Positions 1 to 64,000 of a stretch of 64,000 nt of DNA are shown here, piece by piece. Source of the stretch: a virus. Location of the stretch: positions 33,354-97,353 of the IMG/VR virus record IMGVR_UViG_3300032296_001209. One strand, written 5' to 3'. The notes under the pieces were generated by a model. It did not search any database and was not told the DNA's origin. It worked only from the letters and a program-made list of their open reading frames with translations. A program made the translations under genes and the position numbers. How positions within the stretch are numbered: position 1 is the stretch's first letter; each line of letters starts with the position of its first letter.

Positions 1-74
1 AAGTCACCATTCTCAAAGTACTTGTAACCTTTGGCTTTCATTGCAGCCTCAATTTGTTCTCTAGTATAGCTCAT
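1..74 (-). CDS. 5' end of a probable endolysin (runs off window)
   Basis: ATG at 74 opens MSYTREQIEAAMKAKGYKYFENGD..., open to the window edge. Lies directly downstream of a holin-like gene; N-terminus resembles Bacteroidota phage lysins (recalled, not searched). Confidence 0.5.
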   Translation of the reverse strand, partial: MSYTREQIEAAMKAKGYKYFENGD

Positions 75-75
75 A

Positions 76-101
76 ATAGTTTATAGTTTATAGTTTATAG
101 T
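76..101. repeat. 7-bp tandem repeat (ATAGTTT x ~3.7)
   Basis: atagttt-atagttt-atagttt-atagt directly upstream of the ATG at 74. Confidence 0.85.
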
Positions 102-111
102 AAACAGTAAA

Positions 112-360
112 TTACTCCTCAGTTTTAGCTTCTGGCTTCTTCATGATTTTCTCAACAGAAGTCAAACCTAAACAACCAAATGCAAGCAATGCAACCGCAT
201 CCACCAATGGAGTAGAGGGAGCAAAGTGTGCTTCAGTAAAAGAGTTAGCATACAGAGTAGCGCAAAGAGTTAAAGTGCAGACTAAGCCACACAGGCGCTT
301 CATGGAAACGGAGCCTTTTTCATCTTTGAAAAGACCACCAATAAAGTTTAATAGTTTCAT
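112..360 (-). CDS. Putative holin (two hydrophobic helices, charged C-tail)
   Basis: 82 aa; SMKR followed by LCGLVCTLTLCATLY and VDAVALLAFGCLGLTSV, ending KKPEAKTEE; adjacent to a lysin-like ORF. Confidence 0.6.
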   Translation of the reverse strand: MKLLNFIGGLFKDEKGSVSMKRLCGLVCTLTLCATLYANSFTEAHFAPSTPLVDAVALLAFGCLGLTSVEKIMKKPEAKTEE

Positions 361-420
361 ACGGTATAAATTTTTTTACCGCAGTTGATTCGGGATGCAG
401 CCCTAGATGGTTTTTAGGGT

Positions 421-445
421 ACTACATATATAATATACAAAATTA
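421..445 (-). promoter_or_regulatory. Putative promoter, TTTTGTATATTATA motif
   Basis: Minus strand TAATTTTGTATATTATATATGTAGT. Related motifs recur in other intergenic gaps; includes a TAnnTTTG match. Confidence 0.5.
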
Positions 446-3400
446 TCTCCTAATTTGGTACTCCATACCTTTCAAAGCTTTAACTGGATCAATTTGATTA
501 CCAGTAAATCCAAACAAGTATCCAAAGTCATTGAAAATTTTAGGTGCACCTTCTTTCTGCCATGAGTAAGGACCTACATCTCTTGTATAGTAGGCACGGT
601 TATCATTAGAAAGTAAGTGAAGTAAGTTAGTACCAAAATCTTTATACTTATCTACAACGGGACCTAATGTAGGTGCTCCTCCATTGTATACTAATCCTAC
701 ATATTCTTTTGGATTTAAGAAAGTAATTGTTTCTTGTCTAGTACCCATTGTTGCAACAAGTGCATGGTTTACTAACCAGCCACCAGCATTGAAGTTATCA
801 GATAATAAATCACCACTTCTTTGGCGCATCTTTTCAAATCTTTCTTCATCATCCGGATCATAGTCAAATAAGTAAGCAATGATAAGAGCCAGTAATGTAA
901 TACTAATGCCTTCAGTTACTATCTTCTTAGCAGCATATGCTTCATCATCTGTCATATACATATTACCACTAGAGGCTCTAGAAACAAAAGACTTTAAGAA
1001 TCTAGCAAATGATCTGTAATAACCTTCTGTCATATCTCCACTACGCATATTATATCTCAAAGGACTAAATCTATTTACAAACATTCTTGTAAAGAATCTT
1101 CTTAATCCTGAGAACATTCTCCATACAGCATACTTATCAAGCATTACTTTATCCATTAAAGAATAAGCACCCTGTAAGTCGTTACTCTTTTCCTGTATAG
1201 TATTACGCATTGCTTTAAACTCTGCACCACCTGGAGCATATGTTTCATCAATACCTGGTTTTAGTTTAATAATTCCCTGACCATCTTTCTCCCAAGCATC
1301 TATGTAATTGATCATATTTGTTTGGCCATTTACTGTTTGTGGTATCTTTTTAAAGATCATCATACCCGCAAACAAAGAAAGTGTACCTTCATTTTCTAAC
1401 CATTTTCTTGGAGCAGTATATACACCATTTGATATACCTTTACCTGCTCCAAACATTAAACTATCTGCTAAGTCAGTACCAAAGGATCTACCAAACTCAG
1501 TACCAAAACGTTCTTGGAATCTACCTTTGATAGGATCAAAAATCTCAACTAACTGATAGTCAATACTTTTCTCACCGGGATTATAGATATTAGCAGAGAT
1601 GTCTGTCATTATCTTTAAAGCTTTTGACTGTCCTTGTAAATAAGAACGCTTGTTAAGATACTTACCACCACCTGATTCAATGATCATTTGTGTAACAGCA
1701 CCACCAAAGTTTTTAACTGCAGATGGTAAAATGTTAAATGCAAACATTCCAAATGAAGATTGTGACTGTAAAATATCTACAGCTTTACTTAATGTAGTAG
1801 GCTCAGATAACCAACCGGCTTTTGTTTGTCCTTTAAACTCTCTTTCAATAAGAGTATTGATTGCTTCAGCTCTTACGTTCTTACCTTTCTTTGCAACAAA
1901 AGATTTAATGTTGTTAGTTACCCAATTATAACCATTTACTTTAGAGGTATCCTTAATAGAATTCTCAGAGTTATTTACAACTTTCTGTAAAGCTTGAGCA
2001 ATAGGATTTAACTCAATAAGTTTTTTCTGGTGCTCTAACGAGAACATGTATTGCAATAGAGAGTACGGTACATTTAATGATACCTGATCTATATCTAGTT
2101 TATATAATCCTTTTACAGGAATAGATGAGATCTCTTCGTCAAACATGTCAGCTCTAACTAAGTTAAACGCATCATCATAGTTGAAGCCCTGATCAAAATC
2201 ATCTTGAGATGTTGTTACAGCATCTTTAACTTGCTTAACAAAAGTCTTTACTTTCTCTGCACCTCTATTTAAACTACCGCCTACTAATTCACTCTTAAGC
2301 TTTCTGAATCTTGGAATATCTAAATATAGTCTACTATACTTAGTTTTATCTTCCTGGAAAAGAAGTGTGTACTTTGTAATAACATCAAGGACATTTGCTT
2401 TATCCGGAGAATTCTTTTGTAAATCATAATAAGCTTTATTGATATAAGAATCATCCTTTGCTCCTTCTGCTACTGTTCTTGGTAACCAGTTACCACGGTT
2501 ATCAACGTGCACCCCTACTTTACGCTCTACTTTACCGGTTGTTTTATTATACCCAGTTCTGTATTCTTTTTTAACAGCTCTTCTGTAAAAATCCATAGTA
2601 GGTATTCTATCTAAAGTAACTTCAGTAGTCTCACCTGTAGATGGATTTACATCGTTATACGTGTAAGTATTATAGTATTCTAGATCAGAAGGAATTGTTA
2701 CATTCCAAACATATAATCTTTCATATACGCGCTCATCCTTTTTAGTCTTACTGTTGTACTTTTCTGTTTCAATGTGATTAGCAAGAAACCATTCTTTAAA
2801 TTCAGGACTTGCTTTAAAGTACTTAGATAAGAATGCGGGCTTTAAAAAATTATCTGAGTTATCAGTATTAATTTCACTAATAGTAAAACCAGCAAGTTTA
2901 GCAGGATCAATAGCCTCTAGATTATTATTAAATGCAGATAAGTAATCATCAGTTGGTTCTTTAGATTGCATATCAGATAGCTGACTATATAAATTTAATA
3001 ATGTCTTCTTAGTTAATCTATCTACAGCACCTTCTCCCTTTAATTTATCTAATTCTTTAAACTCTTCTTTATCATTTATAGATGCTCTTCTGCTTTTAAT
3101 TAACTTAGCTAGTTCTATGTATCTTTCAAACTGTAGTTTACTTAGACCACTAAAGCCAGCCATGTTGTCTTTAATTTTAATCAGTTCTTTCTGTAGTTCT
3201 TTTACCCGTTTGATTCTTTCTTCAGACATTTCTGATCCAACAATTTGTCCATCAGCATTTCTAAATCCTACAGATATATCAATAAGCTCTTCCCAAAGCT
3301 CATCTTGCTTTAGTTTACTAGCTGCATCTTTTGGTAAACCATCTACTATAGCTTTAATCTTATCAAGAATAACTTTCTTTTCATCATAGAAGCTTTCTTT

Positions 3401-6001
3401 AATAGATGTTCTTGTATTAGCTTTAACCCAATCATTAACGTTATCTTCAAATTCTGTATCACTAGAGAGTAAACCCTGATCTAAAAGATCTTGTTTAAAT
3501 TGATTTAGCTTAAACTCAAATAGACCAGTGATCTCTTTATTTTCATAGAACTTACGAGACTCCTCTCTGTACTTTTTTTCTATCTTAGCCATCTCTAATT
3601 CATCACCAGTTTTTAATTTACCGGCTTCATCACGTAGTGAAGATAACTGACTATACTTCTTCCATAGAATCTTCTTTTGTTCAAAAGCCTCATCTTCTGT
3701 AAGATCTTCAAATACCCTTTGATCTACATCAGCAATATCAGCTAGGATGTTTTGCTTTCTTTGATATATGATAGAACCTAAATCAGAGTCATAGATTTTT
3801 TCTTTTGTATAAAACTCCGGTACAAACTCATCATGCATATAATCACGAGAGAATTGTCTGTACTGCTTGTTTAGTAATCTTGCTTTCTCTAAGTCTCCAA
3901 CTCTTTTAGCATCTTCTATATCAAACTGAAACTGGCTTGTTACTTTTTCAAATGCTTTAAATGGATTAAGTAATACTAACTTAGTAATGGTTTTAGGGTT
4001 ACCATTCTCATCACGTACAATAACTTCTTGCTCAGATACTAATTCTTTCATTAGTTCTGTAATGTTCTTATCAGAGTAACCGGCTTGTTTTAATGCTGGT
4101 AATAACTCTCTTAAGAAATCATCTTTATTCTTCTTAGCCTTTAACTCTACATCAGTGTAGGCATTGTCTAAGAATACTGAGAAACTAGCAATAATAGGAT
4201 CCGGTGAACTTGCAAATGATTCTACATAAGCAGATAAAGCATTAACATCACCACGCATTCCTGATAAGTAATCATCAACTGTAGCACGGTTTAATTTTAA
4301 TCTATCCCACTCTTCTTGTACCTCTCTTATTTGTTTTGGAGTAGCATTTTTAGATCTTAACTTCTCAAGCTTATTAGTAAAGTATGTATCTACATTTTTA
4401 GATAAGGGCTCAAGTTGTTCTGTTAATACTCCACCAACTCCTTTTTTATAAATCTCATTAATAAGTCTGTCAGCTTGCTCTGCTTTCTTACCCATCTTAG
4501 CAAATAAAGCAAATAATGAACTATCTGTACGTAAACCGGCATCAGTTAAACCATTAGTAGTTTCTTGAATAAACTTATTCCAGTTACGTAATAAGATGTC
4601 ATAATAGAATGTTTGATTGATAACCTCTTTAGTATCACCAAGAGCTTTCATATCTGTTAACTTATCTATTATTCTATCTAATAAGACATCTGTCTGTAGA
4701 GCGCTTCTTACACTAGCTGTAATTTGTTTCTCTCTCTTATCAACTTCATCTTTAAATTTCTTAACCTTATCATCTACTGTAGTTGTTTCAGCAACACGTA
4801 AGTTATCTACTATATCTTTAAGAATAGATCTTCCTGATTCAGTTGTAATTGTGTCTACAACATCAGAATAGTTTTGGTTTGTCCTAATTCTATTTAACTG
4901 TGATCTAGAGTTAGAAAAGAATCTATTAACTACTTGAATAAGTACATCAGTATTAACTTTATCTAGGTCGTTATACAGAGTTTGATTATTCTTTGCATAT
5001 AGTACTAGGTCTTCCGGTGTAATAATCTCTGTTGTAAGAATAAAGTTCTCTCCAACTAACATATCAGCTAACTGATTAAGTGTAGTATCTACAGATAACT
5101 TCTCAATCTTTATACCTTTACCAAATATTTTTCTGATTAACTGCTTAATAGCAAATAACAGGTTAGAGATAAATGAATTAAATCCAGGAGTAGCAGATAC
5201 TTTATTAGCTTTCTGTACAGCAGCTTGCTCTAAAGCTCTTACAAATACTTCCTGAGCAAAATTAGGGTTAGTAATATCATACTCAGGATATAGTTCAGAT
5301 ACAGTATTTACAAGTGTAGCGCCTTCTGGTGTACTAATAATCTGATTGTATAGATTATTAAACAACTCATAGTTACTTAAATATAAACTTCTAACTATAG
5401 GGTGTGCATATTCATGCAGTACGTGATTTAATTTAAACCCATTCTCAATAAGATATACAGTGTCCTGATAATAAAATGCAGGCTCACCATTCCAGGGAGA
5501 AGTTGTATCTTTTGTAATCTCTGCGGCTTGCTCAGCAGATATCATCTTATAGTTAATACCTGTCTGAGATGCTAAGTTATTAGCAAACTTAGTTGCTATC
5601 TCTTGAGCTTTTACACCCTCTTGTAACTCTACAGATGGAAACAAACTATTTAAAAAGTCTTCATCAGCAACTCTGTAATAGTCAGGACTTTCATCAGTGA
5701 TATTGTTTTTCTTTTTATACTCTTCCCAGTAATGATCAATAACAAAACTTGGAGGATTAACAAATACTCTAGCTGTACCATCCCATGTAATAAAGTCAGC
5801 CATATTGGTTCTCCAATACTGATTTAATCCTATTACTGCCTTTACAATAGATGAGGCACCGGCTCTTGTATCACCGGCAGCATTAACATAAAATGTAGTT
5901 AAACTATCTGTTGGAGATAAGAACTGTCCAACCTCTTTAGCTAAAGCTTTTTTATATGTCTTTAGTACATCATTCTGTATATCTAATCTACACTTACTCA
6001 T
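443..6001 (-). CDS. Large virion-ejected protein with zincin-like (HExxH) domain
   Basis: ~1852 aa, likely start MSKCR at 6001 (ATGA overlap). HEYAH at 5402-5416 with downstream QEVFVRAL; helical; C-terminal hydrophobic segment ISITLLALIIAYLF; last gene of the vRNAP cassette. Confidence 0.75.
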   Translation of the reverse strand: MSKCRLDIQNDVLKTYKKALAKEVGQFLSPTDSLTTFYVNAAGDTRAGASSIVKAVIGLNQYWRTNMADFITWDGTARVFVNPPSFVIDHYWEEYKKKNNITDESPDYYRVADEDFLNSLFPSVELQEGVKAQEIATKFANNLASQTGINYKMISAEQAAEITKDTTSPWNGEPAFYYQDTVYLIENGFKLNHVLHEYAHPIVRSLYLSNYELFNNLYNQIISTPEGATLVNTVSELYPEYDITNPNFAQEVFVRALEQAAVQKANKVSATPGFNSFISNLLFAIKQLIRKIFGKGIKIEKLSVDTTLNQLADMLVGENFILTTEIITPEDLVLYAKNNQTLYNDLDKVNTDVLIQVVNRFFSNSRSQLNRIRTNQNYSDVVDTITTESGRSILKDIVDNLRVAETTTVDDKVKKFKDEVDKREKQITASVRSALQTDVLLDRIIDKLTDMKALGDTKEVINQTFYYDILLRNWNKFIQETTNGLTDAGLRTDSSLFALFAKMGKKAEQADRLINEIYKKGVGGVLTEQLEPLSKNVDTYFTNKLEKLRSKNATPKQIREVQEEWDRLKLNRATVDDYLSGMRGDVNALSAYVESFASSPDPIIASFSVFLDNAYTDVELKAKKNKDDFLRELLPALKQAGYSDKNITELMKELVSEQEVIVRDENGNPKTITKLVLLNPFKAFEKVTSQFQFDIEDAKRVGDLEKARLLNKQYRQFSRDYMHDEFVPEFYTKEKIYDSDLGSIIYQRKQNILADIADVDQRVFEDLTEDEAFEQKKILWKKYSQLSSLRDEAGKLKTGDELEMAKIEKKYREESRKFYENKEITGLFEFKLNQFKQDLLDQGLLSSDTEFEDNVNDWVKANTRTSIKESFYDEKKVILDKIKAIVDGLPKDAASKLKQDELWEELIDISVGFRNADGQIVGSEMSEERIKRVKELQKELIKIKDNMAGFSGLSKLQFERYIELAKLIKSRRASINDKEEFKELDKLKGEGAVDRLTKKTLLNLYSQLSDMQSKEPTDDYLSAFNNNLEAIDPAKLAGFTISEINTDNSDNFLKPAFLSKYFKASPEFKEWFLANHIETEKYNSKTKKDERVYERLYVWNVTIPSDLEYYNTYTYNDVNPSTGETTEVTLDRIPTMDFYRRAVKKEYRTGYNKTTGKVERKVGVHVDNRGNWLPRTVAEGAKDDSYINKAYYDLQKNSPDKANVLDVITKYTLLFQEDKTKYSRLYLDIPRFRKLKSELVGGSLNRGAEKVKTFVKQVKDAVTTSQDDFDQGFNYDDAFNLVRADMFDEEISSIPVKGLYKLDIDQVSLNVPYSLLQYMFSLEHQKKLIELNPIAQALQKVVNNSENSIKDTSKVNGYNWVTNNIKSFVAKKGKNVRAEAINTLIEREFKGQTKAGWLSEPTTLSKAVDILQSQSSFGMFAFNILPSAVKNFGGAVTQMIIESGGGKYLNKRSYLQGQSKALKIMTDISANIYNPGEKSIDYQLVEIFDPIKGRFQERFGTEFGRSFGTDLADSLMFGAGKGISNGVYTAPRKWLENEGTLSLFAGMMIFKKIPQTVNGQTNMINYIDAWEKDGQGIIKLKPGIDETYAPGGAEFKAMRNTIQEKSNDLQGAYSLMDKVMLDKYAVWRMFSGLRRFFTRMFVNRFSPLRYNMRSGDMTEGYYRSFARFLKSFVSRASSGNMYMTDDEAYAAKKIVTEGISITLLALIIAYLFDYDPDDEERFEKMRQRSGDLLSDNFNAGGWLVNHALVATMGTRQETITFLNPKEYVGLVYNGGAPTLGPVVDKYKDFGTNLLHLLSNDNRAYYTRDVGPYSWQKEGAPKIFNDFGYLFGFTGNQIDPVKALKGMEYQIRR

Positions 6002-7749
6002 AATTTGCAACTATTGTATGTTTCATCTTGAACTTCAGGATATCCTATTGGGGCATATGTATTAACTGGTTCTGCATTCTCATCCGTATTAAAACTAGTA
6101 GTGCCATCAGCAAAAGAGAAATATCTATATCCAGCGTTTGTAAACTTAAATGCATTATCAATAAAGGGATCATAGTAAATTAAATCTACTATATCTTTTG
6201 ACCTACCCATTTTAACTTTAGCTTCAAAGATTTGTTTCCAGTCTTTAAAGTAGTTATCAAATATTTCAGGATAGTTACCTTCTGCAGTACGTACAAAGAA
6301 ATCAAAAGTATAAGCTATGATGTTACCTTTATCATCATACTGCTTTTTACCAGCTTCATCTAATATAGGTATAATACCTTGCACGGTTACTGTCTCTTGA
6401 TTAGCTTTATGGTCTTTACCAATAAATGCATTAGTCATCTCAAAGGTCGGATATTTTTCAGTAAAAGATTTATACCAATTTTGATCTTCTATAAATTCTT
6501 TTACTTTAGCTGTAAACTCATTTTGGTCTTTAATAAATATTCCCTTATGATGTAACCAACCATAGAACTCACTATAGTTTTCTTCTTTCTGAACAGTACC
6601 TAATTCTATAACCCCATCAATATCATGTATATCTTCATCTATAGCTCTATAGACGGTGCCATAATATCTTAATACCATAGAACCACTTAACTTATAACCC
6701 ATACTAGGATTATTAAGCATAAAGTCTATAATTGATTTAGCCTTTGCATCTTTAGATAAAGTTTGATTGTACTTTTTTATCTCTAATTGTTTAAATGCTC
6801 CTAGATTATTTTTATCAGGAACTAATAAAGAGTCACCAACTTTTTCTACACCACGTGTAAAAATATTATAATTACCTTTATAGATATCATCTACTAAATC
6901 TAATACTCTATCCTCTAGATCTTGCTGATTAAGTTTATCAAACTTATTTCTAAACAAGGACAAAAATAAATCATGAATCTTATACCATAATTTTTGTAGA
7001 GCACTGGATTGTTTATCATAAGGATTATACTTAAAACCTCGTTTTTCAAAATACTGTTTATCTATATCACCATTACCTCGCTCACTTCTAACAAATGTGG
7101 TTAAATCTCTTCCGTAAAAATCTGTAAGACCCTCAGTAATAAAATCTATAATTACTTGTTTGTGTGCAGTAAAATTAAAAGTTCTATCTGCATACATATC
7201 AACAAGATACGCTGGTAAATCACTATCTTTATCTAGATTTTCTTTAGTAAAAATATCTTCTACCTCTGTAGTATCTTCTAACTTTAATCTATAAGATCTG
7301 TATAGATCTTTATACTTAGACCAACTTTTAATATTAAACCAAAGATTGTTATAGAGCTCACTCTTCTTACCTAAAAAACTAAGCATGATGTTAGCCACTT
7401 GCTTTGGTACAATTTCTTCAGCACCATCTCTAATAGCTAAATACTTTTGTAATAAATCAAATCCAGCTAAAGGATTACCGGGAACATTATTTAATACAGC
7501 TTCAGCAACATTACCACCCTCAACTTTAATATTAAGAGCCTTTACAAAATCTAGTAATATCTTATTAGTTCCTGCAGATAATTTAGGATTAAGAGGAATA
7601 GAATTCTTTTTTCTATTTACAATATTCTTATATACAGTAGCTGGAGGATTGCCCTCAAACTTATCCCAAAGATAAGTAGCCATCTTTGTACCTTGGAATG
7701 CTTCTAACCTTTGAAAGTCAGGATCTGATTTTATAGGACAGGTTGCCAT
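5998..7749 (-). CDS. Virion-ejected protein: degenerate zincin-like N-half plus Pol-beta-superfamily nucleotidyltransferase C-half
   Basis: Likely start MATCP at 7749 (TAATG overlap). LSGSMVL...DIHDIDGV (GS...DxD), TFDFF and KxxxxRSKDIVDL motifs. Confidence 0.65.
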   Translation of the reverse strand: MATCPIKSDPDFQRLEAFQGTKMATYLWDKFEGNPPATVYKNIVNRKKNSIPLNPKLSAGTNKILLDFVKALNIKVEGGNVAEAVLNNVPGNPLAGFDLLQKYLAIRDGAEEIVPKQVANIMLSFLGKKSELYNNLWFNIKSWSKYKDLYRSYRLKLEDTTEVEDIFTKENLDKDSDLPAYLVDMYADRTFNFTAHKQVIIDFITEGLTDFYGRDLTTFVRSERGNGDIDKQYFEKRGFKYNPYDKQSSALQKLWYKIHDLFLSLFRNKFDKLNQQDLEDRVLDLVDDIYKGNYNIFTRGVEKVGDSLLVPDKNNLGAFKQLEIKKYNQTLSKDAKAKSIIDFMLNNPSMGYKLSGSMVLRYYGTVYRAIDEDIHDIDGVIELGTVQKEENYSEFYGWLHHKGIFIKDQNEFTAKVKEFIEDQNWYKSFTEKYPTFEMTNAFIGKDHKANQETVTVQGIIPILDEAGKKQYDDKGNIIAYTFDFFVRTAEGNYPEIFDNYFKDWKQIFEAKVKMGRSKDIVDLIYYDPFIDNAFKFTNAGYRYFSFADGTTSFNTDENAEPVNTYAPIGYPEVQDETYNSCKL

Positions 7750-10700
7750 TAGCCACAAATTTCTTTTAATATTTCACCAATTGTATCTTCATCATATCCC
7801 ATTTCTTCTAGCATTTTAGAATTAATAGCAGATGCTGGATAAATGTTACCATCAACTAAAGTTACCTCTTTTTCTTTTACAACTTGATCCTCAGTATCTG
7901 GGGCACTATCAGCATCTTCTTCAAAGACCTGATTGATAGGTTGCACAGAATAAATATACTCTTTAAATTCCGGATCTTCTGCAAACACAGGATTTTTATA
8001 CCCAAAGTTATAGTATAACTCTTTAAATAACTCCATATAAGCTGGCTTATCAATATTAGGATCATCATTTAAGATACCATATCCTTCTTTGTTAAAGAGT
8101 AATGTTTTACCAGCCTCATATAATTCTATAAGAGTAGTAACAGTATCCTCTACTAACTTCATATTGTTAGCAGTATCTGCAGCATTTAAGTATTTAGCTT
8201 TACCAACAAATGATTCAAAGATTGGTAATCCTATAGTAGTACCAGTTACTTTACTAGCATTACCTAAGTAAGTATCTGAAGCAATAACATTAGTTCCGGT
8301 ATTATCTTTTGCTTTACTATATATACCAACTAGACCTGAGTATTTATTAATCAGTCCTATAGTACGCATCTTACCATAAGAATAAGTATATACTCTAGGA
8401 GTTAATGTTGAAGATGTACCCTCTGGTAATTTAGGAACTTCATCACCCATCTTTTCAATAGTATTATCTACTACATAGTTTTTAAACCTGTACTTAGTAA
8501 TGTTATTTCTAGAGTTCTGCTCACCAAACTTTTTATAGTATCTGTATAAAGCAGTATTACCCTTATCACTTTCTAATACTTTAGTGAACTTATCAATGTT
8601 TTCTTTAATGATATCTTTAAAGTTATTACTAGATAAGATAGGAACAAATGATAAGTATGACTTATTCATACCAGACTGCATGAATCCAAAGATAGATAAC
8701 TTGTTAAAGAACTCAGAAATCTCTCTATTGATAATAGGATCAGGATTCTTTTCTACATTTACATCAGATAGTTCTTCAAACTGGATATTCATTTCTTCTA
8801 AGAAATCAGGATCTTTTGTATCACCAGTTAAACGTAAGTTTTTAATTGTTGCATTCTTAGTAGGAGTCTTAATCTGCTGCGAATCATAAACCAGGTAATC
8901 AAACAAACTATAGTCTTTATTTTCTATAGCATTCTTTACCATCTCAAACTTATCTGGGAAACTATTGGTACCAAAGAACATTGACTTCAGATTGTATACA
9001 TTATGTAAAGCATCTTGAACAAGACCTTTTTCATAGATATCATCTGAAAAAATACCTTTATCTCTAGTAGCACGTAAGTATTCTCTCTCTAAAACAAAAG
9101 CAGTATACTGTTTTTCAGAACTAAATAAAGGTATAACATCTGTACGTTTATCAGCTGGTAATTTTGCTAAACCTGTTTCTTCATACTCAGCCTTAGAATA
9201 AGTTTTATTATTATACTCCTCACGTAACTTGGCTCTATCTAAATAGATCTTACCTTCATAGTATACAGCGCTTCTTTTAAGACCTCTTACCTTCTCTACA
9301 TCAATAGAATCACTTACAGCATAACCTTTGTAATCTTTTACTGTATTGATATCTACAGATCCAATACTATTCTGAATGATAAACTGAAGAAGATCATTTC
9401 TAAATAAATCTACAAATGATTCTACATCTTTATACTCTTCACGGATGATATTATAGTTGTTGTTAATTATATCAGTTAAGTAAGTATTTATGGTATCACT
9501 TGCTCTTAATGGGAAGTAATCTTTAAATACGTTTAAGATATAATCCTGTATAAAGAATGGAGCAATAGAAGATTGATTTTCCATTCTTGTTGTAATCTCT
9601 TGAGGTAATCTATTACCCTCCTCTAATTGTTCTAATTTACTTAAACGACTCTTTGCTTGGAACAAGTTACCAGACTTCTTAGTATCAACGTTAGTAGAAG
9701 AAGAAATTTCCCGCATTACTTGTGCTTGATCCTCTACTTCTAAGAAATGTATAAAGGATAACATAGCAAGAGGACTTCTTTTCTCACCATTCTGTACAAC
9801 CTTTTTAATATTCTCATTAGAGATAGCATAAACATTATAAGCTTTAGTCATAATGTCTACTGCTGCAGTTAAAGATTTTTTAGAAGCCAATGGATTCTTC
9901 ATTGTATTTGCATTATACAATTGCTTAAGTAAGAAAGGATCCTTTATTTTTTTCTTTAACTCAAGTTTATGCTCAGGATCAAATAAACCATATTTGTTTA
10001 TTACATACTGTTTTGCTTTAAACTTTAAGAAACCAGGACCTTTAGCACTATCTCCAGAAGCATCTAATGATTTAGTGTACATACCATTTAATACTCTGTA
10101 TGCAGATATATAATCTCTAATTAAAGGTTGTGATAAGAAATAAGAAGCAGTTTCAACATCAACACCGGCTTGTAACATATACAACAATGTAGGTGTTAAC
10201 TCGTAGATAGCATTCATATCAAATACCCAAGAGTCTTTTTCAACATCCACCCATCCATTCATAAGCTGAGATATTACATCTGAGATATAAACAGCTGAAT
10301 CTTTAGAGTTAAGATCTGATAAAGATATTTTACCATCCTCTGTTTTGTTATGTTTAAATAGAATACGATTCTTAGCAGTTCTTGTCTTTCCTTTACTATC
10401 TAAGAAAGTATAAGTCTTATTTAAATATGCACCAACACGGTTAAGAAGTACTGAATATTTGTTTGATACAGCACCAATACCTAAAGTTAATTTACCAATG
10501 TTATTAGACTCATGCTTATATAAGTTATTCTGAGTCTCAAACATTCTTGTTGGAGAAATAATAAATTCAGAACTCTGGAACTCAGCTTTAGCTCTTGGAT
10601 CATATTCTCTATTATATTTTGCTAATTCATCTGCAATTGGTTTAACAATATCTGTTTCGTTAGGAGTAATAAGCTGAACAAAGTTTTCCTTAATCTCCAT

Positions 10701-13700
10701 TATACCAATCATAGACTTAATGATCTCATTCTCAATACCTCTTATAGTGGTATCATCTGTAGTCATCATAGCTTCTTTACTAAATAAATCATCTAATAAA
10801 GACTTATACTCAGAATCTGTAGTAGTATCTTTAGCAATACCTATATTAGGCATTAGAATACTTAACTTATCAATATCAAAGTCACCACCAGACTTAGCAA
10901 CTAGTTCAGTTGGAACAATTACAATAGATCCGGCTTCTGGAGGTAAGAACTCACCAACCTCCATGTATTCAATAGAGTTAAGACCTTGTACAGGAATACG
11001 TACACCGATCATTTTGATGGTTTCTCCGTTAATACTTTGCCATAATGTATCTTTTAGCATTTCATTAAGTCTAGCTAATGTATTTACTGGCTTACCATCT
11101 GTATGAATAGTAGTTAAAAGCTTTAAGAAATCACCTTGTAAAGCAATCTTTACTTGCATTGGTGTAATCTTACCGTCTACTATATCATAAAAAGCAAGAC
11201 CATTTGTACCATACTTTAATAGATCTTCTTTAGATGGATTACTAAACTTAGGATTCTCAAATCCGGAACTAGATACTTGTACTAACTGCTCACCCCTTAC
11301 AGTAGGTCTTACAATCTTTCTTTCAATGATTGCAACAAGCTGCTTCTCAATAGCATTAGAATTGATAATACTATCAAAGTCATACTTTAAACTACCATCC
11401 TCATTTACATCTAGAATATCCATCTGATGTTCAGGAACCTCTAAACGTACTAATTCTTTCTGGATAGCTTTAATTAAATCTTTCGGATCTCCTTTAATTA
11501 GTTTACCATCAGCACTAAATTCTAGGCCTACCTCTTTAAATAACTTCTGCTTATAGAACTTTACATAGTTATCAATAGCTTTCTCATATCGCTCTACAAT
11601 TGGTTTATATTCTTTCTTAAGAGGTTTACCATTAGCATAAAGGTTAGTCTCAATAATTGTACGTAACTGAGAAGACAATGTAACTTTACCTTTAAAGTAT
11701 GGAGCAATGTCTAACTGATTCTTAAAGAAGTTTAAGTTAATACCATTTATAGGATACTCACCAGAATATAATGTGCGCTTTGTAGCGTCCGTATACATAT
11801 TAGGAATAGTACCATCTTCTAATGTAATATTAGAGATCTTACTACCTGACTTATATAATGCATAAGATATACCTTGCTCAAGCAATTGCTTATGAAACTG
11901 CTCTAAGTTAGTATCCTTAATAACTGAAGGAATCAAAGGCATCAATGAAAACTTATGTAATCCAGAAACATTTAGTTTCTCTGTTTTTAAAGGACCATAA
12001 TAACTGGCTTTTAATACTGGGAAGAACTCAGATGCTTTTCTAGGATCTACAGAAGCAGGATCATTAATAATCTGGTTATACAAATCTTCTTGTATATCAG
12101 ACCATTTATTTAAAGATCTTAAGAAGTTACGATAGAAATCAAAAGTAATCCAACCCTGACCATCACCTTCAGTAATCTTTTTATAAGGTTTTAAAATCTT
12201 TTCAGCTCTATCTTCACTTACTCCAAGACTAGTTAATAACTGTTTGTAGTGACTATAGTATACTGATTCTGGTTCTACATCATCAAGAACTGTAGTTTTA
12301 ACAGCTGAATCAAATCTTAACTTTGGTAAACCTTCTTTCTCAGCATATGTATTGTTACTTGTATTATTTAAGTAATCAATAGTGTACTTATCTAAAATAC
12401 TAAAGTCTCCTGTAGAAGCAATAGCTGCATTACGTTTAGGAAACTCTTCTTTGTCATGCTTAAACTGAGAAGCATCACCATAAAATAGTTGTGTCTCAAA
12501 GTTATTAAACCATGAGTTATACGTATAAACCTCATTTACTAACTCTAATTGATCTTGAGGATTAATAGCATATATATTAGTTTTATCTAAACCTTTACCA
12601 ATTCTAGTTTCTTCAGCAATCTTATTTCTAATTTCAGGACTTAGTAATACACTTCCAGTAACAGCACTAATCTGAGTCCAGATCTTATAATTAGTTTTAA
12701 TCTGATTATCAAAATATTTACCTGAATCTTTTTTAATAGCTTTCTCTAGTTCTTCAGAGTAAACTATATCATCTATAGAATCTGCATTATCTACTAACTC
12801 GTAAAGCTTAGCTTTAGTAGGACCAGATAATACAGAATCAAAAGCCATAATCTTAGTACCATTCTTCTTAAAACTATCTACGTTTTGTAGTGAAGGAATG
12901 TTTTTAATGTACCAGATTCTTTCTAATTCAGCAGATAAGTAGTTTAAGATAATAGGCATTGCAGAATCATGTCCATATCTAGCTACATCTTTAATAGGTA
13001 GTATTAAATTATCTACTCCAGATTCACCGTAGTATTTATTCATACCAACACCATAAGAAGAACTTTTACTAGCGTGTCTAGGAAGCTCTGGTGTTTTACC
13101 TAAGATAATGGCATGTACATCAAACATAAACTTATCATACTTATTAAGTTTGTTTGTTTTAATACCTTCAACAGTAATACCATTAAAGTCTCTACGGATA
13201 CCACTTAAGTTCTCTAAACTAAGAATAACATCTTTTCTTCTATTACCATTAGCATCAAAGAGAGAGTTAATGATATAAGAATGTTTAGCATAAGGATTAT
13301 TATTAGGATGGTAAACACTTAAGTATTGAAACTCAGGATCTTGTAACATCTGATCCATAAACTCAAGTTTATTAAGACCATCAATGATCTGACTTAAAGA
13401 GTTTCTTAATGATGTTTCATACTCCATGTTACCTTCAGGATTCATGATACCAGTACTAAAATCACTAGAAGTATATCTTGCCTGCAGAGTTAAAAGTTTA
13501 CTTACATATCCCGCTTGATTACCCTGCTTAGGATCCCTAAAGAACTTAATAGGGTTAGTAATTATAGTTTTATTTTCTTTAGCTTTTTCTAAAGCTTCTA
13601 TTAAATAATCAAATGCAATATGTGTCTCCTTGCTTTTTCTATCTACTACAGCATTCTCTAGTGCTGCTCTTAAAGTAGGATTATTATCCAAATAGAAACC

Positions 13701-16700
13701 TATAGCTTTTAAAAAGTCAAATACATTATACTTATTAATTAATGAAAAGTCTTCAAGTACCTTATCTATATTTAAAATAGGTGTTGAACCTTTCTTTCTA
13801 ATTACATACTTAGATTTACTAACTAGGAACTTAGAATTAAAAGTATTAATGATCTTTGTTGTATCACTAGTAGCTCTCTGAATGTATGTAGAAACTTTAG
13901 TTGAACTAGGTTTTCCTTCCTCTTCTTCAATAGAAGTAGAAAGCCTGTGCTCTATAATAGGAGTTACTGTTTTATTAAATGTTTGAGCAAATCCTAACCA
14001 ACGTTTAAAGTTAGCATTATTAATTTGAGATTGACTTGGATCTCCCAACTTAGCAATTAACTGTGCTACTTCTGGAAAACTTTCTTGTAAGCCAATTAAC
14101 TTAGTATATATCTCATCAAAACTATTTGAGTTAATTAAGGTTTTAGATATGGTACTCCAAGCTTTACCAAACTCAACAAGCTTATTAAAACCTAATCTGT
14201 TCTTGATAGGTTCTCCGTTTGCTTTTACTTGGTATAAACTCTTAACCATATAAAGAGCTTGTTTAGAAGCTAACTCTTTTAATGATTTATCATTACCGGT
14301 ACGGTCAAAACTATCTATACTTGGATCTGACTTATCTTCTTCTGCTTCAAGAACTTTTGCTTCAAATGCTAAGTACTTAGATTTTTGTCTATGATAAGCA
14401 ATAACACCTGATTTTTCTTTACCAGAAATAACGTTATCTAATTCACCAAAGTTATTAATAGCATACTCTAAAATCCGAATATTATTTCTATCTACAGTAT
14501 CAGCACCATCAGGATCATTTTCAACTCTAGCAATTGTATCAGTTAAAATATCTTGAAAGTACTGCTTAGTATTCTTATATAAGAAATCTAATGCTCTCTT
14601 ATCACTATAAATAGCTGAAACGTTTAATCCAGTAGCATTAATAATTTCTGAAAAAGCACCATCAACTGATTCATTGATTAACCTACTATCTGATAAACTA
14701 ATACTTGGTTCTTCTTCATTTAATGGATCTATACCTCTATACAAGTTACCAAACTGCATGTTCTCTACAGAGTACGCATACTCAAATAGATTACCCAATC
14801 TTAAGTTATCATATAACTCTTTTACTAATGGTACAACAGTGGGGTCTACAATATCAGTTTGACCGGTAAAGAAAGCTTTTACAATACGCCATAATTTCTG
14901 GAAGATGCTCTCATTAGGTTTAACAAGAATTTTCTTACCATCAGATAACACATAACCTCTAAAGTCTTCAGCTAAGTATTCTTCTACTTGCTTATCTGTA
15001 GCATTAGCTAAATACTTAACTCCTTTTCTTACTGAATTATATAAGCTTTGCTTTTGATCTTGTGTTAATAGTAACTGAGAGAATGCATGCCATGCTTCAT
15101 GGTATAACGTAGTGTAATCTTTTTTACCGGCTTTTGTAAATAATGTAATACCACTAGAACTAAATAGTCCCAATGCATCTGAGTTAGTTAAAGCAATTGC
15201 TTCATTAACCGGAATCATTGTAGAAAGTTTTACTTTCTCACCATCTACCATAACCTCTAAAGATCCATACCAATCTTTAATCTTCTTAATCTCTTCAGGT
15301 GTAGTATTTACAGTTTTAAATCCGGCTCTTTTTAGACTATTATTAATATCATTAATAAGGTCCATATCAAATGTACCTTTAAAACCAGAGGGTGTAGTAT
15401 TTACATTCTGATTCTTGATAACAGTTTTAGGTTTAGCTTTTACTTTAGCTTTTGGTTTGGTTTCTTTAGTCTCTTCTTCAGCTGGTACCTCTTGTTTCTT
15501 TTCAGTTGGATACATTTCTTCTAATGCCTCTACTGTAAATTCATACTGCAGACTGGGATTAAAAGTTTTAATAGTACCATCATTACGTAATACAGTAAAT
15601 ACTACGGTATTCTGTCTTACAAAGTCATTATAGTTAACCTTACTTTTTGCAAACTTTCCTGACTTATAGTTAGGTACATCTATCTTACCATCAATGTTAT
15701 CCTTTGATATGTTTATATAAGCAGTAGCTAATTGCTCTGCTATAAAATCTTCATCAGCTAAATCCGGATTTTCAGAATCATATATCACATCCTTATCTGA
15801 ATAGATACTTAACAATGGTTTCTTAGTAGTATTATCATAACTGATATTAAAAGTACCATCATTAATATTATAGATGTTCTCTAGTATTCCAAACTTTACA
15901 GCGGTTGATACTTTAGGATCTACAATAAGCTTTGCAAGATTCTTAGCTAACTCAGCAGATGTTTTATTTGGAAATATCTGTACTAGATCACCAAACTTAT
16001 CTAACTTCAAATATGTTTTACCAAAGTTATCAAACTCTATATTACTAATAGTATCTGAAGTAACATTACTTACCTCTGTTAACTTAACAGGAGTATCAGA
16101 TAATAAGTTAAAACCAGATCTACCACCAACTATATTTAAAGGTAAAGCTAAAGTCTTATTACCTATGAAGGTCTTAATAAACTTATCTACTAACTGTACT
16201 TCTTTAGTTCTTTGATCCTCTAATTGTTTTCTTAAGACATCAGCATCTGGAATTTCTACTCCAGCTTTAGCAGCCCTAGCAATAGTTCTTTCTACAAGTT
16301 CATCTATAGGTGCAAGACTGGTTTCACCACTCTCTATAAATATAAATTCTCTTTTACCCTTATTAGTGTTAGGGGTAATGAAATCAGTTACGGGAATAAT
16401 AGCACCTTCTGCTTCATCCTGACCCTCAATGTTTGTAATATAACCTCTGCTATTTACAAAGATTTTCTTATATCCATCTTTAGTAAGTGTGGCAAAAGAT
16501 AACTGTGTAATTCTACTACCTCTAGATGTAATTATATCAGTAGGAATCATATAGATCCCTTTGATCTTGGTACCGTTAGATGCGGTTATCTCTATTTGTT
16601 CAGCACTATTTAGATTTTGTTTACTTAATCTATCTAGAATAGAACGCATAAATGCATATGTAGCAATCTTTTCAGGATCTGGATCTGCCTCACCTATTAG

Positions 16701-17192
16701 TTCACCCTCATCATTAACCTCTTCTTCTTGACCAGTGGTAACTAGACCGGTAGTATGCTTTGCTTGAAATTCTATATCATTACTTAATTCTGTTGCTTTC
16801 TCTAATTGAGAACTAACAATACCAGCTTTCTTTCTTACTTGCTCTAGTCTTTCTGGACTTAACTCTTTTACAGCAAGGTATTTTTCTACAACAGTAACAT
16901 CTTCAAAGCTATCTCTAAGATCTAAAACATCATCAGTACTAATTTGATTATCTCTAAGATGCTTACGAACATTAGGATTTTTGTTAACAATAGTAGCAAC
17001 TATTCTTGGAAGTAACTGTATATAGGTTAATCCTAAACTAGGATCATTACTGGCAGCAACTACTTGCTCATAAAATTGATTAACGTAATCTTTTAAATTA
17101 TAAGGTGTTTTGTTATCTGTAATTACAGATAAATCTTTAAAAACTTTAGCATAAAACTGCTGCTGTTGTAATGCGGATAGTGAGCAATTCAT
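7749..17192 (-). CDS. crAss-like virion RNA polymerase (single-chain, double-psi-barrel) with N-terminal zincin domain
   Basis: 3147 aa. RIPVQG...GGDFDIDK (DFDID at 10869-10883, the crAss/phi14:2 gp66-type catalytic motif); DGQGWIT and KFSLMPL conserved blocks; HEAWH at 15087-15101 followed by EEYLAEDF. Confidence 0.92.
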   Translation of the reverse strand: MNCSLSALQQQQFYAKVFKDLSVITDNKTPYNLKDYVNQFYEQVVAASNDPSLGLTYIQLLPRIVATIVNKNPNVRKHLRDNQISTDDVLDLRDSFEDVTVVEKYLAVKELSPERLEQVRKKAGIVSSQLEKATELSNDIEFQAKHTTGLVTTGQEEEVNDEGELIGEADPDPEKIATYAFMRSILDRLSKQNLNSAEQIEITASNGTKIKGIYMIPTDIITSRGSRITQLSFATLTKDGYKKIFVNSRGYITNIEGQDEAEGAIIPVTDFITPNTNKGKREFIFIESGETSLAPIDELVERTIARAAKAGVEIPDADVLRKQLEDQRTKEVQLVDKFIKTFIGNKTLALPLNIVGGRSGFNLLSDTPVKLTEVSNVTSDTISNIEFDNFGKTYLKLDKFGDLVQIFPNKTSAELAKNLAKLIVDPKVSTAVKFGILENIYNINDGTFNISYDNTTKKPLLSIYSDKDVIYDSENPDLADEDFIAEQLATAYINISKDNIDGKIDVPNYKSGKFAKSKVNYNDFVRQNTVVFTVLRNDGTIKTFNPSLQYEFTVEALEEMYPTEKKQEVPAEEETKETKPKAKVKAKPKTVIKNQNVNTTPSGFKGTFDMDLINDINNSLKRAGFKTVNTTPEEIKKIKDWYGSLEVMVDGEKVKLSTMIPVNEAIALTNSDALGLFSSSGITLFTKAGKKDYTTLYHEAWHAFSQLLLTQDQKQSLYNSVRKGVKYLANATDKQVEEYLAEDFRGYVLSDGKKILVKPNESIFQKLWRIVKAFFTGQTDIVDPTVVPLVKELYDNLRLGNLFEYAYSVENMQFGNLYRGIDPLNEEEPSISLSDSRLINESVDGAFSEIINATGLNVSAIYSDKRALDFLYKNTKQYFQDILTDTIARVENDPDGADTVDRNNIRILEYAINNFGELDNVISGKEKSGVIAYHRQKSKYLAFEAKVLEAEEDKSDPSIDSFDRTGNDKSLKELASKQALYMVKSLYQVKANGEPIKNRLGFNKLVEFGKAWSTISKTLINSNSFDEIYTKLIGLQESFPEVAQLIAKLGDPSQSQINNANFKRWLGFAQTFNKTVTPIIEHRLSTSIEEEEGKPSSTKVSTYIQRATSDTTKIINTFNSKFLVSKSKYVIRKKGSTPILNIDKVLEDFSLINKYNVFDFLKAIGFYLDNNPTLRAALENAVVDRKSKETHIAFDYLIEALEKAKENKTIITNPIKFFRDPKQGNQAGYVSKLLTLQARYTSSDFSTGIMNPEGNMEYETSLRNSLSQIIDGLNKLEFMDQMLQDPEFQYLSVYHPNNNPYAKHSYIINSLFDANGNRRKDVILSLENLSGIRRDFNGITVEGIKTNKLNKYDKFMFDVHAIILGKTPELPRHASKSSSYGVGMNKYYGESGVDNLILPIKDVARYGHDSAMPIILNYLSAELERIWYIKNIPSLQNVDSFKKNGTKIMAFDSVLSGPTKAKLYELVDNADSIDDIVYSEELEKAIKKDSGKYFDNQIKTNYKIWTQISAVTGSVLLSPEIRNKIAEETRIGKGLDKTNIYAINPQDQLELVNEVYTYNSWFNNFETQLFYGDASQFKHDKEEFPKRNAAIASTGDFSILDKYTIDYLNNTSNNTYAEKEGLPKLRFDSAVKTTVLDDVEPESVYYSHYKQLLTSLGVSEDRAEKILKPYKKITEGDGQGWITFDFYRNFLRSLNKWSDIQEDLYNQIINDPASVDPRKASEFFPVLKASYYGPLKTEKLNVSGLHKFSLMPLIPSVIKDTNLEQFHKQLLEQGISYALYKSGSKISNITLEDGTIPNMYTDATKRTLYSGEYPINGINLNFFKNQLDIAPYFKGKVTLSSQLRTIIETNLYANGKPLKKEYKPIVERYEKAIDNYVKFYKQKLFKEVGLEFSADGKLIKGDPKDLIKAIQKELVRLEVPEHQMDILDVNEDGSLKYDFDSIINSNAIEKQLVAIIERKIVRPTVRGEQLVQVSSSGFENPKFSNPSKEDLLKYGTNGLAFYDIVDGKITPMQVKIALQGDFLKLLTTIHTDGKPVNTLARLNEMLKDTLWQSINGETIKMIGVRIPVQGLNSIEYMEVGEFLPPEAGSIVIVPTELVAKSGGDFDIDKLSILMPNIGIAKDTTTDSEYKSLLDDLFSKEAMMTTDDTTIRGIENEIIKSMIGIMEIKENFVQLITPNETDIVKPIADELAKYNREYDPRAKAEFQSSEFIISPTRMFETQNNLYKHESNNIGKLTLGIGAVSNKYSVLLNRVGAYLNKTYTFLDSKGKTRTAKNRILFKHNKTEDGKISLSDLNSKDSAVYISDVISQLMNGWVDVEKDSWVFDMNAIYELTPTLLYMLQAGVDVETASYFLSQPLIRDYISAYRVLNGMYTKSLDASGDSAKGPGFLKFKAKQYVINKYGLFDPEHKLELKKKIKDPFLLKQLYNANTMKNPLASKKSLTAAVDIMTKAYNVYAISNENIKKVVQNGEKRSPLAMLSFIHFLEVEDQAQVMREISSSTNVDTKKSGNLFQAKSRLSKLEQLEEGNRLPQEITTRMENQSSIAPFFIQDYILNVFKDYFPLRASDTINTYLTDIINNNYNIIREEYKDVESFVDLFRNDLLQFIIQNSIGSVDINTVKDYKGYAVSDSIDVEKVRGLKRSAVYYEGKIYLDRAKLREEYNNKTYSKAEYEETGLAKLPADKRTDVIPLFSSEKQYTAFVLEREYLRATRDKGIFSDDIYEKGLVQDALHNVYNLKSMFFGTNSFPDKFEMVKNAIENKDYSLFDYLVYDSQQIKTPTKNATIKNLRLTGDTKDPDFLEEMNIQFEELSDVNVEKNPDPIINREISEFFNKLSIFGFMQSGMNKSYLSFVPILSSNNFKDIIKENIDKFTKVLESDKGNTALYRYYKKFGEQNSRNNITKYRFKNYVVDNTIEKMGDEVPKLPEGTSSTLTPRVYTYSYGKMRTIGLINKYSGLVGIYSKAKDNTGTNVIASDTYLGNASKVTGTTIGLPIFESFVGKAKYLNAADTANNMKLVEDTVTTLIELYEAGKTLLFNKEGYGILNDDPNIDKPAYMELFKELYYNFGYKNPVFAEDPEFKEYIYSVQPINQVFEEDADSAPDTEDQVVKEKEVTLVDGNIYPASAINSKMLEEMGYDEDTIGEILKEICG

Positions 17193-17196
17193 ATTA

Positions 17197-20100
17197 TTAA
17201 CAACCTATATTATTAAAGAAATCATTATTTACATCTTTTTCAGACTTGTTATTAGTCTGATCTTCAAGTTTCTTAGTGGCTTCCTCATTATCTAAGAAGT
17301 CATCTATATTCTGTGAGTTAGTCTCAATAATCTTTTTCTCTTCTGCTGAAGGAGAAGGAACATCTTTAGTACCAACTACTACATTGGACTCTGTATCATA
17401 TAATGATTTTACCATTTTTGAGAAATCTTTCTTTAAAATTGTAATGCGTTTATTAGCATCTTTTGCCGGAGTCATACGCTCACCATACAAAGGTACTACA
17501 GTTAACTTAGTTGAAGTAACTTTCTCAACCAAACCAAACTTATTATCCCCAAATACTAATACATCTCCCACTTTAACATTCTCATACTTTACAGACTTAC
17601 TCAACTCTTGTTTACGAGACTCAATTGCTTTATTAACTGCATCAATATTAGCTGGATCTTCAGCCAGTAAATCTAAATCTAGTTCTTCTAGCATAGTATC
17701 TAACTCACCAAGTGACTTGGCTTTACTAATTGTATCTAGGATTGGTTGTAATGGATCAGTAACTACTTCAGCTTCTATAACCGGTTCTTCTTCTACAGGT
17801 TCTTCTGTTTTAACAGGTTCAGCTTTAGGTGCTTCTGCTGGTTTTGCTGGAGCTTTCTTTTCATTAAATGCTTTAACATCTGCAGCATTCTCAGGATCTT
17901 TAAAGAACTTAGTAATAATTCTTCTAGCTGAAGCTGTACGTAAGAATCTATCTAAAGGTAATTCTGATTCACCATCAGCTTCTCTAGCAGAATTCTGTTG
18001 AGTTAATGCAGATCTAATTAAACCTTGTAGCTTAACTGGTAATGTATTAAACTGTTTAACTGATTGAATTAAAGGTACACCCTCTTCTTGCTGTATCTCA
18101 TCTGATACAGCGGGTTGATCTTCTACCACTTCTTCTTCTGTAACTACTTCTTCTGCTGGAGCTTCCTCTGTTACTTCTTCAGTTACAATACCATCAAACT
18201 CGTTAATAATACTAAAGATAAGTAAAGATCTTGGATCAGTCTTATCAAACTCTCTATCTGAATTAAAATCTATAAATACAACATCTAGATCATTAATAAT
18301 AGTTTTTACAAACTCATCATAATCTTTACTTACATCTTTAGGTAAAGAAGATAGTTTTATACCATAACCTCTATCAGCTAGATACTGAATAAAATCTCTA
18401 ACCTTTACAGCATTAATAAAAGACTTTCTAGCATTTTGCATATAAGCAACTTGCTTTTCTTGTCTATATTTTTGTTGTTCTACAAGTCTATTTACATAAT
18501 CATAGAAACTCTGTGGATCATATAATGAATTCAGATTCTCTGTAAATATATTTACATCATCTGATAATGAATAGTAATCAGTTATTATATTATAAGCTTC
18601 CGCAGCTTCAGTTTTAGAGATAGTTGTACCTGCCTCTTGTGCTAAAGTATTAAAGTATTTAATAAAAGCATCTCTTAAAAATCTTTTATTTTTTAATTGT
18701 TCAGAATCAGATACATCTCCAACTTTCTCAAGATTTGTTTTATATAACTCTAATGCTTTCTTCTTAGCTTTTTTATAATTAAGAATCTTTAAAGTTTCTT
18801 TATCTGTAGAACCGGTTAATGATTTGATTTCACTATCTAATAAATCTAACTCTTGTTCAAGATTGTTAGAATTTAATAAGGGTGTAATATCTGAGTATGT
18901 TAATTTACCAATTGTACCAATAGCTGTAAGTCTATCAGTAAGCTCACCCATTCTTTTCTGGGCTTGCTCTCTACCATGTAAACTAAATACAGCAACCTTT
19001 CTTGCTTCTTCAAATGCTTTATAGTTTATTACTTCTTTAACATAAGCATCTTTAGTTTCAGGATCTGATAGATTAGTTCTTCTAAATCTATTAGGATTAA
19101 AAGGATTTTTATAATCTGAGAATTCTTTATACTGCTCTTTAACTTGTTTAGCTCTTTCAATACTAACATCTAATACCTTTAAAGCATCTTCATCAGTTAC
19201 ATCTTCAGTTAAATCAAAGGCCTCTTTTAATTCAGAACCCTTCATATCTTTTAGATTCTCTAGCTTTTGTATTAAGAGATCAAATTTACCAGATTCTAAT
19301 GCTGTATAAATACTATTAAACCGTGCCATATCTTTTAGATCATGAAAAACTTTCTCATCAAAGTTCTTCCTAGCCTCTACCATGTCTGTACCTAATCTAA
19401 CTTGCGTTAGTAGATTTTCCATATCTAAAGTTAAAACCTTCTGACCATTCTTAATAGCATCATCTAATTCAGTAACTATACTTTTAAATCTTTCTTGTTC
19501 TGCTTTATATAATTGATTATACTTTTCAGGATCATTTTTAATGTAGTTATAATAAACATTAGAACCCGCTCTTCTTGATACATTAGCTAAATTACCAGCA
19601 ATACCGGTAAGACCACCCATCAAAAATCCTGACGCAAATACTTCAAGACCTTGCATAGAAGCTTGTCTCTTAGTATTCTCATAGGCATCAGCCAAGTAAA
19701 TCATAATACCACCAGCTTCTGGGGTATCATATAATCTATCATAATAGTTCTTAGAAGCACCAGCCACAACCTCTTGAGAAATTTCCTGAATACCTTCAGA
19801 TAAGTTTCTCTTAAAGTATTGGGCTCCAAAGCTTAAATACTCTTTAGGTTTTAATAATTTCTTAGCTGCTTCTTTTGCAGTTAAAACTGTAGCACCTTCT
19901 GTACTAGCAATAATCTTTTCTCCAGTTAATGCTGATCTAGCAATAACATCATTTGTTGGAGCATTTAGCATTGCTGCTTTACCCTTAAATAAGTTATTAA
20001 AGGTGATAGCATTTGTAAGATATATAAGCGGTGTGTTAATAGCACTAGTGGTAAAACCAGCATCACCAGCTAAACTATATATCCGGTTCATCTCTTCCTG

Positions 20101-21186
20101 TTCTGGATAGTATCCGTTCTCAGAAACAAACTGATTTATCTTATCATCAATAAATTCATTCTTAACAGCACCACCTTCCATAGAAGCTTCAGCAACTGTA
20201 TAACCAACTTGCTTAAGATCTAATATAAAATCACCAACGTTTCTTACAGCATTAGCATAACCAATTACATTATCTCCAGCATTTACTGTATTCCTAATAT
20301 TTGTTAAAGTTCTTGGTACAAGCGCTTCTGCAACACTTGTAACTCCTTGACCCAGCTTGGTAGCATTTAAACCTTTAATAGAGCTATAAGCTTCCCTTGC
20401 ACCATTAGCGGTGAATAACTTACGCATGTTAGCTAAGTCTTTAGCAGCTTTAACTGTCTTAGCAGAACTAGCTGCTAGAGCTGCTGGTAAAGTAGCGCCT
20501 TCGGTTAATGCTACACTACCTGCAATTACAGCTTCAGTTAATAAATAGTCTCCAACAATACCTGCTACAAATCCAGATTGCAATAATAAATTAGAGGCAA
20601 ACTGTGTAGCACCACCTTTAGTACTACCATACTCAGCCATAATTTTAGCAAACTCATCCGCAGCTACTTCATCTGTCATTGAGAAATCACCGGTGAGCAT
20701 CTCACCCATTCCTCTGTAGCTAGACTTAACTACAGATAAACCTAGTGCCGGTACTCCTAATAAGCCTCTACCAAGATCCTCATACCAAGATCTATTTTGA
20801 TTATAGATCTCATCGTTATTAGCTAAAGGATCAAAACCTAATTTATAGAAGTTATCATTATCACTATAGTATCTATTAAAGTTAGTTTTCTGATATCCGG
20901 ATTGAAAAGTTTTAATTTTAGACTTTTCAAAGACAATATCAGATTCAGTAATAGGAGATCTTAAAACATCCTTAGTAATATCAAAAGGATTATTCTTATT
21001 ATAATTTACTTCAAATCCTCCAGTAGGAACTGCTGGTATACTTACATCTTCATTATAAGGAACTAATGGTGCACCGGGTGGTAATGAATTCATACCATCT
21101 ACAAATACCATATCTGGTCCTTGTAATGAATTAGGTATACCGGTTTCTATACCTGGAGGTGGTAAAATGTTTTCAAAATCTGCCAT
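17197..21186 (-). CDS. Large virion-ejected protein, probably membrane-inserting
   Basis: 1329 aa; Gly/Ala-rich hydrophobic stretches (SGFVAGIVG, GFLMGGLTGIAG), AEASMEGG and SEGIQE motifs, coiled coils; immediately upstream of vRNAP. Confidence 0.65.
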   Translation of the reverse strand: MADFENILPPPGIETGIPNSLQGPDMVFVDGMNSLPPGAPLVPYNEDVSIPAVPTGGFEVNYNKNNPFDITKDVLRSPITESDIVFEKSKIKTFQSGYQKTNFNRYYSDNDNFYKLGFDPLANNDEIYNQNRSWYEDLGRGLLGVPALGLSVVKSSYRGMGEMLTGDFSMTDEVAADEFAKIMAEYGSTKGGATQFASNLLLQSGFVAGIVGDYLLTEAVIAGSVALTEGATLPAALAASSAKTVKAAKDLANMRKLFTANGAREAYSSIKGLNATKLGQGVTSVAEALVPRTLTNIRNTVNAGDNVIGYANAVRNVGDFILDLKQVGYTVAEASMEGGAVKNEFIDDKINQFVSENGYYPEQEEMNRIYSLAGDAGFTTSAINTPLIYLTNAITFNNLFKGKAAMLNAPTNDVIARSALTGEKIIASTEGATVLTAKEAAKKLLKPKEYLSFGAQYFKRNLSEGIQEISQEVVAGASKNYYDRLYDTPEAGGIMIYLADAYENTKRQASMQGLEVFASGFLMGGLTGIAGNLANVSRRAGSNVYYNYIKNDPEKYNQLYKAEQERFKSIVTELDDAIKNGQKVLTLDMENLLTQVRLGTDMVEARKNFDEKVFHDLKDMARFNSIYTALESGKFDLLIQKLENLKDMKGSELKEAFDLTEDVTDEDALKVLDVSIERAKQVKEQYKEFSDYKNPFNPNRFRRTNLSDPETKDAYVKEVINYKAFEEARKVAVFSLHGREQAQKRMGELTDRLTAIGTIGKLTYSDITPLLNSNNLEQELDLLDSEIKSLTGSTDKETLKILNYKKAKKKALELYKTNLEKVGDVSDSEQLKNKRFLRDAFIKYFNTLAQEAGTTISKTEAAEAYNIITDYYSLSDDVNIFTENLNSLYDPQSFYDYVNRLVEQQKYRQEKQVAYMQNARKSFINAVKVRDFIQYLADRGYGIKLSSLPKDVSKDYDEFVKTIINDLDVVFIDFNSDREFDKTDPRSLLIFSIINEFDGIVTEEVTEEAPAEEVVTEEEVVEDQPAVSDEIQQEEGVPLIQSVKQFNTLPVKLQGLIRSALTQQNSAREADGESELPLDRFLRTASARRIITKFFKDPENAADVKAFNEKKAPAKPAEAPKAEPVKTEEPVEEEPVIEAEVVTDPLQPILDTISKAKSLGELDTMLEELDLDLLAEDPANIDAVNKAIESRKQELSKSVKYENVKVGDVLVFGDNKFGLVEKVTSTKLTVVPLYGERMTPAKDANKRITILKKDFSKMVKSLYDTESNVVVGTKDVPSPSAEEKKIIETNSQNIDDFLDNEEATKKLEDQTNNKSEKDVNNDFFNNIGC

Positions 21187-21194
21187 TATAATTA

Positions 21195-23762
21195 TTATTC
21201 AGTAATCTGATCAAACCTACTAAGGAGATTATTAAAGTATATAGAATTCATATTATCCTGAATAAAAGGATCTATTCTTCCAGTTGCTGAATTAAATGCT
21301 GTTCCTGATGCAGAAATACTACCGTCATTATTCTGAGTAAATGTAATATCAATATTACTAATAGGATTCTTATATCTATAAGAACCACTGTTATTTAAAA
21401 TCATTTGCCTATCAGATGTCTCTAATCTAGTAGCAATAGGATTTGTAACTATCTCTCTTGGAATAACTGCTGTAATACCTCTAGCAATAATTTTATTATA
21501 TTGATCTACGCTAATAATACCAGATTCTTTTAAAGCTTTTAATTCTTTATCAGCAGAGCTAGGTCTTACAGTTAATGAATGATAACTATTATTACCTAAA
21601 GCTCTTCCTGCATAATCATATGCAATAGCTGTTTTATCTACAGCCATCTTAGAACGCAAGTTATTAAAGTAAGCTTTCAATGCAGGTAATGATTCCATAT
21701 CTGCAAATATGCCTTGACTCTGTTCTGTAATATCAGCAGCGTTACCAGCTCCTACTTTAACTATTGGATTATTTACATCATTCATAACACCAATAAATCC
21801 AATGGTGGTTGGTGACATAAACTTCTTAGGATCTGCAACACCGGTTACATAGTTAGAAATATACTGACCATCTCCTCCTGCACCTACAGGTCTGTACCCT
21901 GCTTTATTCTGAGCTAGATTTACATATTTAGCTTTATACTCTTCAGAAACATCCGCATAGTTCTCAGCAAAATTTTCAAATGACATAGGATAACCAGAAC
22001 TAGTTAATACTTTATATGCAGAATTAACATCTCTTAATGATCCTTCTTTGCTAAACATAGCTCCTAAAATATTTGGATTAAACTCATTGCTAGCAATCAT
22101 ATTACTAACTACTACTTTATTATTACTCGCTACTACAGAAGAATTAGTATAAGCTAATTGCTTTCTATCATTTACAGCAATTAATAAAGGCGCCATTTTA
22201 TTACTCAAGTTAGGATCAGCAGCTAACATATTCTCTATTCTTTGCTGAATCTTATTAAGTCCACTCAAACCAATTTTACCTTGTTTAAGTGCAGTCATAT
22301 TAAATCCAGCACCAGATACTGCAGACTCAATAGCACTCTGTAACTTAGGATCATTAGTATTATAAATACTTTGTGCTAGTGCAGAAACACTTTTTGAGTA
22401 TTGTTGCCAGCTAGTATTAAACTCTTGTCTATCTGCAGCAAGTGGATCACCAGAAACACCAGCTTGATAGCTTGTAGAACCTGCCATAAATTGATCTTGT
22501 GCACCGGCTGCCATTGCCATCTTCTCTCTTTCAAAATCTTGTCTAATCTTTTCTTTCTTTGTCCAAGTAGAAAACTCTAAACTATTTTTAAATGCTTCAA
22601 GTCTATAAGGATCAGCCTCTCTTTTAACAGAGTAATTTTTATAGGCTTCTGTTTCAGAAGCTTTAGCTAATTGATCAGAAATAAAACTTGTAGCTTTAGA
22701 AGCTTGAAAAGCTCTACCTAATAAATCTACATCTTGTGTTTCAACAGCTGTAGTAATCTGTTTGATTCTATCTTCTAGATTAGTAACTATTTGATCACCA
22801 GTAGCTTTTTCTTTTGCTAATGCCTGATACTGCGCTTGCTCTTTTTGAGAGAGTCTATCACCCCTATTTATTCTAGACTCATATACGCTTAACTTACTAG
22901 ATGTTTCAGATACACTTTCTTTAATATCTTCTAATCTAGACATATCATTTTCTAAAGCTACGTCAGCATTATTAATATAATACTCTTGCTTAGCAGCATT
23001 AATATCACCGTTATATTTTTGATTTGCTAATGCAGTTATATCATTCATTGATCTAACATATGCATCTTCCTGAGCATAAGCTCTAACGTTAGGATCAGCT
23101 CCTAATGCCATACTTAAATACTGCCTGATTACATTTATAGACTTTGGCCCACCAGTAGTAGTAATATTATATCCACCTTTTAGTTCTTCAACAGATATGT
23201 TTTTAAAATCATCACCAATTAATTCATGAGCCATCTTTGCAATATTTACAGCTGGCACATACTTAGGTAAAGGCATTTTATATGCTTTATCTTGAGGTGC
23301 TGTTCTAAATTCCATCTGTTTATACTCTAGCGCTTGTACTCCAACTGGAGACCATTTGGCTTGTGTTTCTTCATCACCGGCAATCCTATATGCTTCTGCT
23401 TCAGTTTCACCTTGCCTTTTAGCTTTAGTAAACATGATATCATACTGCATCTTCTTGTCATCTACAAAAGGTTGAAATACCTGTTGTGCTAATTGTACAT
23501 TAGCTGGATCTGAAAGATCTAAAGATGTAATTTGTTGAATAGCTTTCTCAGAGTTCTTCAAGAAGTTATCTCTTGCTTCTCTATTATCATCTCTTGTAAG
23601 ATCAGCATATACAATACTACCATATGCACCACTTAATTTATTAAGTGCGCTATCATACCTAGCCTGTCTTGTTGCTAAAACCGTATTAAGAAAATCAAAA
23701 TTGGGTTTATAAGGCTCAGCCTTTGGTATATAATCGGTAAGACCTTGAATGTAACTAGCCAT
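21195..23762 (-). CDS. Virion-ejected (core) protein
   Basis: 855 aa, Cys-free, coiled-coil. N-terminus YKPNFDFLNTVL..RQARYD and position are typical of crAss-like ejection proteins. Confidence 0.55.
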   Translation of the reverse strand: MASYIQGLTDYIPKAEPYKPNFDFLNTVLATRQARYDSALNKLSGAYGSIVYADLTRDDNREARDNFLKNSEKAIQQITSLDLSDPANVQLAQQVFQPFVDDKKMQYDIMFTKAKRQGETEAEAYRIAGDEETQAKWSPVGVQALEYKQMEFRTAPQDKAYKMPLPKYVPAVNIAKMAHELIGDDFKNISVEELKGGYNITTTGGPKSINVIRQYLSMALGADPNVRAYAQEDAYVRSMNDITALANQKYNGDINAAKQEYYINNADVALENDMSRLEDIKESVSETSSKLSVYESRINRGDRLSQKEQAQYQALAKEKATGDQIVTNLEDRIKQITTAVETQDVDLLGRAFQASKATSFISDQLAKASETEAYKNYSVKREADPYRLEAFKNSLEFSTWTKKEKIRQDFEREKMAMAAGAQDQFMAGSTSYQAGVSGDPLAADRQEFNTSWQQYSKSVSALAQSIYNTNDPKLQSAIESAVSGAGFNMTALKQGKIGLSGLNKIQQRIENMLAADPNLSNKMAPLLIAVNDRKQLAYTNSSVVASNNKVVVSNMIASNEFNPNILGAMFSKEGSLRDVNSAYKVLTSSGYPMSFENFAENYADVSEEYKAKYVNLAQNKAGYRPVGAGGDGQYISNYVTGVADPKKFMSPTTIGFIGVMNDVNNPIVKVGAGNAADITEQSQGIFADMESLPALKAYFNNLRSKMAVDKTAIAYDYAGRALGNNSYHSLTVRPSSADKELKALKESGIISVDQYNKIIARGITAVIPREIVTNPIATRLETSDRQMILNNSGSYRYKNPISNIDITFTQNNDGSISASGTAFNSATGRIDPFIQDNMNSIYFNNLLSRFDQITE

Positions 23763-23765
23763 TAT

Positions 23766-23790
23766 CTATATTATAAATATAACAAATATA
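23766..23790 (-). promoter_or_regulatory. Putative promoter
   Basis: Minus strand TATATTTGTTATATTTATAATATAG (TAnnTTTG plus TATATT core). Confidence 0.4.
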
Positions 23791-23816
23791 AAGTTAAACT
23801 ATTAAACCTCTAATAT

Positions 23817-26800
23817 TTAAGAGCCCTTAGTTTTCCTTCTGTTAGACATTGCAGATTGTGCTGCTAAAATATTACCACGCTCATCTACATCTATATCTCC
23901 GAATATACTTTTAACCATAGCAGCCTGAACTGTAGGATTCTTAGTATCAATTCCCATTTCAGTTAAGTATTTTGCTAAATCTTTACCCTTTTGTCCAGGT
24001 GGAAGTTTTTGAGCTGGTGTATAATAAGTTTTAAGAGCAGCAGGATCAACAAAGAAATTAGGATATAAACTGTTCATTTGATCTGTTATAAATCTATTTT
24101 CTAATGCAGCATTTACATAATCAACAGCCTCTCTTCTACCAGCTCTTCTAGCATTATCATATTGCTGATTAGTAGCAACAGTCTTATCATAGAAGTCATT
24201 AGCAGCTAATTGATTTCTAAAGTTAGCTTCATTGATTAATTGCTTATTAGCTTGCTCAAACTGATTAGCTACACCAACATTTAAGTTATTATATCTACCT
24301 AAGATATTAGCAGCATTAGCTAAACCTTTACCTTGTACTTCAGAGAACCTTGTATTGAAAGCTTGTGGTCCAGTAAACTGAGCCAAGTTTGCACCAGCAA
24401 TATTAGCCATCTCAGCATTTGCTGCTAACTCTCTATTAGGATCATAGAATGTAGGCTCCATAGGCTCTGCAGTAAACTGTGCCATTCTAGGATAGTATCT
24501 ATTGATACTAGCTAAGTCACCAACAGCAGCTGCAGTATTTAATACATCTTGAGGATAGAAACCAATAGGTGGTCTTTTTGGAACCGGTGGAGGATTTAAT
24601 TGTCCTGGCTCAAGAGGATCTCTTGGGGTATTTGGAGTATTTGGAGTCTCTGGAGTTTCATCATCAAAATAGTTTGGAACAGAATAAGTTACTCTACCAA
24701 ATTTTACATCTCTTTGATAAGGATCTTTACTATTAGGATCTTTTGGTTTAAAGTAAGCTTTACCTGTGGCTTTAATAGATTTTTCATTAACCTTATCTTG
24801 GAACCATCCTGCAGCTTTATTACCAACAGTTTCTAAATTTTTTAATCTATCTGGATCATTGTCTACAGTTTCTAAATCTTGTTTAAATTTATTAAATCCT
24901 CCTGGATATTCTTTTTCAATCCAATCACCATGTCTGTCTTGAAAATCTTTCCACTCTGCAGAACTTAAAGTTCCTTCAGTTCTAGCTGAAGCTTCAGCAC
25001 TTGGTAAATAAATACCTGTATTTTTTACACGAGGTTGATTAGCAAACTGTCCTGCAGGAATTCTGGTATAGATAACTTTATTACCTTTTCTAACTCTCTC
25101 ATCAATTGCAGTTCCAATTTCTGGAGAACCATATTGTGTAAACTTTGTATCTTCTGCGGTTCTGACTTTTCTAGTTCCTGGTATTTCATTACCTGCCTCA
25201 TCAACAAGATATTTCTGATCACCTTCATAATACAAATAAGCTTTCTTTCCTGTTGTTTTACTAGTTCTTTCTTCAATAAAAACTTTAGCATATGGATTTG
25301 GCTTTGCTACTTCTTGAGGAGTTTCTCCTGCAGTTTGATACTGTGGAATATTACCACCATATTCATAATCGCCCCATTCTGAACTTACAGGATCTGTACT
25401 GGGTTTAGCTACATTAACTTTAGGCTTTGGTGTTTGAGCAGCAGGTTTAACTTTTTGTGTTACAACCGGTTGTTTAACTGGTGCTGGGGCAATGGTATCT
25501 ACTTGTTGTTTAGCAAACGGTTGATTAAGAGTATTTAAAAACTCTTGTCTTCCTTTATCTACTCTTTCAATGTAAGATGGAATACCACTAGATTTAATAA
25601 CTAAATCAATTGCAGCTTCTGGATTATTAAATGTATAATCTTGAAATCTCTGAGGAGACATATTTTGTGAAGATACGCTATATGGTGCAGCTTGCATATT
25701 AGCTGTAGGTTTAACTTGCCATCTACCATCTTTATATTCTATATCCTGAGCTGTATATGGTGTTGTTCTATTAACTGGAACATTTGGTGTTGCTCTCTGA
25801 GTAATTCCAGTATTTGGATTACCAGCGTAGTAATTTCTTTTTAATTTTTCAAACTCTGCCATACCATCCATTCTACTAATACCATTTTGAGCTTTAGGAA
25901 TACCACCATACATAGCCATTGCCATACCTTCTTCAGGAGATGGTGGTAAGAACTGTGCTGGATCTAATCCTACTTTATCCATATATGGTACAGCAATTTG
26001 TGGAACACCTTGAGGAAATCCTTTCTGTGATTCTTGTACAAGAGCTAACTTACCTAAGTTAGAGATATAGTTATCAGCCATCATAACAGCTGTCTTTTTA
26101 CGTAAGGGATCGGTCTCAGAATATAAGCCTTCACGCAACTCTTTATTATTAAGATCAAACTTCTTAGAAATTTTAGCTGGAGTATAACCACCTTTCTTAG
26201 CAGCAAACCCAAAAGATTCTAATATAGCGGGATCTTTAATCTTCATAGCCTTTGTATCTGAATAAATAAAACTATCTGGAGTAGCTTTATCTCCAGCTAA
26301 TGGAGTACCACCTTCTGAGTGACGCTTACCACCAATCTTAAAGAACTCAGGAATTGTACTATTAGTACCTTTACGTACTAGAGTCTCTCCCTTCTCTGCT
26401 TCTAATACAGAGATAGATCTAGGATCCGGTCCTAATGTCTGACCATATTGTTCTTGTGGTTCACCTTCAGTAGCACCATTAAACATGTTCATCATGTAAG
26501 CTGAGTTACCATATAACTGATTAACAGCTTTAGCATCTTGAGTACCACCATATCCAGCTTGTGGTAAACTTGTAATTTTTACTTTTCTTTTCATTTCTCC
26601 ACCCATTTGGGCCTCTTTATTATAACCTTTAATTATAGCTTCATCCGGTCTAAAGTCTAAACCAAAACCAGGAGTATTAGTTAAGTAATCTCCTCTATTA
26701 CCAGAGTAATCTTCCGGTCTAACATTATATAAGTTATCAGCTAAAAACTGATCTCTAAAATCTTCTTCAGTACTTCTATCTTGAATCTTTCTAGCAACAG

Positions 26801-27440
26801 AACTAAATATATCTGTACCAGCTAATAACATAGGACCCACATAAGGATTACCTTTTTGATTAGGTTTTTTTGTTTTAATATCGCCAAATGGTTCTAAGCC
26901 CATTAACTTCCTAGTATCTTCAGGAATCTGATCAGTATAAGATTTTCTAATAGCATCCTTTGTACTAAGAATGCCAGACTCTAATTTAGTATTTCTAGGA
27001 TATAAGCTTAAAGAACGTCCTCCCATAGATGTAGGCAACTTACTATAATCAATAGGAGTTGTATTTTCAAAAAATAAAGGTTCTCCAACACTAGTTTTTG
27101 GTGCAAAAGATGAAGGGCGTAGACCTTGAATGCTTGGCATACCTACATTAAAAGATCCTGTAGTATTAGGATCTCCTTGATATACATCAGCATAAAATGA
27201 AGGATTAGTATTTAAATTAAACGCAGGCATTCCTACATTAAAGTTACCACTAGTATTATTAATACCAGAATAAACATCTGCAGAAATTGCTCCAGAGGTT
27301 GGTGCACTTCCAAAAGACGGATAGGGATTATTTTTTTGCCAGGTGGCTAAATAATCTGGACGTAGCACATTAGGTGCAGGTAAGTTATTAAATCCGTATT
27401 GAGCTTTAGGTAAGCTCTTAACCCTTACTTTCTTTTTCAT
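23817..27440 (-). CDS. Modular virion cargo protein
   Basis: 1207 aa, Cys-free, low-complexity linkers. EAEKGE...GGKRHSEGGTPL...FIYSD block; duplicated KKVxxxSLPxAxYG leader; Asn/Ala-rich coiled-coil C-terminus. Confidence 0.6.
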   Translation of the reverse strand: MKKKVRVKSLPKAQYGFNNLPAPNVLRPDYLATWQKNNPYPSFGSAPTSGAISADVYSGINNTSGNFNVGMPAFNLNTNPSFYADVYQGDPNTTGSFNVGMPSIQGLRPSSFAPKTSVGEPLFFENTTPIDYSKLPTSMGGRSLSLYPRNTKLESGILSTKDAIRKSYTDQIPEDTRKLMGLEPFGDIKTKKPNQKGNPYVGPMLLAGTDIFSSVARKIQDRSTEEDFRDQFLADNLYNVRPEDYSGNRGDYLTNTPGFGLDFRPDEAIIKGYNKEAQMGGEMKRKVKITSLPQAGYGGTQDAKAVNQLYGNSAYMMNMFNGATEGEPQEQYGQTLGPDPRSISVLEAEKGETLVRKGTNSTIPEFFKIGGKRHSEGGTPLAGDKATPDSFIYSDTKAMKIKDPAILESFGFAAKKGGYTPAKISKKFDLNNKELREGLYSETDPLRKKTAVMMADNYISNLGKLALVQESQKGFPQGVPQIAVPYMDKVGLDPAQFLPPSPEEGMAMAMYGGIPKAQNGISRMDGMAEFEKLKRNYYAGNPNTGITQRATPNVPVNRTTPYTAQDIEYKDGRWQVKPTANMQAAPYSVSSQNMSPQRFQDYTFNNPEAAIDLVIKSSGIPSYIERVDKGRQEFLNTLNQPFAKQQVDTIAPAPVKQPVVTQKVKPAAQTPKPKVNVAKPSTDPVSSEWGDYEYGGNIPQYQTAGETPQEVAKPNPYAKVFIEERTSKTTGKKAYLYYEGDQKYLVDEAGNEIPGTRKVRTAEDTKFTQYGSPEIGTAIDERVRKGNKVIYTRIPAGQFANQPRVKNTGIYLPSAEASARTEGTLSSAEWKDFQDRHGDWIEKEYPGGFNKFKQDLETVDNDPDRLKNLETVGNKAAGWFQDKVNEKSIKATGKAYFKPKDPNSKDPYQRDVKFGRVTYSVPNYFDDETPETPNTPNTPRDPLEPGQLNPPPVPKRPPIGFYPQDVLNTAAAVGDLASINRYYPRMAQFTAEPMEPTFYDPNRELAANAEMANIAGANLAQFTGPQAFNTRFSEVQGKGLANAANILGRYNNLNVGVANQFEQANKQLINEANFRNQLAANDFYDKTVATNQQYDNARRAGRREAVDYVNAALENRFITDQMNSLYPNFFVDPAALKTYYTPAQKLPPGQKGKDLAKYLTEMGIDTKNPTVQAAMVKSIFGDIDVDERGNILAAQSAMSNRRKTKGS

Positions 27441-27988
27441 GTCTTATTTTTTAATATACTATCACAAAAGAAATATAATTCATCTAAAGTTAAATCTGAT
27501 TTCATTTGATTTATAGCCATGCAAACAAATTGTATATTACCTTGGATATATCCTTTTTTACTATCAATTCTATCTATACTTAAGTTAGTTAAAATTCTAC
27601 CTTTATTACTTAAATATGTCATATCAATTTGAGATAAAGCACATTTACCTTCTTGCTTATTCCATATTTCTTTTAAATAATCTAAATCAATATTAACTTC
27701 TAACTTTAAACGATTCGCTCTATCTTTTAATCCTAAAAATCTTTTATTTAATAACTGTTCAAAAGTAGAATTATTATTACTTAATAATCTTTTTTTATAC
27801 TGTGAGTGCTTACAATCCTTACATCTTCTATCTTTACCATCTCTATAAAAAATATTACTCTCTTCAGAATTATTATCAAACAAATTAATATCTTTATAGT
27901 CTTTGCATTTATAACAATACAAATTCCCTAAATCATCTTTTTGTTTAAATTTAGTTCTGTGTCTTCTTTTTTTATCAGATGTATTCAA
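27437..27988 (-). mobile_element. Free-standing HNH-type homing endonuclease
   Basis: 183 aa; CxxC...CxxC zinc finger, then GKCALS...SIDRIDSKKGYIQGNIQFVC..IN..K. Very AT-rich; overlaps both neighbours. Confidence 0.8.
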
Positions 27989-30374
27989 CTTTGTATCCTT
28001 TATTAATTAAATCTTGTATTTCTTCATCAGATAATTCATATTCTTCACCCATAACATAACCACCATTCTGATAATTTCTTCCACCAAATACATGAGCAAA
28101 GTTAGCTCTTTTAACTTGTGTTGCACTATAGTCCTCTTTATTTGCAAGTACCTTTCTAGCAAACTCTTGCACACCCATACCGGCTCTATTAGCTGACTCA
28201 GTAAACTTACCTTTATTAGCAGGATTAATATTTATACCACCATAAGCCATTTGAGGAGATTGGCCTTGTTGTGCTTCTTGAATAGCCTGCATAATCTTTT
28301 GAATAGCTTCTTGTTGTTCTAAAGGTGGTAAAGATTGTAACTGTGCCATAAGTTGTTCAGGATCTGTTTGAGTCATTTGTGCATACATCTGAATAGCTTG
28401 CATAACTTCATCTTGTTGACCACCCTGTTGATATACTTTACCTCCACACTCATAACAAGGTTGACCACCTTTCATCATCTGGTACATAGCATCTATATCC
28501 ATTTCACCACCATACATGTCAGTATCACCACCATACATTCTTCTACCCATTTTACGGAGTTCTTTATTTGATGGAGTTTGACCAGTGCCTAGTCTTGGAT
28601 CATTAGAATTCATGAACTCTTGATAACCTCTTTGCTTACGACCAGCTCTAATTTCAGAGGCAATAATACCAGCGGCAGTTCCAATACCTAAACCAATACC
28701 AGCTATTGTATCATTACGTTTCTTTTTCTTAGCAGCAGCTTCTGCAGCGGCAGCTTTTTGTTCTTCTGTTAAAGCTGGACCACCTTCTTGAAATCTACGG
28801 GCTTGTTGATCAAATGCAGACTTCTGTAAATTAGTACCTTGATTTAATACTTTACCAGTATTAGGATCTACAGCTTGACTAAATGTAGTTGAACTAGAAA
28901 TAGTTCCTGGTGCAGAATTAAATATCATACGTCCTGTCTGATCTACAGCTGATTGAGGATTAGAGGACTGATAATAAGAATAAATGTCATTACGTGATGG
29001 TGCTTGTTTTACACCAGCTTTATTAAATTGCTGAAGCTGTTGATTATAATATTGTTCAAATCTAGGATCATTATCAATACCAGGAGACATAAATGTATTA
29101 ATAGGGGCAGAACCATAAGTTCCTCCTTCTGCCATATTAGATAATATCTTAGCTTGTACGTAAGGAGGTAATGCTTGGAATCCAGCATTAGTTGGTTGAC
29201 CACCTTTAGCATAACCATAGTCATCTAACTTATCTAAGTTACCAGCAGCGGCAAAACGAGCACGTGCAATTTCAGGAGGCATCATCTCACCACCATTAGC
29301 CCAAGTACCAAAACGTTTGTGCCAGTATAAAGGAGAGAATGGATCTGTAGCCTTAGCTGAGTTTTTACCACCCATTCTATTCCAGAAATTATCTTTACGT
29401 TTCTTAGAACCATGCTGGCTAAAGTCTTTCATACCAACATAACCACCATGTACAATTTTATACTTATCACCCTTCTTAGCTAATACCATCCATTTCTTAC
29501 CAGCTCTATCAGATTTTCTTTTAGCACCTACTTTACTAAAGCCTCTGTTCTTATAACGCTGAGGAATACCACCCATCTTCATCTCTTCCATCTCACCCAT
29601 GTTCATATCAATATCTTCTTCCTCTTCCTCTCCTTCTTCCTCTCCTTCTTCAGAACCTTCATTGAATTGAAGATAGTCAGCAACAGAAGAAATATAATCA
29701 TCAGCTAAAGTTAATTTACTAGCTACCCAAGGCTCAACCTCTGATTCACCATTAATAAAGTTTTGCAATCTAGCAATCTTATCATTCATAGCCATTATCT
29801 GACCCATTGCCATTTCACCACCTTCATCATAATAGTTATCACGCATCATCATACCTACACCACCCATCTGCATAGCTGGCATACCCATAACATTCATAGC
29901 TAACTTTGCCATCTGCATTTTATCTTCACCATTTCCTTCTGCATTATCCATAGCAGTTCCGGCAGCCATTGCACCATTAACCATAAAATCACCAATAGCA
30001 TTCGTAGGATTGTTAGCTCTATCCTCATTCATCTTATTATAATAAGAAGCCATGTTACCATCATAGTTAGGATATTGGAATATTTGTTGTTGCTCCATAC
30101 CACCACCGGTTTGAGCTTTTCTATATCCACCACCACGGTTCTTGTAAGTCTTCACAAGCCATGCAGAACCATAAGCTGAAGGCCAGGTATCAAATTTAGC
30201 TTTAGCCTCGGATTTAACACGAGAATATAATCCAGGATTAGTGGGTACATTACCACCTTTCTTCATCTCTCTGGCTTCAGGATAAGCTTGAAAGAATGCT
30301 TCTTCTGTAGGAAACATAGAATAGAATTCTTCCTCAGAATTAACACCAGCCATTTGTAAAAATTTATCTTTCAT
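27975..30374 (-). CDS. Polyprotein-like internal virion protein made of small modules separated by xxxGG motifs
   Basis: Likely start MKDKF at 30374. About 16 [MYFAW]-x-x-GG-like motifs. Modules include PSAYGSAWLVKTYK (DUF5872-like), KKWMV..KIVHGG..DFSQH..DPFSPLYW (DUF5754-like) and NKGKFT..KRANFA. Confidence 0.6.
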   Translation of the reverse strand: MKDKFLQMAGVNSEEEFYSMFPTEEAFFQAYPEAREMKKGGNVPTNPGLYSRVKSEAKAKFDTWPSAYGSAWLVKTYKNRGGGYRKAQTGGGMEQQQIFQYPNYDGNMASYYNKMNEDRANNPTNAIGDFMVNGAMAAGTAMDNAEGNGEDKMQMAKLAMNVMGMPAMQMGGVGMMMRDNYYDEGGEMAMGQIMAMNDKIARLQNFINGESEVEPWVASKLTLADDYISSVADYLQFNEGSEEGEEEGEEEEEDIDMNMGEMEEMKMGGIPQRYKNRGFSKVGAKRKSDRAGKKWMVLAKKGDKYKIVHGGYVGMKDFSQHGSKKRKDNFWNRMGGKNSAKATDPFSPLYWHKRFGTWANGGEMMPPEIARARFAAAGNLDKLDDYGYAKGGQPTNAGFQALPPYVQAKILSNMAEGGTYGSAPINTFMSPGIDNDPRFEQYYNQQLQQFNKAGVKQAPSRNDIYSYYQSSNPQSAVDQTGRMIFNSAPGTISSSTTFSQAVDPNTGKVLNQGTNLQKSAFDQQARRFQEGGPALTEEQKAAAAEAAAKKKKRNDTIAGIGLGIGTAAGIIASEIRAGRKQRGYQEFMNSNDPRLGTGQTPSNKELRKMGRRMYGGDTDMYGGEMDIDAMYQMMKGGQPCYECGGKVYQQGGQQDEVMQAIQMYAQMTQTDPEQLMAQLQSLPPLEQQEAIQKIMQAIQEAQQGQSPQMAYGGININPANKGKFTESANRAGMGVQEFARKVLANKEDYSATQVKRANFAHVFGGRNYQNGGYVMGEEYELSDEEIQDLINKGYKVEYI

Positions 30375-30379
30375 TTTAG

Positions 30380-33300
30380 TTATTTGTATTTGTTTAGCCA
30401 ACCGGTTTGACCACCTTCTTTGCGGTATGTTGGTGTAGTATTATTTAATAGATCGTAATAGTTTTTAATTCTTCTAGTATAAACACTATCTCCTTGTGCA
30501 TCTCCTGATTTTAAAGTATTAGGTGATTGCCAGGCATAACCAATTCTTTCAGCAACACTTAAATCAGCATTACCTTTTGTTTTCATTGTAACTACCAAGC
30601 TACCATTTTTAACAGATACTTTATATTTATCTGCTGCACCTGCTGTTTTATTAAGTAATTTTTGTGCAGCTACAGGATCTGGAGAACTTAACATACCACC
30701 TTCAAAAGGAGATAGATCAATTCTTTTATTAGCTTCTTCTACAAAAAATCCATCAGCATTATATTTAGATGTATTAGATCTAAGTGCATCTTTTATAATA
30801 TTAGAATTTTTTGTAAAGCTTCTATCTTTTGGTACTTTACCTTCATTATAATATCTCTCTGAATCTTTATCTAATTTAGATAGATATATCATAGTAGCAA
30901 CAGCTGATCCAGATGGTGTCTTAATAAGTTCAGGCTTTAAAATGTTATTACCACCATCATTTAAAATATATGGTTTGCTTGCAGCCTTTTTTAATTTATC
31001 ATCTTTAAATATATTGTCAGGATTTAATTGTGTCATACCAATAGTACTACCATCAATTATACCTAATGCTCCACCGCCCTCACTTTCTTGAGCAGAAATA
31101 GCTAAAGCAACTTTAGCTAATTCATCATACTTTTCAGAACTTATATTTAAGTTACGCATTAATTCACCTTTATTATTCATTAAAGCTGAATTAAATTCTG
31201 TCATCATTTGTTTATTAAATCTAGGAGCTCTCTTTGCTGATCCTTCTGGTATTTGTGCCCAAGGTTGATTAGCTGCAGCTAAGATTTTATTAGGATTAAC
31301 ATTAGTAGGGGGGATATAATTAAGTAATATACCTTGACTTCTAAGATTATCTTGTGTATTATTTAATATAGACTTTGGTGCAGATATATTTTCTAACTCA
31401 TAACTAAGAGAACTTCCAATATTTGCTTTAGCTTCTGTTAAAGTCATATACTTCTTTAAGAAACCATCATATACTATTGGTTCTCCAGTCTCACTATATC
31501 CAGTAACCATAGTACTATGATGACTTGGTTGCATACCAAACTGTTTATTATAACCTTTACTTCTACCACTATAGCTAGAATCTTTTTTATTTGCAGGACC
31601 CCAACCAATTACAGCTCCAACAGGTATTTGTTTGTAATCAATTGGAGTTGGATTATTAATATTAAATAAATTCTTACCACCATTTGCAACAATTACACCA
31701 TGAATATCCCAGCTATCTACCGTGCCTGAACCTGAGTCTCCAGCAAAATAAGGATACTGTTTAATATCATTAGCAGTTGGTGTTCCTTTTTTACTATGTA
31801 TCTTTAAATCATTACTCCAAATGTCAGAGCTTGTAGGAATACCTTGTATTCTTCCAGGAAGCATATCATAAGCATTTCTTGTAGTCTCTAAACAATTACC
31901 CTTAGGACAATATTCTTCAACTTTATTTAAATAAGCTAAATCAGCTTTGGTAATAGTAAGATCAGCTAAGTTAACAATATCATTTTTTGCTACTACTTTT
32001 CTTACAGCAGGTCTGGTTATTGCTCTTGGAGCATTACCTATAGGAACTAAAGGTGTATCAGCAGCTACTGGTTTTGGTTTAATGGGTGCAACAGGTTTTG
32101 GTTTCTCTGTCATTACCCTTTTAAACTCTGGATCTGATTCTAAAATTTCTGAGTAAGAAGGTGTTTTAACTGAAGGAATAGCAGACTCACTCATTGCTTG
32201 TTCCATTAAATCCTCTTGATCGTAATATACCTTATCTCTTAATATTCTTTGTTTTTGTTCTGGAAGAATTACAGGACTAACATTTTTAATATTAGCTAAC
32301 TGTGCATTTGATAAAGATCCTTTTTGAGAATTTATTTCTGCTAATCTTCTAGAATTAATATTACTTAAATCCGGTCCACTTTGTAAAATACTACTTTCAT
32401 CACCAGACTTTAAATAATACTTATATGTATCATCTTCAGGATCCTGGTAGATACCATATTTCTCACTTAAAGGATTCTTATAGAAGTTAGCAATATCTAT
32501 TTTAGAATTTAATTCTGGAAGATTCTCTCCACCATCTTGATAGTTATTAAGCCAACCACCATTCTTTTGTTCTGGTAATTGGGATGCTGCAGCTGCTCCT
32601 GCTACTAATGGAGCAACAGTTCTCATAGAACCATATACAGTTCCTGGATTATTAAAATATCCAAAGGCTTTTCCTTTTTTAATTGCATCTTCCCAAAGTC
32701 CACTGGATGATTGAGATTGTGAATTAAAACCAGGTTTTACTCTACCGAGATCTAGCTCTTTAAGATATTCATTTATACTATTATATGTACCAGTACCTCT
32801 TCTAGGAAGAGCATCAGAAAATACACTTGCTGTTGTATTCCTCATGTTTAATCCAGGGATAGCTTTAAAGTATTCGGCATTTGCAATATCTTCTACTTCA
32901 CCACGCCATTGACCAGGATTTATATCTAACATCCAAGTAGATTCTCCTTGAGGAATATTTCTATTACCCATAATTCCCCAACGGTCTGCGTAGTCTTGAA
33001 AACGAGGATCTATATTACCAGCTTCATCCATAAATCCACGATCTCTTAACTGATTAAGTACAGCAGTATCTGGAGCAAGTTTTTCAATTTGAGCTGGAGT
33101 ATTAAATGTTAATGCGCCAGATGGTGATAATCCTTTAACAGAATAGTCTAATCCTGATTTATTATTTCTAGAAATAATCTCATTAAGTCTATCTAATCTA
33201 GAATTAAAAATATCTACATACTCACTATTATCCATAGGTATAGTATTTGATAAATTTAAATTCCTTGTATTAGTATTAAAACCTAAACCTAAATTTATAG

Positions 33301-35812
33301 CAGGTTCATAAGGAACTACTTCACCTGTAGGTTTTAACACTGTCTGTTCAAATTCAGATTCAGACATTTTACTTAAAACCTCTTTATCTTTAGGAGATGC
33401 ATTCTTTAATATCTCTTCTTTTGTTAATCCAGATCTATTTTTAGCAATCTTTTTAAGTTTTCTTAAATCAATAGATTCAGCAGGATTTGCAAAAAGATTT
33501 GAAACATCTAACTCACTAGCATTATTATTCATCATCCTTACCCACTCATCAAAATAAGGACGTTCTATATCTTGATTAAAATAAGAATTAAATTGTCCAG
33601 TAGTTGGATCCACTATAATTTCTGATGGTGGTGAAGCTAATTGATTAGAAACATTAGGAGTAAAATCTGGTCTTACTCCTCTAGATCTATTTCTAATCAT
33701 ATTTTGTAAAGATCCTTTACCTAGATTTTTAGCTATACCAGCACCTACTAAATTAGTGGGATCTAATATAGCATCAGCTAAGAAAGAACCTACAGGATTC
33801 TGAATATTCATTGCTTCAGATGGCATCTGTACTTTACCAGTTGCTCCATATACAGAAGCTAACTGTGGTGCACTAAACGGAGCCATTACTGTTTCCATCA
33901 TAGCAGTACCTATACCACCAGCACCAGATGCATCATTGGGTTGTTTATACCAATCTTTGCCCCCGGTTGCAGTATTTATTCTTCTAGCCCATTGCTCCAT
34001 AAAATCATCTGATCTTTCATTGTATGGATCTAGACCAATTGCTTTTTCTCCTTTATGTACATATCCTCTTAACTTATCTAACCAAGAACGTTTCTTACGT
34101 ATATCAGCACCCTGCATTCTCTCTACATCAAAAGGAACTTCACCAGCATCTTGATATATATCTAACCAGTTGGTTTGACCACCTTGTTCGTATGTACTAA
34201 ATGGTAAGTATTTGCTAAGAGCAGACATATTTTTTTGACCTTTTTTCTGACCTCTTAAATACTGAACCGCTTTATCCTGATCTGGAAATAGAGAAGTTTT
34301 TCCACGACCTAAAAAAGTATTCTCACCTTTACGTAATTGATTTATTCTATCTGCATCAAGTATCCCTTCTTCTGGGTTATACAAAAATGGAGCAGTAGAC
34401 ATAGAGTTTAAATCCGTTTGTGTTAATTTACCAGTTCGCATTCTATCAACAGCACCTTCGCCGAGCACAAAATTTAACTCGTCATTTGTTAATTTACCGG
34501 TACCCATACTCATAATTCTTGCTTCTTCGGGCATACCTTCACCAAACTGTTGATTTATTTTGTATTCAGGAAGACGATCTCTCATTATCCTTACCGGTTC
34601 TATTTCACCTTTCCAGTAATCTCTGTAGACATATGAATCTTCTCGTGGAGTTTTCAAGTTGCTTACATAAAAATCTGCACGTTGTGGATTATCTAATGCC
34701 CATCTACCAGTAACATCATCAGGCGTTGCAACATTATTAAAATTTGCATGTTCGGTTCTGTATACGTTTTTATAAGTAGGCAATGTTAGTTTACCTGCAA
34801 TTCTAGAAGTTTCTGCTACATCATCGGCGTATCTTGAAACTGCTTGCGCCGCATTTTTAACCAAAGGTTTTGCTATTTTTCCTAATCCTTTTGTTAATGG
34901 AACAACATCAAAAGCGTTTAATCCTGCATTCAATAAATCGCTTCCTGCTTCAGCAAAATCACCCTGTGCGGCATTAACAGCAGCTGATCCCGTATTACCT
35001 ACCAAATCGATAGCAGAAAATGGATATGCAGCTGGGTTAACCATGTCTAATACATAGTCTAACGGATCAGCAGAACCTTTACGTTGTTGTGCTTGTGCTA
35101 CTAATGAACTAGCGTCTCTTGCTTTTTCATAAGCAGATTTAGCTTCTCCTTGACTAACACTACCTACACGTTTAGCATACTCTGCAGCTTCTGCAGCTTT
35201 TCTATTAGCAGCAGTAACGTTTGTATTCTGATTAACTACTCTAGTATTATCAGTATAGCCAGCATTACCAGCAGGACTAGTTCTCATATAGGGCTTACCT
35301 ACATTAGGTGTCCAACCAGCCCAACCACCTGTTTGATATTCATCTAACCATCCTGTCTCACCACCATCTTCTCTACGTTTATGATTATAGTCTATGCGCT
35401 TACCAGATGTTTTCTCTCTTTTAAACTTAGCTTTTTCTGATGATGACATTTCTGATGTAGTCTTAGGAGTTGTTTCATTTACCCGTTTGCTTGGTCTGCA
35501 TGCAGGATATGGTCTACCGTCTTTATCTTTACCTGATCTACCACATGCTTTACCTGTCTTAACATCCACCCATTTTTCATCAAACCATTGTGCTAAACCA
35601 CCTTTACCCATCTGGGGTATCTCAGTTACATAGTTACCGGGGAATGTATAATCCTGACCGGGCATCATCATTTGCTGATTACCTAAATCATCTATACCTA
35701 ATACAGGATAGTTAACCCCCTTCATTGTTATATCAGAAGAGGGTATAATTGTAACCTCACCGGGATATGCCCACTGACCTAAAGGAGATATGATAGGTTT
35801 TTTTCTAGCCAT
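30380..35812 (-). CDS. Multidomain virion cargo protein with C-terminal Cys-His amidase-like and lysozyme-like domains
   Basis: 1810 aa. WFDEKWVDV..CGR..YPACRPSKRV (DUF5872-like); four WLxxY repeats; NCL...DSW...HHS...VYDG (NlpC/P60/CHAP-like); AQES...GMTQ (transglycosylase-like). Confidence 0.65.
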   Translation of the reverse strand: MARKKPIISPLGQWAYPGEVTIIPSSDITMKGVNYPVLGIDDLGNQQMMMPGQDYTFPGNYVTEIPQMGKGGLAQWFDEKWVDVKTGKACGRSGKDKDGRPYPACRPSKRVNETTPKTTSEMSSSEKAKFKREKTSGKRIDYNHKRREDGGETGWLDEYQTGGWAGWTPNVGKPYMRTSPAGNAGYTDNTRVVNQNTNVTAANRKAAEAAEYAKRVGSVSQGEAKSAYEKARDASSLVAQAQQRKGSADPLDYVLDMVNPAAYPFSAIDLVGNTGSAAVNAAQGDFAEAGSDLLNAGLNAFDVVPLTKGLGKIAKPLVKNAAQAVSRYADDVAETSRIAGKLTLPTYKNVYRTEHANFNNVATPDDVTGRWALDNPQRADFYVSNLKTPREDSYVYRDYWKGEIEPVRIMRDRLPEYKINQQFGEGMPEEARIMSMGTGKLTNDELNFVLGEGAVDRMRTGKLTQTDLNSMSTAPFLYNPEEGILDADRINQLRKGENTFLGRGKTSLFPDQDKAVQYLRGQKKGQKNMSALSKYLPFSTYEQGGQTNWLDIYQDAGEVPFDVERMQGADIRKKRSWLDKLRGYVHKGEKAIGLDPYNERSDDFMEQWARRINTATGGKDWYKQPNDASGAGGIGTAMMETVMAPFSAPQLASVYGATGKVQMPSEAMNIQNPVGSFLADAILDPTNLVGAGIAKNLGKGSLQNMIRNRSRGVRPDFTPNVSNQLASPPSEIIVDPTTGQFNSYFNQDIERPYFDEWVRMMNNNASELDVSNLFANPAESIDLRKLKKIAKNRSGLTKEEILKNASPKDKEVLSKMSESEFEQTVLKPTGEVVPYEPAINLGLGFNTNTRNLNLSNTIPMDNSEYVDIFNSRLDRLNEIISRNNKSGLDYSVKGLSPSGALTFNTPAQIEKLAPDTAVLNQLRDRGFMDEAGNIDPRFQDYADRWGIMGNRNIPQGESTWMLDINPGQWRGEVEDIANAEYFKAIPGLNMRNTTASVFSDALPRRGTGTYNSINEYLKELDLGRVKPGFNSQSQSSSGLWEDAIKKGKAFGYFNNPGTVYGSMRTVAPLVAGAAAASQLPEQKNGGWLNNYQDGGENLPELNSKIDIANFYKNPLSEKYGIYQDPEDDTYKYYLKSGDESSILQSGPDLSNINSRRLAEINSQKGSLSNAQLANIKNVSPVILPEQKQRILRDKVYYDQEDLMEQAMSESAIPSVKTPSYSEILESDPEFKRVMTEKPKPVAPIKPKPVAADTPLVPIGNAPRAITRPAVRKVVAKNDIVNLADLTITKADLAYLNKVEEYCPKGNCLETTRNAYDMLPGRIQGIPTSSDIWSNDLKIHSKKGTPTANDIKQYPYFAGDSGSGTVDSWDIHGVIVANGGKNLFNINNPTPIDYKQIPVGAVIGWGPANKKDSSYSGRSKGYNKQFGMQPSHHSTMVTGYSETGEPIVYDGFLKKYMTLTEAKANIGSSLSYELENISAPKSILNNTQDNLRSQGILLNYIPPTNVNPNKILAAANQPWAQIPEGSAKRAPRFNKQMMTEFNSALMNNKGELMRNLNISSEKYDELAKVALAISAQESEGGGALGIIDGSTIGMTQLNPDNIFKDDKLKKAASKPYILNDGGNNILKPELIKTPSGSAVATMIYLSKLDKDSERYYNEGKVPKDRSFTKNSNIIKDALRSNTSKYNADGFFVEEANKRIDLSPFEGGMLSSPDPVAAQKLLNKTAGAADKYKVSVKNGSLVVTMKTKGNADLSVAERIGYAWQSPNTLKSGDAQGDSVYTRRIKNYYDLLNNTTPTYRKEGGQTGWLNKYK

Positions 35813-35816
35813 TTTA

Positions 35817-38800
35817 TTACCTAAATGAAGCTAACAATTTGTTATTACTGAGCTTCAATAAGAACTTAGATGAGCCAGAAACAAGTTTTTTCAATATAAC
35901 CTTGTTAAGGTAGTGTCTAAATTTCTTTCTTTGTGTAGCTCCCTTATTATAATTTACATAAGTTGCGTTAATATTCCTAATATAACCGTTGGCTTCAGTG
36001 ACCCACATGGGTGCAAAAGTACCAGTAAATTCACCACGGTCATTAGTAATATCCCAGAACTGATTAAACCTATACTTCTGTTCTTCTTTAGAGAATAAGA
36101 TATCAATGTTATTGACATTTACTAAAGGATAGTTATTAATTAAGTAAGGATTATTCTTAGGAGATAAGTTTAATCTTAAGTCCCCAGAGATCTGTTCTGT
36201 GTTATATACAATAGCCCGGTCAAAGTTCTCATCTAACAGATGATGATAATCTAAACAGTTAGGAGAGTATCTATAGCATTCTAAGATATATTCTACTGAT
36301 CTGGTTGTTGTAACGGTTTGACCTTGGTTCTGTACATACTCTATCTCAAAAGGATAGTTAACACCATAGTAGTTACAATAAGAATCACATACTAAGTTAT
36401 GTTTCCAGATACCATTATCCTTTACTGTCATATAGTAAGTCTTACTAGACATTACTAAGTTAGGATGCCAGTCATGGAATGATATAAAAGCTTTAGCTTT
36501 AGGATCATAGCTTACTGTCCAGGATGCATCTTCAAAGTAGGTAGGATCACCTAGATCAAACTGATATCCGGGGAAGTCTACATGCCCAAACTTATTACTG
36601 AATAAATAGATTACCTTACCCTTGTACTGTGGCTTAAGTTTAAAGTCACGCTTACAGAAGAATACAATCTCGTTAATGTTATCATATGTAGTTTGACAAC
36701 CTACACCAATGATTGTATTATCTAGAATATTAGATTCTATATCTGGGAAGTCTAGTAACAAAGCATAAGGACTATACTGTGAGAACCACCACTTCATACC
36801 GGACTTAGATATATCTTGTAGTCCTTGACCATAAGAGAATACTTTACCCTGATTTTGACTCATGTAGAATAATCCGGCTGGTGTATTGATTACAGAGAAT
36901 CTATTTTGACAGCTACCGTATTCAAACTCAGGATCAGCATTTACTAAATTCTGTAATGGTTGTGCATTAAACAACTGACCATCACCAATAGATAGTTTAG
37001 TACCACCATTAAGATCTAATGTTTCCACACCCTGGAATAAAACAGGAGATTCACCACTCAACATGATAATGGCCCCGGTCTTACCAACAGAACGCATGCT
37101 AACTACTTTAGAATCAAAGTCATAGTAATTATTAGCTAAGAACTGTCTCCAGTTATCTTTACTTAATTCAAACTGTTGTTGCAAAGAATAGATTACCCTT
37201 GTATCATATGTTGTGTAACATGATGTATTAGAGGGATCATAAATCCTAGATTGTAAGTTACCCCATGATGCAAAGTTTGAGAAGTGCTTACTAATACTTA
37301 AAGCATAATCATACTTCTGATAGTTAGTATCTTTGATATATGGAGTCCGGAACATTTCCTCATAATCTGTGTAGGTAGTAAAGTCATAATGTCTCTTACC
37401 TGGATCATCTCCATAATCTCTGTATGCTAAGTTAATCTCTGATTCTACATAAAAATCCCGGATACCAGAGTTAAACAAATACATGTATGCAAATCTTACC
37501 ATGAATGCACCAGATACTTTTCTTCTATCTAAATGGTGAAAGTCATTAGGTAATGCTTGATCACCACCGAATATACCACCCAATAAATCAGCGGCATTAT
37601 ACTTAGTAGTATCCATCCAATATCTTGGATAAGGAAGCATGTTATATAATCTATAATCCCACTCAGTATTATCTGGCAGATCTTGCATCCACTGAGAGAA
37701 ATAAAAGAATGTAGATTTCTCAGTATAGCGGTTAACATACATGTCACCACCAAAGATTACAGCTGATGTTGATCTAGCATTAGGTAAATAACCAGATGTC
37801 CATAAATTAATACAACCAACCGGTACTTGTCTGATATTATCTAACTGACCATACTGATTATCATTCTTAACTTTTAATGCAGCATAGTGAGCAGATGTAA
37901 CTGAAGACTGAGTAAAGCTTTCTGGTTTTCTCCAGATATCTCTTGCTGTAACAGTTTGAGGTTCAGCAGGAGCAGTAACATCATTTAAACCATAAGAGCT
38001 AGGAGCAGGTCTTCCATTCTCTCCTCTAGCCATTTGACCAATAGTAAATAATGTATTATCTACAACTGTAGGATCTGCAATAGGAGAGTTTAAAGATACA
38101 CTTACAGTGCTTGCCCGGAACAAGTTATTAATCCGATAGCTAGTATCATAATCCTGAATAACAGGATCAATGTATAAAGACTTGATAATCTCTCTTCTTC
38201 TATTACCTACGGGTGAAGAAGCAAAGTTTCTATAGAAACCATGTGATACATATTGATAAGCAAACTGTCTTTTACCACCAGCTGCTTCTATACCTTCAAT
38301 TAAACTTTGTGTAGATGCTAACCAGTAATAACCAAATAAAATAACATACTGACCTACTGCTCCAATTAATCCAAGAACAGCACCTGTAAATGGTTGAGCT
38401 GTAGTAGCAGTTCCGGCAATTGCTGGAATACCTGCTGTAATACCAGCAGAGATAAGAAAGTCTGTAATAGGAACAGCATTTCGTGCAGCAGCAACACCTA
38501 ATGCAATACCAGCAAGGTTAGCAATGATAGCAGATGTATCTGTAATAAACTTATCTTTAGGATGATTATCTACAGGTCTAAATCTACCTTCTACATCTCC
38601 CCATACTTGACCATATACTTTTAATTCTGTAGCTGATAAGAAAGGATTCCGGAATGTGGTTTCAGGTGAGTGAAAAGAAAAGATATCTCTCTTAACTCCA
38701 TCAAACAATTGTACATCTACAGCAGCAGAATTTCCAGTATGATACTTATCATCATCCATAGTACCACCACGAGTCTGTCTTATTTTAGGTAATCTCTTTT

Positions 38801-40532
38801 TATCTCTACCTAAGAAAGAATCATGATCTAAGAAGTTGTACGGATAGTTTACGTACAATCCAGTAATATTACTATCTATAATATCATAAGACCTCATGTT
38901 ATTAATGAGACCCTTTGCAATAATAGATCTATTAGCTTCTCTTGATCCTCTTAAGATCTCATAACCAATAATACTTCTGATAAGATTACCAGCAGAATCT
39001 TTTGGAAACTCAATATTAGAGAACTCTACACCTAAAGAAACAATAGTATCATTAGTTGTATTGTAGTTAGGAATAATAATGTCATCCGGAAACTTGTGGT
39101 GTCTAATTTCTAAACCACATAAGTTATCCCATACATCTGGTTTATTATCAGGATACTTTTCAGTAGACTGCCAGTAGGCCATCTCACCTTTAAATACAAT
39201 TGTACCACCATCATCAGTAGTACCAGTTGCTGGTACTTTAGTAGCAGTGTTGTTTACTTGCCAGTTTTGTTCTGGACCAAAGTTTACGATGTGATCCAGA
39301 CCAGAGTTATTACTAAGCTCTCCGGGTTTTGATGCACGTCCTGGTATATGGTAGCTAGATGACTTAGCACCTGTGTCATAAATCCAGCGTATAAAAAAGC
39401 TATATACTTCATCTCTTAAAAATGTTGGTTTGTTTCCGCCTTTATAATAATAGTCAGCAGGATATTCTACTCCTACCCAACTAGTAGCAATCTTATTAGC
39501 TAACGGTTGGTAGTTAAAGTCTTCATAGGTAGTTGGAGCAATACGGATAAGGTATTCATTTACATTATACATACCCTGTGATTTCTCATAAGCCGGGGTA
39601 CGTAATGGTATCTGCTCCAAAGGAACTGTGGGTAATGTAGGATCTACAGCATCTAATGATACAGTACTAGTCTGAGTAGAATAGTAACCAATTCTTCTAG
39701 CTACAGCTTGCTGATTAACAAAGCCTATAACTACTAACTCAAACTCATCATACTCTGTATCTAAACCATTAATGAAAATATCTAATGACCCGTTTACATT
39801 ATCATGTGTCCACAAAGCTTGTACGTTAGAGATAGCTAAGTAATCAGATACTCTAACTCCATTAACAGAATAAGCAATTGTAGCTTGGTATGATCCATTA
39901 AGTAATGTACCTAAGCCATTACCTTTCTTTACTTGAATACAAGGGGTTTTAGCATATGCTGCTAATCTTAGTTTATCACAATCAATAGTACCAGTAGATA
40001 CTTCATCTTTACATGGACCAGGAAGAATATCTGTAGTAAGATAAGGAACACCCTGCCAGTTACCTACTGGATAAGGCCATGAGTCCTGCTTACCAATATT
40101 CATAGTGCGGGATACATTGTATCCATCATCCCAATATAACTGCCATGAACAATCAGAGTTATATTTAGATACACCAATTACCGGATACTCTTTAAAGAAA
40201 TTAAAGCACTTGTTAAAAGGATCATTGTAGATAGTATTATACTCACAAGTCTCCTCATGAAATAATCCAATCTCAGAAGCAAAGTTATTACTAGAATAAA
40301 TAGCCCAGTAACCATCACCAATATACACTGTACCAATAATAGTATATGGGGCTCTAGTACATAATATGTTACTAGGCTCATTACCCAATACTCCAACGTC
40401 TCCAGAAGGAGAGTTGTTTACAGCATTTCTAGCATGCGTCCAATAACCTTCACCTACGTATGTATCATTTACATCTTTCAGTAAACCTTTATTGTATATC
40501 TCGGTGTGTATTAAACTGGTCTTGCCATCCAT
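35817..40532 (-). CDS. Tail stabilization / muzzle protein
   Basis: ~1571 aa, start MDGKT at 40532 (TAATG overlap). KGLLKD..WTHARNA, RDEVYSF, IRHHKFP, FGGDMYV and WTVSYDP..FISFHDW blocks; canonical position after the ring genes. Confidence 0.8.
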   Translation of the reverse strand: MDGKTSLIHTEIYNKGLLKDVNDTYVGEGYWTHARNAVNNSPSGDVGVLGNEPSNILCTRAPYTIIGTVYIGDGYWAIYSSNNFASEIGLFHEETCEYNTIYNDPFNKCFNFFKEYPVIGVSKYNSDCSWQLYWDDGYNVSRTMNIGKQDSWPYPVGNWQGVPYLTTDILPGPCKDEVSTGTIDCDKLRLAAYAKTPCIQVKKGNGLGTLLNGSYQATIAYSVNGVRVSDYLAISNVQALWTHDNVNGSLDIFINGLDTEYDEFELVVIGFVNQQAVARRIGYYSTQTSTVSLDAVDPTLPTVPLEQIPLRTPAYEKSQGMYNVNEYLIRIAPTTYEDFNYQPLANKIATSWVGVEYPADYYYKGGNKPTFLRDEVYSFFIRWIYDTGAKSSSYHIPGRASKPGELSNNSGLDHIVNFGPEQNWQVNNTATKVPATGTTDDGGTIVFKGEMAYWQSTEKYPDNKPDVWDNLCGLEIRHHKFPDDIIIPNYNTTNDTIVSLGVEFSNIEFPKDSAGNLIRSIIGYEILRGSREANRSIIAKGLINNMRSYDIIDSNITGLYVNYPYNFLDHDSFLGRDKKRLPKIRQTRGGTMDDDKYHTGNSAAVDVQLFDGVKRDIFSFHSPETTFRNPFLSATELKVYGQVWGDVEGRFRPVDNHPKDKFITDTSAIIANLAGIALGVAAARNAVPITDFLISAGITAGIPAIAGTATTAQPFTGAVLGLIGAVGQYVILFGYYWLASTQSLIEGIEAAGGKRQFAYQYVSHGFYRNFASSPVGNRRREIIKSLYIDPVIQDYDTSYRINNLFRASTVSVSLNSPIADPTVVDNTLFTIGQMARGENGRPAPSSYGLNDVTAPAEPQTVTARDIWRKPESFTQSSVTSAHYAALKVKNDNQYGQLDNIRQVPVGCINLWTSGYLPNARSTSAVIFGGDMYVNRYTEKSTFFYFSQWMQDLPDNTEWDYRLYNMLPYPRYWMDTTKYNAADLLGGIFGGDQALPNDFHHLDRRKVSGAFMVRFAYMYLFNSGIRDFYVESEINLAYRDYGDDPGKRHYDFTTYTDYEEMFRTPYIKDTNYQKYDYALSISKHFSNFASWGNLQSRIYDPSNTSCYTTYDTRVIYSLQQQFELSKDNWRQFLANNYYDFDSKVVSMRSVGKTGAIIMLSGESPVLFQGVETLDLNGGTKLSIGDGQLFNAQPLQNLVNADPEFEYGSCQNRFSVINTPAGLFYMSQNQGKVFSYGQGLQDISKSGMKWWFSQYSPYALLLDFPDIESNILDNTIIGVGCQTTYDNINEIVFFCKRDFKLKPQYKGKVIYLFSNKFGHVDFPGYQFDLGDPTYFEDASWTVSYDPKAKAFISFHDWHPNLVMSSKTYYMTVKDNGIWKHNLVCDSYCNYYGVNYPFEIEYVQNQGQTVTTTRSVEYILECYRYSPNCLDYHHLLDENFDRAIVYNTEQISGDLRLNLSPKNNPYLINNYPLVNVNNIDILFSKEEQKYRFNQFWDITNDRGEFTGTFAPMWVTEANGYIRNINATYVNYNKGATQRKKFRHYLNKVILKKLVSGSSKFLLKLSNNKLLASFR

Positions 40533-41395
40533 TATCTCCAACTATTATGATTGTAACTCTTGAACATATCGTAATATTTATTGTATTGAGCCTTACGGTT
40601 CATCTCCCACATCTTATACATCTCTGCAAAGTTTGGAGTGTTAACTAATGACAAAGCATTATTACGGGCTGCTCTTAATCTCTGTTCAACTAAATTAAGT
40701 TTTTGTACTACATCCTCACCATTCATGTATAAGTTCTCAAGCAATCTCTGCTTAACAGCATACTCATAGTATTCATTTACATAAGGATTATCTAACACCA
40801 TCAAGTTACCCTCTTCATCTTCCATAGTACCCTGGTAGTTAACATATACTTTACCATGCTCTAGGTTAAGATAGATGAAGTTATTTTTAAGTTGGCCTTT
40901 GTATGGAGATTTCCAGGTAAGGTTAGGACAATCACAAGAGATAGTTTTAGAGTTATTATCTAAAGAGATAACTGTGCTAATCTCATATGTCCGGGTCTCA
41001 AACTGTGTAGTCTGGATTACTTGTAATAAATCACCACACTGTGTTAAGCATGTGTTTGTAGGAGTACAAGGATCTAATGGTCCGGGAACAAATGGTACTA
41101 CTACGTCCTCTCTATGTGTACCAGAAATAGCAGGCTGTGTAACTGTATATTCACCACACAACATAGCGTAGTTTAATACATAGAAATCATCCGGAAGTCT
41201 TACTTTGCTATTAACAATATCAAGTACAACCTCTTTAGTCATATTAATCCGGAGACCTAAATCATAATTAACTCTCTGTACAACCTTGATAAGTTGCTGT
41301 GGCTCTATCATATTCTCTAGAGCATACATAGAGAAATCAACACTTACATCTTCAAGTAATTGATTGAATGTACGGTATTTTAATTCTGTAAGCAT
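40532..41395 (-). CDS. Tail tubular / ring protein
   Basis: 287 aa; LPDDF...GKVYVNYQG..DEEGNLMVLD motif; upstream of the stabilization protein. Confidence 0.75.
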   Translation of the reverse strand: MLTELKYRTFNQLLEDVSVDFSMYALENMIEPQQLIKVVQRVNYDLGLRINMTKEVVLDIVNSKVRLPDDFYVLNYAMLCGEYTVTQPAISGTHREDVVVPFVPGPLDPCTPTNTCLTQCGDLLQVIQTTQFETRTYEISTVISLDNNSKTISCDCPNLTWKSPYKGQLKNNFIYLNLEHGKVYVNYQGTMEDEEGNLMVLDNPYVNEYYEYAVKQRLLENLYMNGEDVVQKLNLVEQRLRAARNNALSLVNTPNFAEMYKMWEMNRKAQYNKYYDMFKSYNHNSWR

Positions 41396-42051
41396 TATCT
41401 GTTAGGATTAATATTATCATCACTAAGATCTGTAGGAATAGATAACCTAGATCCCAAATCTTTAATTACCATAGCTTCAATTTCTGCTAATAAGAACTCA
41501 GGTACATTGATACCCAAATCTTGTTTTTTGGTACAAGCATTACCATCAGTTGTATCCTCTGTAAAGATTGCCTCTACTTTGATAGCATCCCAGTCAAGAT
41601 TAGGCATATACAAGTATCCGTTTAAGTACCAGAAGTATTTAAACTTGTTGTACCTAAATCCGGTTGTCTTAGTCATAGATGTAAACTGACCAGGAGTAGT
41701 TGCATATAACTCCTCAGATGCATCAATAGAGCTCACTGTACGGATCAAAGGACCCCAGTAACCCTCTAGCATGACTGGAAGCTTTTCTTTTGTTCTACGG
41801 ATAGTACAACCAGATTTAATTCCTGCACAACATGCTTCTATCTTATCTACTTCAATTAACTCTAAACAATCTAGAGTTCTCCAAATAGAATTAAACTTCA
41901 TTAATTTGTTCTGAGAGTCTTGTCTTCTCATCAGAAGCTGTGAGTATTTTACAACTACACTGTAAACATACCTATCAGTTAGGAAAGCATCTTGCCTTAC
42001 TCCTTTTACCTGATTCTTTACCCGTGATATTACGGTGCCAATAGTTACCAT
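41395..42051 (-). CDS. Tail ring protein
   Basis: 218 aa; CLELIEVDKIEAC..C.I.RTKEKLP and YLNGYLY motifs; crAss synteny IHF-ring-ring-muzzle. Confidence 0.65.
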   Translation of the reverse strand: MVTIGTVISRVKNQVKGVRQDAFLTDRYVYSVVVKYSQLLMRRQDSQNKLMKFNSIWRTLDCLELIEVDKIEACCAGIKSGCTIRRTKEKLPVMLEGYWGPLIRTVSSIDASEELYATTPGQFTSMTKTTGFRYNKFKYFWYLNGYLYMPNLDWDAIKVEAIFTEDTTDGNACTKKQDLGINVPEFLLAEIEAMVIKDLGSRLSIPTDLSDDNINPNR

Positions 42052-42056
42052 TTTTA

Positions 42057-42638
42057 TTAAAATTCAAATTCATCATATAACTTTAGCACCTCTTGATCTT
42101 GTTTTTTACCACCTTCTTTTCTCATGGCTTTAGAAAACATCTCAGACACTTTTTTATATGAATCTACAACAATGTATTTCTGCCAAGATACAGGATACTC
42201 TTTAGCTACTGATCTCTTGAATTGTCTAATAGCTTGGAAACCCCATAACTCACGGTTTGCAAACTTATACTTGGTCTGATAGTTTGTATAGAAAATCTTA
42301 GCTAACTTAGAATCTGATTCTAGATTCCTGTTCTTTATCTCTTTACCGTATTTAACTGATAGACCATAATTTACATTAGTGTCCCGGTTAAATGTACAGG
42401 TACCTATGAACAGATATCCCAGACTTTCTGGTAACTCAACTCCATCCCTATACGCAATTACCTCTTTCCAAATATTTTCATTAAATGTCATCACTATCTT
42501 CTTGATAGTTTTGTCATCTAATGTAGAAAACTCAGGATGCTTCTCTTTGAACTCTTCCAGGAAATCTTTTGACAAGATTCTTTTGGGTTTTATTCTCAGC
42601 CTTGAAGCATGTAAATCAGGTGCTTTATATCCTCTCAT
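42057..42638 (-). CDS. Conserved crAss-like IHF/HU-related protein
   Basis: 193 aa, basic; GVELPESLGYLFI motif; conserved position before the tail genes. Confidence 0.6.
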   Translation of the reverse strand: MRGYKAPDLHASRLRIKPKRILSKDFLEEFKEKHPEFSTLDDKTIKKIVMTFNENIWKEVIAYRDGVELPESLGYLFIGTCTFNRDTNVNYGLSVKYGKEIKNRNLESDSKLAKIFYTNYQTKYKFANRELWGFQAIRQFKRSVAKEYPVSWQKYIVVDSYKKVSEMFSKAMRKEGGKKQDQEVLKLYDEFEF

Positions 42639-42644
42639 ACCTTG

Positions 42645-42670
42645 ACTACATTAATAAGATACAAAATTTA
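42645..42670 (-). promoter_or_regulatory. Putative late promoter
   Basis: Minus strand TTTTGTATCTTATTAATGTAGT, nearly identical to the motif at 421-445. Confidence 0.5.
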
Positions 42671-42677
42671 ATCCAGA

Positions 42678-43886
42678 TTAAATACAGTTATAAACAAACT
42701 CTCCAATCTTACCATTTTCATAGTCATGAACCTCAATAAGGGCAGCTCTCTTACTACCAATAAACTTATTATGGTAGTGCCAGTAGTCTGTTTTAGATAG
42801 ACTAGGAATGATCTTAATAGAGAAACCGGTGACTTCATCCTCTGTAATATACTCTACAGTTTTCTTCTTGTGATAGTGCCCGGTATACAAAGTTCTAAAT
42901 TTAGTATTACCCCAGGGCTCTGAGAATTCAGTAGCATAAACTAGTAATGAGTTCTTAGTATTTACATCCCCATGCTCAAATGCAAAGAAGTTATTATTAA
43001 ACGTAAGTACTTTTCTCTCTGCATAATCAGCATGCCATACTATACCATCCTCTTGTACAGCTTTAGAGAGAGCGTGTACTAGATGATAAGATGATAGTCT
43101 ATCATGATTACCCGGTATAAACATTATATGTAATGTCTCACACCTCTCCTTTAAAAAACGAATGCCCCGGTATAGGGCATCAAAAGCTTCAGCATATACT
43201 TTGTAGGCTTTATCAGAGTTCTCTACTGGAGTACCTGATGTAGTAGTACCACTAAATGTATCCATGTTTAATATATCACCACCTACAACGTACACTAGAT
43301 CATCTATAAAGTAATTATTAGATACACTCTCTGTTAATTGTTCTAGTGATGCAAAGTACTGTTCTATGATATCATCATTACCATCCTTACCAATATGCAT
43401 ATCTTGCATAGATAGTACACAGCTTACATACCGGTGCCTCTTTTGCTTTTTTATTACTACTGGTTTATAATCTGGTTTAAAGTTTTCTATGATGTCTTTT
43501 AGATAATCTTCTTTAGTCTTTACTACTTTAGTTACTAAAGCTGATACTAACCACTTGTCACTCTTTTCTTTATTCCAGTATTGAGATAACTTCCATTCTG
43601 TAGTATCTATACCCAAGATATCTATAATCTCTTCAGGGGTTTTAGGATTAACTGATACTAACTTCTCTATCTTACCTGTGCCTCTTTCTAAATCATAGGA
43701 CTCAGAATTAACTCTTTCTGTATTATGTTCAGAATTATATTTTAATTTTTTAGATTTAAATCCCAGGGACTTCTTAATCTTTAAATATTCATCTAATGTA
43801 ATACCAATTCTTCTTGCACACTCAATATTAGATAGCTTCCATCCTTTACTTTTAGCTACCTTATCTTTTAATTCTTGTGAATACAT
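42678..43886 (-). CDS. Calcineurin-like metallophosphoesterase with N-terminal HTH
   Basis: DMH, GGD, GNHD, HGD and GHYH motifs; N-terminal SNIECARRIGIT HTH-like segment. Confidence 0.85.
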   Translation of the reverse strand: MYSQELKDKVAKSKGWKLSNIECARRIGITLDEYLKIKKSLGFKSKKLKYNSEHNTERVNSESYDLERGTGKIEKLVSVNPKTPEEIIDILGIDTTEWKLSQYWNKEKSDKWLVSALVTKVVKTKEDYLKDIIENFKPDYKPVVIKKQKRHRYVSCVLSMQDMHIGKDGNDDIIEQYFASLEQLTESVSNNYFIDDLVYVVGGDILNMDTFSGTTTSGTPVENSDKAYKVYAEAFDALYRGIRFLKERCETLHIMFIPGNHDRLSSYHLVHALSKAVQEDGIVWHADYAERKVLTFNNNFFAFEHGDVNTKNSLLVYATEFSEPWGNTKFRTLYTGHYHKKKTVEYITEDEVTGFSIKIIPSLSKTDYWHYHNKFIGSKRAALIEVHDYENGKIGEFVYNCI

Positions 43887-43902
43887 GTGGTAATTGTTTT
43901 AT

Positions 43903-43931
43903 CAAATGTAGTAAAAATAGTTTATAATCAA
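43903..43931 (-). promoter_or_regulatory. Bacteroidota sigma-A-type promoter
   Basis: Minus strand TTG-18 nt-TACATTTG (-33 TTG / -7 TAnnTTTG) upstream of the phosphoesterase ATG. Confidence 0.6.
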
Positions 43932-43937
43932 GTTATT

Positions 43938-43972
43938 ATAAAATAAACCCCGGCTTTTTACACCGGGGTCTA
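43938..43972 (-). terminator. Rho-independent terminator
   Basis: Minus strand GACCCCGGTGTAAAAAGCCGGGGTTTATTTT. Confidence 0.8.
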
Positions 43973-44055
43973 ATCAGAGGGATAAACCAACAAACCCTCT
44001 TAGTACTTATACAATATTAATATACTGTAGATGGTTTAATAAAACAAGTAAAATC

Positions 44056-44262
44056 TTATTTTCTGCCTAGTTTAATATACTTAAACCAAACACGCTCGTG
44101 TAAATAATAAAGGATCATCTTAGTAATGACTTCTACACTACCTATCTTTAATCCTAGAGTAAAGTTTCCGGTAATAAGCCAGCTAAGAATTATAGTATCT
44201 ATAGTACCTACAATCCTCCAGGTTACAGTCTTAAGTATGTGTCTTAACTTGTCATTACTCAT
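44056..44262 (-). CDS. DUF2061 family small membrane protein
   Basis: RHILKTVTWRIVGTIDT...KMILYYLHERVW signature. Confidence 0.85.
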   Translation of the reverse strand: MSNDKLRHILKTVTWRIVGTIDTIILSWLITGNFTLGLKIGSVEVITKMILYYLHERVWFKYIKLGRK

Positions 44263-44606
44263 AACCCCATTTCCTTCCTGATTTTAGTAGCTGAGATAGC
44301 CTGGATTTCTGCAGGAGCTTGAATCTGCTCTACTTTATATCCAACATCTCTACCATAGTATACACCTTCAATATCAGGTAATACCATAACTTTAAGCATA
44401 CCGGCTTGAACATGATGTAACAGTTTCTCACCAATATTCCTAACTACCTCATCAGGCTCAAAAGGATTCTTCTCATCTTTAGGTACATCGCGTACACATA
44501 CTAGTACGGGAATACCCTCATTGATCTTTTGCTCAAACAAGAAAATATGACCATCATGTAATGGCTGATATCTTCCAATGAACATTGCATATTTTTTAGC
44601 TTCCAT
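44259..44606 (-). CDS. HxGH nucleotidyltransferase (cytidylyltransferase-like); candidate minimal ATP sulfurylase
   Basis: 115 aa; GRYQPLHDGH, YGRDVG and ISATKIR motifs. Confidence 0.75.
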   Translation of the reverse strand: MEAKKYAMFIGRYQPLHDGHIFLFEQKINEGIPVLVCVRDVPKDEKNPFEPDEVVRNIGEKLLHHVQAGMLKVMVLPDIEGVYYGRDVGYKVEQIQAPAEIQAISATKIRKEMGL

Positions 44607-45057
44607 ATGTTTTATATATATTAATTACTTTGTTAACTGAATCTTTCTCACTTACCCCAGATGTATTAATCTCTAAATCTACTTTTGTAGGTTCTTCAAA
44701 ATCAATAACATGGAAGTTTTCTCTACCCCGTTTTTCTTCTACATCATACTTTAGATATACCCAAAGTACTCTATCACCATACTGCTCTAAGTATCTCCGG
44801 CATTCTTCATAAGGATAAACAAAAGCCATAAGAACAACATCATTTAATGATTGCTCATAGTGGGCAATATCAGAGGCAAGATTAAGATTCTTAATCCTAC
44901 CTCCTCTTGAATAATCTTTATTAGAGAATACATTACGGAACTTATCACCATCCATATAGTGAACCTTGTTCTTTGTATTTTTCTTAAGCCATCCAAAGAA
45001 CTCTTTACATAAGGTAGTCTTACCAGATGTAGGTTGGCCAAAAAATACAACTATCAT
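44596..45057 (-). CDS. cysC: Adenylyl-sulfate kinase-like
   Basis: P-loop GQPTSGKTT, MDGDKFR, DYSRGGRIKN and FEEP motifs. Confidence 0.8.
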   Translation of the reverse strand: MIVVFFGQPTSGKTTLCKEFFGWLKKNTKNKVHYMDGDKFRNVFSNKDYSRGGRIKNLNLASDIAHYEQSLNDVVLMAFVYPYEECRRYLEQYGDRVLWVYLKYDVEEKRGRENFHVIDFEEPTKVDLEINTSGVSEKDSVNKVINIYKTYGS

Positions 45058-45872
45058 TTTGTATATCTAAAGTAATCGTTATACCACTTAAAGTTTGTCC
45101 AGATCCAATCTGTTACATCTTTACCTAAGATAGCTTTTGCTTGAGAAGGTACTGGCTCAACTTTAGTCCGGATAGTATGATCACCATAAATACCATATAC
45201 AGCATCATCCTCTTGAGTAATTTGTTGAATATCATCAAAGTCATGCTTGTATGCTGGTACACCTAAGTATTCATAAATCCTATCCATAGTCATCTGAGGA
45301 TATAAACACAAATCCTCAAACTTAACGAAGTGGATATGCTTATCATTACCTTGTCTGATAATCTCATTAAGACGCTCAATTGCCATACCTACAGGTTGAC
45401 TAGCTAACCATTGGTCTACACGCTTAGGTGTAGTAGTTCCGGTCATCTGTGCATGATTTACAATAGGATCATTTAAATGCTGGCTCTTACGGAAGTTCTT
45501 CTCCATTGAGCATATGATATCCCGCATATCTCTAACCATACAGATAATCTTTGGTTCCGGATATGCAAAGTTTAGCATATCATAATGTACTGCCCAACCT
45601 CTAGACTTATCTACTACATACTTCTTGTCAGTAATGGCTGTAAAGAAACCTGTCATTCCGGCATTACAAAATGCTTGGAAACCTTTCTTCATAGTCTCAC
45701 TGTCCTGAGCTTTAAACTCTGGAGACTCTGTGTAGTTAGCTCTAGCTGCATAGATTAACTCTAATACACCACTTGTAGGTGTAGTATAAAAATCCGGATT
45801 CTGGCCTAGAATATTCTGGAGTAATGTACTACCAGATCTAGGTAAACTTGAATTAAAAAATATCTTTTCCAT
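45054..45872 (-). CDS. PAPS-dependent sulfotransferase
   Basis: 5'-PSB loop SLPRSGSTLL, 3'-PB RDMRDIICS, and FEDL..P motif. Confidence 0.88.
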   Translation of the reverse strand: MEKIFFNSSLPRSGSTLLQNILGQNPDFYTTPTSGVLELIYAARANYTESPEFKAQDSETMKKGFQAFCNAGMTGFFTAITDKKYVVDKSRGWAVHYDMLNFAYPEPKIICMVRDMRDIICSMEKNFRKSQHLNDPIVNHAQMTGTTTPKRVDQWLASQPVGMAIERLNEIIRQGNDKHIHFVKFEDLCLYPQMTMDRIYEYLGVPAYKHDFDDIQQITQEDDAVYGIYGDHTIRTKVEPVPSQAKAILGKDVTDWIWTNFKWYNDYFRYTK

Positions 45873-46750
45873 TAGTTGATTTCCTCCAATGCTTTAATAA
45901 TATCTTCAGTATTAAAGATATCTCTTTCACTATGATATGGAAACTCTAACGGGTCACCAATAATATTAAACTTACCTAAGTAAGAATGTCTCAACTCCGG
46001 CTTCTTGGTAAAGTTATTAGCTCTGATGTTCTTATGAATATCATAACCAAATACACCCTCACTATTACCAATCCAGCAAACTACAGATGGTAAGTGTAAT
46101 GCAGCACATGCATGGTTAGCAAAAGAATCAATTAACAATCTCTTACTACTCATCATTAATAATACACACATAGATCTGAAGTTATCACTTACCTGTATTG
46201 TATTATTTAATACCGGCTGATCATCTCTACGGATATGTACTACTTGATAATCTTTAGAGAAATGATCTACTACTTCCTGAGCTACATGCTGAGGCAGATC
46301 TCTTGCCCAACTGTACTTTAATTCCTGATTAGGAGCACCCCCATTAGTTTGGATAACAAATAATGGTTTGTCACTTTGATACTTCTGTGAGAAGAAAGTC
46401 ATTTCCCGGCTAGTTAGGTACAGTTTAGGAAACTCTCCATTGTACTGATAACCAAACATTTTAGACCAGGTTTTAAGAAGATGCTCACTCATTTGTACAT
46501 GAGCTGCTTCTACGTAAGGATTGTGTGCATGAATTTTTACATCTTTACCCTCAATGTATTCTTCATAGAAATACTGTTGCTGACCAAAAGCATAAGCTCG
46601 GTCAACCCAGGGATTATCTAAGAATACTTCTGGATAACCTGATACAACAATTAACTTGTCATCAGGATGATGGTGCTTAATGCACTCACACACAGCGGTG
46701 GCCATGATACACTTACCAAGACCACCGTCAATTTGAAAAATAATGTTCAT
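45872..46750 (-). CDS. GT-B glycosyltransferase (GT9/heptosyltransferase-like)
   Basis: Likely start MNIIF at 46750; GGLGK, PEVF..NP.V and IDSF..H..AAL..PSVV motifs. Confidence 0.7.
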   Translation of the reverse strand: MNIIFQIDGGLGKCIMATAVCECIKHHHPDDKLIVVSGYPEVFLDNPWVDRAYAFGQQQYFYEEYIEGKDVKIHAHNPYVEAAHVQMSEHLLKTWSKMFGYQYNGEFPKLYLTSREMTFFSQKYQSDKPLFVIQTNGGAPNQELKYSWARDLPQHVAQEVVDHFSKDYQVVHIRRDDQPVLNNTIQVSDNFRSMCVLLMMSSKRLLIDSFANHACAALHLPSVVCWIGNSEGVFGYDIHKNIRANNFTKKPELRHSYLGKFNIIGDPLEFPYHSERDIFNTEDIIKALEEIN

Positions 46751-46754
46751 AATA

Positions 46755-46785
46755 TATCTATATATGCAAAGCAAATATATAGATA
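46755..46785. promoter_or_regulatory. 11-bp inverted repeat overlapping a TAnnTTTG box
   Basis: tatctatatat-gcaaagcaa-atatatagata; minus-strand TATATTTG at 46772-46779. Confidence 0.55.
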
Positions 46786-46793
46786 ATTATTTA

Positions 46794-49700
46794 TTACCTT
46801 ATATAAGTAATTGAAAATTTAGCTACTACTTTAATATTTACAGTTCCACCACCAGCAAATGTTGGTGCAGTAAAAGTGGTTTTTATATTTTGAGAAGGAC
46901 CCACTGAATAAGTCATTTGTGCACTACTCATACTTGGATCTTCCATAGGAATATCACTTACCGGAGAACCACTTAAAATATTTAATAAACCACCACTACT
47001 AGATTTTCTAACACCAATTTGTTGACTTTGAGTTTTAGTATCTGTAATACTAACTCCTGTTACAGTACCTGTAGTACCATTAATACTAGCTACATAATCA
47101 ACTCTAATATGCCATGCAGAAGTAGGAGTACTTGCACCAGGTATAATTAAATTAGTAACTCCAGTTCCATCTAATGATAAATCAAATGTTCCACCAGATG
47201 GAATATTAATAGCATCTGCATATGGAGTTAAATATGTAATATACTTACCTACTGTAAATTGATTTTGATGATTAGCTATTCCACAAGCTCCTAAAACTAC
47301 TGTACTTGTTGCTGTTGCAGAACTACTATGTCCTAAAATAAATGAACCATAACCACTTACTGTATTTCTTGCACCTACAGCACTACCAAAAGTACTATTT
47401 ACATTATTACCTGCACCTATAGCACTTGTTCCATCAGCAGTTCCAACATAATTACCACTACCTAATATAGAACCCCAATAAGCATACGCATTTATACAAT
47501 TACAAAGTCCTCCAGCAATAATTGAACCATTTCCTTCTGCTTTATTACATAAACCTCCACCTACTGTTTGATATGAAAATAAACTATAATTACCAGTACC
47601 TGGATTCCAAACACAGTTACCAGCACCACCAGAAATGGTGCTGCCATATGAAGCAGCATAATTTCCACATCCTCCTCCGACCATTGAGAAAACTCCCGTG
47701 GCGCAATTCAATGCACCACCCATTACATTTGACCAAGAACCCGTTGCCTTGTTTGCACAACCTCCACTTACATTTGAGAATATACCAAACGCACAATTGT
47801 AGCCCCCACCAACTACACTTGATTGGCTACAACCGACCAAGTTTTTAACACCTCCATAAATACCACTATTAATAGTTGTTGACCCATATGCACTTCCAGT
47901 TAAGCAATTGGCTTGACCACCTACAATTACGGAATTTATTTTTCCGAATAATGTACAATCATTACAAATGATATTATTTGAACCGCCAAATATTTCGGAA
48001 CACCTTAACGCATTGATATTGCATCTACCGCCAAATATTTGTGTAAAATAGTCAAGTGTGCAATTACCGCACCCTCCAATTAAGTGCATACTAGTAATAC
48101 CCGAACCACTTGGAGTGCAGTTGGGGCCTATTATAATTGTATTAGTTGTTGGGGTACTTGCAACACATCCCCCACCAATTACAATGCTATCTCCGCAACT
48201 TGTGCCTCCACCGATTACAAGACCACACGCAGCATTACCGCCTCCTATTGCAACCGCACCATCTCCCGATGCCGTACTTCCATAAAAGCCACCAATTGCA
48301 AATGACCCAATACCCGAAGCAACGGAATTTCTTCCTATTGCAAGAGAACAAGCCCCCGAAGCAACACTTCCGCAAATACCCGATATACTATTGTAACCAC
48401 TTGCCGTATTTCCCCTTCCTCCAAGAATGAAAGAATTGCAACAAGAAGATAAATTTCCAATACCTCCAAGTACCATTGAACCATAACCCGTTGCTCGGTT
48501 TCCGCAACCGCCTCCTACCATTGAGAATACTGCCGTGGCGCAATTGCCTAAACCGCCACCAACAAAAGAAAAACAGTTGGTTGCTTGGTTTTGTTGTCCT
48601 CCTACAACTACCGACACACAAGCACTTGATGTATGATTTCTACCACCACCAATAAAAGCGTATGAACCCGATGCCGTATTTTGACGACCACCACCTACAA
48701 ATGTGCCGTTATTGTTTGTACAATTAAATACGCCACTTCCTATAGCCGAGTAACTACCACTTGCGGTGTTATTTGTTCCTGCACCAATGAAAGCGGATGT
48801 TTGTAAAGTGCGATTAGAAAATCCCGCGCCTATAAAACCATTTGTAACACAAGCGATATTGTTGTTTCCTCCACCAATAAATGAACAAGCCCCAACCGCG
48901 CAATTTGAAAACCCGCCAACTACTGCACTAAATCCACCAATGGCTTGGTTACATTGACCGCCTCCAACAAATGACCAAGATGAAGATGCATGGTTACTTA
49001 AACCTCCTGCTACTGCACTAAATGGTGCACCAGCACTATTACTTCTACCTCCAGCTACAGTAGTATGACTTGCTGTAGCGCTATTACTTTCTCCACCACC
49101 AACAAATGACCAGGATGAAGTTGAATTATTTGCTATACCACCTACAACTGCTGCACCATATCCTAGTGAATTATTTCCTATGCCACCTACAACAGCCGCA
49201 CCATATCCTCCACTTGCAGTGTTTCCACATCCTCCACCTACAAAAGAACAACAAACTGATGCTGTATTTCTTAATCCACCACCTACAAATGAACCATTTG
49301 CATTGGCTATATTTCCACAACCACCTACTACTGCTGAACAAACACCACTAGCAGTGTTAAAATCACCTCCTACAATAACGGATGCTTGAGCTGTAGCATC
49401 ATTTCTACAACCACCACCAATAAAACTTCTAGTACCTGTAGTTGTATTTCTACAACCCGTAAATACTCCTGAACTCCTACCATTTGCAGTGTTATAATAT
49501 CCCGAAACTGTTGCCACCGCACCCGCACAATTCCCGTAACCTCCACTCACAGTTCCATAATCAGCACTTACAGAATTTCTTACACCTCCTAAAATAATAC
49601 TATTACCACCGCTAATTGTATTATTTACACCTCCAAAAATATTTTTACCATTAGATGTAAATTGACCTAATAGATTAGTTGTATTACCAGCACCACCCAT

Positions 49701-50066
49701 AATAGTACTATAATTTGATAATGCACAGTTATTTAAACCACTAACAAAATTAAATACACCAAGTGCAATATTATTTGCACCTCCTACAATAACACTGTTA
49801 TTACCACTTGCTACTTGAATAGCTGATGTTCTTGAAAGTTGTAAGTCAACAGCATATGTACCACGAGCATTACCTCCTACTGCTGTTGCATCAGGGCATG
49901 CAGCAATAATAGCTCCGGTGCCTTTTGGCTTAAGAGCAAAGTTGATATTAGGATCTGCACCAATTACTTCAATGAAAGCAGTTGCTTGTATAGCACTACA
50001 TGTGCCATCAATAAAGCTTGTTAGTCCACCTCCACCTAATGAGAAAAATTTACCGTATCTAGCCAT
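46794..50066 (-). CDS. Long fibre/adhesin with GGxxN (YadA-head/Hep_Hag-like) beta-roll repeats
   Basis: 1090 aa; dozens of ~14-aa SxxxGGxxNxAxG repeats, Cys-rich; C-terminal beta-domain shared with paralogs at 58.7-64 kb. Confidence 0.75.
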   Translation of the reverse strand: MARYGKFFSLGGGGLTSFIDGTCSAIQATAFIEVIGADPNINFALKPKGTGAIIAACPDATAVGGNARGTYAVDLQLSRTSAIQVASGNNSVIVGGANNIALGVFNFVSGLNNCALSNYSTIMGGAGNTTNLLGQFTSNGKNIFGGVNNTISGGNSIILGGVRNSVSADYGTVSGGYGNCAGAVATVSGYYNTANGRSSGVFTGCRNTTTGTRSFIGGGCRNDATAQASVIVGGDFNTASGVCSAVVGGCGNIANANGSFVGGGLRNTASVCCSFVGGGCGNTASGGYGAAVVGGIGNNSLGYGAAVVGGIANNSTSSWSFVGGGESNSATASHTTVAGGRSNSAGAPFSAVAGGLSNHASSSWSFVGGGQCNQAIGGFSAVVGGFSNCAVGACSFIGGGNNNIACVTNGFIGAGFSNRTLQTSAFIGAGTNNTASGSYSAIGSGVFNCTNNNGTFVGGGRQNTASGSYAFIGGGRNHTSSACVSVVVGGQQNQATNCFSFVGGGLGNCATAVFSMVGGGCGNRATGYGSMVLGGIGNLSSCCNSFILGGRGNTASGYNSISGICGSVASGACSLAIGRNSVASGIGSFAIGGFYGSTASGDGAVAIGGGNAACGLVIGGGTSCGDSIVIGGGCVASTPTTNTIIIGPNCTPSGSGITSMHLIGGCGNCTLDYFTQIFGGRCNINALRCSEIFGGSNNIICNDCTLFGKINSVIVGGQANCLTGSAYGSTTINSGIYGGVKNLVGCSQSSVVGGGYNCAFGIFSNVSGGCANKATGSWSNVMGGALNCATGVFSMVGGGCGNYAASYGSTISGGAGNCVWNPGTGNYSLFSYQTVGGGLCNKAEGNGSIIAGGLCNCINAYAYWGSILGSGNYVGTADGTSAIGAGNNVNSTFGSAVGARNTVSGYGSFILGHSSSATATSTVVLGACGIANHQNQFTVGKYITYLTPYADAINIPSGGTFDLSLDGTGVTNLIIPGASTPTSAWHIRVDYVASINGTTGTVTGVSITDTKTQSQQIGVRKSSSGGLLNILSGSPVSDIPMEDPSMSSAQMTYSVGPSQNIKTTFTAPTFAGGGTVNIKVVAKFSITYIR

Positions 50067-50069
50067 GAC

Positions 50070-50372
50070 TTATTTACTTACAACGTAAGACAATGTACCA
50101 GTTCCTGATACAGAGATTGATCCTGGATCTACTACATCAATAGTAAGCCCGGCTTTATCTGGAATTACAATTGCTGCACCACCATTAGTGGATACGTTTA
50201 CATTAGCACCAGTAGTATTAATGATAGTTACATATACCGCTGACTCTGAAATCAACGGGGTTAAAGCACCACTTAAAGCTACTGTACGGGTAATATCATT
50301 ACCACGTCTTACTGCATTGTATAATCTCTCAATGAGAGAACGGGTCCAAACTTCAAAACTTTTAGTTAACAT
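50070..50372 (-). CDS. Small beta-rich structural protein
   Basis: 100 aa ORF in the operon context. Confidence 0.55.
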   Translation of the reverse strand: MLTKSFEVWTRSLIERLYNAVRRGNDITRTVALSGALTPLISESAVYVTIINTTGANVNVSTNGGAAIVIPDKAGLTIDVVDPGSISVSGTGTLSYVVSK

Positions 50373-50392
50373 CGTTTTATTATTTTAAATTA

Positions 50393-50839
50393 TTATGGGG
50401 TACAGGGTGATCCTGTAATTACTGTTAATCCACCTGTATTAGTATAAGGTCCACCAAAGCCATTACTTAAACACAAAGGTCCTTCTGTATCACCATTAGG
50501 TACACTGATAGTAACTGTATTAGTTGGATCACTACATAGTCTGTAGATTAATGGTTGTGCACTACCGGTTGAATTAGTAAATGTATACTCTTGGCAATCA
50601 TTAGCATCTGACTGCACTTCATTACCGGCAGCATATACACCATCACCACAGTAAGATTGTACTTCTACATCATATGTAACACCACTAGTTAATCCAGTAA
50701 TACTAAATTCTTCAGGTGATAATCCTGTAGTAGGTACTATTAATTCTGTAAAACTAATAGCAGTACTTTCTTTATACCGGATTTTATATTGAACCGGTAC
50801 AGGGGATGGAGGATTGAAGGTTATAAATAAAGTGCTCAT
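50393..50839 (-). CDS. FN3-domain virion protein
   Basis: YKIRYK...ITGLTSGVTYDVEVQSYC FN3 pattern plus a Cys-containing C-domain. Confidence 0.7.
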   Translation of the reverse strand: MSTLFITFNPPSPVPVQYKIRYKESTAISFTELIVPTTGLSPEEFSITGLTSGVTYDVEVQSYCGDGVYAAGNEVQSDANDCQEYTFTNSTGSAQPLIYRLCSDPTNTVTISVPNGDTEGPLCLSNGFGGPYTNTGGLTVITGSPCTP

Positions 50840-51369
50840 GCAGTTAATGTTTTAAAGCTTAGTGTAATAGAAGTACAACAATCAACAGAAGATGATGTAC
50901 TTGTTTTAATTCTTACATAGTAAGTTGTATTAGCTAGTAAGTTAATGATAGTCCATTGGGTGTAAGTGCTAGCTAATGCTACTTGTACAACACCGGTTGC
51001 AAAAGTAGGACTAGTGCTGTACTCCAATTTTACCGCAGTAATAGCAGCGGGTGCTCCTGGATATGACCAGAATACTGTACCCTCTGTTACTTTAATATCC
51101 AAGATTTCAAAGTCTTTAATACTCTGACAAACAGCTGTAGGATCAAAGCAAGTTGGGTCTGTAAGATACAAAGCCAACTTCTTGATTACTACATCTAATC
51201 TGTCTCCGGTATTAATTCCAATATCATAGATATTATTTCCGGTATATGATACACACTCAAACGCGGTTATCTCTTCACAAGGTTCTGTATTGTTACATAC
51301 AGTAGTTACTGGAGAGGTTAAAGCGGTTTCAGTGCATCCGCAGGGTGTTGATATACAATTGCAGCTCAT
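50836..51369 (-). CDS. Cys-rich fibre-associated protein with FN3 domain
   Basis: ECVSYTG..GINTGDRLDVVIKKL motif and NLLANTTYYVRIKT. Confidence 0.65.
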   Translation of the reverse strand: MSCNCISTPCGCTETALTSPVTTVCNNTEPCEEITAFECVSYTGNNIYDIGINTGDRLDVVIKKLALYLTDPTCFDPTAVCQSIKDFEILDIKVTEGTVFWSYPGAPAAITAVKLEYSTSPTFATGVVQVALASTYTQWTIINLLANTTYYVRIKTSTSSSVDCCTSITLSFKTLTA

Positions 51370-51371
51370 GA

Positions 51372-52892
51372 TTAGTTAATTAAGTATGCTTCTACACTAG
51401 TTGGTGATACACATCCGGTGCTTACAATTGAGATCAATTGCTTAGGACAAGTGCGTACAACAGTTGGTATACCATCTGGAGGTGTATTAATAATTTGTAC
51501 TTCAAAGTAGTAGTTACCCAAACTTAATCCAGTTACTGCTCCAGTTACAGGGTTAGGTAACAATGTTGCTGCGTTAGTATCTGAAGTAGATACCAATGCT
51601 AAAGTAGCATCATATATATTTAATCTGTAAGAAGTAGTTGCGCTGGTAGAGAAAATATTCGGGAATGAGTATTGGATCTCACCAATGCTGAACATGAAAC
51701 TAGAGGTAAGAGTTACAGTAGGACAACCTACAGTGTTAACTACATCAAAAGCAACTCTATTCTGACAAGTTAAATCGCTTGTAGAATTAAAGAAGCAGTA
51801 GTTTACCGCTACACTAAAGTCTTCTGCTAATACCAATGAAGAACTAGAGAGATCAAAATCCGCAGATGTAGACCCGTCTATAATACTAGCAATGTTATTA
51901 AAGGTGTAAGTAGCGCTGTTACCACTAGTATCTGTGATAGTAATAGTAGAAGTAGGTGTAGGGCATTGTACAAACTGAGTAGGTATAACACTTCCGGGGC
52001 TTGCAAAAATACTTAAAGTACTTCCATCAAGTACACCAAAGAATCCTAAGTCAATATCAGCACATGTCTTAGTGCAGCAATCTTGTAACTGAGTTACTAA
52101 ACCACGCATATCACAGATAGCAATCCACATGTTGTTGATTGTATCTGCTAATGTACTTACTGTTACTTTCCAATCAGGGTAGGCAGAAGCCATTGTACCG
52201 GGTAAAGATAATGCCGGCTCATTTGTAATATTACAGAATGGTACAATCTCAGCAGCTAACTCAGCAGGAGTGCCGGTAACTGCTTCTAGATCACACAACT
52301 CTTGTTCTACTGTAGCAAGGATAGCAGCTAATGTAGCTGTACCAGTTCCTAAGCATACGTATGTAGAGTTTAAAGGGGCATAAGTAGTAGGTAGTGTAAG
52401 TAGAGTATTATTAATGTTTGTAATACTTGTACCATATCCGCTAACTACACTTGATAAATTTGTTACTGAAGTTTCTAAATCACAGAACTCTGTACCAATT
52501 AACTCTGCGTATTCTACTACACCTAATGTAGTACTTCCGGCTTCAGCTTGTAAACAAGGGGCCACATCACAGGTTAAACTAATTGGTGAAGGAATAACAA
52601 TGTCATCTACAATAGTATAGAGATCACATAGCTTATCTACAACGTACTGAATTAAATCATTATAGTTTGTATATGAGAAGTCTCCTCCTCCTAAACATGC
52701 AACATTTACAGAGACTTCAGCAGCCCTTGTATCAATATCACATAACAACTCTCCAAGTTTAGCTACTACGTCAGTAACCGTATCTCCTTTACATAATCCA
52801 ATACATGGAATATCCGGGCCTTGCCAAGATACACAGTTTGAAGATATTACACTACATGGTGTACTTTTATTGTTTGATCCTACAGGTAACAT
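51372..52892 (-). CDS. Cys-rich tail fibre / fibre-base protein
   Basis: 506 aa; SSNCVSWQGPDIPCIGLCKGDTVTDVVAKL, repeated LCD-type segments, beta-rich C-terminus. Confidence 0.6.
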   Translation of the reverse strand: MLPVGSNNKSTPCSVISSNCVSWQGPDIPCIGLCKGDTVTDVVAKLGELLCDIDTRAAEVSVNVACLGGGDFSYTNYNDLIQYVVDKLCDLYTIVDDIVIPSPISLTCDVAPCLQAEAGSTTLGVVEYAELIGTEFCDLETSVTNLSSVVSGYGTSITNINNTLLTLPTTYAPLNSTYVCLGTGTATLAAILATVEQELCDLEAVTGTPAELAAEIVPFCNITNEPALSLPGTMASAYPDWKVTVSTLADTINNMWIAICDMRGLVTQLQDCCTKTCADIDLGFFGVLDGSTLSIFASPGSVIPTQFVQCPTPTSTITITDTSGNSATYTFNNIASIIDGSTSADFDLSSSSLVLAEDFSVAVNYCFFNSTSDLTCQNRVAFDVVNTVGCPTVTLTSSFMFSIGEIQYSFPNIFSTSATTSYRLNIYDATLALVSTSDTNAATLLPNPVTGAVTGLSLGNYYFEVQIINTPPDGIPTVVRTCPKQLISIVSTGCVSPTSVEAYLIN

Positions 52893-52921
52893 GATTGTAT
52901 AGAAATATAGTGTCCACTTAA

Positions 52922-52952
52922 TATAGTGTACACTATAATATAAGCAAAGTTA
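52922..52952 (-). promoter_or_regulatory. Putative promoter with 16-bp perfect palindrome
   Basis: tatagtgtacactata palindrome; minus strand TAACTTTGCTTATATTATAG. Confidence 0.5.
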
Positions 52953-52974
52953 TAAAAAAATCAAACTATTAAGT

Positions 52975-53012
52975 AATAAAAATACCCCGCCACAAATAAT
53001 GTAACGGGGTAT
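52975..53012 (-). terminator. Rho-independent terminator
   Basis: Minus strand ATACCCCGTTACA-TTATT-TGTGGCGGGGTAT-TTTTATT. Confidence 0.8.
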
Positions 53013-53030
53013 CTATTAGATAATAGATGA

Positions 53031-53345
53031 TTAAGCTGACTGTGTACTCAAAATAGTAACAGTACCTTCTCCGGTAACTGTTTCAATTTCAGTGATACAT
53101 TTGTCATGAATCAAAGTCATCAAACCGTCTCCCCAGAATTCTTCTACTGTCAAGTTAGTAGAAACACGTGAAGGCAAGCTAGGCAAATTTAAAGATTGCT
53201 TACCAGCAAGCCAGTCCTCTTGAGACTTGAAGTAGCTGATGTTTACCCAGTTGTCATTAATCAAATAAATGTTCAAGAACGCAAATGCGCTTGACACTTC
53301 AAAGCCCTCGGCTGTAGTAAGTGTCGTGTTGATAGAAAGTGCCAT
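53031..53345 (-). CDS. Hypothetical protein (own promoter motif and terminator)
   Basis: 104 aa; TTTTGTATATTGTAGT motif at ~53371-53386 upstream, terminator downstream. Confidence 0.6.
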   Translation of the reverse strand: MALSINTTLTTAEGFEVSSAFAFLNIYLINDNWVNISYFKSQEDWLAGKQSLNLPSLPSRVSTNLTVEEFWGDGLMTLIHDKCITEIETVTGEGTVTILSTQSA

Positions 53346-53405
53346 AATTGGTATTATTAAGTTATATTACACTACAATATACAAAATAATTTTGTTATTC
53401 TATAG

Positions 53406-53603
53406 TTATAATAATAAAATATCTAAATCTAAAAGAGCATTCATATCACACAACTCTTTGTTGTAGATATCTAGTTCCCAGTTTTCATCACAGCATGTTG
53501 CAATGCCGTATTTCATTCTTTTAAATTGTGTGTAGATAGCCTCTGCAAACTTTACGTTTGTTGATTCTGATCCACAGTTGTAACAACTGCTGCATGCTTC
53601 CAT
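53406..53603 (-). CDS. Small Cys-rich protein
   Basis: 65 aa MEACSSCYNC...KYGIATCC. Confidence 0.5.
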   Translation of the reverse strand: MEACSSCYNCGSESTNVKFAEAIYTQFKRMKYGIATCCDENWELDIYNKELCDMNALLDLDILLL

Positions 53604-53728
53604 TCTAATTGTTTTTTAAGTGTTTGTTCATAACTAGTTACACAACTAGTACATACTCTTGTGCCATTGCTGGCTGATCTTACTTGACAACCACAGGATA
53701 ACTGGGTGCCGCAGTTTGGACATTTCAT
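53552..53728 (-). CDS. Small zinc-finger-like protein
   Basis: MKCPNCGTQLSCGCQ...VCTSC; likely start at 53728. Confidence 0.6.
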   Translation of the reverse strand: MKCPNCGTQLSCGCQVRSASNGTRVCTSCVTSYEQTLKKQLEWKHAAVVTTVDQNQQT

Positions 53729-53752
53729 ATTAGATTTAACTCCCATATTGGT

Positions 53753-54301
53753 TTAATTGCAATACGTGCAGGAGAGTTTGTCAAGTTGTGCAAGGGCATA
53801 ATTGTAAATAGCCATGCCCTGGTCTGCATTATGACAATACTCTACTTTAGCTTTTGCTCCATCCAACATAGTACGGAGAAGTCTTAATCTAGTTAGCTTC
53901 TCTCTTTCTGGTTGAACGGGCTCACATCCGGATAAATTAATATTACAGAATATGTTATAATATTTATTTACAGCGGCTGTAATGCGAAGATAATTATATT
54001 CTACAAATACTTTGTCATTGGGTGCTACACTGTAGCGGATTACATAAATACCATCAGGTAATGATGTAGGAATAGTATCACAGTTTGTTGTTTGAATACC
54101 TAAAGCACATGCTGTAACTAATGTCTCTCCACCTTGTACCATAGTTACAGATACTGGCTCAGTAAATCCGGGAACTAAAATTTGTAAAGTAGGACAGGCT
54201 ACAGCCAATTCTGTACTGTAAATACTGGTATCTACAACTCTCAATACATTTAAATTAAGTGTATCAGGAATATCTAAACTAAGGATGTGTTTGTTTGCCA
54301 T
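53753..54301 (-). CDS. Tail hub-like structural protein
   Basis: 182 aa; LPDGIYVIRYSV motif and helical C-terminus, as in crAss-like tail hub proteins. Confidence 0.55.
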   Translation of the reverse strand: MANKHILSLDIPDTLNLNVLRVVDTSIYSTELAVACPTLQILVPGFTEPVSVTMVQGGETLVTACALGIQTTNCDTIPTSLPDGIYVIRYSVAPNDKVFVEYNYLRITAAVNKYYNIFCNINLSGCEPVQPEREKLTRLRLLRTMLDGAKAKVEYCHNADQGMAIYNYALAQLDKLSCTYCN

Positions 54302-54353
54302 AATTGTAAAGGTAGAGTTAACTACTCATATATAATTTAATCATTATTTGCAA

Positions 54354-54391
54354 ATAAAAAAAGGGGAAGATTTCTCCTCCCCTTCTTTTTT
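54354..54391. terminator. Bidirectional Rho-independent terminator
   Basis: Minus strand AAGGGGAGGA-GAAA-TCTTCCCCTT-TTTTT, with T-runs on both sides. Confidence 0.85.
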
Positions 54392-54406
54392 ATGATACGC
54401 TCTGAA

Positions 54407-55768
54407 TTATTTCAATTCAGTCAAAGCAACAGGGTTGCCAGCAGCAGTCAAAATAGCAGCAATATCACCAGCAAAATCAGAGGCAGCAGCACTTGCATAA
54501 GTCAAGTTAGCAGCAGCTACACCAGCTACAGATAAAGTAGAAGTAGTAGCAACCAACTCCAATACATACTGATCATTATCAAAAGTACCACTAGGGTTGT
54601 TGAAACGAGGTACACTGTGTTGTACATAGAAACGTCCGTAAGTACCAGTACGTTGAATAACATCCAAAGGAGCTCCACCCAAAGTGATTTCACGGATACG
54701 TGGATCATCATTCCAGTTGTTTTGACGGTAGCGCTCAGACAAGATCAAGTCACGTACTACAGTTTCTCCAAAGCCTTCACCTTGAATACCCAATACAGGA
54801 CCTAAAATAGCAGTAGCAGGGTCATTGGCAGCACCAGAACCACGCTTAACACACAAACCTTGGAATACACAAGGATCACCAGTTTCATCTACTTCAGAAG
54901 CATAGATCTGAATAGGCTCTTTTTCAAAGTAATCAGTAGGCTCAAAAGAACAATCTCCAAAACGGGTATCAACATAAGCACCAGCCAAAATCAAACCAGC
55001 ACATACATCAGCAGCAGCAACACCAGCAGGAGTTACATAAGTATCCCAATCAGAGGTAGAAATAACAGAACCGTTGATAGTTACGTTACCACCATTCTTG
55101 CTCCAATAAGACCAAACACTAGTTGAAGGGTTTTTGATCTGTACTACAGGTAATACAAAAGGAGAGAGGATAGGGTTAGCATCATCGTAAGGAGTGGTTT
55201 GAGTACCAGCAATTTGCTTAGCCCAACCAATCATTACCAACGCAGGATCTACTTCATTAGGAGTAGTGCTAGAGCAACATCCAGTGTAGTAAGATAATAC
55301 TTGGTAAGCATTGTGATTCAAGAAACGCAAAGCTGGGCTTCCTTTGATATCAATACGCAAGTAGTAAGTTTCACCACACAAGAAGTTAGGACAAGCACAA
55401 TTGTAAGGAGCAGCTGCAGTAGTAGCAGTTTGACCTACATAGGTAACAGCTTGGCTAGCACTCTTAGGAGCAGAGTAGAAGAATCCGCTAACATACTTAG
55501 GGTTGATAGCTTTAGACTTCATACTCTCAGCATAACCACCGTGGAAAGGTCCTACTTTATCAGTAGCGGGAGTTAAGCTAGAGCTAGCAATGATGAAAGG
55601 ACTAGTAGATGCAACACCTGCTAAGTTAGCAAAGGTCTTAGCATCATACAAACCAAATTTACCCAAATTAGCTGAACTAGAAGTCAACTGTGAGTAGGTA
55701 GTTCCAGCGGCAGTCTGATAGATACCGATTGAAGGAAATACCTTTTTGAAGGCGTGATTAAAATACAT
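54407..55768 (-). CDS. Abundant structural protein (auxiliary capsid/decoration-like)
   Basis: 453 aa; biased codon usage, followed by a strong terminator; crAss synteny after the ring-1 gene. Confidence 0.55.
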   Translation of the reverse strand: MYFNHAFKKVFPSIGIYQTAAGTTYSQLTSSSANLGKFGLYDAKTFANLAGVASTSPFIIASSSLTPATDKVGPFHGGYAESMKSKAINPKYVSGFFYSAPKSASQAVTYVGQTATTAAAPYNCACPNFLCGETYYLRIDIKGSPALRFLNHNAYQVLSYYTGCCSSTTPNEVDPALVMIGWAKQIAGTQTTPYDDANPILSPFVLPVVQIKNPSTSVWSYWSKNGGNVTINGSVISTSDWDTYVTPAGVAAADVCAGLILAGAYVDTRFGDCSFEPTDYFEKEPIQIYASEVDETGDPCVFQGLCVKRGSGAANDPATAILGPVLGIQGEGFGETVVRDLILSERYRQNNWNDDPRIREITLGGAPLDVIQRTGTYGRFYVQHSVPRFNNPSGTFDNDQYVLELVATTSTLSVAGVAAANLTYASAAASDFAGDIAAILTAAGNPVALTELK

Positions 55769-55820
55769 AATTTTTTATTTTTTATTGTTATACAAATAGA
55801 TACACTATTATTATAATGAA

Positions 55821-56225
55821 TTATTTCAAGAAAAGCAACTTATATTTTGTAGAATTTATTAAAGCTTTAATTTCATCCATAGTATTAATGATACTTGAGC
55901 AAGTCATCATACCTTGTACATAACCTATTTTATCATATAATACCCGCAAATATTTAATTGCTTCATCTGTAGTTTTAATAGCCGGAATAGACATCTGATC
56001 AGGATATGGTAAAAGCATTTCTTCTTTACCTTGATACTGTTCAGCTAAACCATCAGCTACCTCTACAATACTATCATAGAACTCACCCATAGTTACATGA
56101 GCAGAATAGCTAGTACTTAATAGATGAGCAACATGCACCTTTGTAGATGTATGTAGCATCTCATAAATAAGTTCTGCCATTGCTTTATGAGCACCGGTAG
56201 AAGGACGTTGTAATTTTTGTATCAT
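55821..56225 (-). CDS. Phage Dps/ferritin-like protein (DUF5856-like)
   Basis: HVAHL..SYSAH..MGEFYD...DGLAEQYQG...DEI..LI..TKYKL pattern. Confidence 0.7.
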   Translation of the reverse strand: MIQKLQRPSTGAHKAMAELIYEMLHTSTKVHVAHLLSTSYSAHVTMGEFYDSIVEVADGLAEQYQGKEEMLLPYPDQMSIPAIKTTDEAIKYLRVLYDKIGYVQGMMTCSSIINTMDEIKALINSTKYKLLFLK

Positions 56226-56227
56226 GA

Positions 56228-56929
56228 TTAATTATTTCTATCAGCATTTTGAGAACCACGTGCAAACTGATTTACAGACTCAATATCACCGGCAAGAATA
56301 CTTACAGCTTCATCAATGAGTAACTCTGTAATATCATCTTTAAACTCACATGTAACATCAGCAAGGGAAAGATTACCTGTATATGGATCAATAGAGTTTA
56401 TAATCTGGATATACCGGGGTCTTCTGTAATAGGTAAGAGTAGCATTTACAACATCAAATTCATTTGCTGTGTAAATCCGGATCTTATTACCCATAATAGT
56501 ACAGAAGGTTTCTCCCCATTCATAACTAGGTTTTCTAAAGTCATCATCCAATAACTCATCTACGTTAGCTTCTTCAGCTAAGTATACAGTCATACTATCA
56601 GCTTTGCAACAATCTGTTTTAGCATAAGTGCTTACACGCTTATACTCTAAGTAATCAGCAGGTAGATCTGTGGTTTCATAGTACATAGTAAGCTGTGTAC
56701 CGGCTAAAGGAATTTGAGTTAACAATAACTGTAAATCATCTATCCTTCTTTTAGAACCCTCATCACCTTCTCTGTACTGGTTACCACCGTGTAATTGTCT
56801 CCTAACCCATTCAATCTGGGCTTTGTTAAAAGCTTCAATAATCTGCCAGGCCTCTAGATTATCATAATCATTAGAGTCTAGCTTATTAAGCCTTTGCTTA
56901 ACTTTTAGTTGTAGTATAGAGTTATTCAT
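56228..56929 (-). CDS. Head-tail ring protein
   Basis: 233 aa; FNKAQ, LPADYL, YYRRP and CEF...ELLIDEAV motifs typical of crAss ring proteins. Confidence 0.65.
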   Translation of the reverse strand: MNNSILQLKVKQRLNKLDSNDYDNLEAWQIIEAFNKAQIEWVRRQLHGGNQYREGDEGSKRRIDDLQLLLTQIPLAGTQLTMYYETTDLPADYLEYKRVSTYAKTDCCKADSMTVYLAEEANVDELLDDDFRKPSYEWGETFCTIMGNKIRIYTANEFDVVNATLTYYRRPRYIQIINSIDPYTGNLSLADVTCEFKDDITELLIDEAVSILAGDIESVNQFARGSQNADRNN

Positions 56930-56938
56930 AATAGGTAG

Positions 56939-56967
56939 TAGGGGGATTATTAGTCCCCCTATTTTTT
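56939..56967. terminator. GC hairpin, T-run on the + strand side
   Basis: tagggggatt-att-agtcccccta-tttttt. Confidence 0.6.
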
Positions 56968-57109
56968 ACTTCTTTTTCTTAACCACAGTTTTCTTAACCA
57001 TACCACCCATTTTCATGTAACCACCCATCATAGATGATTCACGTCCGGTTGGGCTACCCTTTGGTACAGGTTTAGAGAAATTAGGTTTACTTGCTTTTTT
57101 AGTTGCCAT
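56966..57109 (-). CDS. Unannotated 47-aa basic peptide with xxxGG motifs
   Basis: MATKKASKPNFSKPVPKGSPTGRESSMMGGYMKMGGMVKKTVVKKKK*; fills the gap between two genes. Confidence 0.75.
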   Translation of the reverse strand: MATKKASKPNFSKPVPKGSPTGRESSMMGGYMKMGGMVKKTVVKKKK

Positions 57110-57116
57110 GATAGTA

Positions 57117-58127
57117 TTATTTCCAGTGTTGTTCTACTTTATTAATAATTGCATCAGCTACATCTTGATTAAGAGGATTCTTCAAGAACTCTACTACATC
57201 ACTAGATGTCTTACCTAACATAGTACTACTTGCTAAATGATAGACAAATCCATCTGACTTAGTAACAATGTACTTATAAGTACCGGCATCTCTTACAATA
57301 GCCCGCAATTTTAAAGTGGTCAAATCATTCTCAGCAACATCTAAGAATCTCTCTGCACACTTCTTCTTATCTCTTTCTACACTTTCCCCGTTAATATATT
57401 TATCCATGTTATCATAGATAATATCATTAGGTGTAGACTTCTTATACTGTGTAGCATCAATATCAATGATCTTAGCAACATAGAACAACTTAGTTTGATT
57501 CTTATCAAACATCTTCTGTAATTCAGAAAGAGCTTTGTTCCGGGTTTTCTTAGTCTCAGTTTTGATAGTAACAGTTTCTTCCATCTTATCTAGATAGAAC
57601 TTAGGGGGTTTAGACATCTTTCTAGCCTCATCATATGACTTAGCTACAATACTAAAACCATGTGCTTCAATAGCATATAGTTTAATAAGATCATAAGGAT
57701 CTGTAGCAGGCTCTAAATAAAGTGGATCATTACCCACCCTAATTACAATCTTGCTCCAGAAATCATCATTATCTGGTCTAAGTAATTTAATTTTGTTCCA
57801 GAATTCTGCATCATCAGGATTAACAACATTAGCTGCTAATTCTTTTTCTAACTGAGATACTACCTTCCGGATCTCTTTAATCTTAGCCTCTCTATCTACA
57901 TCTGGTAAGAACTTCACTTCAGGAGCAAACTCATTAAGTCCAGTAAGATAACGCTTAATACCGTTAATCTCTAGACAAGCTAGTTGCTCTTCATGGAATA
58001 CACCATCAAAAAGAGAGAGACCATAAGACTCTAATCCCATGTTACTCACATTAGGATCAAAGTAAGATTTAATACTTAAGGAACCCTTTTTGTTTTGGGG
58101 ATACCTGTCTACAATTGTTACACTCAT
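57117..58127 (-). CDS. Conserved crAss-like head-module protein (gene 75-like)
   Basis: 336 aa; DDFW..., P.DLIK and C-terminal LGKT..DVVEFLKNPLNQ motifs. Confidence 0.6.
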   Translation of the reverse strand: MSVTIVDRYPQNKKGSLSIKSYFDPNVSNMGLESYGLSLFDGVFHEEQLACLEINGIKRYLTGLNEFAPEVKFLPDVDREAKIKEIRKVVSQLEKELAANVVNPDDAEFWNKIKLLRPDNDDFWSKIVIRVGNDPLYLEPATDPYDLIKLYAIEAHGFSIVAKSYDEARKMSKPPKFYLDKMEETVTIKTETKKTRNKALSELQKMFDKNQTKLFYVAKIIDIDATQYKKSTPNDIIYDNMDKYINGESVERDKKKCAERFLDVAENDLTTLKLRAIVRDAGTYKYIVTKSDGFVYHLASSTMLGKTSSDVVEFLKNPLNQDVADAIINKVEQHWK

Positions 58128-58171
58128 TGGTTTATGTTATTTGGTTGGTTTTTATTTTTCAAATATAGTTA

Positions 58172-58732
58172 TTATGGTACGTACTTTATAGCATTTCCCG
58201 CTGCGGGATCATACCATAAAGAACCTGAAGCTAATCCAGCAGAACTATTTGGTAAACTAGTAATACCTAGTTTTAAAATATTTACTAGACCATCCTCTCT
58301 AAATGTTACAACATCACTTAAATTAACACCATCTACGTAGGTTCTGATACCACCTACAACAGTAGTACTACCAACCGGATTAGAGGCAAAGTTTAAGTTT
58401 ACTTGCTGAGATGAAGGAACTCTAGTGATATTAAAACGGTTAGTTGCAGTACCATCTTCAATATCCAAATACATTGCACTAATATCATCTGTAGTAATGC
58501 GTAATGGACTTGTAAACTGAGCTGAGTTAATAGATAATTTAAGACTAGTTAAATTACCATATGCATCTACTATTGGTGTAAGAGTTGCGGTTAACGGACC
58601 TGTTGTTGCTAGTTTTAAACTATCTGCTAAAAAATCAACAATAGAATTAATGTGACCAAATTTAGCCAATGACATATCAGCATCGGTGTTTAAATATGGA
58701 TCAGGAGACAGGGGGACAAATTTATTTATCAT
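58172..58732 (-). CDS. Putative head fibre/decoration protein
   Basis: N-terminal KFVPLSPD...AKFGHINSIV shared with 60694-61272; C-terminal LPNSSAGLASGSLW motif. Confidence 0.55.
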   Translation of the reverse strand: MINKFVPLSPDPYLNTDADMSLAKFGHINSIVDFLADSLKLATTGPLTATLTPIVDAYGNLTSLKLSINSAQFTSPLRITTDDISAMYLDIEDGTATNRFNITRVPSSQQVNLNFASNPVGSTTVVGGIRTYVDGVNLSDVVTFREDGLVNILKLGITSLPNSSAGLASGSLWYDPAAGNAIKYVP

Positions 58733-58744
58733 TTTATTTATTTA

Positions 58745-59746
58745 TTATACGGGGTTTGACATATCTTGTAACATCTGAACTCTAGCTGCTACACGATAAT
58801 TAGAGGAATATCCAGCTCTAAACTTTACAGTAATTGAGTTGGGATATAAAGAAGAGATAGCATAAAGCATAGAAGATGAGCTTAATGCAGCATCTCCGGC
58901 TTTAGCAATATTAGTAGATGATACACTAAAAATAGTACCACCGGCACTGTTTGCCCGGTTTACCATCACTGTATCTTCACCAGTAATAACTCTATTATTT
59001 ACTAAATCTACAGCAACCCAGTTAACAGTAAGTGACCACACCAAAGGTACGGGAACACCTGTAACTGCATTAAGATCGTGTAACATAGTTAAGTCTTTTC
59101 CTAAGTTAGGAATATTAACCATGTCACCATTTGTCTGTAATTGACCATGTGCTGTAGTAGTTGCTGGTCCTTCATAGAACATAGTGATAACAGAAGCTTG
59201 TACCGCTTTTAATAAACCAATGGCTTCATAAAAACGTGATACTCTTACTTGCTCACCTTCATGAACAGGCCATGCAAATCCACCACTAAGAACAGCGCTA
59301 TAAGGAGCTTGTGCATCACCATCTGTAGCATCAGTACCAACATAAGCGGTTTGACAGTTAAGAATAGTACCATGTCTGTTTAGGTCATTAAGAAAATTAA
59401 TATATTCACCAAAAACAAAATGATAACTTCCTTTAACTTGATTGTACTTACCGCCTATAAATGATGTAAACGCATTTAATTTATTTGAGTATCCAAACAC
59501 AAATGAATTAGCACTATCACACTCATTATATGCACCAATAACCATACTTGCTTCACCAGAAACTATATTGTTAAATCCTCCTAAAATAGATGAATATTGT
59601 CCAGTAGCTTTATTCTCACTACCACCAATTAATACAGAGGCATAACCACTAGCAACCATATCAGAAGCAGTTCTTCCAAAATTAAAATCTATTGCATAGT
59701 CACCACGAGGGTCACCTATATTTGGGGTAAGTACGTAATTTGGCAT
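58745..59746 (-). CDS. Short beta-roll fibre paralog
   Basis: GDPRGDYAIDF leader, GGxxN repeats, shared C-terminal beta-domain. Confidence 0.65.
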   Translation of the reverse strand: MPNYVLTPNIGDPRGDYAIDFNFGRTASDMVASGYASVLIGGSENKATGQYSSILGGFNNIVSGEASMVIGAYNECDSANSFVFGYSNKLNAFTSFIGGKYNQVKGSYHFVFGEYINFLNDLNRHGTILNCQTAYVGTDATDGDAQAPYSAVLSGGFAWPVHEGEQVRVSRFYEAIGLLKAVQASVITMFYEGPATTTAHGQLQTNGDMVNIPNLGKDLTMLHDLNAVTGVPVPLVWSLTVNWVAVDLVNNRVITGEDTVMVNRANSAGGTIFSVSSTNIAKAGDAALSSSSMLYAISSLYPNSITVKFRAGYSSNYRVAARVQMLQDMSNPV

Positions 59747-59747
59747 A

Positions 59748-60689
59748 TTAGTTAGATTTTAATTCTGTAATTGTAAGTTTTGCTGAACCACGGAAAGTAG
59801 TAGAACCAAGTGAAGAACCACCTGTAGGAATTATAGTTACTGACATATCATTAGCTGTATTGTAAGCTGCATTCCAAACAGAAGTCATAGACAAATCACC
59901 CACCTTACTAAGGTTAGTAGAGGTAACTAATCTAACTACACCACCAACTTTGTGAACAACTACTAAGTCTTTACCAACAACTACTTGACTTGTGGTAGCA
60001 TTAATAAGCATCCACTCAGATACAACTTGCCATACTTTGTTAGCACTATTCATAATCAACTGATTAGTTACTCCTGGAGTTAAACCATCTAAAGTAAACT
60101 GAATAGAACTATAAGCTCCTGGAGATTGTACAACTTCACGGAATACCAATAACTCACTTACTTGGAAATTACCACCCACACCATACTGAGAACGGGGATT
60201 AGTAACCAATTGACCAGGTAAATAAGTAGCTCCACCAGCTCCACCAATAATAGTAGAGTAAGGAGCAGTTACTGCAGTTCCAGATGATGCTGAGTTAAAT
60301 ACTGCACTATTAATAGCATTTAATAAATTACCGCTACCAATAGCAACTGAAGATGCACTAGAAACTACATTCTCTAAACCTAATGCAGCTGATCCTGAAC
60401 CAATGGCTTGGTTACCGGCACCAATTGCAAATGATGATTCACCAGCGGCAATATTACCACTACCACCACTTACTGAAAATGCGGCACTACTAGTATTACC
60501 AATACCACCCATCACAGCAGAATTAACTCCACTAGCTTCATTATTAGCACCACCAACAATCATTGAAGCAGTACCTGATGCTACTTGATCAGCTAAGACC
60601 CTAGTTAATTGTAAGTCTATAGAGTTAGTACCTCTAGGATCACCATTCTTTACGGTACCATCACCGATTTGTAATGAAAAATTTGACAT
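59748..60689 (-). CDS. Short beta-roll fibre paralog
   Basis: GDPRGTNSIDLQL leader, YadA-head-like repeats, shared C-terminal domain. Confidence 0.65.
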   Translation of the reverse strand: MSNFSLQIGDGTVKNGDPRGTNSIDLQLTRVLADQVASGTASMIVGGANNEASGVNSAVMGGIGNTSSAAFSVSGGSGNIAAGESSFAIGAGNQAIGSGSAALGLENVVSSASSVAIGSGNLLNAINSAVFNSASSGTAVTAPYSTIIGGAGGATYLPGQLVTNPRSQYGVGGNFQVSELLVFREVVQSPGAYSSIQFTLDGLTPGVTNQLIMNSANKVWQVVSEWMLINATTSQVVVGKDLVVVHKVGGVVRLVTSTNLSKVGDLSMTSVWNAAYNTANDMSVTIIPTGGSSLGSTTFRGSAKLTITELKSN

Positions 60690-60693
60690 AGTT

Positions 60694-61272
60694 TTAGAAT
60701 GTTAATTCAGTGAAATATACATCTGCTCTTAATTTAAAACCAGTTCCGCTAGCAGTACTAGGAGCTTTAAATTGAATACGGAAATCTTGAGATGCACCTG
60801 CAGTAAATAATACTTGTGAAGTTTGCATGCTAGAATCAGCTACAACAGTAGCTCCGTTAATACCTACTACAGAAGCAGTACCATTTACACGCTTAAACAA
60901 TACAACATATTTACCTAAGAAAGAATCTCCTAATGATACAGTACCACCGGCTGTAGAACATACAGCGGTAAAGTCTACAGTAACAGACCAAGCACAGTTA
61001 TTACTAATAGGTACTAAGTAGTTAGTAGCTCCTACTAAGAAAGAAGTTTCAGGAATTAATAACAAAACTGGATCAGTTTCTCTAAACAATTCTGCAGTAG
61101 CACCACTACTCAAACTAATAGTACGTAACATTTTTTCCTCAACGTGCTCATTGATATAATCAACAATCCGGTTTAAGTGACCAAAACGTGCTTGAGTACT
61201 ATCAGCAGCAGTTTTACCTACACCAGTAACCCATCTATCAGGGTTTAACACAACAAATTTTCCTATTGCCAT
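60694..61272 (-). CDS. Fibre adaptor-like protein
   Basis: KFVVLNPD...ARFGHLNRIV N-motif fused to the shared fibre C-terminal domain, with no repeats. Confidence 0.6.
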   Translation of the reverse strand: MAIGKFVVLNPDRWVTGVGKTAADSTQARFGHLNRIVDYINEHVEEKMLRTISLSSGATAELFRETDPVLLLIPETSFLVGATNYLVPISNNCAWSVTVDFTAVCSTAGGTVSLGDSFLGKYVVLFKRVNGTASVVGINGATVVADSSMQTSQVLFTAGASQDFRIQFKAPSTASGTGFKLRADVYFTELTF

Positions 61273-61308
61273 TTTATTTATTTATTATTTTTTATTTTAT
61301 TTTATATT

Positions 61309-64000
61309 TTATCCTTGTATTATTTCAGAAAGTTCAAACTTAACACTAGCTCTTATTCTTAAAGAACCACCACCAGTAAATGTTGGAGTTGTAATAGTAG
61401 TTAAAATTTCTTGTGAAGGTCCAAAAGTAAATGCAAAACCACCTGTATTTAAGTTAGCATTATTAGCTGCTTTATTATCTGTAATTGCAGTAACAAATCC
61501 TCCAACTCCACTCTTATAACCAAATTCTGCAGTTCCAAATAATGTATCACCTGTAACAATACCATTTACACCACCAACTATCGTAGCTACGTGTAAAATA
61601 TATTTTGCTGTTACATGCCATACTTTATTACTTACAGGTTTTAATAAATTTGTAGGATTATTACCAGGATAAATATTAAATGTCTGACCAGTAGTATATT
61701 GATCACTACCAGGTACCGCTAAATTATAAGCTAATAAATCACTAAATTGAATTACACCAGGACTATAAGAAACTCCTGAAACATGATACTCAGCACCATA
61801 AGAAAATTGTCCAGGAAAAACAGCACATCCAGCCAAACCCAAGGCAGTTGAATAGTTATTTGATGCAAGACTATAAAATCCTCCCGCAATTGAATAGTTA
61901 TTTGATGCAACATTACACGCACCTCCTAAAATAATACCATAATTTCCTGATACTAAATTACATATACCACCAGTAATGGTACCACTTTGAATACCTGTAG
62001 AAGTATTAAGAAATCCACCACTAATTGTATTATTATAGTAGTTATATCCTCCAGCATTATTCTGGCATCCACCAGAAATTAATGTATTACCACCTTGAAC
62101 AGTGTTACAAAATCCACCACCAATAAAATTAGGACTAGAACCAGCATCATTACTAAGAACTCTATTACAAATACCTCCACCAATAAATGCTCCACCTTGT
62201 GATGAAACTATTGAATTACAAAATCCACCAACAATAGTTCCGCAAGGAGTATTAGAAGTATTACATACACCCCCACCTATAAAAGAACCATATCCTGATG
62301 CAATGTTTCCACAACCACCTACCACACTTGAGAATACAGCGGTTGCTTTATTGACCGAACCACCTAAAATTGATGACCAATCCGATGTAGCGCAATTACC
62401 ACAAAAGCAATTTCCTCCACCTCCACCATAAGCATCACCACCACCACCTACTATTGAACCCGCCCCACACGCTTTATTCCATCTACCACCTAATACTACA
62501 CTTCTATAACCTGATGCACTATTATTTCTACCACCTATTACAGCACTATCCCCGTTAGATGAGGAATTATATGTTCCGCCTACTACTACCGAGTATCCAC
62601 CCGAAGCAGTATTATTTAAACCTCCTCCAACAGTTGCATATGAATTTGAAGCATTATTTGAAACTCCCCCCGCCACTACTGGTGAGACCGCACTAACAGT
62701 ATTGTTTTGACCTCCACCTATTACTGAATGTCTATTACTACTTACAGTATTACCTTGACCTCCTCCAATTACGGATGCACAACCACTACTAAGAGAATTA
62801 CATATGCCCGCACCAATAAATCCATGCGGTGAACTCCAGCTCACATAGTTGCAAATACCGGTTACGATTGCTCCTGTTTGAGCAATATTATTTAAACCGC
62901 TACCTATAAAGACATATCCACTGTTATTCCATTTAGAAACATAGTTACCTGAACCAGATCCAATGAATGAATTTTGTACACCGCAAACTATGTTTCCTGA
63001 TCCGGATACAATCACAGATCTTGATGATGAACCGTATGTAGCATCATCAATAATAAAGTTACCACATCCACCTACTATATTTGAAAATACTGAAGTAGCG
63101 CAGTTTTGTTGACCTCCTACTACTGATGACCAAGAGTTAGTTGCTTGGTTACCACAACCGCCACCGACAATAGAAAAACCACCACTTGCGGTGTTACCTT
63201 GACCACCACCTACAAAAGAACAACCACCACTTGTGGTATTTAAATAACCTCCCGATAATGTTGAATATTGTGCAGTTACACAATTTCTTGAACCCCCACC
63301 TAGAGAAGCATAATTTGCACTTGCTAAATTATTAACCCCACCTACTATTGCAGATAAATTACCACTTGCAATGTTTGATTGACCTCCCGATATTATTCCA
63401 AAAGACGCAGAAACAGTATTCTGTAAACCTGCACCAATAAAACCATATACTCCATTATTTGTATTTAACGTTCCACCTACAATTGCATTTTCCCCTGCCG
63501 TTAATATACTATTGCTATTACCACCTCCTATAAAAGATTGTAAAGTATTTGCCCTATTGCTTTGTCCTCCTACTACAACCGCTTGAGTACCTTGTGCCGT
63601 ATTTAAACTACCACCAGCTACTACTGAATCACTTCCGGTTGCAAGATTATTAGTACCACTTCCTATAAATGATTTTTGACCACTCGCGCAGTTTGAAAAA
63701 CCGCCAACTACACCGCTATATGCACCAAGGGCGCGGTTTTGTTCACCACCACCTACTATTGCAACACAAGCGGTTGCTTGGTTACATACGCCACCACTAA
63801 CACTTGAACGATTCCCACTTGCCGTGTTTGAATTACCACTTCCTACAAAAGAAGCACTACCACTTGCAATATTATTAGTACCATTTCCAATGGCGGTATA
63901 CATACCACTTGATGTATTACTCTTACCACCTAAAACGGATGAATATCGCGCACTTGCCGTATTCATTGCACCCGCTACTACAAGTGCATCAAAATCACCA
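61309..64000 (-). CDS. Long GGxxN-repeat fibre/adhesin (5' end beyond window)
   Basis: Frame stays open past 63966 to the window edge (GDFDALVVAGA-MNTAS...); >885 aa of Cys-rich repeats plus the shared C-domain. Confidence 0.75.
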   Translation of the reverse strand, partial: GDFDALVVAGAMNTASARYSSVLGGKSNTSSGMYTAIGNGTNNIASGSASFVGSGNSNTASGNRSSVSGGVCNQATACVAIVGGGEQNRALGAYSGVVGGFSNCASGQKSFIGSGTNNLATGSDSVVAGGSLNTAQGTQAVVVGGQSNRANTLQSFIGGGNSNSILTAGENAIVGGTLNTNNGVYGFIGAGLQNTVSASFGIISGGQSNIASGNLSAIVGGVNNLASANYASLGGGSRNCVTAQYSTLSGGYLNTTSGGCSFVGGGQGNTASGGFSIVGGGCGNQATNSWSSVVGGQQNCATSVFSNIVGGCGNFIIDDATYGSSSRSVIVSGSGNIVCGVQNSFIGSGSGNYVSKWNNSGYVFIGSGLNNIAQTGAIVTGICNYVSWSSPHGFIGAGICNSLSSGCASVIGGGQGNTVSSNRHSVIGGGQNNTVSAVSPVVAGGVSNNASNSYATVGGGLNNTASGGYSVVVGGTYNSSSNGDSAVIGGRNNSASGYRSVVLGGRWNKACGAGSIVGGGGDAYGGGGGNCFCGNCATSDWSSILGGSVNKATAVFSSVVGGCGNIASGYGSFIGGGVCNTSNTPCGTIVGGFCNSIVSSQGGAFIGGGICNRVLSNDAGSSPNFIGGGFCNTVQGGNTLISGGCQNNAGGYNYYNNTISGGFLNTSTGIQSGTITGGICNLVSGNYGIILGGACNVASNNYSIAGGFYSLASNNYSTALGLAGCAVFPGQFSYGAEYHVSGVSYSPGVIQFSDLLAYNLAVPGSDQYTTGQTFNIYPGNNPTNLLKPVSNKVWHVTAKYILHVATIVGGVNGIVTGDTLFGTAEFGYKSGVGGFVTAITDNKAANNANLNTGGFAFTFGPSQEILTTITTPTFTGGGSLRIRASVKFELSEIIQG

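Follow-up and report, generated by a model that had tools for sequence, protein, structure and literature searches.

Four adjacent giant genes of a crAss-like phage encode proteins, one of them the virion RNA polymerase (RNAP), in which cysteine is confined to those termini that face the next protein in gene order. This pairing of terminal cysteines is a family-wide rule rather than a product of chance: that cysteines follow this pattern, that it is conserved, and that it is strictly tied to the real ends of polypeptides was observed directly, both in the window (the whole 64,000-nucleotide stretch of viral DNA that was analyzed) and in related loci. By analogy with a disulfide resolved in another phage, disulfide bonds probably join the four proteins, which are most likely injected, one after another into a linear chain; this RNAP-associated cargo block could then be injected as one thread and released by thiol reduction. 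No phages are more abundant in the human gut than crassviruses, whose packed and injected cargo amounts to approximately 0.7 MDa of protein, among it the polymerase with which infection begins.

RESULTS

Cysteine content of the cassette

The proteins P1 to P4 (Table 1) total 6,911 amino acids and contain six cysteines, each no more than four residues from a facing terminus; the N terminus of P1 and the C terminus of P4 have none, which leaves both outer ends of the chain free. The computed count on the translated minus-strand open reading frames (ORFs) reproduced every cysteine coordinate of the initial annotation and uncovered no internal cysteine overlooked by eye, and the junction DNA shows the translational coupling that had been described (a 4-nucleotide gap, a TAATG overlap, and an ATGA overlap). 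The remaining 28 proteins on the minus strand of the window together contain 199 cysteines in 13,749 amino acids (1.45%), a background rate at which approximately 100 would be expected in the cassette; the chance that six cysteines placed at random would land exclusively on the 24 terminal positions that face a junction is (24/6911)^6, or approximately 2e-15. The ORF listing gives alternative TTG starts three codons upstream of P3 and P4; it is the ATG, not the TTG, that is conserved among homologues. Two cysteine-free proteins encoded upstream of P1 are probably further cargo that lies outside the chain. A megablast search of the phage collection with the cassette as the query yielded no match.

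Table 1. Proteins and motifs of the cassette, with positions in the window
Feature	Position	Strand	Description
Upstream protein	23817-27440	(-)	1207 aa; Cys free by translation
Upstream protein	21195-23762	(-)	855 aa; Cys free by translation
P1, first link of the proposed chain	17197-21186	(-)	1329 aa; sole Cys is the last residue (codon 17200-17202)
P2, virion RNA polymerase	7749-17192	(-)	3147 aa; Cys 3 (17184-17186) and Cys 3146 (7755-7757) only
P2, zincin-like HEAWH	15087-15101		Residue 698
P2, RNAP motif DFDID	10869-10883		Residue 2104
P3, optional "bead"	5998-7749	(-)	583 aa from ATG; Cys 4 (7738-7740) and Cys 581 (6007-6009) only
P4, last link of the proposed chain	443-6001	(-)	1852 aa from ATG; sole Cys is residue 4 (5990-5992)
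P4, zincin-like HEYAH	5402-5416		Residue 196

Identity of the four proteins

The initial annotation had placed the virion RNAP among the four proteins; P2 is identified as this polymerase by its DFDID motif and by homology to crAss001 gp50 (BLAST E value, 8e-13) and phi14:2 g066 (1e-23 over 976 amino acids). The aspartates D2104, D2106, and D2108 are invariant (alignment A2), and a single-sequence phmmer search of P2 against the PDB gave nothing at an E value of ≤0.001. Residues 666 to 750 of P2, which include the zincin-like HEAWH, match the C terminus of crAss001 gp47 (3.5e-6). P4 matches crAss001 gp49 (2.5e-9) and has a zincin-like motif of its own, in which conservation of H196, E197, and H200 is 90% or higher.

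P3 had been described as an optional bead with both cysteine connectors, and its distribution agrees with that description: it is present in L001 to L006 and missing from the close relatives L008 and L009, and the beads of other phages also carry both cysteines. The nucleotidyltransferase label that it had been given gained no support: there was no match in Pfam, PHROGs, NCBIfam, or the PDB sequences (phmmer), and the AlphaFold2 model (mean pLDDT, 46) was too poor for a fold search. Searches of P1 to P4 and seven beads against the first three of these databases returned nothing meaningful.

Because of these homologies and of synteny with tail-tubular-like and muzzle-like genes, P1 to P4 are most likely packed in the virion and ejected. 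A search for Terminase_6N found nothing in the 97,353-bp record (only 81% complete), and no capsid or portal match to PHROGs was found among the window proteins tested; for this reason, the phage is called crAss-like and not a classified member of the order Crassvirales.

Conservation and pairing of the terminal cysteines

Exactly one cysteine, located within the last 8 residues, is present in 39 of 42 P1 homologues, and an N-terminal cysteine is present in 0 of 42; within the last 120 amino acids of P1, no column other than the C-terminal cysteine is invariant (alignment A3, 55 sequences). The 120 P2 homologues include 116 with a C-terminal cysteine, 93 with an N-terminal cysteine, and 83 with terminal cysteines only. 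Of the two P2 cysteines in alignment A2, C3146 is invariant and C3 reaches at least 90% conservation. In an alignment of the first 120 amino acids of P2, the cysteine is the sole invariant column. P4 homologues have a cysteine at residues 2 to 6 in 73 of 76 cases, and in most it is the sole cysteine. The pattern is kept in all three families down to approximately 22 to 25% identity.

Across 192 junctions formed by neighboring ORFs of ≥300 amino acids in 86 related viral contigs (mutually related loci, whose counts are not independent events), cysteine was found on both sides in 142, on neither side in 50, and on only one side in none. The surveyed cassettes hold 290 terminal and 30 internal cysteines in 572,301 residues. 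The junction between P1 and the protein upstream of it has cysteine on neither side in 40 of 40 related loci, N-terminal cysteine occurs in 0 of 51 P1 proteins, and within the P4 family, C-terminal cysteine is confined to bead ORFs that precede another protein. The survey and the window agree that the cysteines are paired across each junction in gene order with free outer ends, as had been claimed for the window, and the pairing logic survives gene gain and loss, with no one-sided junctions, both cysteines on beads, and no pair at fused borders. One apparent exception, an RNAP split without cysteines (L082), was set aside; its two overlapping frames read straight on and most likely reflect a frameshift inside one gene.

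The phages crAss001, DAC15, phi14:2, p-crAssphage, cr50_1, and Fpv1 all obey the pairing rule, and phi14:2 g067/g066/g065 shows the pure terminal pattern. The gene for the first protein lies on the opposite strand in crAss001 and DAC15, yet the protein ends in its only cysteine; the pattern is therefore not a by-product of overlapping genes. Internal cysteines are tolerated in some relatives (seven in p-crAssphage gp44 and three in DAC15 63), and a lone C-terminal cysteine with no obvious partner is found in p-crAssphage gp47 and crAss002 gp30. Several other roles for the cysteine codons were considered and rejected: apart from these codons, the junction DNA shares nothing that could be a DNA-level motif, and the pair is absent from fused borders; split-intein or autoproteolysis sites, and likewise lipobox or CaaX signals, do not fit cysteines that lie at the extreme ends, have no conserved surroundings, and are missing from fused borders. 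We found no paper that describes a terminal-cysteine rule for Crassvirales, and neither the crAss001 paper (PMC10172136) nor the phi14:2 paper (bioRxiv 10.1101/2020.03.07.982082) mentions the junction cysteines or a junction disulfide.

Beads and fusions

Inserted beads with both cysteines range widely in size (L085, 304 amino acids; L076, 396; L041, 515; L046, 655; L006, 1167), and the 252-residue bead of L030 has its cysteines at residues 3 and 252. Fusions of P1 and P2 keep the C-terminal cysteine only (P0185, P0184, P0195, L081, Fpv1 gp33, and cr50_1 059), P0174, in which P2-like and P4-like parts are joined, has no cysteine at all, and L086 (5002 amino acids) has no terminal cysteine. Where bead modules are fused into P4 or P2, the borders lack cysteines; the same is true of the P3 module, which is also found inside the N-terminal region of P4-family proteins. 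Some relatives encode the same modules as a single polypeptide of >4,000 to 6,000 amino acids.

On the RNAP-core tree, a minimum of 9 changes of state is required for the N-terminal cysteine and of 3 for the C-terminal one. Most proteins without an N-terminal cysteine, and all of those without a C-terminal one, have a longer-than-median flank on the side that lacks it. In the IMG/VR set, P1 length shows no correlation with the length of the stretch that precedes the RNAP core (rho, 0.07), and P2 holds the zincin module in 78 of 78 cases; a shifted P1/P2 break is therefore seen only in the comparison with crAss001 and p-crAssphage.

DISCUSSION

A disulfide is the best chemical reading of the paired terminal cysteines, an argument from analogy that we favor because a bond between equally placed cysteines of two ejection proteins has been seen by cryo-EM in phage A4 (PMC12002296). 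In this cyanopodophage, Cys1715 of gp27 is bonded to Cys5 of gp26, and the disulfide stabilizes the C-terminal helix of gp27, which is inserted in a cleft of gp26 in a fivefold ring around the portal axis (PMC12002296, PNAS 2025). In the A-4L genome, the bonded residues are the only cysteines of two adjacent proteins (1717 and 1114 amino acids); these co-oriented ejection proteins thus carry the same signature as the window junctions, with one cysteine three residues from the upstream C terminus (..NPCQF) and the other at residue 5 of the downstream protein (MSKHC). The bond in A4 was observed in the virion. A4 has one link between two proteins, where the window would have three, and it has no RNAP; it belongs to a different family, Saffermanviridae, and has a cyanobacterial host (Anabaena phage A-4L). 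When A4 gp26 to gp29 were compared by BLAST with the window proteins and with every homologue collected, no E value fell below 0.4, and the likeness to A4, as judged from the sequences, appears to lie in mechanism and not in descent.

In A4, the bond is described as a local stabilizer, and no rule that follows gene fission or fusion is stated (PMC12002296). The same Cys-Cys bond in crAss-like phages could likewise be a static staple that locks the pre-ejectosome in the head, with the proteins leaving separately or after the bond breaks, and the present data do not address the order of exit. We nevertheless regard this alternative as unlikely: the >4,000- to 6,000-residue polypeptides of relatives would, unless cleaved first, exit as one thread, so that a linear chain is at least tolerated, and confinement of the cysteines to approximately 10 residues from the ends suits a threadable link but would not be needed for a mere staple.

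Paired thiols might instead share a metal ion or cluster (Zn, Fe, or Cu) between neighboring proteins, an option that the initial annotation had also raised. A metal can be coordinated jointly by thiolates from separate chains, and several packed chains could bring four cysteines together; however, each terminus offers one cysteine, no conserved His or Cys neighbors are seen in alignments A3 and A4, and the only solved case with this signature, phage A4, is a disulfide, all of which makes a metal bridge quite improbable. Even less probable are roles for the cysteines as unpaired residues (acylation, a packaging signal, or attachment to the portal or DNA), with the facing layout a consequence of gene order or translational coupling. 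The lone C-terminal cysteines of p-crAssphage gp47 and crAss002 gp30 would fit such roles, but the absence of one-sided junctions (0/192), the cysteine-free outer ends (0/51 P1 N termini; P4-family C-terminal cysteines only in beads that are followed by another protein), the survival of the rule when a gene lies on the opposite strand, and the lack of a common motif in the junction DNA beyond the cysteine codons would not. A reading by chance or composition, in which a cysteine-poor, AT-rich genome leaves few cysteines at gene ends, has only the low G+C content (31 to 34%) in its favor and is refuted by the conservation data, with the pattern recurring in hundreds of homologues; base composition predicts 3.1% cysteine, the rest of the window has 1.45%, and the placement by itself has the low probability calculated above.

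In the disulfide-linked chain that we favor, P1 to P4 would form an RNAP-associated cargo block that is carried in the head and enters the host either before the DNA or together with it. Almost free of cysteine except for one at each terminus that meets the next protein, the block would most likely have each C-terminal cysteine bonded in the virion to the N-terminal cysteine of the following protein, giving the linear concatemer P1-S-S-P2(vRNAP)-S-S-P3-S-S-P4. Because its topology equals that of the single giant polyprotein of some relatives, such a chain could be threaded whole and in order through a narrow channel, and reduction by thiols in the host cytoplasm could take it apart without a protease. 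Intermolecular disulfides are present in the tail of crAss001 virions (PMC10172136). That the facing ends interact, as the initial annotation had supposed, gained slight support for one junction: co-folding of the P1 tail with the P2 head scored 0.39, versus 0.00 for the best of three controls, against a mark that 58 of 80 solved complexes attain, as do 2 of 110 mismatched pairs; with scores of ≤0.60, only 7 of the 80 solved complexes attain it, along with both of the passing mismatches. The runs agreed in at least 61% of contacts, and the partner pLDDT was at least 65.

The reducing cytoplasm precludes disulfide formation while the particles are being assembled; oxidation must therefore occur after lysis or inside the head. 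The anoxic habitat of gut crassviruses also counts against disulfide formation. No thioredoxin was found in the 97-kb phage record (81% complete), and a search for an Erv-type oxidase had no match in this record or in any control genome and is therefore uninformative.

Among the closest counterparts of the window cassette are crAss001 gp47-gp50-gp49 and phi14:2 g067-g066-g065, which have homologous RNAPs (DFDxD) and last proteins and the same terminal-cysteine pattern, and for which mass spectrometry has placed the proteins of the block in the virion (PMC10172136; bioRxiv 10.1101/2020.03.07.982082). These phages have three proteins and two junctions, whereas the window has an additional protein, P3, and a third junction; the zincin-like module belongs to the first protein, gp47, in crAss001 and to the N-terminal region of the RNAP protein in the window; and the first gene of crAss001 is on the opposite strand, while all four window genes are on the minus strand. 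In p-crAssphage gp44, the RNAP is fused to the last protein, with the same modules in the same order as in the window, and in other crAss-like phages all three proteins are fused as one "huge polyprotein" (bioRxiv 10.1101/2020.03.07.982082). The fused forms are linked by peptide bonds and would need a protease for separation, whereas the link proposed for the window would be reducible within the same linear topology.

The giant ejected proteins of N4-like phages (Schitoviridae; N4 gp50 and DEV gp71 to gp73), including the virion RNAP, are also nearly free of cysteine, a scarcity explained by passage through the envelope (PMC11445570). Unlike the window, where depletion is combined with strictly retained terminal cysteines, the RNAP of Schitoviridae is one polypeptide, and no terminal cysteine pairs are reported.

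If correct, an end-to-end tether would provide fixed stoichiometry, a polyprotein-like topology that can be threaded, and release by reduction, and it would explain the free drift of break-points in the giant genes. More tentatively, the terminal cysteine pairs may possibly be a general modular loading-and-delivery code of crAss-like phages, in which proteins tagged with both cysteines (and with short docking segments beside them) are spliced into a redox-cleavable string that is loaded at fixed stoichiometry, delivered as one thread, and unclipped by host thiol reductants. Effectors could then be gained or lost by the insertion of beads, and giant genes could split or fuse without altering the delivered cargo. 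The sequence rule, if it does mark the chain, would flag injected cargo in metagenomes, with new effector beads included. All three of the cultured phages phi14:2, crAss001, and DAC15 carry the signature.

Results

Terminal cysteines in the cassette. The four consecutive minus-strand ORFs of the chain, termed P1 to P4 in gene order and measured from their ATG starts, together encode exactly six cysteines, placed at the termini that face one another across the three junctions (see table). The initial annotation had described the same six terminal residues; our computational count in the translated ORFs gave the identical result, and inspection of the junction DNA recovered the same Cys codon coordinates and junction types (4-nt gap, TAATG, and ATGA). 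The two upstream proteins, of 855 and 1207 aa, contain no Cys. Since Cys makes up 1.45% of the window's other 28 minus-strand proteins (199 of 13,749 residues; 3.1% is predicted from base composition alone), about 100 would be expected in the cassette. By our own arithmetic, random placement would put all six Cys within the 24 terminal positions that face a junction with a probability of ca. 2e-15.

Features of the chain and of related loci. L numbers denote related viral loci, and P numbers of four digits denote homologous proteins.
Feature	Location	Length	Observation
P1, first protein	minus strand	1329 aa	sole Cys is the last residue (translation)
P2, RNAP protein	minus strand	3147 aa	Cys at residues 3 and 3146 only (translation)
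P3, bead; clade of window phage	minus strand	583 aa	both Cys, at residues 4 and 581 only (translation)
P4, last protein	minus strand	1852 aa	sole Cys is residue 4 (translation)
ORF just downstream of P4	window 112-360 (-)	82 aa	hydrophobic segments and 4 Cys
PHROG 220-like protein	window 27975-30401 (-)	808 aa	only Cys form a CxxC at residues 649 and 652
Bead	L006	1167 aa	both Cys
Bead	L041	515 aa	both Cys
Bead	L046	655 aa	both Cys
Bead	L076	396 aa	both Cys
Bead	L085	304 aa	both Cys
Bead	L030	252-aa ORF	Cys at residue 3 and last residue
GIY-YIG/NUMOD3 homing endonuclease gene	L076 21952-22545		between the 396-aa bead and the P4 homologue
Split RNAP gene	L082 16540-16546	2181 + 1226 aa	no Cys at break
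crAss002 gp33	L090 13088-13190		Met33 followed by Ser-Cys
P1+RNAP fusions	P0185, P0184, P0195, L081, Flavobacterium phage Fpv1 gp33, cr50_1 059
Extra domains near RNAP/last-protein break	P0017, P0035, P0048-P0058, P0128, P0138, P0144-P0156, P0163, and others		for example, LysM, HATPase_c_3, PF18760, helicase/AAA, PF13532, PF08719

Identity of the proteins. Searches of Pfam, PHROGs, and NCBIfam returned nothing for any of the four chain proteins, and the nucleotidyltransferase label initially attached to the 583-aa bead, an extra protein inserted in the chain, finds no support. P2 carries a DFDID motif at residue 2104 and matches the RNAP proteins crAss001 gp50 (E = 8e-13) and phi14:2 g066 (E = 1e-23), similarities by which it is identified as the virion RNA polymerase. 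A zincin-like HEAWH lies within P2 residues 666 to 750, a segment that matches the C terminus of crAss001 gp47; the zincin-like module precedes the P1/RNAP break in crAss001 but follows it in the window phage, and in both phages there is Cys at the break. P4 matches crAss001 gp49 and has a conserved HExxH near its N terminus, and upstream of the chain are genes for proteins with weak homology to the tail tubular and muzzle proteins of crAss001. The crAss001 virion contains gp45, gp46, gp47, gp49, and gp50, which have been placed in the tail and head cargo zones (PMC10172136). On the basis of these matches and virion data, the region is the RNAP-associated cargo block of a crAss-like phage. No terminase was found in the virus record, which is 81% complete.

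Pairing across junctions. ORFs were scanned in 86 related viral contigs, with the first ATG taken as the gene start. In nearly all of them P1 has a C-terminal Cys only, the RNAP protein has both, and P4 has an N-terminal Cys only. Where neighboring ORFs of 300 aa or more meet (192 junctions), Cys was present on both sides in 142, on neither side in 50, and on one side only in none; the loci are mutually related, and these counts are not independent. The pairing logic proposed at first for the window holds across related cassettes. The cassette proteins of the surveyed loci contain 290 terminal and 30 internal Cys in 572,301 residues. Beads in the chain always carried both Cys. The proposal that the 583-aa protein is an optional bead was borne out in two close relatives, L008 and L009, where it is absent, the RNAP protein adjoins P4 directly, and both Cys of the junction are kept. 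The homing endonuclease gene of L076 breaks the rule, as expected of a gene that is not cargo. An exception to head-to-tail parity was found in two Intestiviridae cargo proteins, p-crAssphage (BK010471; L088) gp47 (..KQSCR) and crAss002 (L090) gp30 (..FRCGGKKKIA), each of which has a lone Cys near its C terminus and is followed by a protein without an N-terminal Cys; this residue could form a C-to-C homodimer link or have its partner elsewhere.

Conservation in homologues. P4 homologues ranging from 99% down to 22% identity have Cys at residues 2 to 6 in 73 of 76 cases, and for most of them it is the sole Cys in 1,600 to 2,900 residues. Among 120 homologues of the RNAP protein, Cys lies within the last 10 residues in 116 and within the first 10 in 93, and in 83 all Cys are terminal. 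A single Cys, located at the C terminus, is present in 39 of 42 P1 homologues, and an N-terminal Cys is present in none (0/42). When the last 120 residues of P1 and the first 120 residues of the RNAP protein were aligned from 55 phages (mean column identities of 22% and 27%, respectively), Cys was the sole invariant column in each alignment. Internal Cys is tolerated by some relatives. One is kept in the RNAPs P0173, P0176, P0177, P0179, P0181, and P0191 to P0196, and in crAss001 gp50 (Cys1334; L007); in those RNAP subfamilies it aligns with approximately residues 1500 to 2000 of P2.

Fused genes and shifted break-points. Polypeptides that combine P1 and the RNAP have no Cys where the two parts meet and retain just the one at the C terminus. 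Likewise, the RNAP+P4 fusions p-crAssphage gp44 and crAss002 gp33 have no C-terminal Cys, P0174, a composite of RNAP-like and last-protein-like parts, is entirely free of Cys, and a 5002-aa protein of L086 is without terminal Cys. Bead modules are also found fused into the N-terminal region of P4 homologues or the C-terminal region of RNAP homologues, again with borders that carry no Cys. A FastTree phylogeny of the RNAP core shows at least 9 changes in the N-terminal Cys state and at least 3 in the C-terminal state, with a few of the rows being truncated gene calls. Most proteins without an N-terminal Cys have 2,059 to 3,474 residues upstream of the RNAP core, compared to a median of 1,802, and all proteins without a C-terminal Cys have 1,480 to 2,736 residues downstream, compared to a median of 827; these longer flanks are consistent with fusion. 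The split RNAP gene of L082 is the only apparent counterexample. The two reading frames share a few bases and continue directly from one to the other, and the split is most likely a frameshift, which could reflect assembly, a pseudogene, or programmed frameshifting.

The Met-Ser-Cys within crAss002 gp33 corresponds to the MSC start of p-crAssphage gp44, and the start annotated for gp33 probably lies 32 codons upstream of the true one. Varied extra domains lie close to the RNAP/last-protein break, before it in some phages and after it in others, and resemble a shuffled repertoire of injected effector modules.

Cultured phages. In crAss001 and DAC15, the P1-type gene is distant from that of the RNAP and encoded by the opposite strand; its product nevertheless ends in its sole Cys, and the RNAP and last protein carry the matching Cys. 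The pattern is therefore not an artifact of coupled genes. It is found in pure form in phi14:2, the phage with a solved RNAP structure: Cys is only the last residue of g067, only residue 3 and the penultimate residue of g066, and only residue 3 of g065. Fpv1 (L092; genus Fipvunavirus), a cultured phage not classified in Crassvirales, has the same RNAP block; its 4401-aa fused protein has a sole Cys near the C terminus, and the adjoining 1596-aa protein has Cys 3.

Discussion

A structural precedent is provided by cyanopodophage A4, in which cryo-EM showed a cleft of gp26 to hold the C-terminal helix of gp27, secured by a Cys1715-Cys5 disulfide (PMC12002296). In the A-4L genome, these residues are the only Cys of the two adjacent proteins (1717 and 1114 aa). 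The terminal-Cys signature is the same as at the window junctions, but no similarity was detectable between the A4 ejection proteins and the window proteins; the likeness is therefore one of mechanism, not descent. Intermolecular disulfides also occur in crAss001 virion tails (PMC10172136); a metal bridge between the paired Cys is a less likely link. The interaction of facing terminal peptides suggested by the initial annotation gained weak support at the P1/P2 junction, where the P1 tail co-folded with the RNAP-protein head at a score of 0.39 (best of three controls, 0.00), with runs agreeing in at least 61% of contacts and a partner pLDDT of at least 65; of 80 solved complexes, 58 reach the mark applied, as do 2 of 110 mismatched pairs, and among those that pass, scores of 0.60 or under belong to just 7 of the solved complexes and to both of the mismatches.

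By analogy with A4, we postulate a putative disulfide chain in this phage. The proteins would be synthesized separately and probably docked via their terminal segments, and head-to-tail disulfides would form once the particle meets an oxidizing setting. With each Cys no more than about 10 residues from an end, such a chain would stay linear, like the polyprotein forms, and could go through portal and tail in the form of a single, partly unfolded thread, whose parts cytoplasmic thiol reductants would then free. Ejected proteins are known to be Cys depleted in N4-like phages, a feature connected in earlier work with their crossing of the envelope (PMC11445570). As the main alternative, the bond may do no more than staple the proteins in place, a static role that has been discussed for A4. 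A linear chain is consistent with the near absence of internal Cys, with Cys that follow the break-points, and with beads that need both tags; the order of threading and reductive release are further suggestions of this model.

In the literature collection searched, the terminal Cys of crassvirus cargo proteins are not described, and they are not mentioned in the crAss001 atlas (PMC10172136), the phi14:2 preprint, or the 2026 N4 paper. Since a single bond of this type has been published for A4, what is new is not the bond but a multilink chain, putatively disulfide bonded, in which an RNA polymerase is one member and whose Cys follow a fission/fusion rule across the crAss-like phages.

Two other proteins of the window may be mentioned. 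The 82-aa ORF looks like a small, perhaps holin-like, membrane protein, and small homologues of it come after the cassette in L001, L002, L008, and L009. Part of the 808-aa protein matches PHROG 220, "minor head protein and DNA pilot" (E = 6.5e-6).

Follow-up and report, generated by a model that had tools for sequence, protein, structure and literature searches.

A conserved [M/Y/F/W]-x-x-Gly-Gly peptide at the joints of a modular cargo protein of an uncultured crAss-like phage

Introduction

Among the Crassvirales are the most abundant phages of the human gut, and many relatives of the group are aquatic. PhicrAss001 encodes the cargo proteins C1 and C2 after its muzzle gene, and threading of the C1 protein, gp45, through portal and tail has been proposed (Bayfield et al., 2023; PMC10172136). 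Many small unrelated domains on one chain that travels with the DNA are also characteristic of the polyvalent proteins, for which processing into pieces by zincin-like MPTase domains has been proposed (Iyer, Burroughs, Anand, de Souza and Aravind, 2017; PMC5512222); the words 'glycine' and 'linker' do not occur in the text of that paper.

Here we describe a 799-aa protein, cargo B, encoded within a window of 64,000 nucleotides from an uncultured crAss-like phage whose genome is 81% complete. The peptide that joins its modules is not described in the crassvirus and Crassvirales literature searched, and this search returned no paper joining Crassvirales with polyprotein processing, nothing on the function of DUF5872 or DUF5754 and no paper with WLDKY-type strings. 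One conserved junction peptide in thousands of cargo proteins offers a concrete handle on the loading and ejection of several megadaltons of protein; it marks where modules start and end, so that unknown mini-domains can be catalogued, and it predicts the sites of cassette exchange.

Results and discussion

Genomic context of cargo B

The gene for cargo B lies on the minus strand with its ATG at 30374 and its stop codon at 27975–27977. The interval 27975–30374 had been given correctly in a preliminary description of this DNA, and when read on the plus strand it has no open frame. The neighbouring genes are also on the minus strand. They encode the muzzle protein (35817–40541; Pfam crAss_MUZ PF25731, E=3e-37), cargo A of 1810 aa (30380–35812), for which Pfam, sequence and the ESM Atlas indicate DUF5872, SLT-like and Cys/His CHAP-like modules, and cargo C of 1207 aa (23817–27440), which carries a looser form of the motif (QMGG, GYGG, MYGG, EYGG). 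Further away, in a region of virion genes, a very basic peptide of 47 aa (56966–57109, minus strand) contains the sequence SMMGG-YMKMGG.

The muzzle gene identifies the locus as the crAss-like tail and cargo module, and cargo B follows muzzle and cargo A in the downstream placement expected of crAss-like cargo C1. The order muzzle, cargo A, cargo B, cargo C is kept in 8 related loci, and relatives of cargo A keep both termini and range in length from 649 to 1986 aa. It is therefore well supported that cargo B is one of three adjacent modular cargo/ejection proteins of an uncultured crAss-like phage; most likely it is carried in the phage particle and injected, its presence in the virion being suggested by synteny. 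In Cellulophaga phage phi4:1, the protein gp040 is annotated in its record as a virion protein from MS/MS, and it may belong to the cargo B family, a tentative assignment made by a similar N-terminus and a weak motif rather than by a homology test.

Module layout of cargo B

Pfam modules and the blocks of the AlphaFold model bear out the earlier view of this protein as a string of small modules punctuated by a motif. Cargo B has a well-supported beads-on-a-string organization: its modules are small and fold independently, a single membrane helix is present, and the pieces at the N- and C-terminus are constant while the middle varies. When the whole model was compared with the PDB by Foldseek, no match was obtained at E<=0.001.

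The constant N-terminal part (aa 1–86; 30117–30374, minus strand, as for all segments below) consists of a conserved N-terminal module (MKDKFL..) and a DUF5872 module (PF19197, E=1e-7) joined by MKKGG, with pLDDT values of 66–89. It is followed by a region rich in Met, Asn, Gln and Gly (aa 87–257; 29604–30116) that includes AQTGGG, MQMGG and YDEGG and has pLDDT <50 throughout. A basic DUF5754 module (PF19058; aa 267–362; 29289–29576), modelled with pLDDT of ~90, lies between MKMGG and WANGG and is the most mobile cassette of the family, as the HMMER stretch 267–364 turns up again in proteins whose lengths range from 94 to 2662 aa. Steps in homologue occupancy and in-register indels define a variable cassette zone at aa 363–623 (28506–29288), containing WANGG, YAKGG, MAEGG, FQEGG, RMYGG and DMYGG. 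Within this zone a single hydrophobic helix, IAGIGLGIGTAAGIIAS (aa 557–573; 28656–28706), is likely to be a membrane segment, judging from its sequence and by analogy with the predicted TM helix of gp45 (PMC10172136). Five motifs are then found within about 40 residues (aa 611–652; 28419–28544), in the order RMYGG, DTDMYGG EMDIDAMYQMMKGG, QPCYECGG and KVYQQGG; pLDDT is <50 at 612–653, and homologue occupancy is ~0.9 across aa 620–652 compared with about 0.5–0.7 before. A second basic module, NKGKFT...KRANFA (aa 714–765; 28080–28235), is common to cargo B and PhicrAss001 gp45 (aa 381–428; BLASTP E=0.007); it has tblastn matches in gut crAss-like phages and BFVD matches to two entries named 'Cargo protein 1 compact domain-containing protein' (E=6e-4 and 1e-2). 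The protein closes with a conserved tail (aa 773–799; 27978–28058; ..EEIQDLINKGYKVEYI) that has a helix at 783–791 with pLDDT of ~70 and forms the protein end in 90 of 149 diverse family members.

Several unrelated domains, DUF5872, DUF5754 and NKGKFT among others, are thus present on one polypeptide, and membership of cargo B in the class called polyvalent proteins by Aravind's group is well supported. Extensive domain shuffling is common to both, and other members of the cargo B family carry SLT, Amidase_2, glucosaminidase, YkuD and ART-PolyVal domains, that is, wall hydrolases and ART domains. In contrast to the class described in PMC5512222, the modules of the cargo B clade are unusually small (8–100 aa) and their joints share one conserved peptide.

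Enrichment and position of the motif

All 16 strings listed in the preliminary description are present in cargo B, and four further sites (NRGGG at 81, VHGG at 310, RMGG at 335 and VFGG at 764) bring the number of GG sites to 20, of which 13 conform to the strict pattern [MYFW]xxGG. With 11.5% Gly and 6.6% Met, a protein might yield such strings by composition alone. In composition-preserving shuffles, however, 10.5 GG dipeptides were expected where 22 are found (p=2e-4; 20,000 shuffles) and 1.7 +/- 1.3 strict motifs where 13 are found, a number reached in none of the 20,000 shuffles. This enrichment, together with the conservation of sites across homologues and the register specificity among 836 junction contexts considered below, refutes an origin by chance, which we regard as practically negligible.

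Eleven of the 13 strict motifs are located in AlphaFold segments of pLDDT <50, which make up 47% of the chain, and the other two sit in dips of confidence separating confident blocks, in support of the proposal that the motifs fall at borders between distinct blocks. Predicted helices at 259–266, 404–415 and 751–763 terminate just ahead of GG. The motif had also been reported in the two neighbours and in the 47-aa peptide, and it occurs in all three, although in cargo C it is enriched under the looser pattern only. The strict motif is found 4 times in cargo A (1.4 expected, p=0.05), which also has a longer form, GG-x-x-[GN]-W-L-x-x-Y-Q-x-GG, and ends in GGQTGWLNKYK. With the looser pattern, defined as an aromatic residue or Met at most 3 residues from GG, cargo C is enriched (9 vs 2.7, p=0.0035). 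The 47-aa peptide has two adjacent motifs (p=3e-4); of 5 relatives, 2 conserve it (96% and 89%) and keep its frame open. In the rest of the proteome M/Y/F/W is at position -3 in just 10 of 82 GG sites (12%).

Exchange of cassettes among relatives

More than 825 homologues of cargo B were obtained, with 3791 matches among 50% representatives, and at the level of sequence the motif pattern is real and conserved in thousands of relatives. From 254 relatives 836 distinct junction contexts were collected, in which M/Y/F/W occupies position -3 in 52% of cases vs 15% in the background (p ~5e-140). The positions adjoining -3 show little or no such enrichment, -2 being depleted (9% vs 15%). The two glycines are conserved at 88% (G1) and 89% (G2), compared with ~55% at the x positions, and Pro directly after the motif is rare (1.6%).

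A check proposed in the preliminary description, whether module gains and losses in homologues coincide with the motif, has a positive outcome. The ends of homology stretches lie at a median of 2 aa from a GG, and 76% of them are within 5 aa vs 26% for random positions. Of 33 distinct deletions, 8 show strict register (0.7% at random), and in 14 both ends are at most 5 aa from a GG. The cassette 364–393 is absent from 57 homologues, and close homologues of 541–903 aa have gained or lost whole GG-to-GG cassettes in register.

The joint can therefore be described, with good support, as a disordered linker that carries [M/Y/F/W]-x-x-G-G and in which the upstream module is closed by the hydrophobic residue. 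Comparison of sequences further indicates that x-x-GG is present only where another module follows and is dropped by terminal modules: stand-alone DUF5754 proteins on long contigs end in ...HKRFGTW, lacking x-x-GG, and N-terminal DUF5754 copies can begin with MSIPERYKN. In 32 of 149 family members a motif occurs within the first 26 residues, ending short leaders such as MKNWLDKFQKGG or MEYMKNGG, and across the family GG-xx-GWLxxYQ-x-GG peptides are found repeatedly at the very N- and C-termini.

Since indels are in register with the motif, the conserved feature might be the DNA itself, acting as recombination microhomology or as internal ribosome-binding sites and starts that give nested products. 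In GG runs 83% of the glycine codons are GGT vs 63% elsewhere, which makes GGTGGT common, and a motif Met could supply a start codon. Yet four unrelated codon families (ATG, TAY, TTY, TGG) encode the -3 residue, so that selection acts on the protein, and six fixed bases alone do not suffice for homologous exchange. Internal translation starts from GGAGG-like glycine codons were rejected, as seam codons are mostly GGT GGT, which does not resemble a Shine-Dalgarno sequence, and GGAGG occurs at none of the seams. A nucleic-acid signal is accordingly very improbable.

Comparison with gp45 of PhicrAss001

Cargo B and gp45 are both placed downstream of the muzzle gene, and have one hydrophobic helix each; for both, storage in an extended state within capsid and tail, followed by ejection, is presumed. 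The two proteins align only over one ~50-aa module, NKGKFT..KRA(N/T)FA (34% identity over 107 columns, E=0.007). GG-bounded pieces are found in gp45 as well (FSAYGG, FAEGGG, AFGG-WLNTQ-GG, MFAYGG), but its count of the strict motif is not significantly raised (3 vs 1.35, p=0.15), the module sets are largely different and cassette turnover is far higher in the cargo B clade. The compact portal-binding domain crAss_CARG1 (PF25725) had no match at E<=10 in the 97-kb DNA record, nor in Pfam scans of the cargo proteins.

In the cryo-EM model of gp45 (PMC10172136) the GG sites at 427, 434 and 447 fall within the continuously resolved piece 425–552. We also re-analysed the MALDI peak lists that have been published for bands 1–10 of PhicrAss001 virions (PMC6235969); gp50+gp47, gp49, the portal gp20, gp26, gp22, gp25 and gp23 could be assigned, whereas gp45 was not convincingly found in these bands, of ~58 kDa or more.

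Cleaved or uncut joints

Adenain cuts (M/L/I)XGG-X and ASFV pS273R cuts GG-X, and in internal head proteins T4 gp21 cuts L/I-x-E and phiKZ gp175 cuts S/A/G-x-E. In adenovirus, in ASFV and, by prediction, in cargo B, pieces of virion core proteins, some small and basic, are separated by a hydrophobic residue and GG, although the hydrophobic residue is at P4 in the adenain consensus and at P5, one position further from GG, in cargo B. T4 capsid-targeting sequences and the phiKZ inner body resemble the cargo B family in that packaged internal proteins have a short repeated motif at leaders and joints; however, T4 and phiKZ have an identifiable prohead protease and a motif that ends in Glu, where that of cargo B ends in GG. 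The motif also differs from double-glycine leaders processed by C39 peptidases, as it is mostly internal and in another register (the leader having its hydrophobic residue at -4).

By analogy with adenovirus and ASFV, a maturation-protease cleavage site had been suggested. A phage or host protease, active in the procapsid or once injection has taken place, would then cleave at the end of GG or inside it, freeing mini-proteins such as basic DNA-binding-like modules, wall hydrolases and ART domains, and short N-terminal leaders might be removed after loading in the manner of T4 capsid-targeting sequences. Several features of the motif fit such a site: a position-specific signature with a hydrophobic P5 and near-invariant glycines at P2-P1, variable flanks, hundreds of unrelated junction contexts, accessible disordered linkers and depletion of Pro at P1'. 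The motif-ended leaders, the existence of family modules as small stand-alone proteins, the 47-aa basic peptide with its two sites, which recalls adenovirus pre-mu, the precedents of T4 gp21 and phiKZ gp175, and the failure to see gp45 as a band of ~58 kDa or larger point in the same direction.

Against cleavage, no corresponding enzyme was recognised. The clan-CE families (adenain or Ulp1-type) C48 (PF02902) and C5 (PF00770), as well as C39 (PF03412), HK97-type S78, ClpP and M23, were absent from five relatives that are each at least 94% complete; the positive controls of this six-family panel were found, S77 and S49 lie outside it, and divergent or new folds could escape it. Pfam scans of the 81%-complete genome, in which a search for a GG-specific protease had been proposed, gave no maturation protease, nor is the zincin-like MPTase-PolyVal (PF18818) predicted for polyvalent proteins present in it. 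The sole peptidase-like gene found encodes DUF2201_N and VWA domains in the early region; PhicrAss001 gp77 has an annotation of similar kind, 'metalloprotease domain'. As a candidate seam protease the Cys/His module of cargo A was set aside: it has weak CHAP/NlpC-P60 leads (ESM Atlas 0.88–0.89), no match in PDB sequences or Pfam, and an occurrence limited to 2 of 17 related loci, which means that it cannot act for the family as a whole. The crassvirus papers searched name no maturation protease, and the words 'protease', 'cleav' and 'proteol' do not occur in the text of PMC10172136. Cutting arrays such as that at aa 611–652 would give scraps of 5–14 residues, a cut in the C-terminus of cargo A would free only a 9-mer, and the three gp45 sites are uncut in the resolved chain, though inside a fold. 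Cleavage thus has a substantial but minority claim. Its more specific form, in which this crAss-like clade would load strings of mini-proteins by means of leaders or handles that are short and aromatic, before an unrecognised or host protease cuts them at [M/Y/F/W]-x-x-GG, is possible but doubtful; if true, the core-protein maturation of adenovirus and ASFV would have an equivalent in tailed phages, three genes would provide small injected effectors by the dozen, and there would be a new protease and a new maturation pathway to find.

We favour, at somewhat less than even confidence, a seam that would stay uncut in the virion. Such a seam would act as helix-stop and hinge between independently folding modules, could let the chain thread portal and tail one module at a time, as proposed for gp45, and would be the sole site at which insertion, deletion or swapping of cassettes does no harm, a proposal that would explain the in-register rearrangements. 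Motifs in low-confidence linkers, helices that stop just before GG, the lack of a recognisable protease and the gp45 sites within a continuous chain are consistent with this reading. A passive hinge, however, has no obvious need for an exact hydrophobic residue at -3 or for two near-invariant glycines, conservation more typical of a recognised site, and the rarity of Pro after the motif is seen at many protease sites. Nor does a hinge explain five motifs in 40 residues or the early motifs of 32 of 149 members; in relatives, periplasm-acting hydrolases and cytoplasm-acting modules on one chain would work more easily if released, and gp45 was not found in the PhicrAss001 bands of ~58 kDa or more. 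The strict register and near-invariant glycines show selection at the protein level, and some partner may also read the seam peptide. Uncut seams, if confirmed, would amount to a design rule for proteins that pass through a phage tail.

Docking motifs and packaging

In an unlikely though not far-fetched alternative, aromatic residues or Met flanked by GG spacers would be multivalent short linear motifs that hold cargo to the portal, the tail barrel, the muzzle interior or each other (a condensed phase) and thereby give its loading and release a defined order. The tandem array of short peptides with GG flanks at aa 611–652, linkers rich in Met, Tyr, Gln, Asn and Gly, and the GWLxxYQ-type peptides placed between flexible glycines at extreme termini fit this reading. 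In gp45, GWLNTQ is exactly at the start of the portal-bound resolved domain, a second such string, NWLDTL, is near the C-terminus, and the tail-barrel helix begins 4 residues after FSAYGG (PMC10172136). On the other hand, modules at protein ends drop x-x-GG, and the motif is missing from the polymerase-like giant cargo proteins of 3147, 1855 and 1329 aa, although the corresponding proteins of PhicrAss001 are packaged. The same two observations fit poorly with the other earlier suggestion, that of a packaging tag on every mini-protein.

A 1090-aa fibre protein gives 16 matches to the motif expression, but these belong to a separate feature, a 15-residue S-F-[VI]-G-G-G repeat.

Cargo B and its gene neighborhood

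Cargo B, the modular protein under study, is encoded by a single minus-strand ORF of 799 aa that runs from an ATG at 30374 (MKDKFLQMAG...) to a stop at 27975-27977; a plus-strand reading of 27975-30374 was rejected as the frame is closed. The window, 34% G+C, is part of a 97,353-bp IMG/VR virus record rated 81% complete. A crassvirus muzzle protein (35817-40541; Pfam crAss_MUZ, E=3e-37), whose nearest cultured relatives infect Cellulophaga, Flavobacterium and Leptolyngbya, is followed downstream on the same strand by cargo A (1810 aa), cargo B, an HNH endonuclease (183 aa), cargo C (1207 aa) and then proteins of 855, 1329, 3147, 586 and 1855 aa. The order muzzle-A-B-C is kept in eight related IMG/VR loci. 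In the Bacteroides crAss-like phage PhicrAss001, the muzzle gene gp44 precedes cargo proteins C1 (gp45) and C2 (gp46) and then the virion RNA-polymerase proteins, and gp45, gp46 and the polymerase proteins were all detected in virions (PMC10172136). Cellulophaga phage phi4:1 gp040, annotated in its record as a virion protein from MS/MS, resembles the family at its N-terminus and has the motif described below in weak form (4 vs 0.7, p=0.007); these two features alone suggest that it may belong there.

The HNH/endonuclease VII-like ORF (27437-27988, minus strand; PHROG endonuclease, E=3e-22) sits in the junction of the cargo B and cargo C genes and overlaps both. It is absent from six closely related loci covering the B-C junction, in which cargo C lies within ~5 nt of cargo B, and therefore looks like a recent homing-endonuclease insertion.

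Enrichment of an [MYFW]-x-x-GG motif

All 16 motif strings listed in the preliminary description are present in cargo B, which contains 20 runs of two or three glycines and 22 overlapping GG dipeptides (10.5 expected, p=2e-4). The strict motif [MYFW]-x-x-GG occurs 13 times vs 1.7 +/- 1.3 in shuffled sequences, a number reached in 0/20,000 shuffles; lack of enrichment over shuffles, named in the preliminary description as a refuting outcome, was not seen. In the rest of the genome, Met or an aromatic residue stands at -3 in only 12% of GG sites. The observation is confirmed and strengthened; no description of it was found in the literature searched.

The motif had also been assigned to both neighbors and to a 47-aa peptide, which holds for cargo A and the peptide, and for cargo C only in a looser form (aromatic/Met within 3 residues of GG; 9 vs 2.7, p=0.0035). 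In cargo A, four strict copies (p=0.05) are accompanied by a longer spacer, GG-x-x-[GN]-W-L-x-x-Y-Q-x-GG, with a truncated copy at the extreme C-terminus of the protein. The basic 47-aa peptide (56966-57109, minus strand; MATKKASKPNF...SMMGGYMKMGGMVKKTVVKKKK) carries two adjacent motif copies and 13 Lys/Arg residues and lies between virion-gene ORFs; it is kept with an open frame in 2/5 relatives (96% and 89% conserved) and is likely a real small gene. Regex matches in a 1090-aa protein (46794-50066, minus strand; 20% Gly, Cys-rich) were rejected as cargo seams, that is, motif copies joining modules, since they arise from a periodic SF[VI]GGG repeat. This protein consists of units of ~15 residues with the pattern ..N.A.G..SF[VI]GGG.. 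and resembles a beta-helix or adhesin-head-like fiber.

Position of the motif at module borders

In an AlphaFold2 model of cargo B obtained with 61 homologues (mean pLDDT 56.7), confident blocks (1-86, 267-356, 366-388, 436-472, 573-611, 654-703, 717-765 and 779-799) are separated by segments with pLDDT <50 that make up 47% of the chain. Eleven of the 13 strict motifs fall into these segments (p ~0.006 by our own binomial estimate) and the other two into confidence dips between confident blocks. The two GG sites within the DUF5754 fold (VHGG and RMGG) differ in type from the seams. A HMMER search with cargo B against 1.84 billion representatives gave 3791 matches, and the matched stretches (267-364, 183-364, 708-798, 407-532) begin and end at motifs. 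When compared with 149 diverse members, stretch ends had a median distance of 2 aa from a GG, and 76% lay within 5 aa vs 26% at random. The placement of motifs at borders of distinct blocks, as first suggested, is supported.

Pfam recognizes DUF5872 (aa 44-86) and DUF5754 (aa 286-334) in cargo B. Because long relatives add SLT, Amidase_2, Glucosaminidase, YkuD, DUF3597 and ART-PolyVal domains, the family is assigned to the polyvalent proteins (Iyer et al., PMC5512222); that paper predicts processing by zincin-like peptidases and nowhere mentions glycine or linkers. Other viruses encode single modules as separate, very small proteins (BFVD matches, 44-57 aa), and the DUF5872 copy of cyanophage S-BM3 has no seam ahead of it. 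A tail of ~25 aa (..TPEQLExLRxQGYxFEII-like) ends 90/149 members, as it does cargo B, and a WLxxY-type C-terminal peptide like that of cargo A is found in 14 others.

Cassette gain and loss in register with the motif

Large indels among 120 close cargo B homologues (541-903 aa) follow the register of the motif. A 30-aa cassette (364-393) is missing in 57 homologues and, as both break points sit one residue past a GG, its loss removes one GG-to-GG unit. Strictly in-register deletions account for 8/33 distinct events (0.7% at random), and in 14/33 both ends lie within 5 aa of a GG. Homologues thus gain and lose modules at GG, and the refutation test set out in the preliminary description itself therefore favors the observation.

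In eight loci, cargo B always starts MKDKFL-like (541-838 aa) and cargo A MARKKPIISPLGQWAYPG-like (649-1986 aa); closely related loci share GYGIEYLD-like and GGQTxWLNKY-like ends, respectively. In six loci (L007, L010, L012, L014, L016, L019) the first ~25 residues of cargo A are kept, and the last ~10 in 5/6; between these constant ends, entire cassettes the size of an enzyme are gained and lost. In the 903-aa homologue P0041, a 312-aa insertion (residues ~66-377) interrupts the DUF5872 module after ..KFDRWP and before SAYGSAWL..., starting with Cys (CVPVSTSKALT..) and ending ..TGN before Ser, an intein-like signature. An intein there would point to a critical function of the PSAYGS site.

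Constraint on the seam

Clustering the sequences upstream of 2879 GG sites, drawn from 254 members of the family, gave 836 distinct contexts, of which 52% have M/Y/F/W exactly at -3 (15% background, p ~5e-140); these residues are slightly enriched at -6, -4 and -1, unenriched at -5 and slightly depleted at -2. In a 61-sequence alignment the seam glycines are 88% and 89% conserved and the hydrophobic class 81-100% at most strict sites, vs ~55% for x and flanking positions. The codons of the -3 residue belong to four unrelated families, so that selection must act at the protein level. A DNA-level or chance origin is very improbable. Seam glycines use GGT more often (83% vs 63% elsewhere). Internal Shine-Dalgarno-driven starts were rejected because no seam glycine codons form GGAGG.

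Cleavage or an uncut junction

We tentatively prefer a junction-specific seam that stays uncut: it would insulate and hinge modules during threading through portal and tail, and would set where cassettes can be exchanged. Cleavage of a polyprotein at GG, one of two readings initially proposed, is a live minority reading. Cutting or recognition of the seam is consistent with the strict register and near-invariant glycines, with Pro being only 1.6% directly after the motif, with a short N-terminal leader ending in the motif in 32/149 members, and with modules expected to act in different compartments sharing one chain. A docking or sticker motif is improbable. Against cleavage, the proposed GG-specific protease was not seen: Peptidase_C48, C39, C5, S78, ClpP and M23 were absent from five relatives at least 94% complete, while control genomes matched, and MPTase-PolyVal was absent from this genome (81% complete). 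When the cargo proteins and most ORFs of at least ~120 aa were scanned with Pfam and PHROG, the only peptidase-like gene seen in this genome coded for a putative DUF2201_N metallopeptidase that also has a VWA-like domain; it lies in the early region outside the window (G000:C1 1-33353), and PhicrAss001 gp77 is comparably annotated.

Cargo A (30380-35812, minus strand) contains, at aa ~1300-1470 and ~1560-1610, a Cys...His module (YCPKGNCLETTRNAY ... QPSHHST), for which CHAP/NlpC-P60 leads are weak, and an SLT-like segment (AQESEGGG...GMTQ). Neither matched Pfam, and both are restricted to 2/17 related loci, which speaks against the Cys...His module as a seam protease for the whole family. Cutting the array at aa 611-652 would yield only scraps. 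Furthermore, DUF5754 as last module of proteins on long contigs ends ...HKRFGTW without x-x-GG, and as first module may provide the start MSIPERYKN, so x-x-GG belongs to the joints rather than to the individual modules.

The MALDI peak lists published for bands 1-10 of PhicrAss001 virions (PMC6235969 source data) were re-analyzed by peptide-mass matching. Portal, tail proteins and polymerase subunits were cleanly assigned (bands 3-9: gp50+gp47, gp49, gp20, gp26, gp22, gp25, gp23). No convincing match to gp45 (90.8 kDa; L003:11988-14516) was obtained in bands 1-10, nor beside the equally abundant 92-kDa portal, and gp45 is absent from the gel identifications listed in 2018 (PMC6235969); these data are compatible with gp45 being either processed or intact. 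In the published structure (PMC10172136), GG sites 427, 434 and 447 of gp45 lie inside a continuously resolved portal-bound piece (425-552), which argues against cutting there, and the tail-barrel helix 214-245 starts four residues past FSAYGG.
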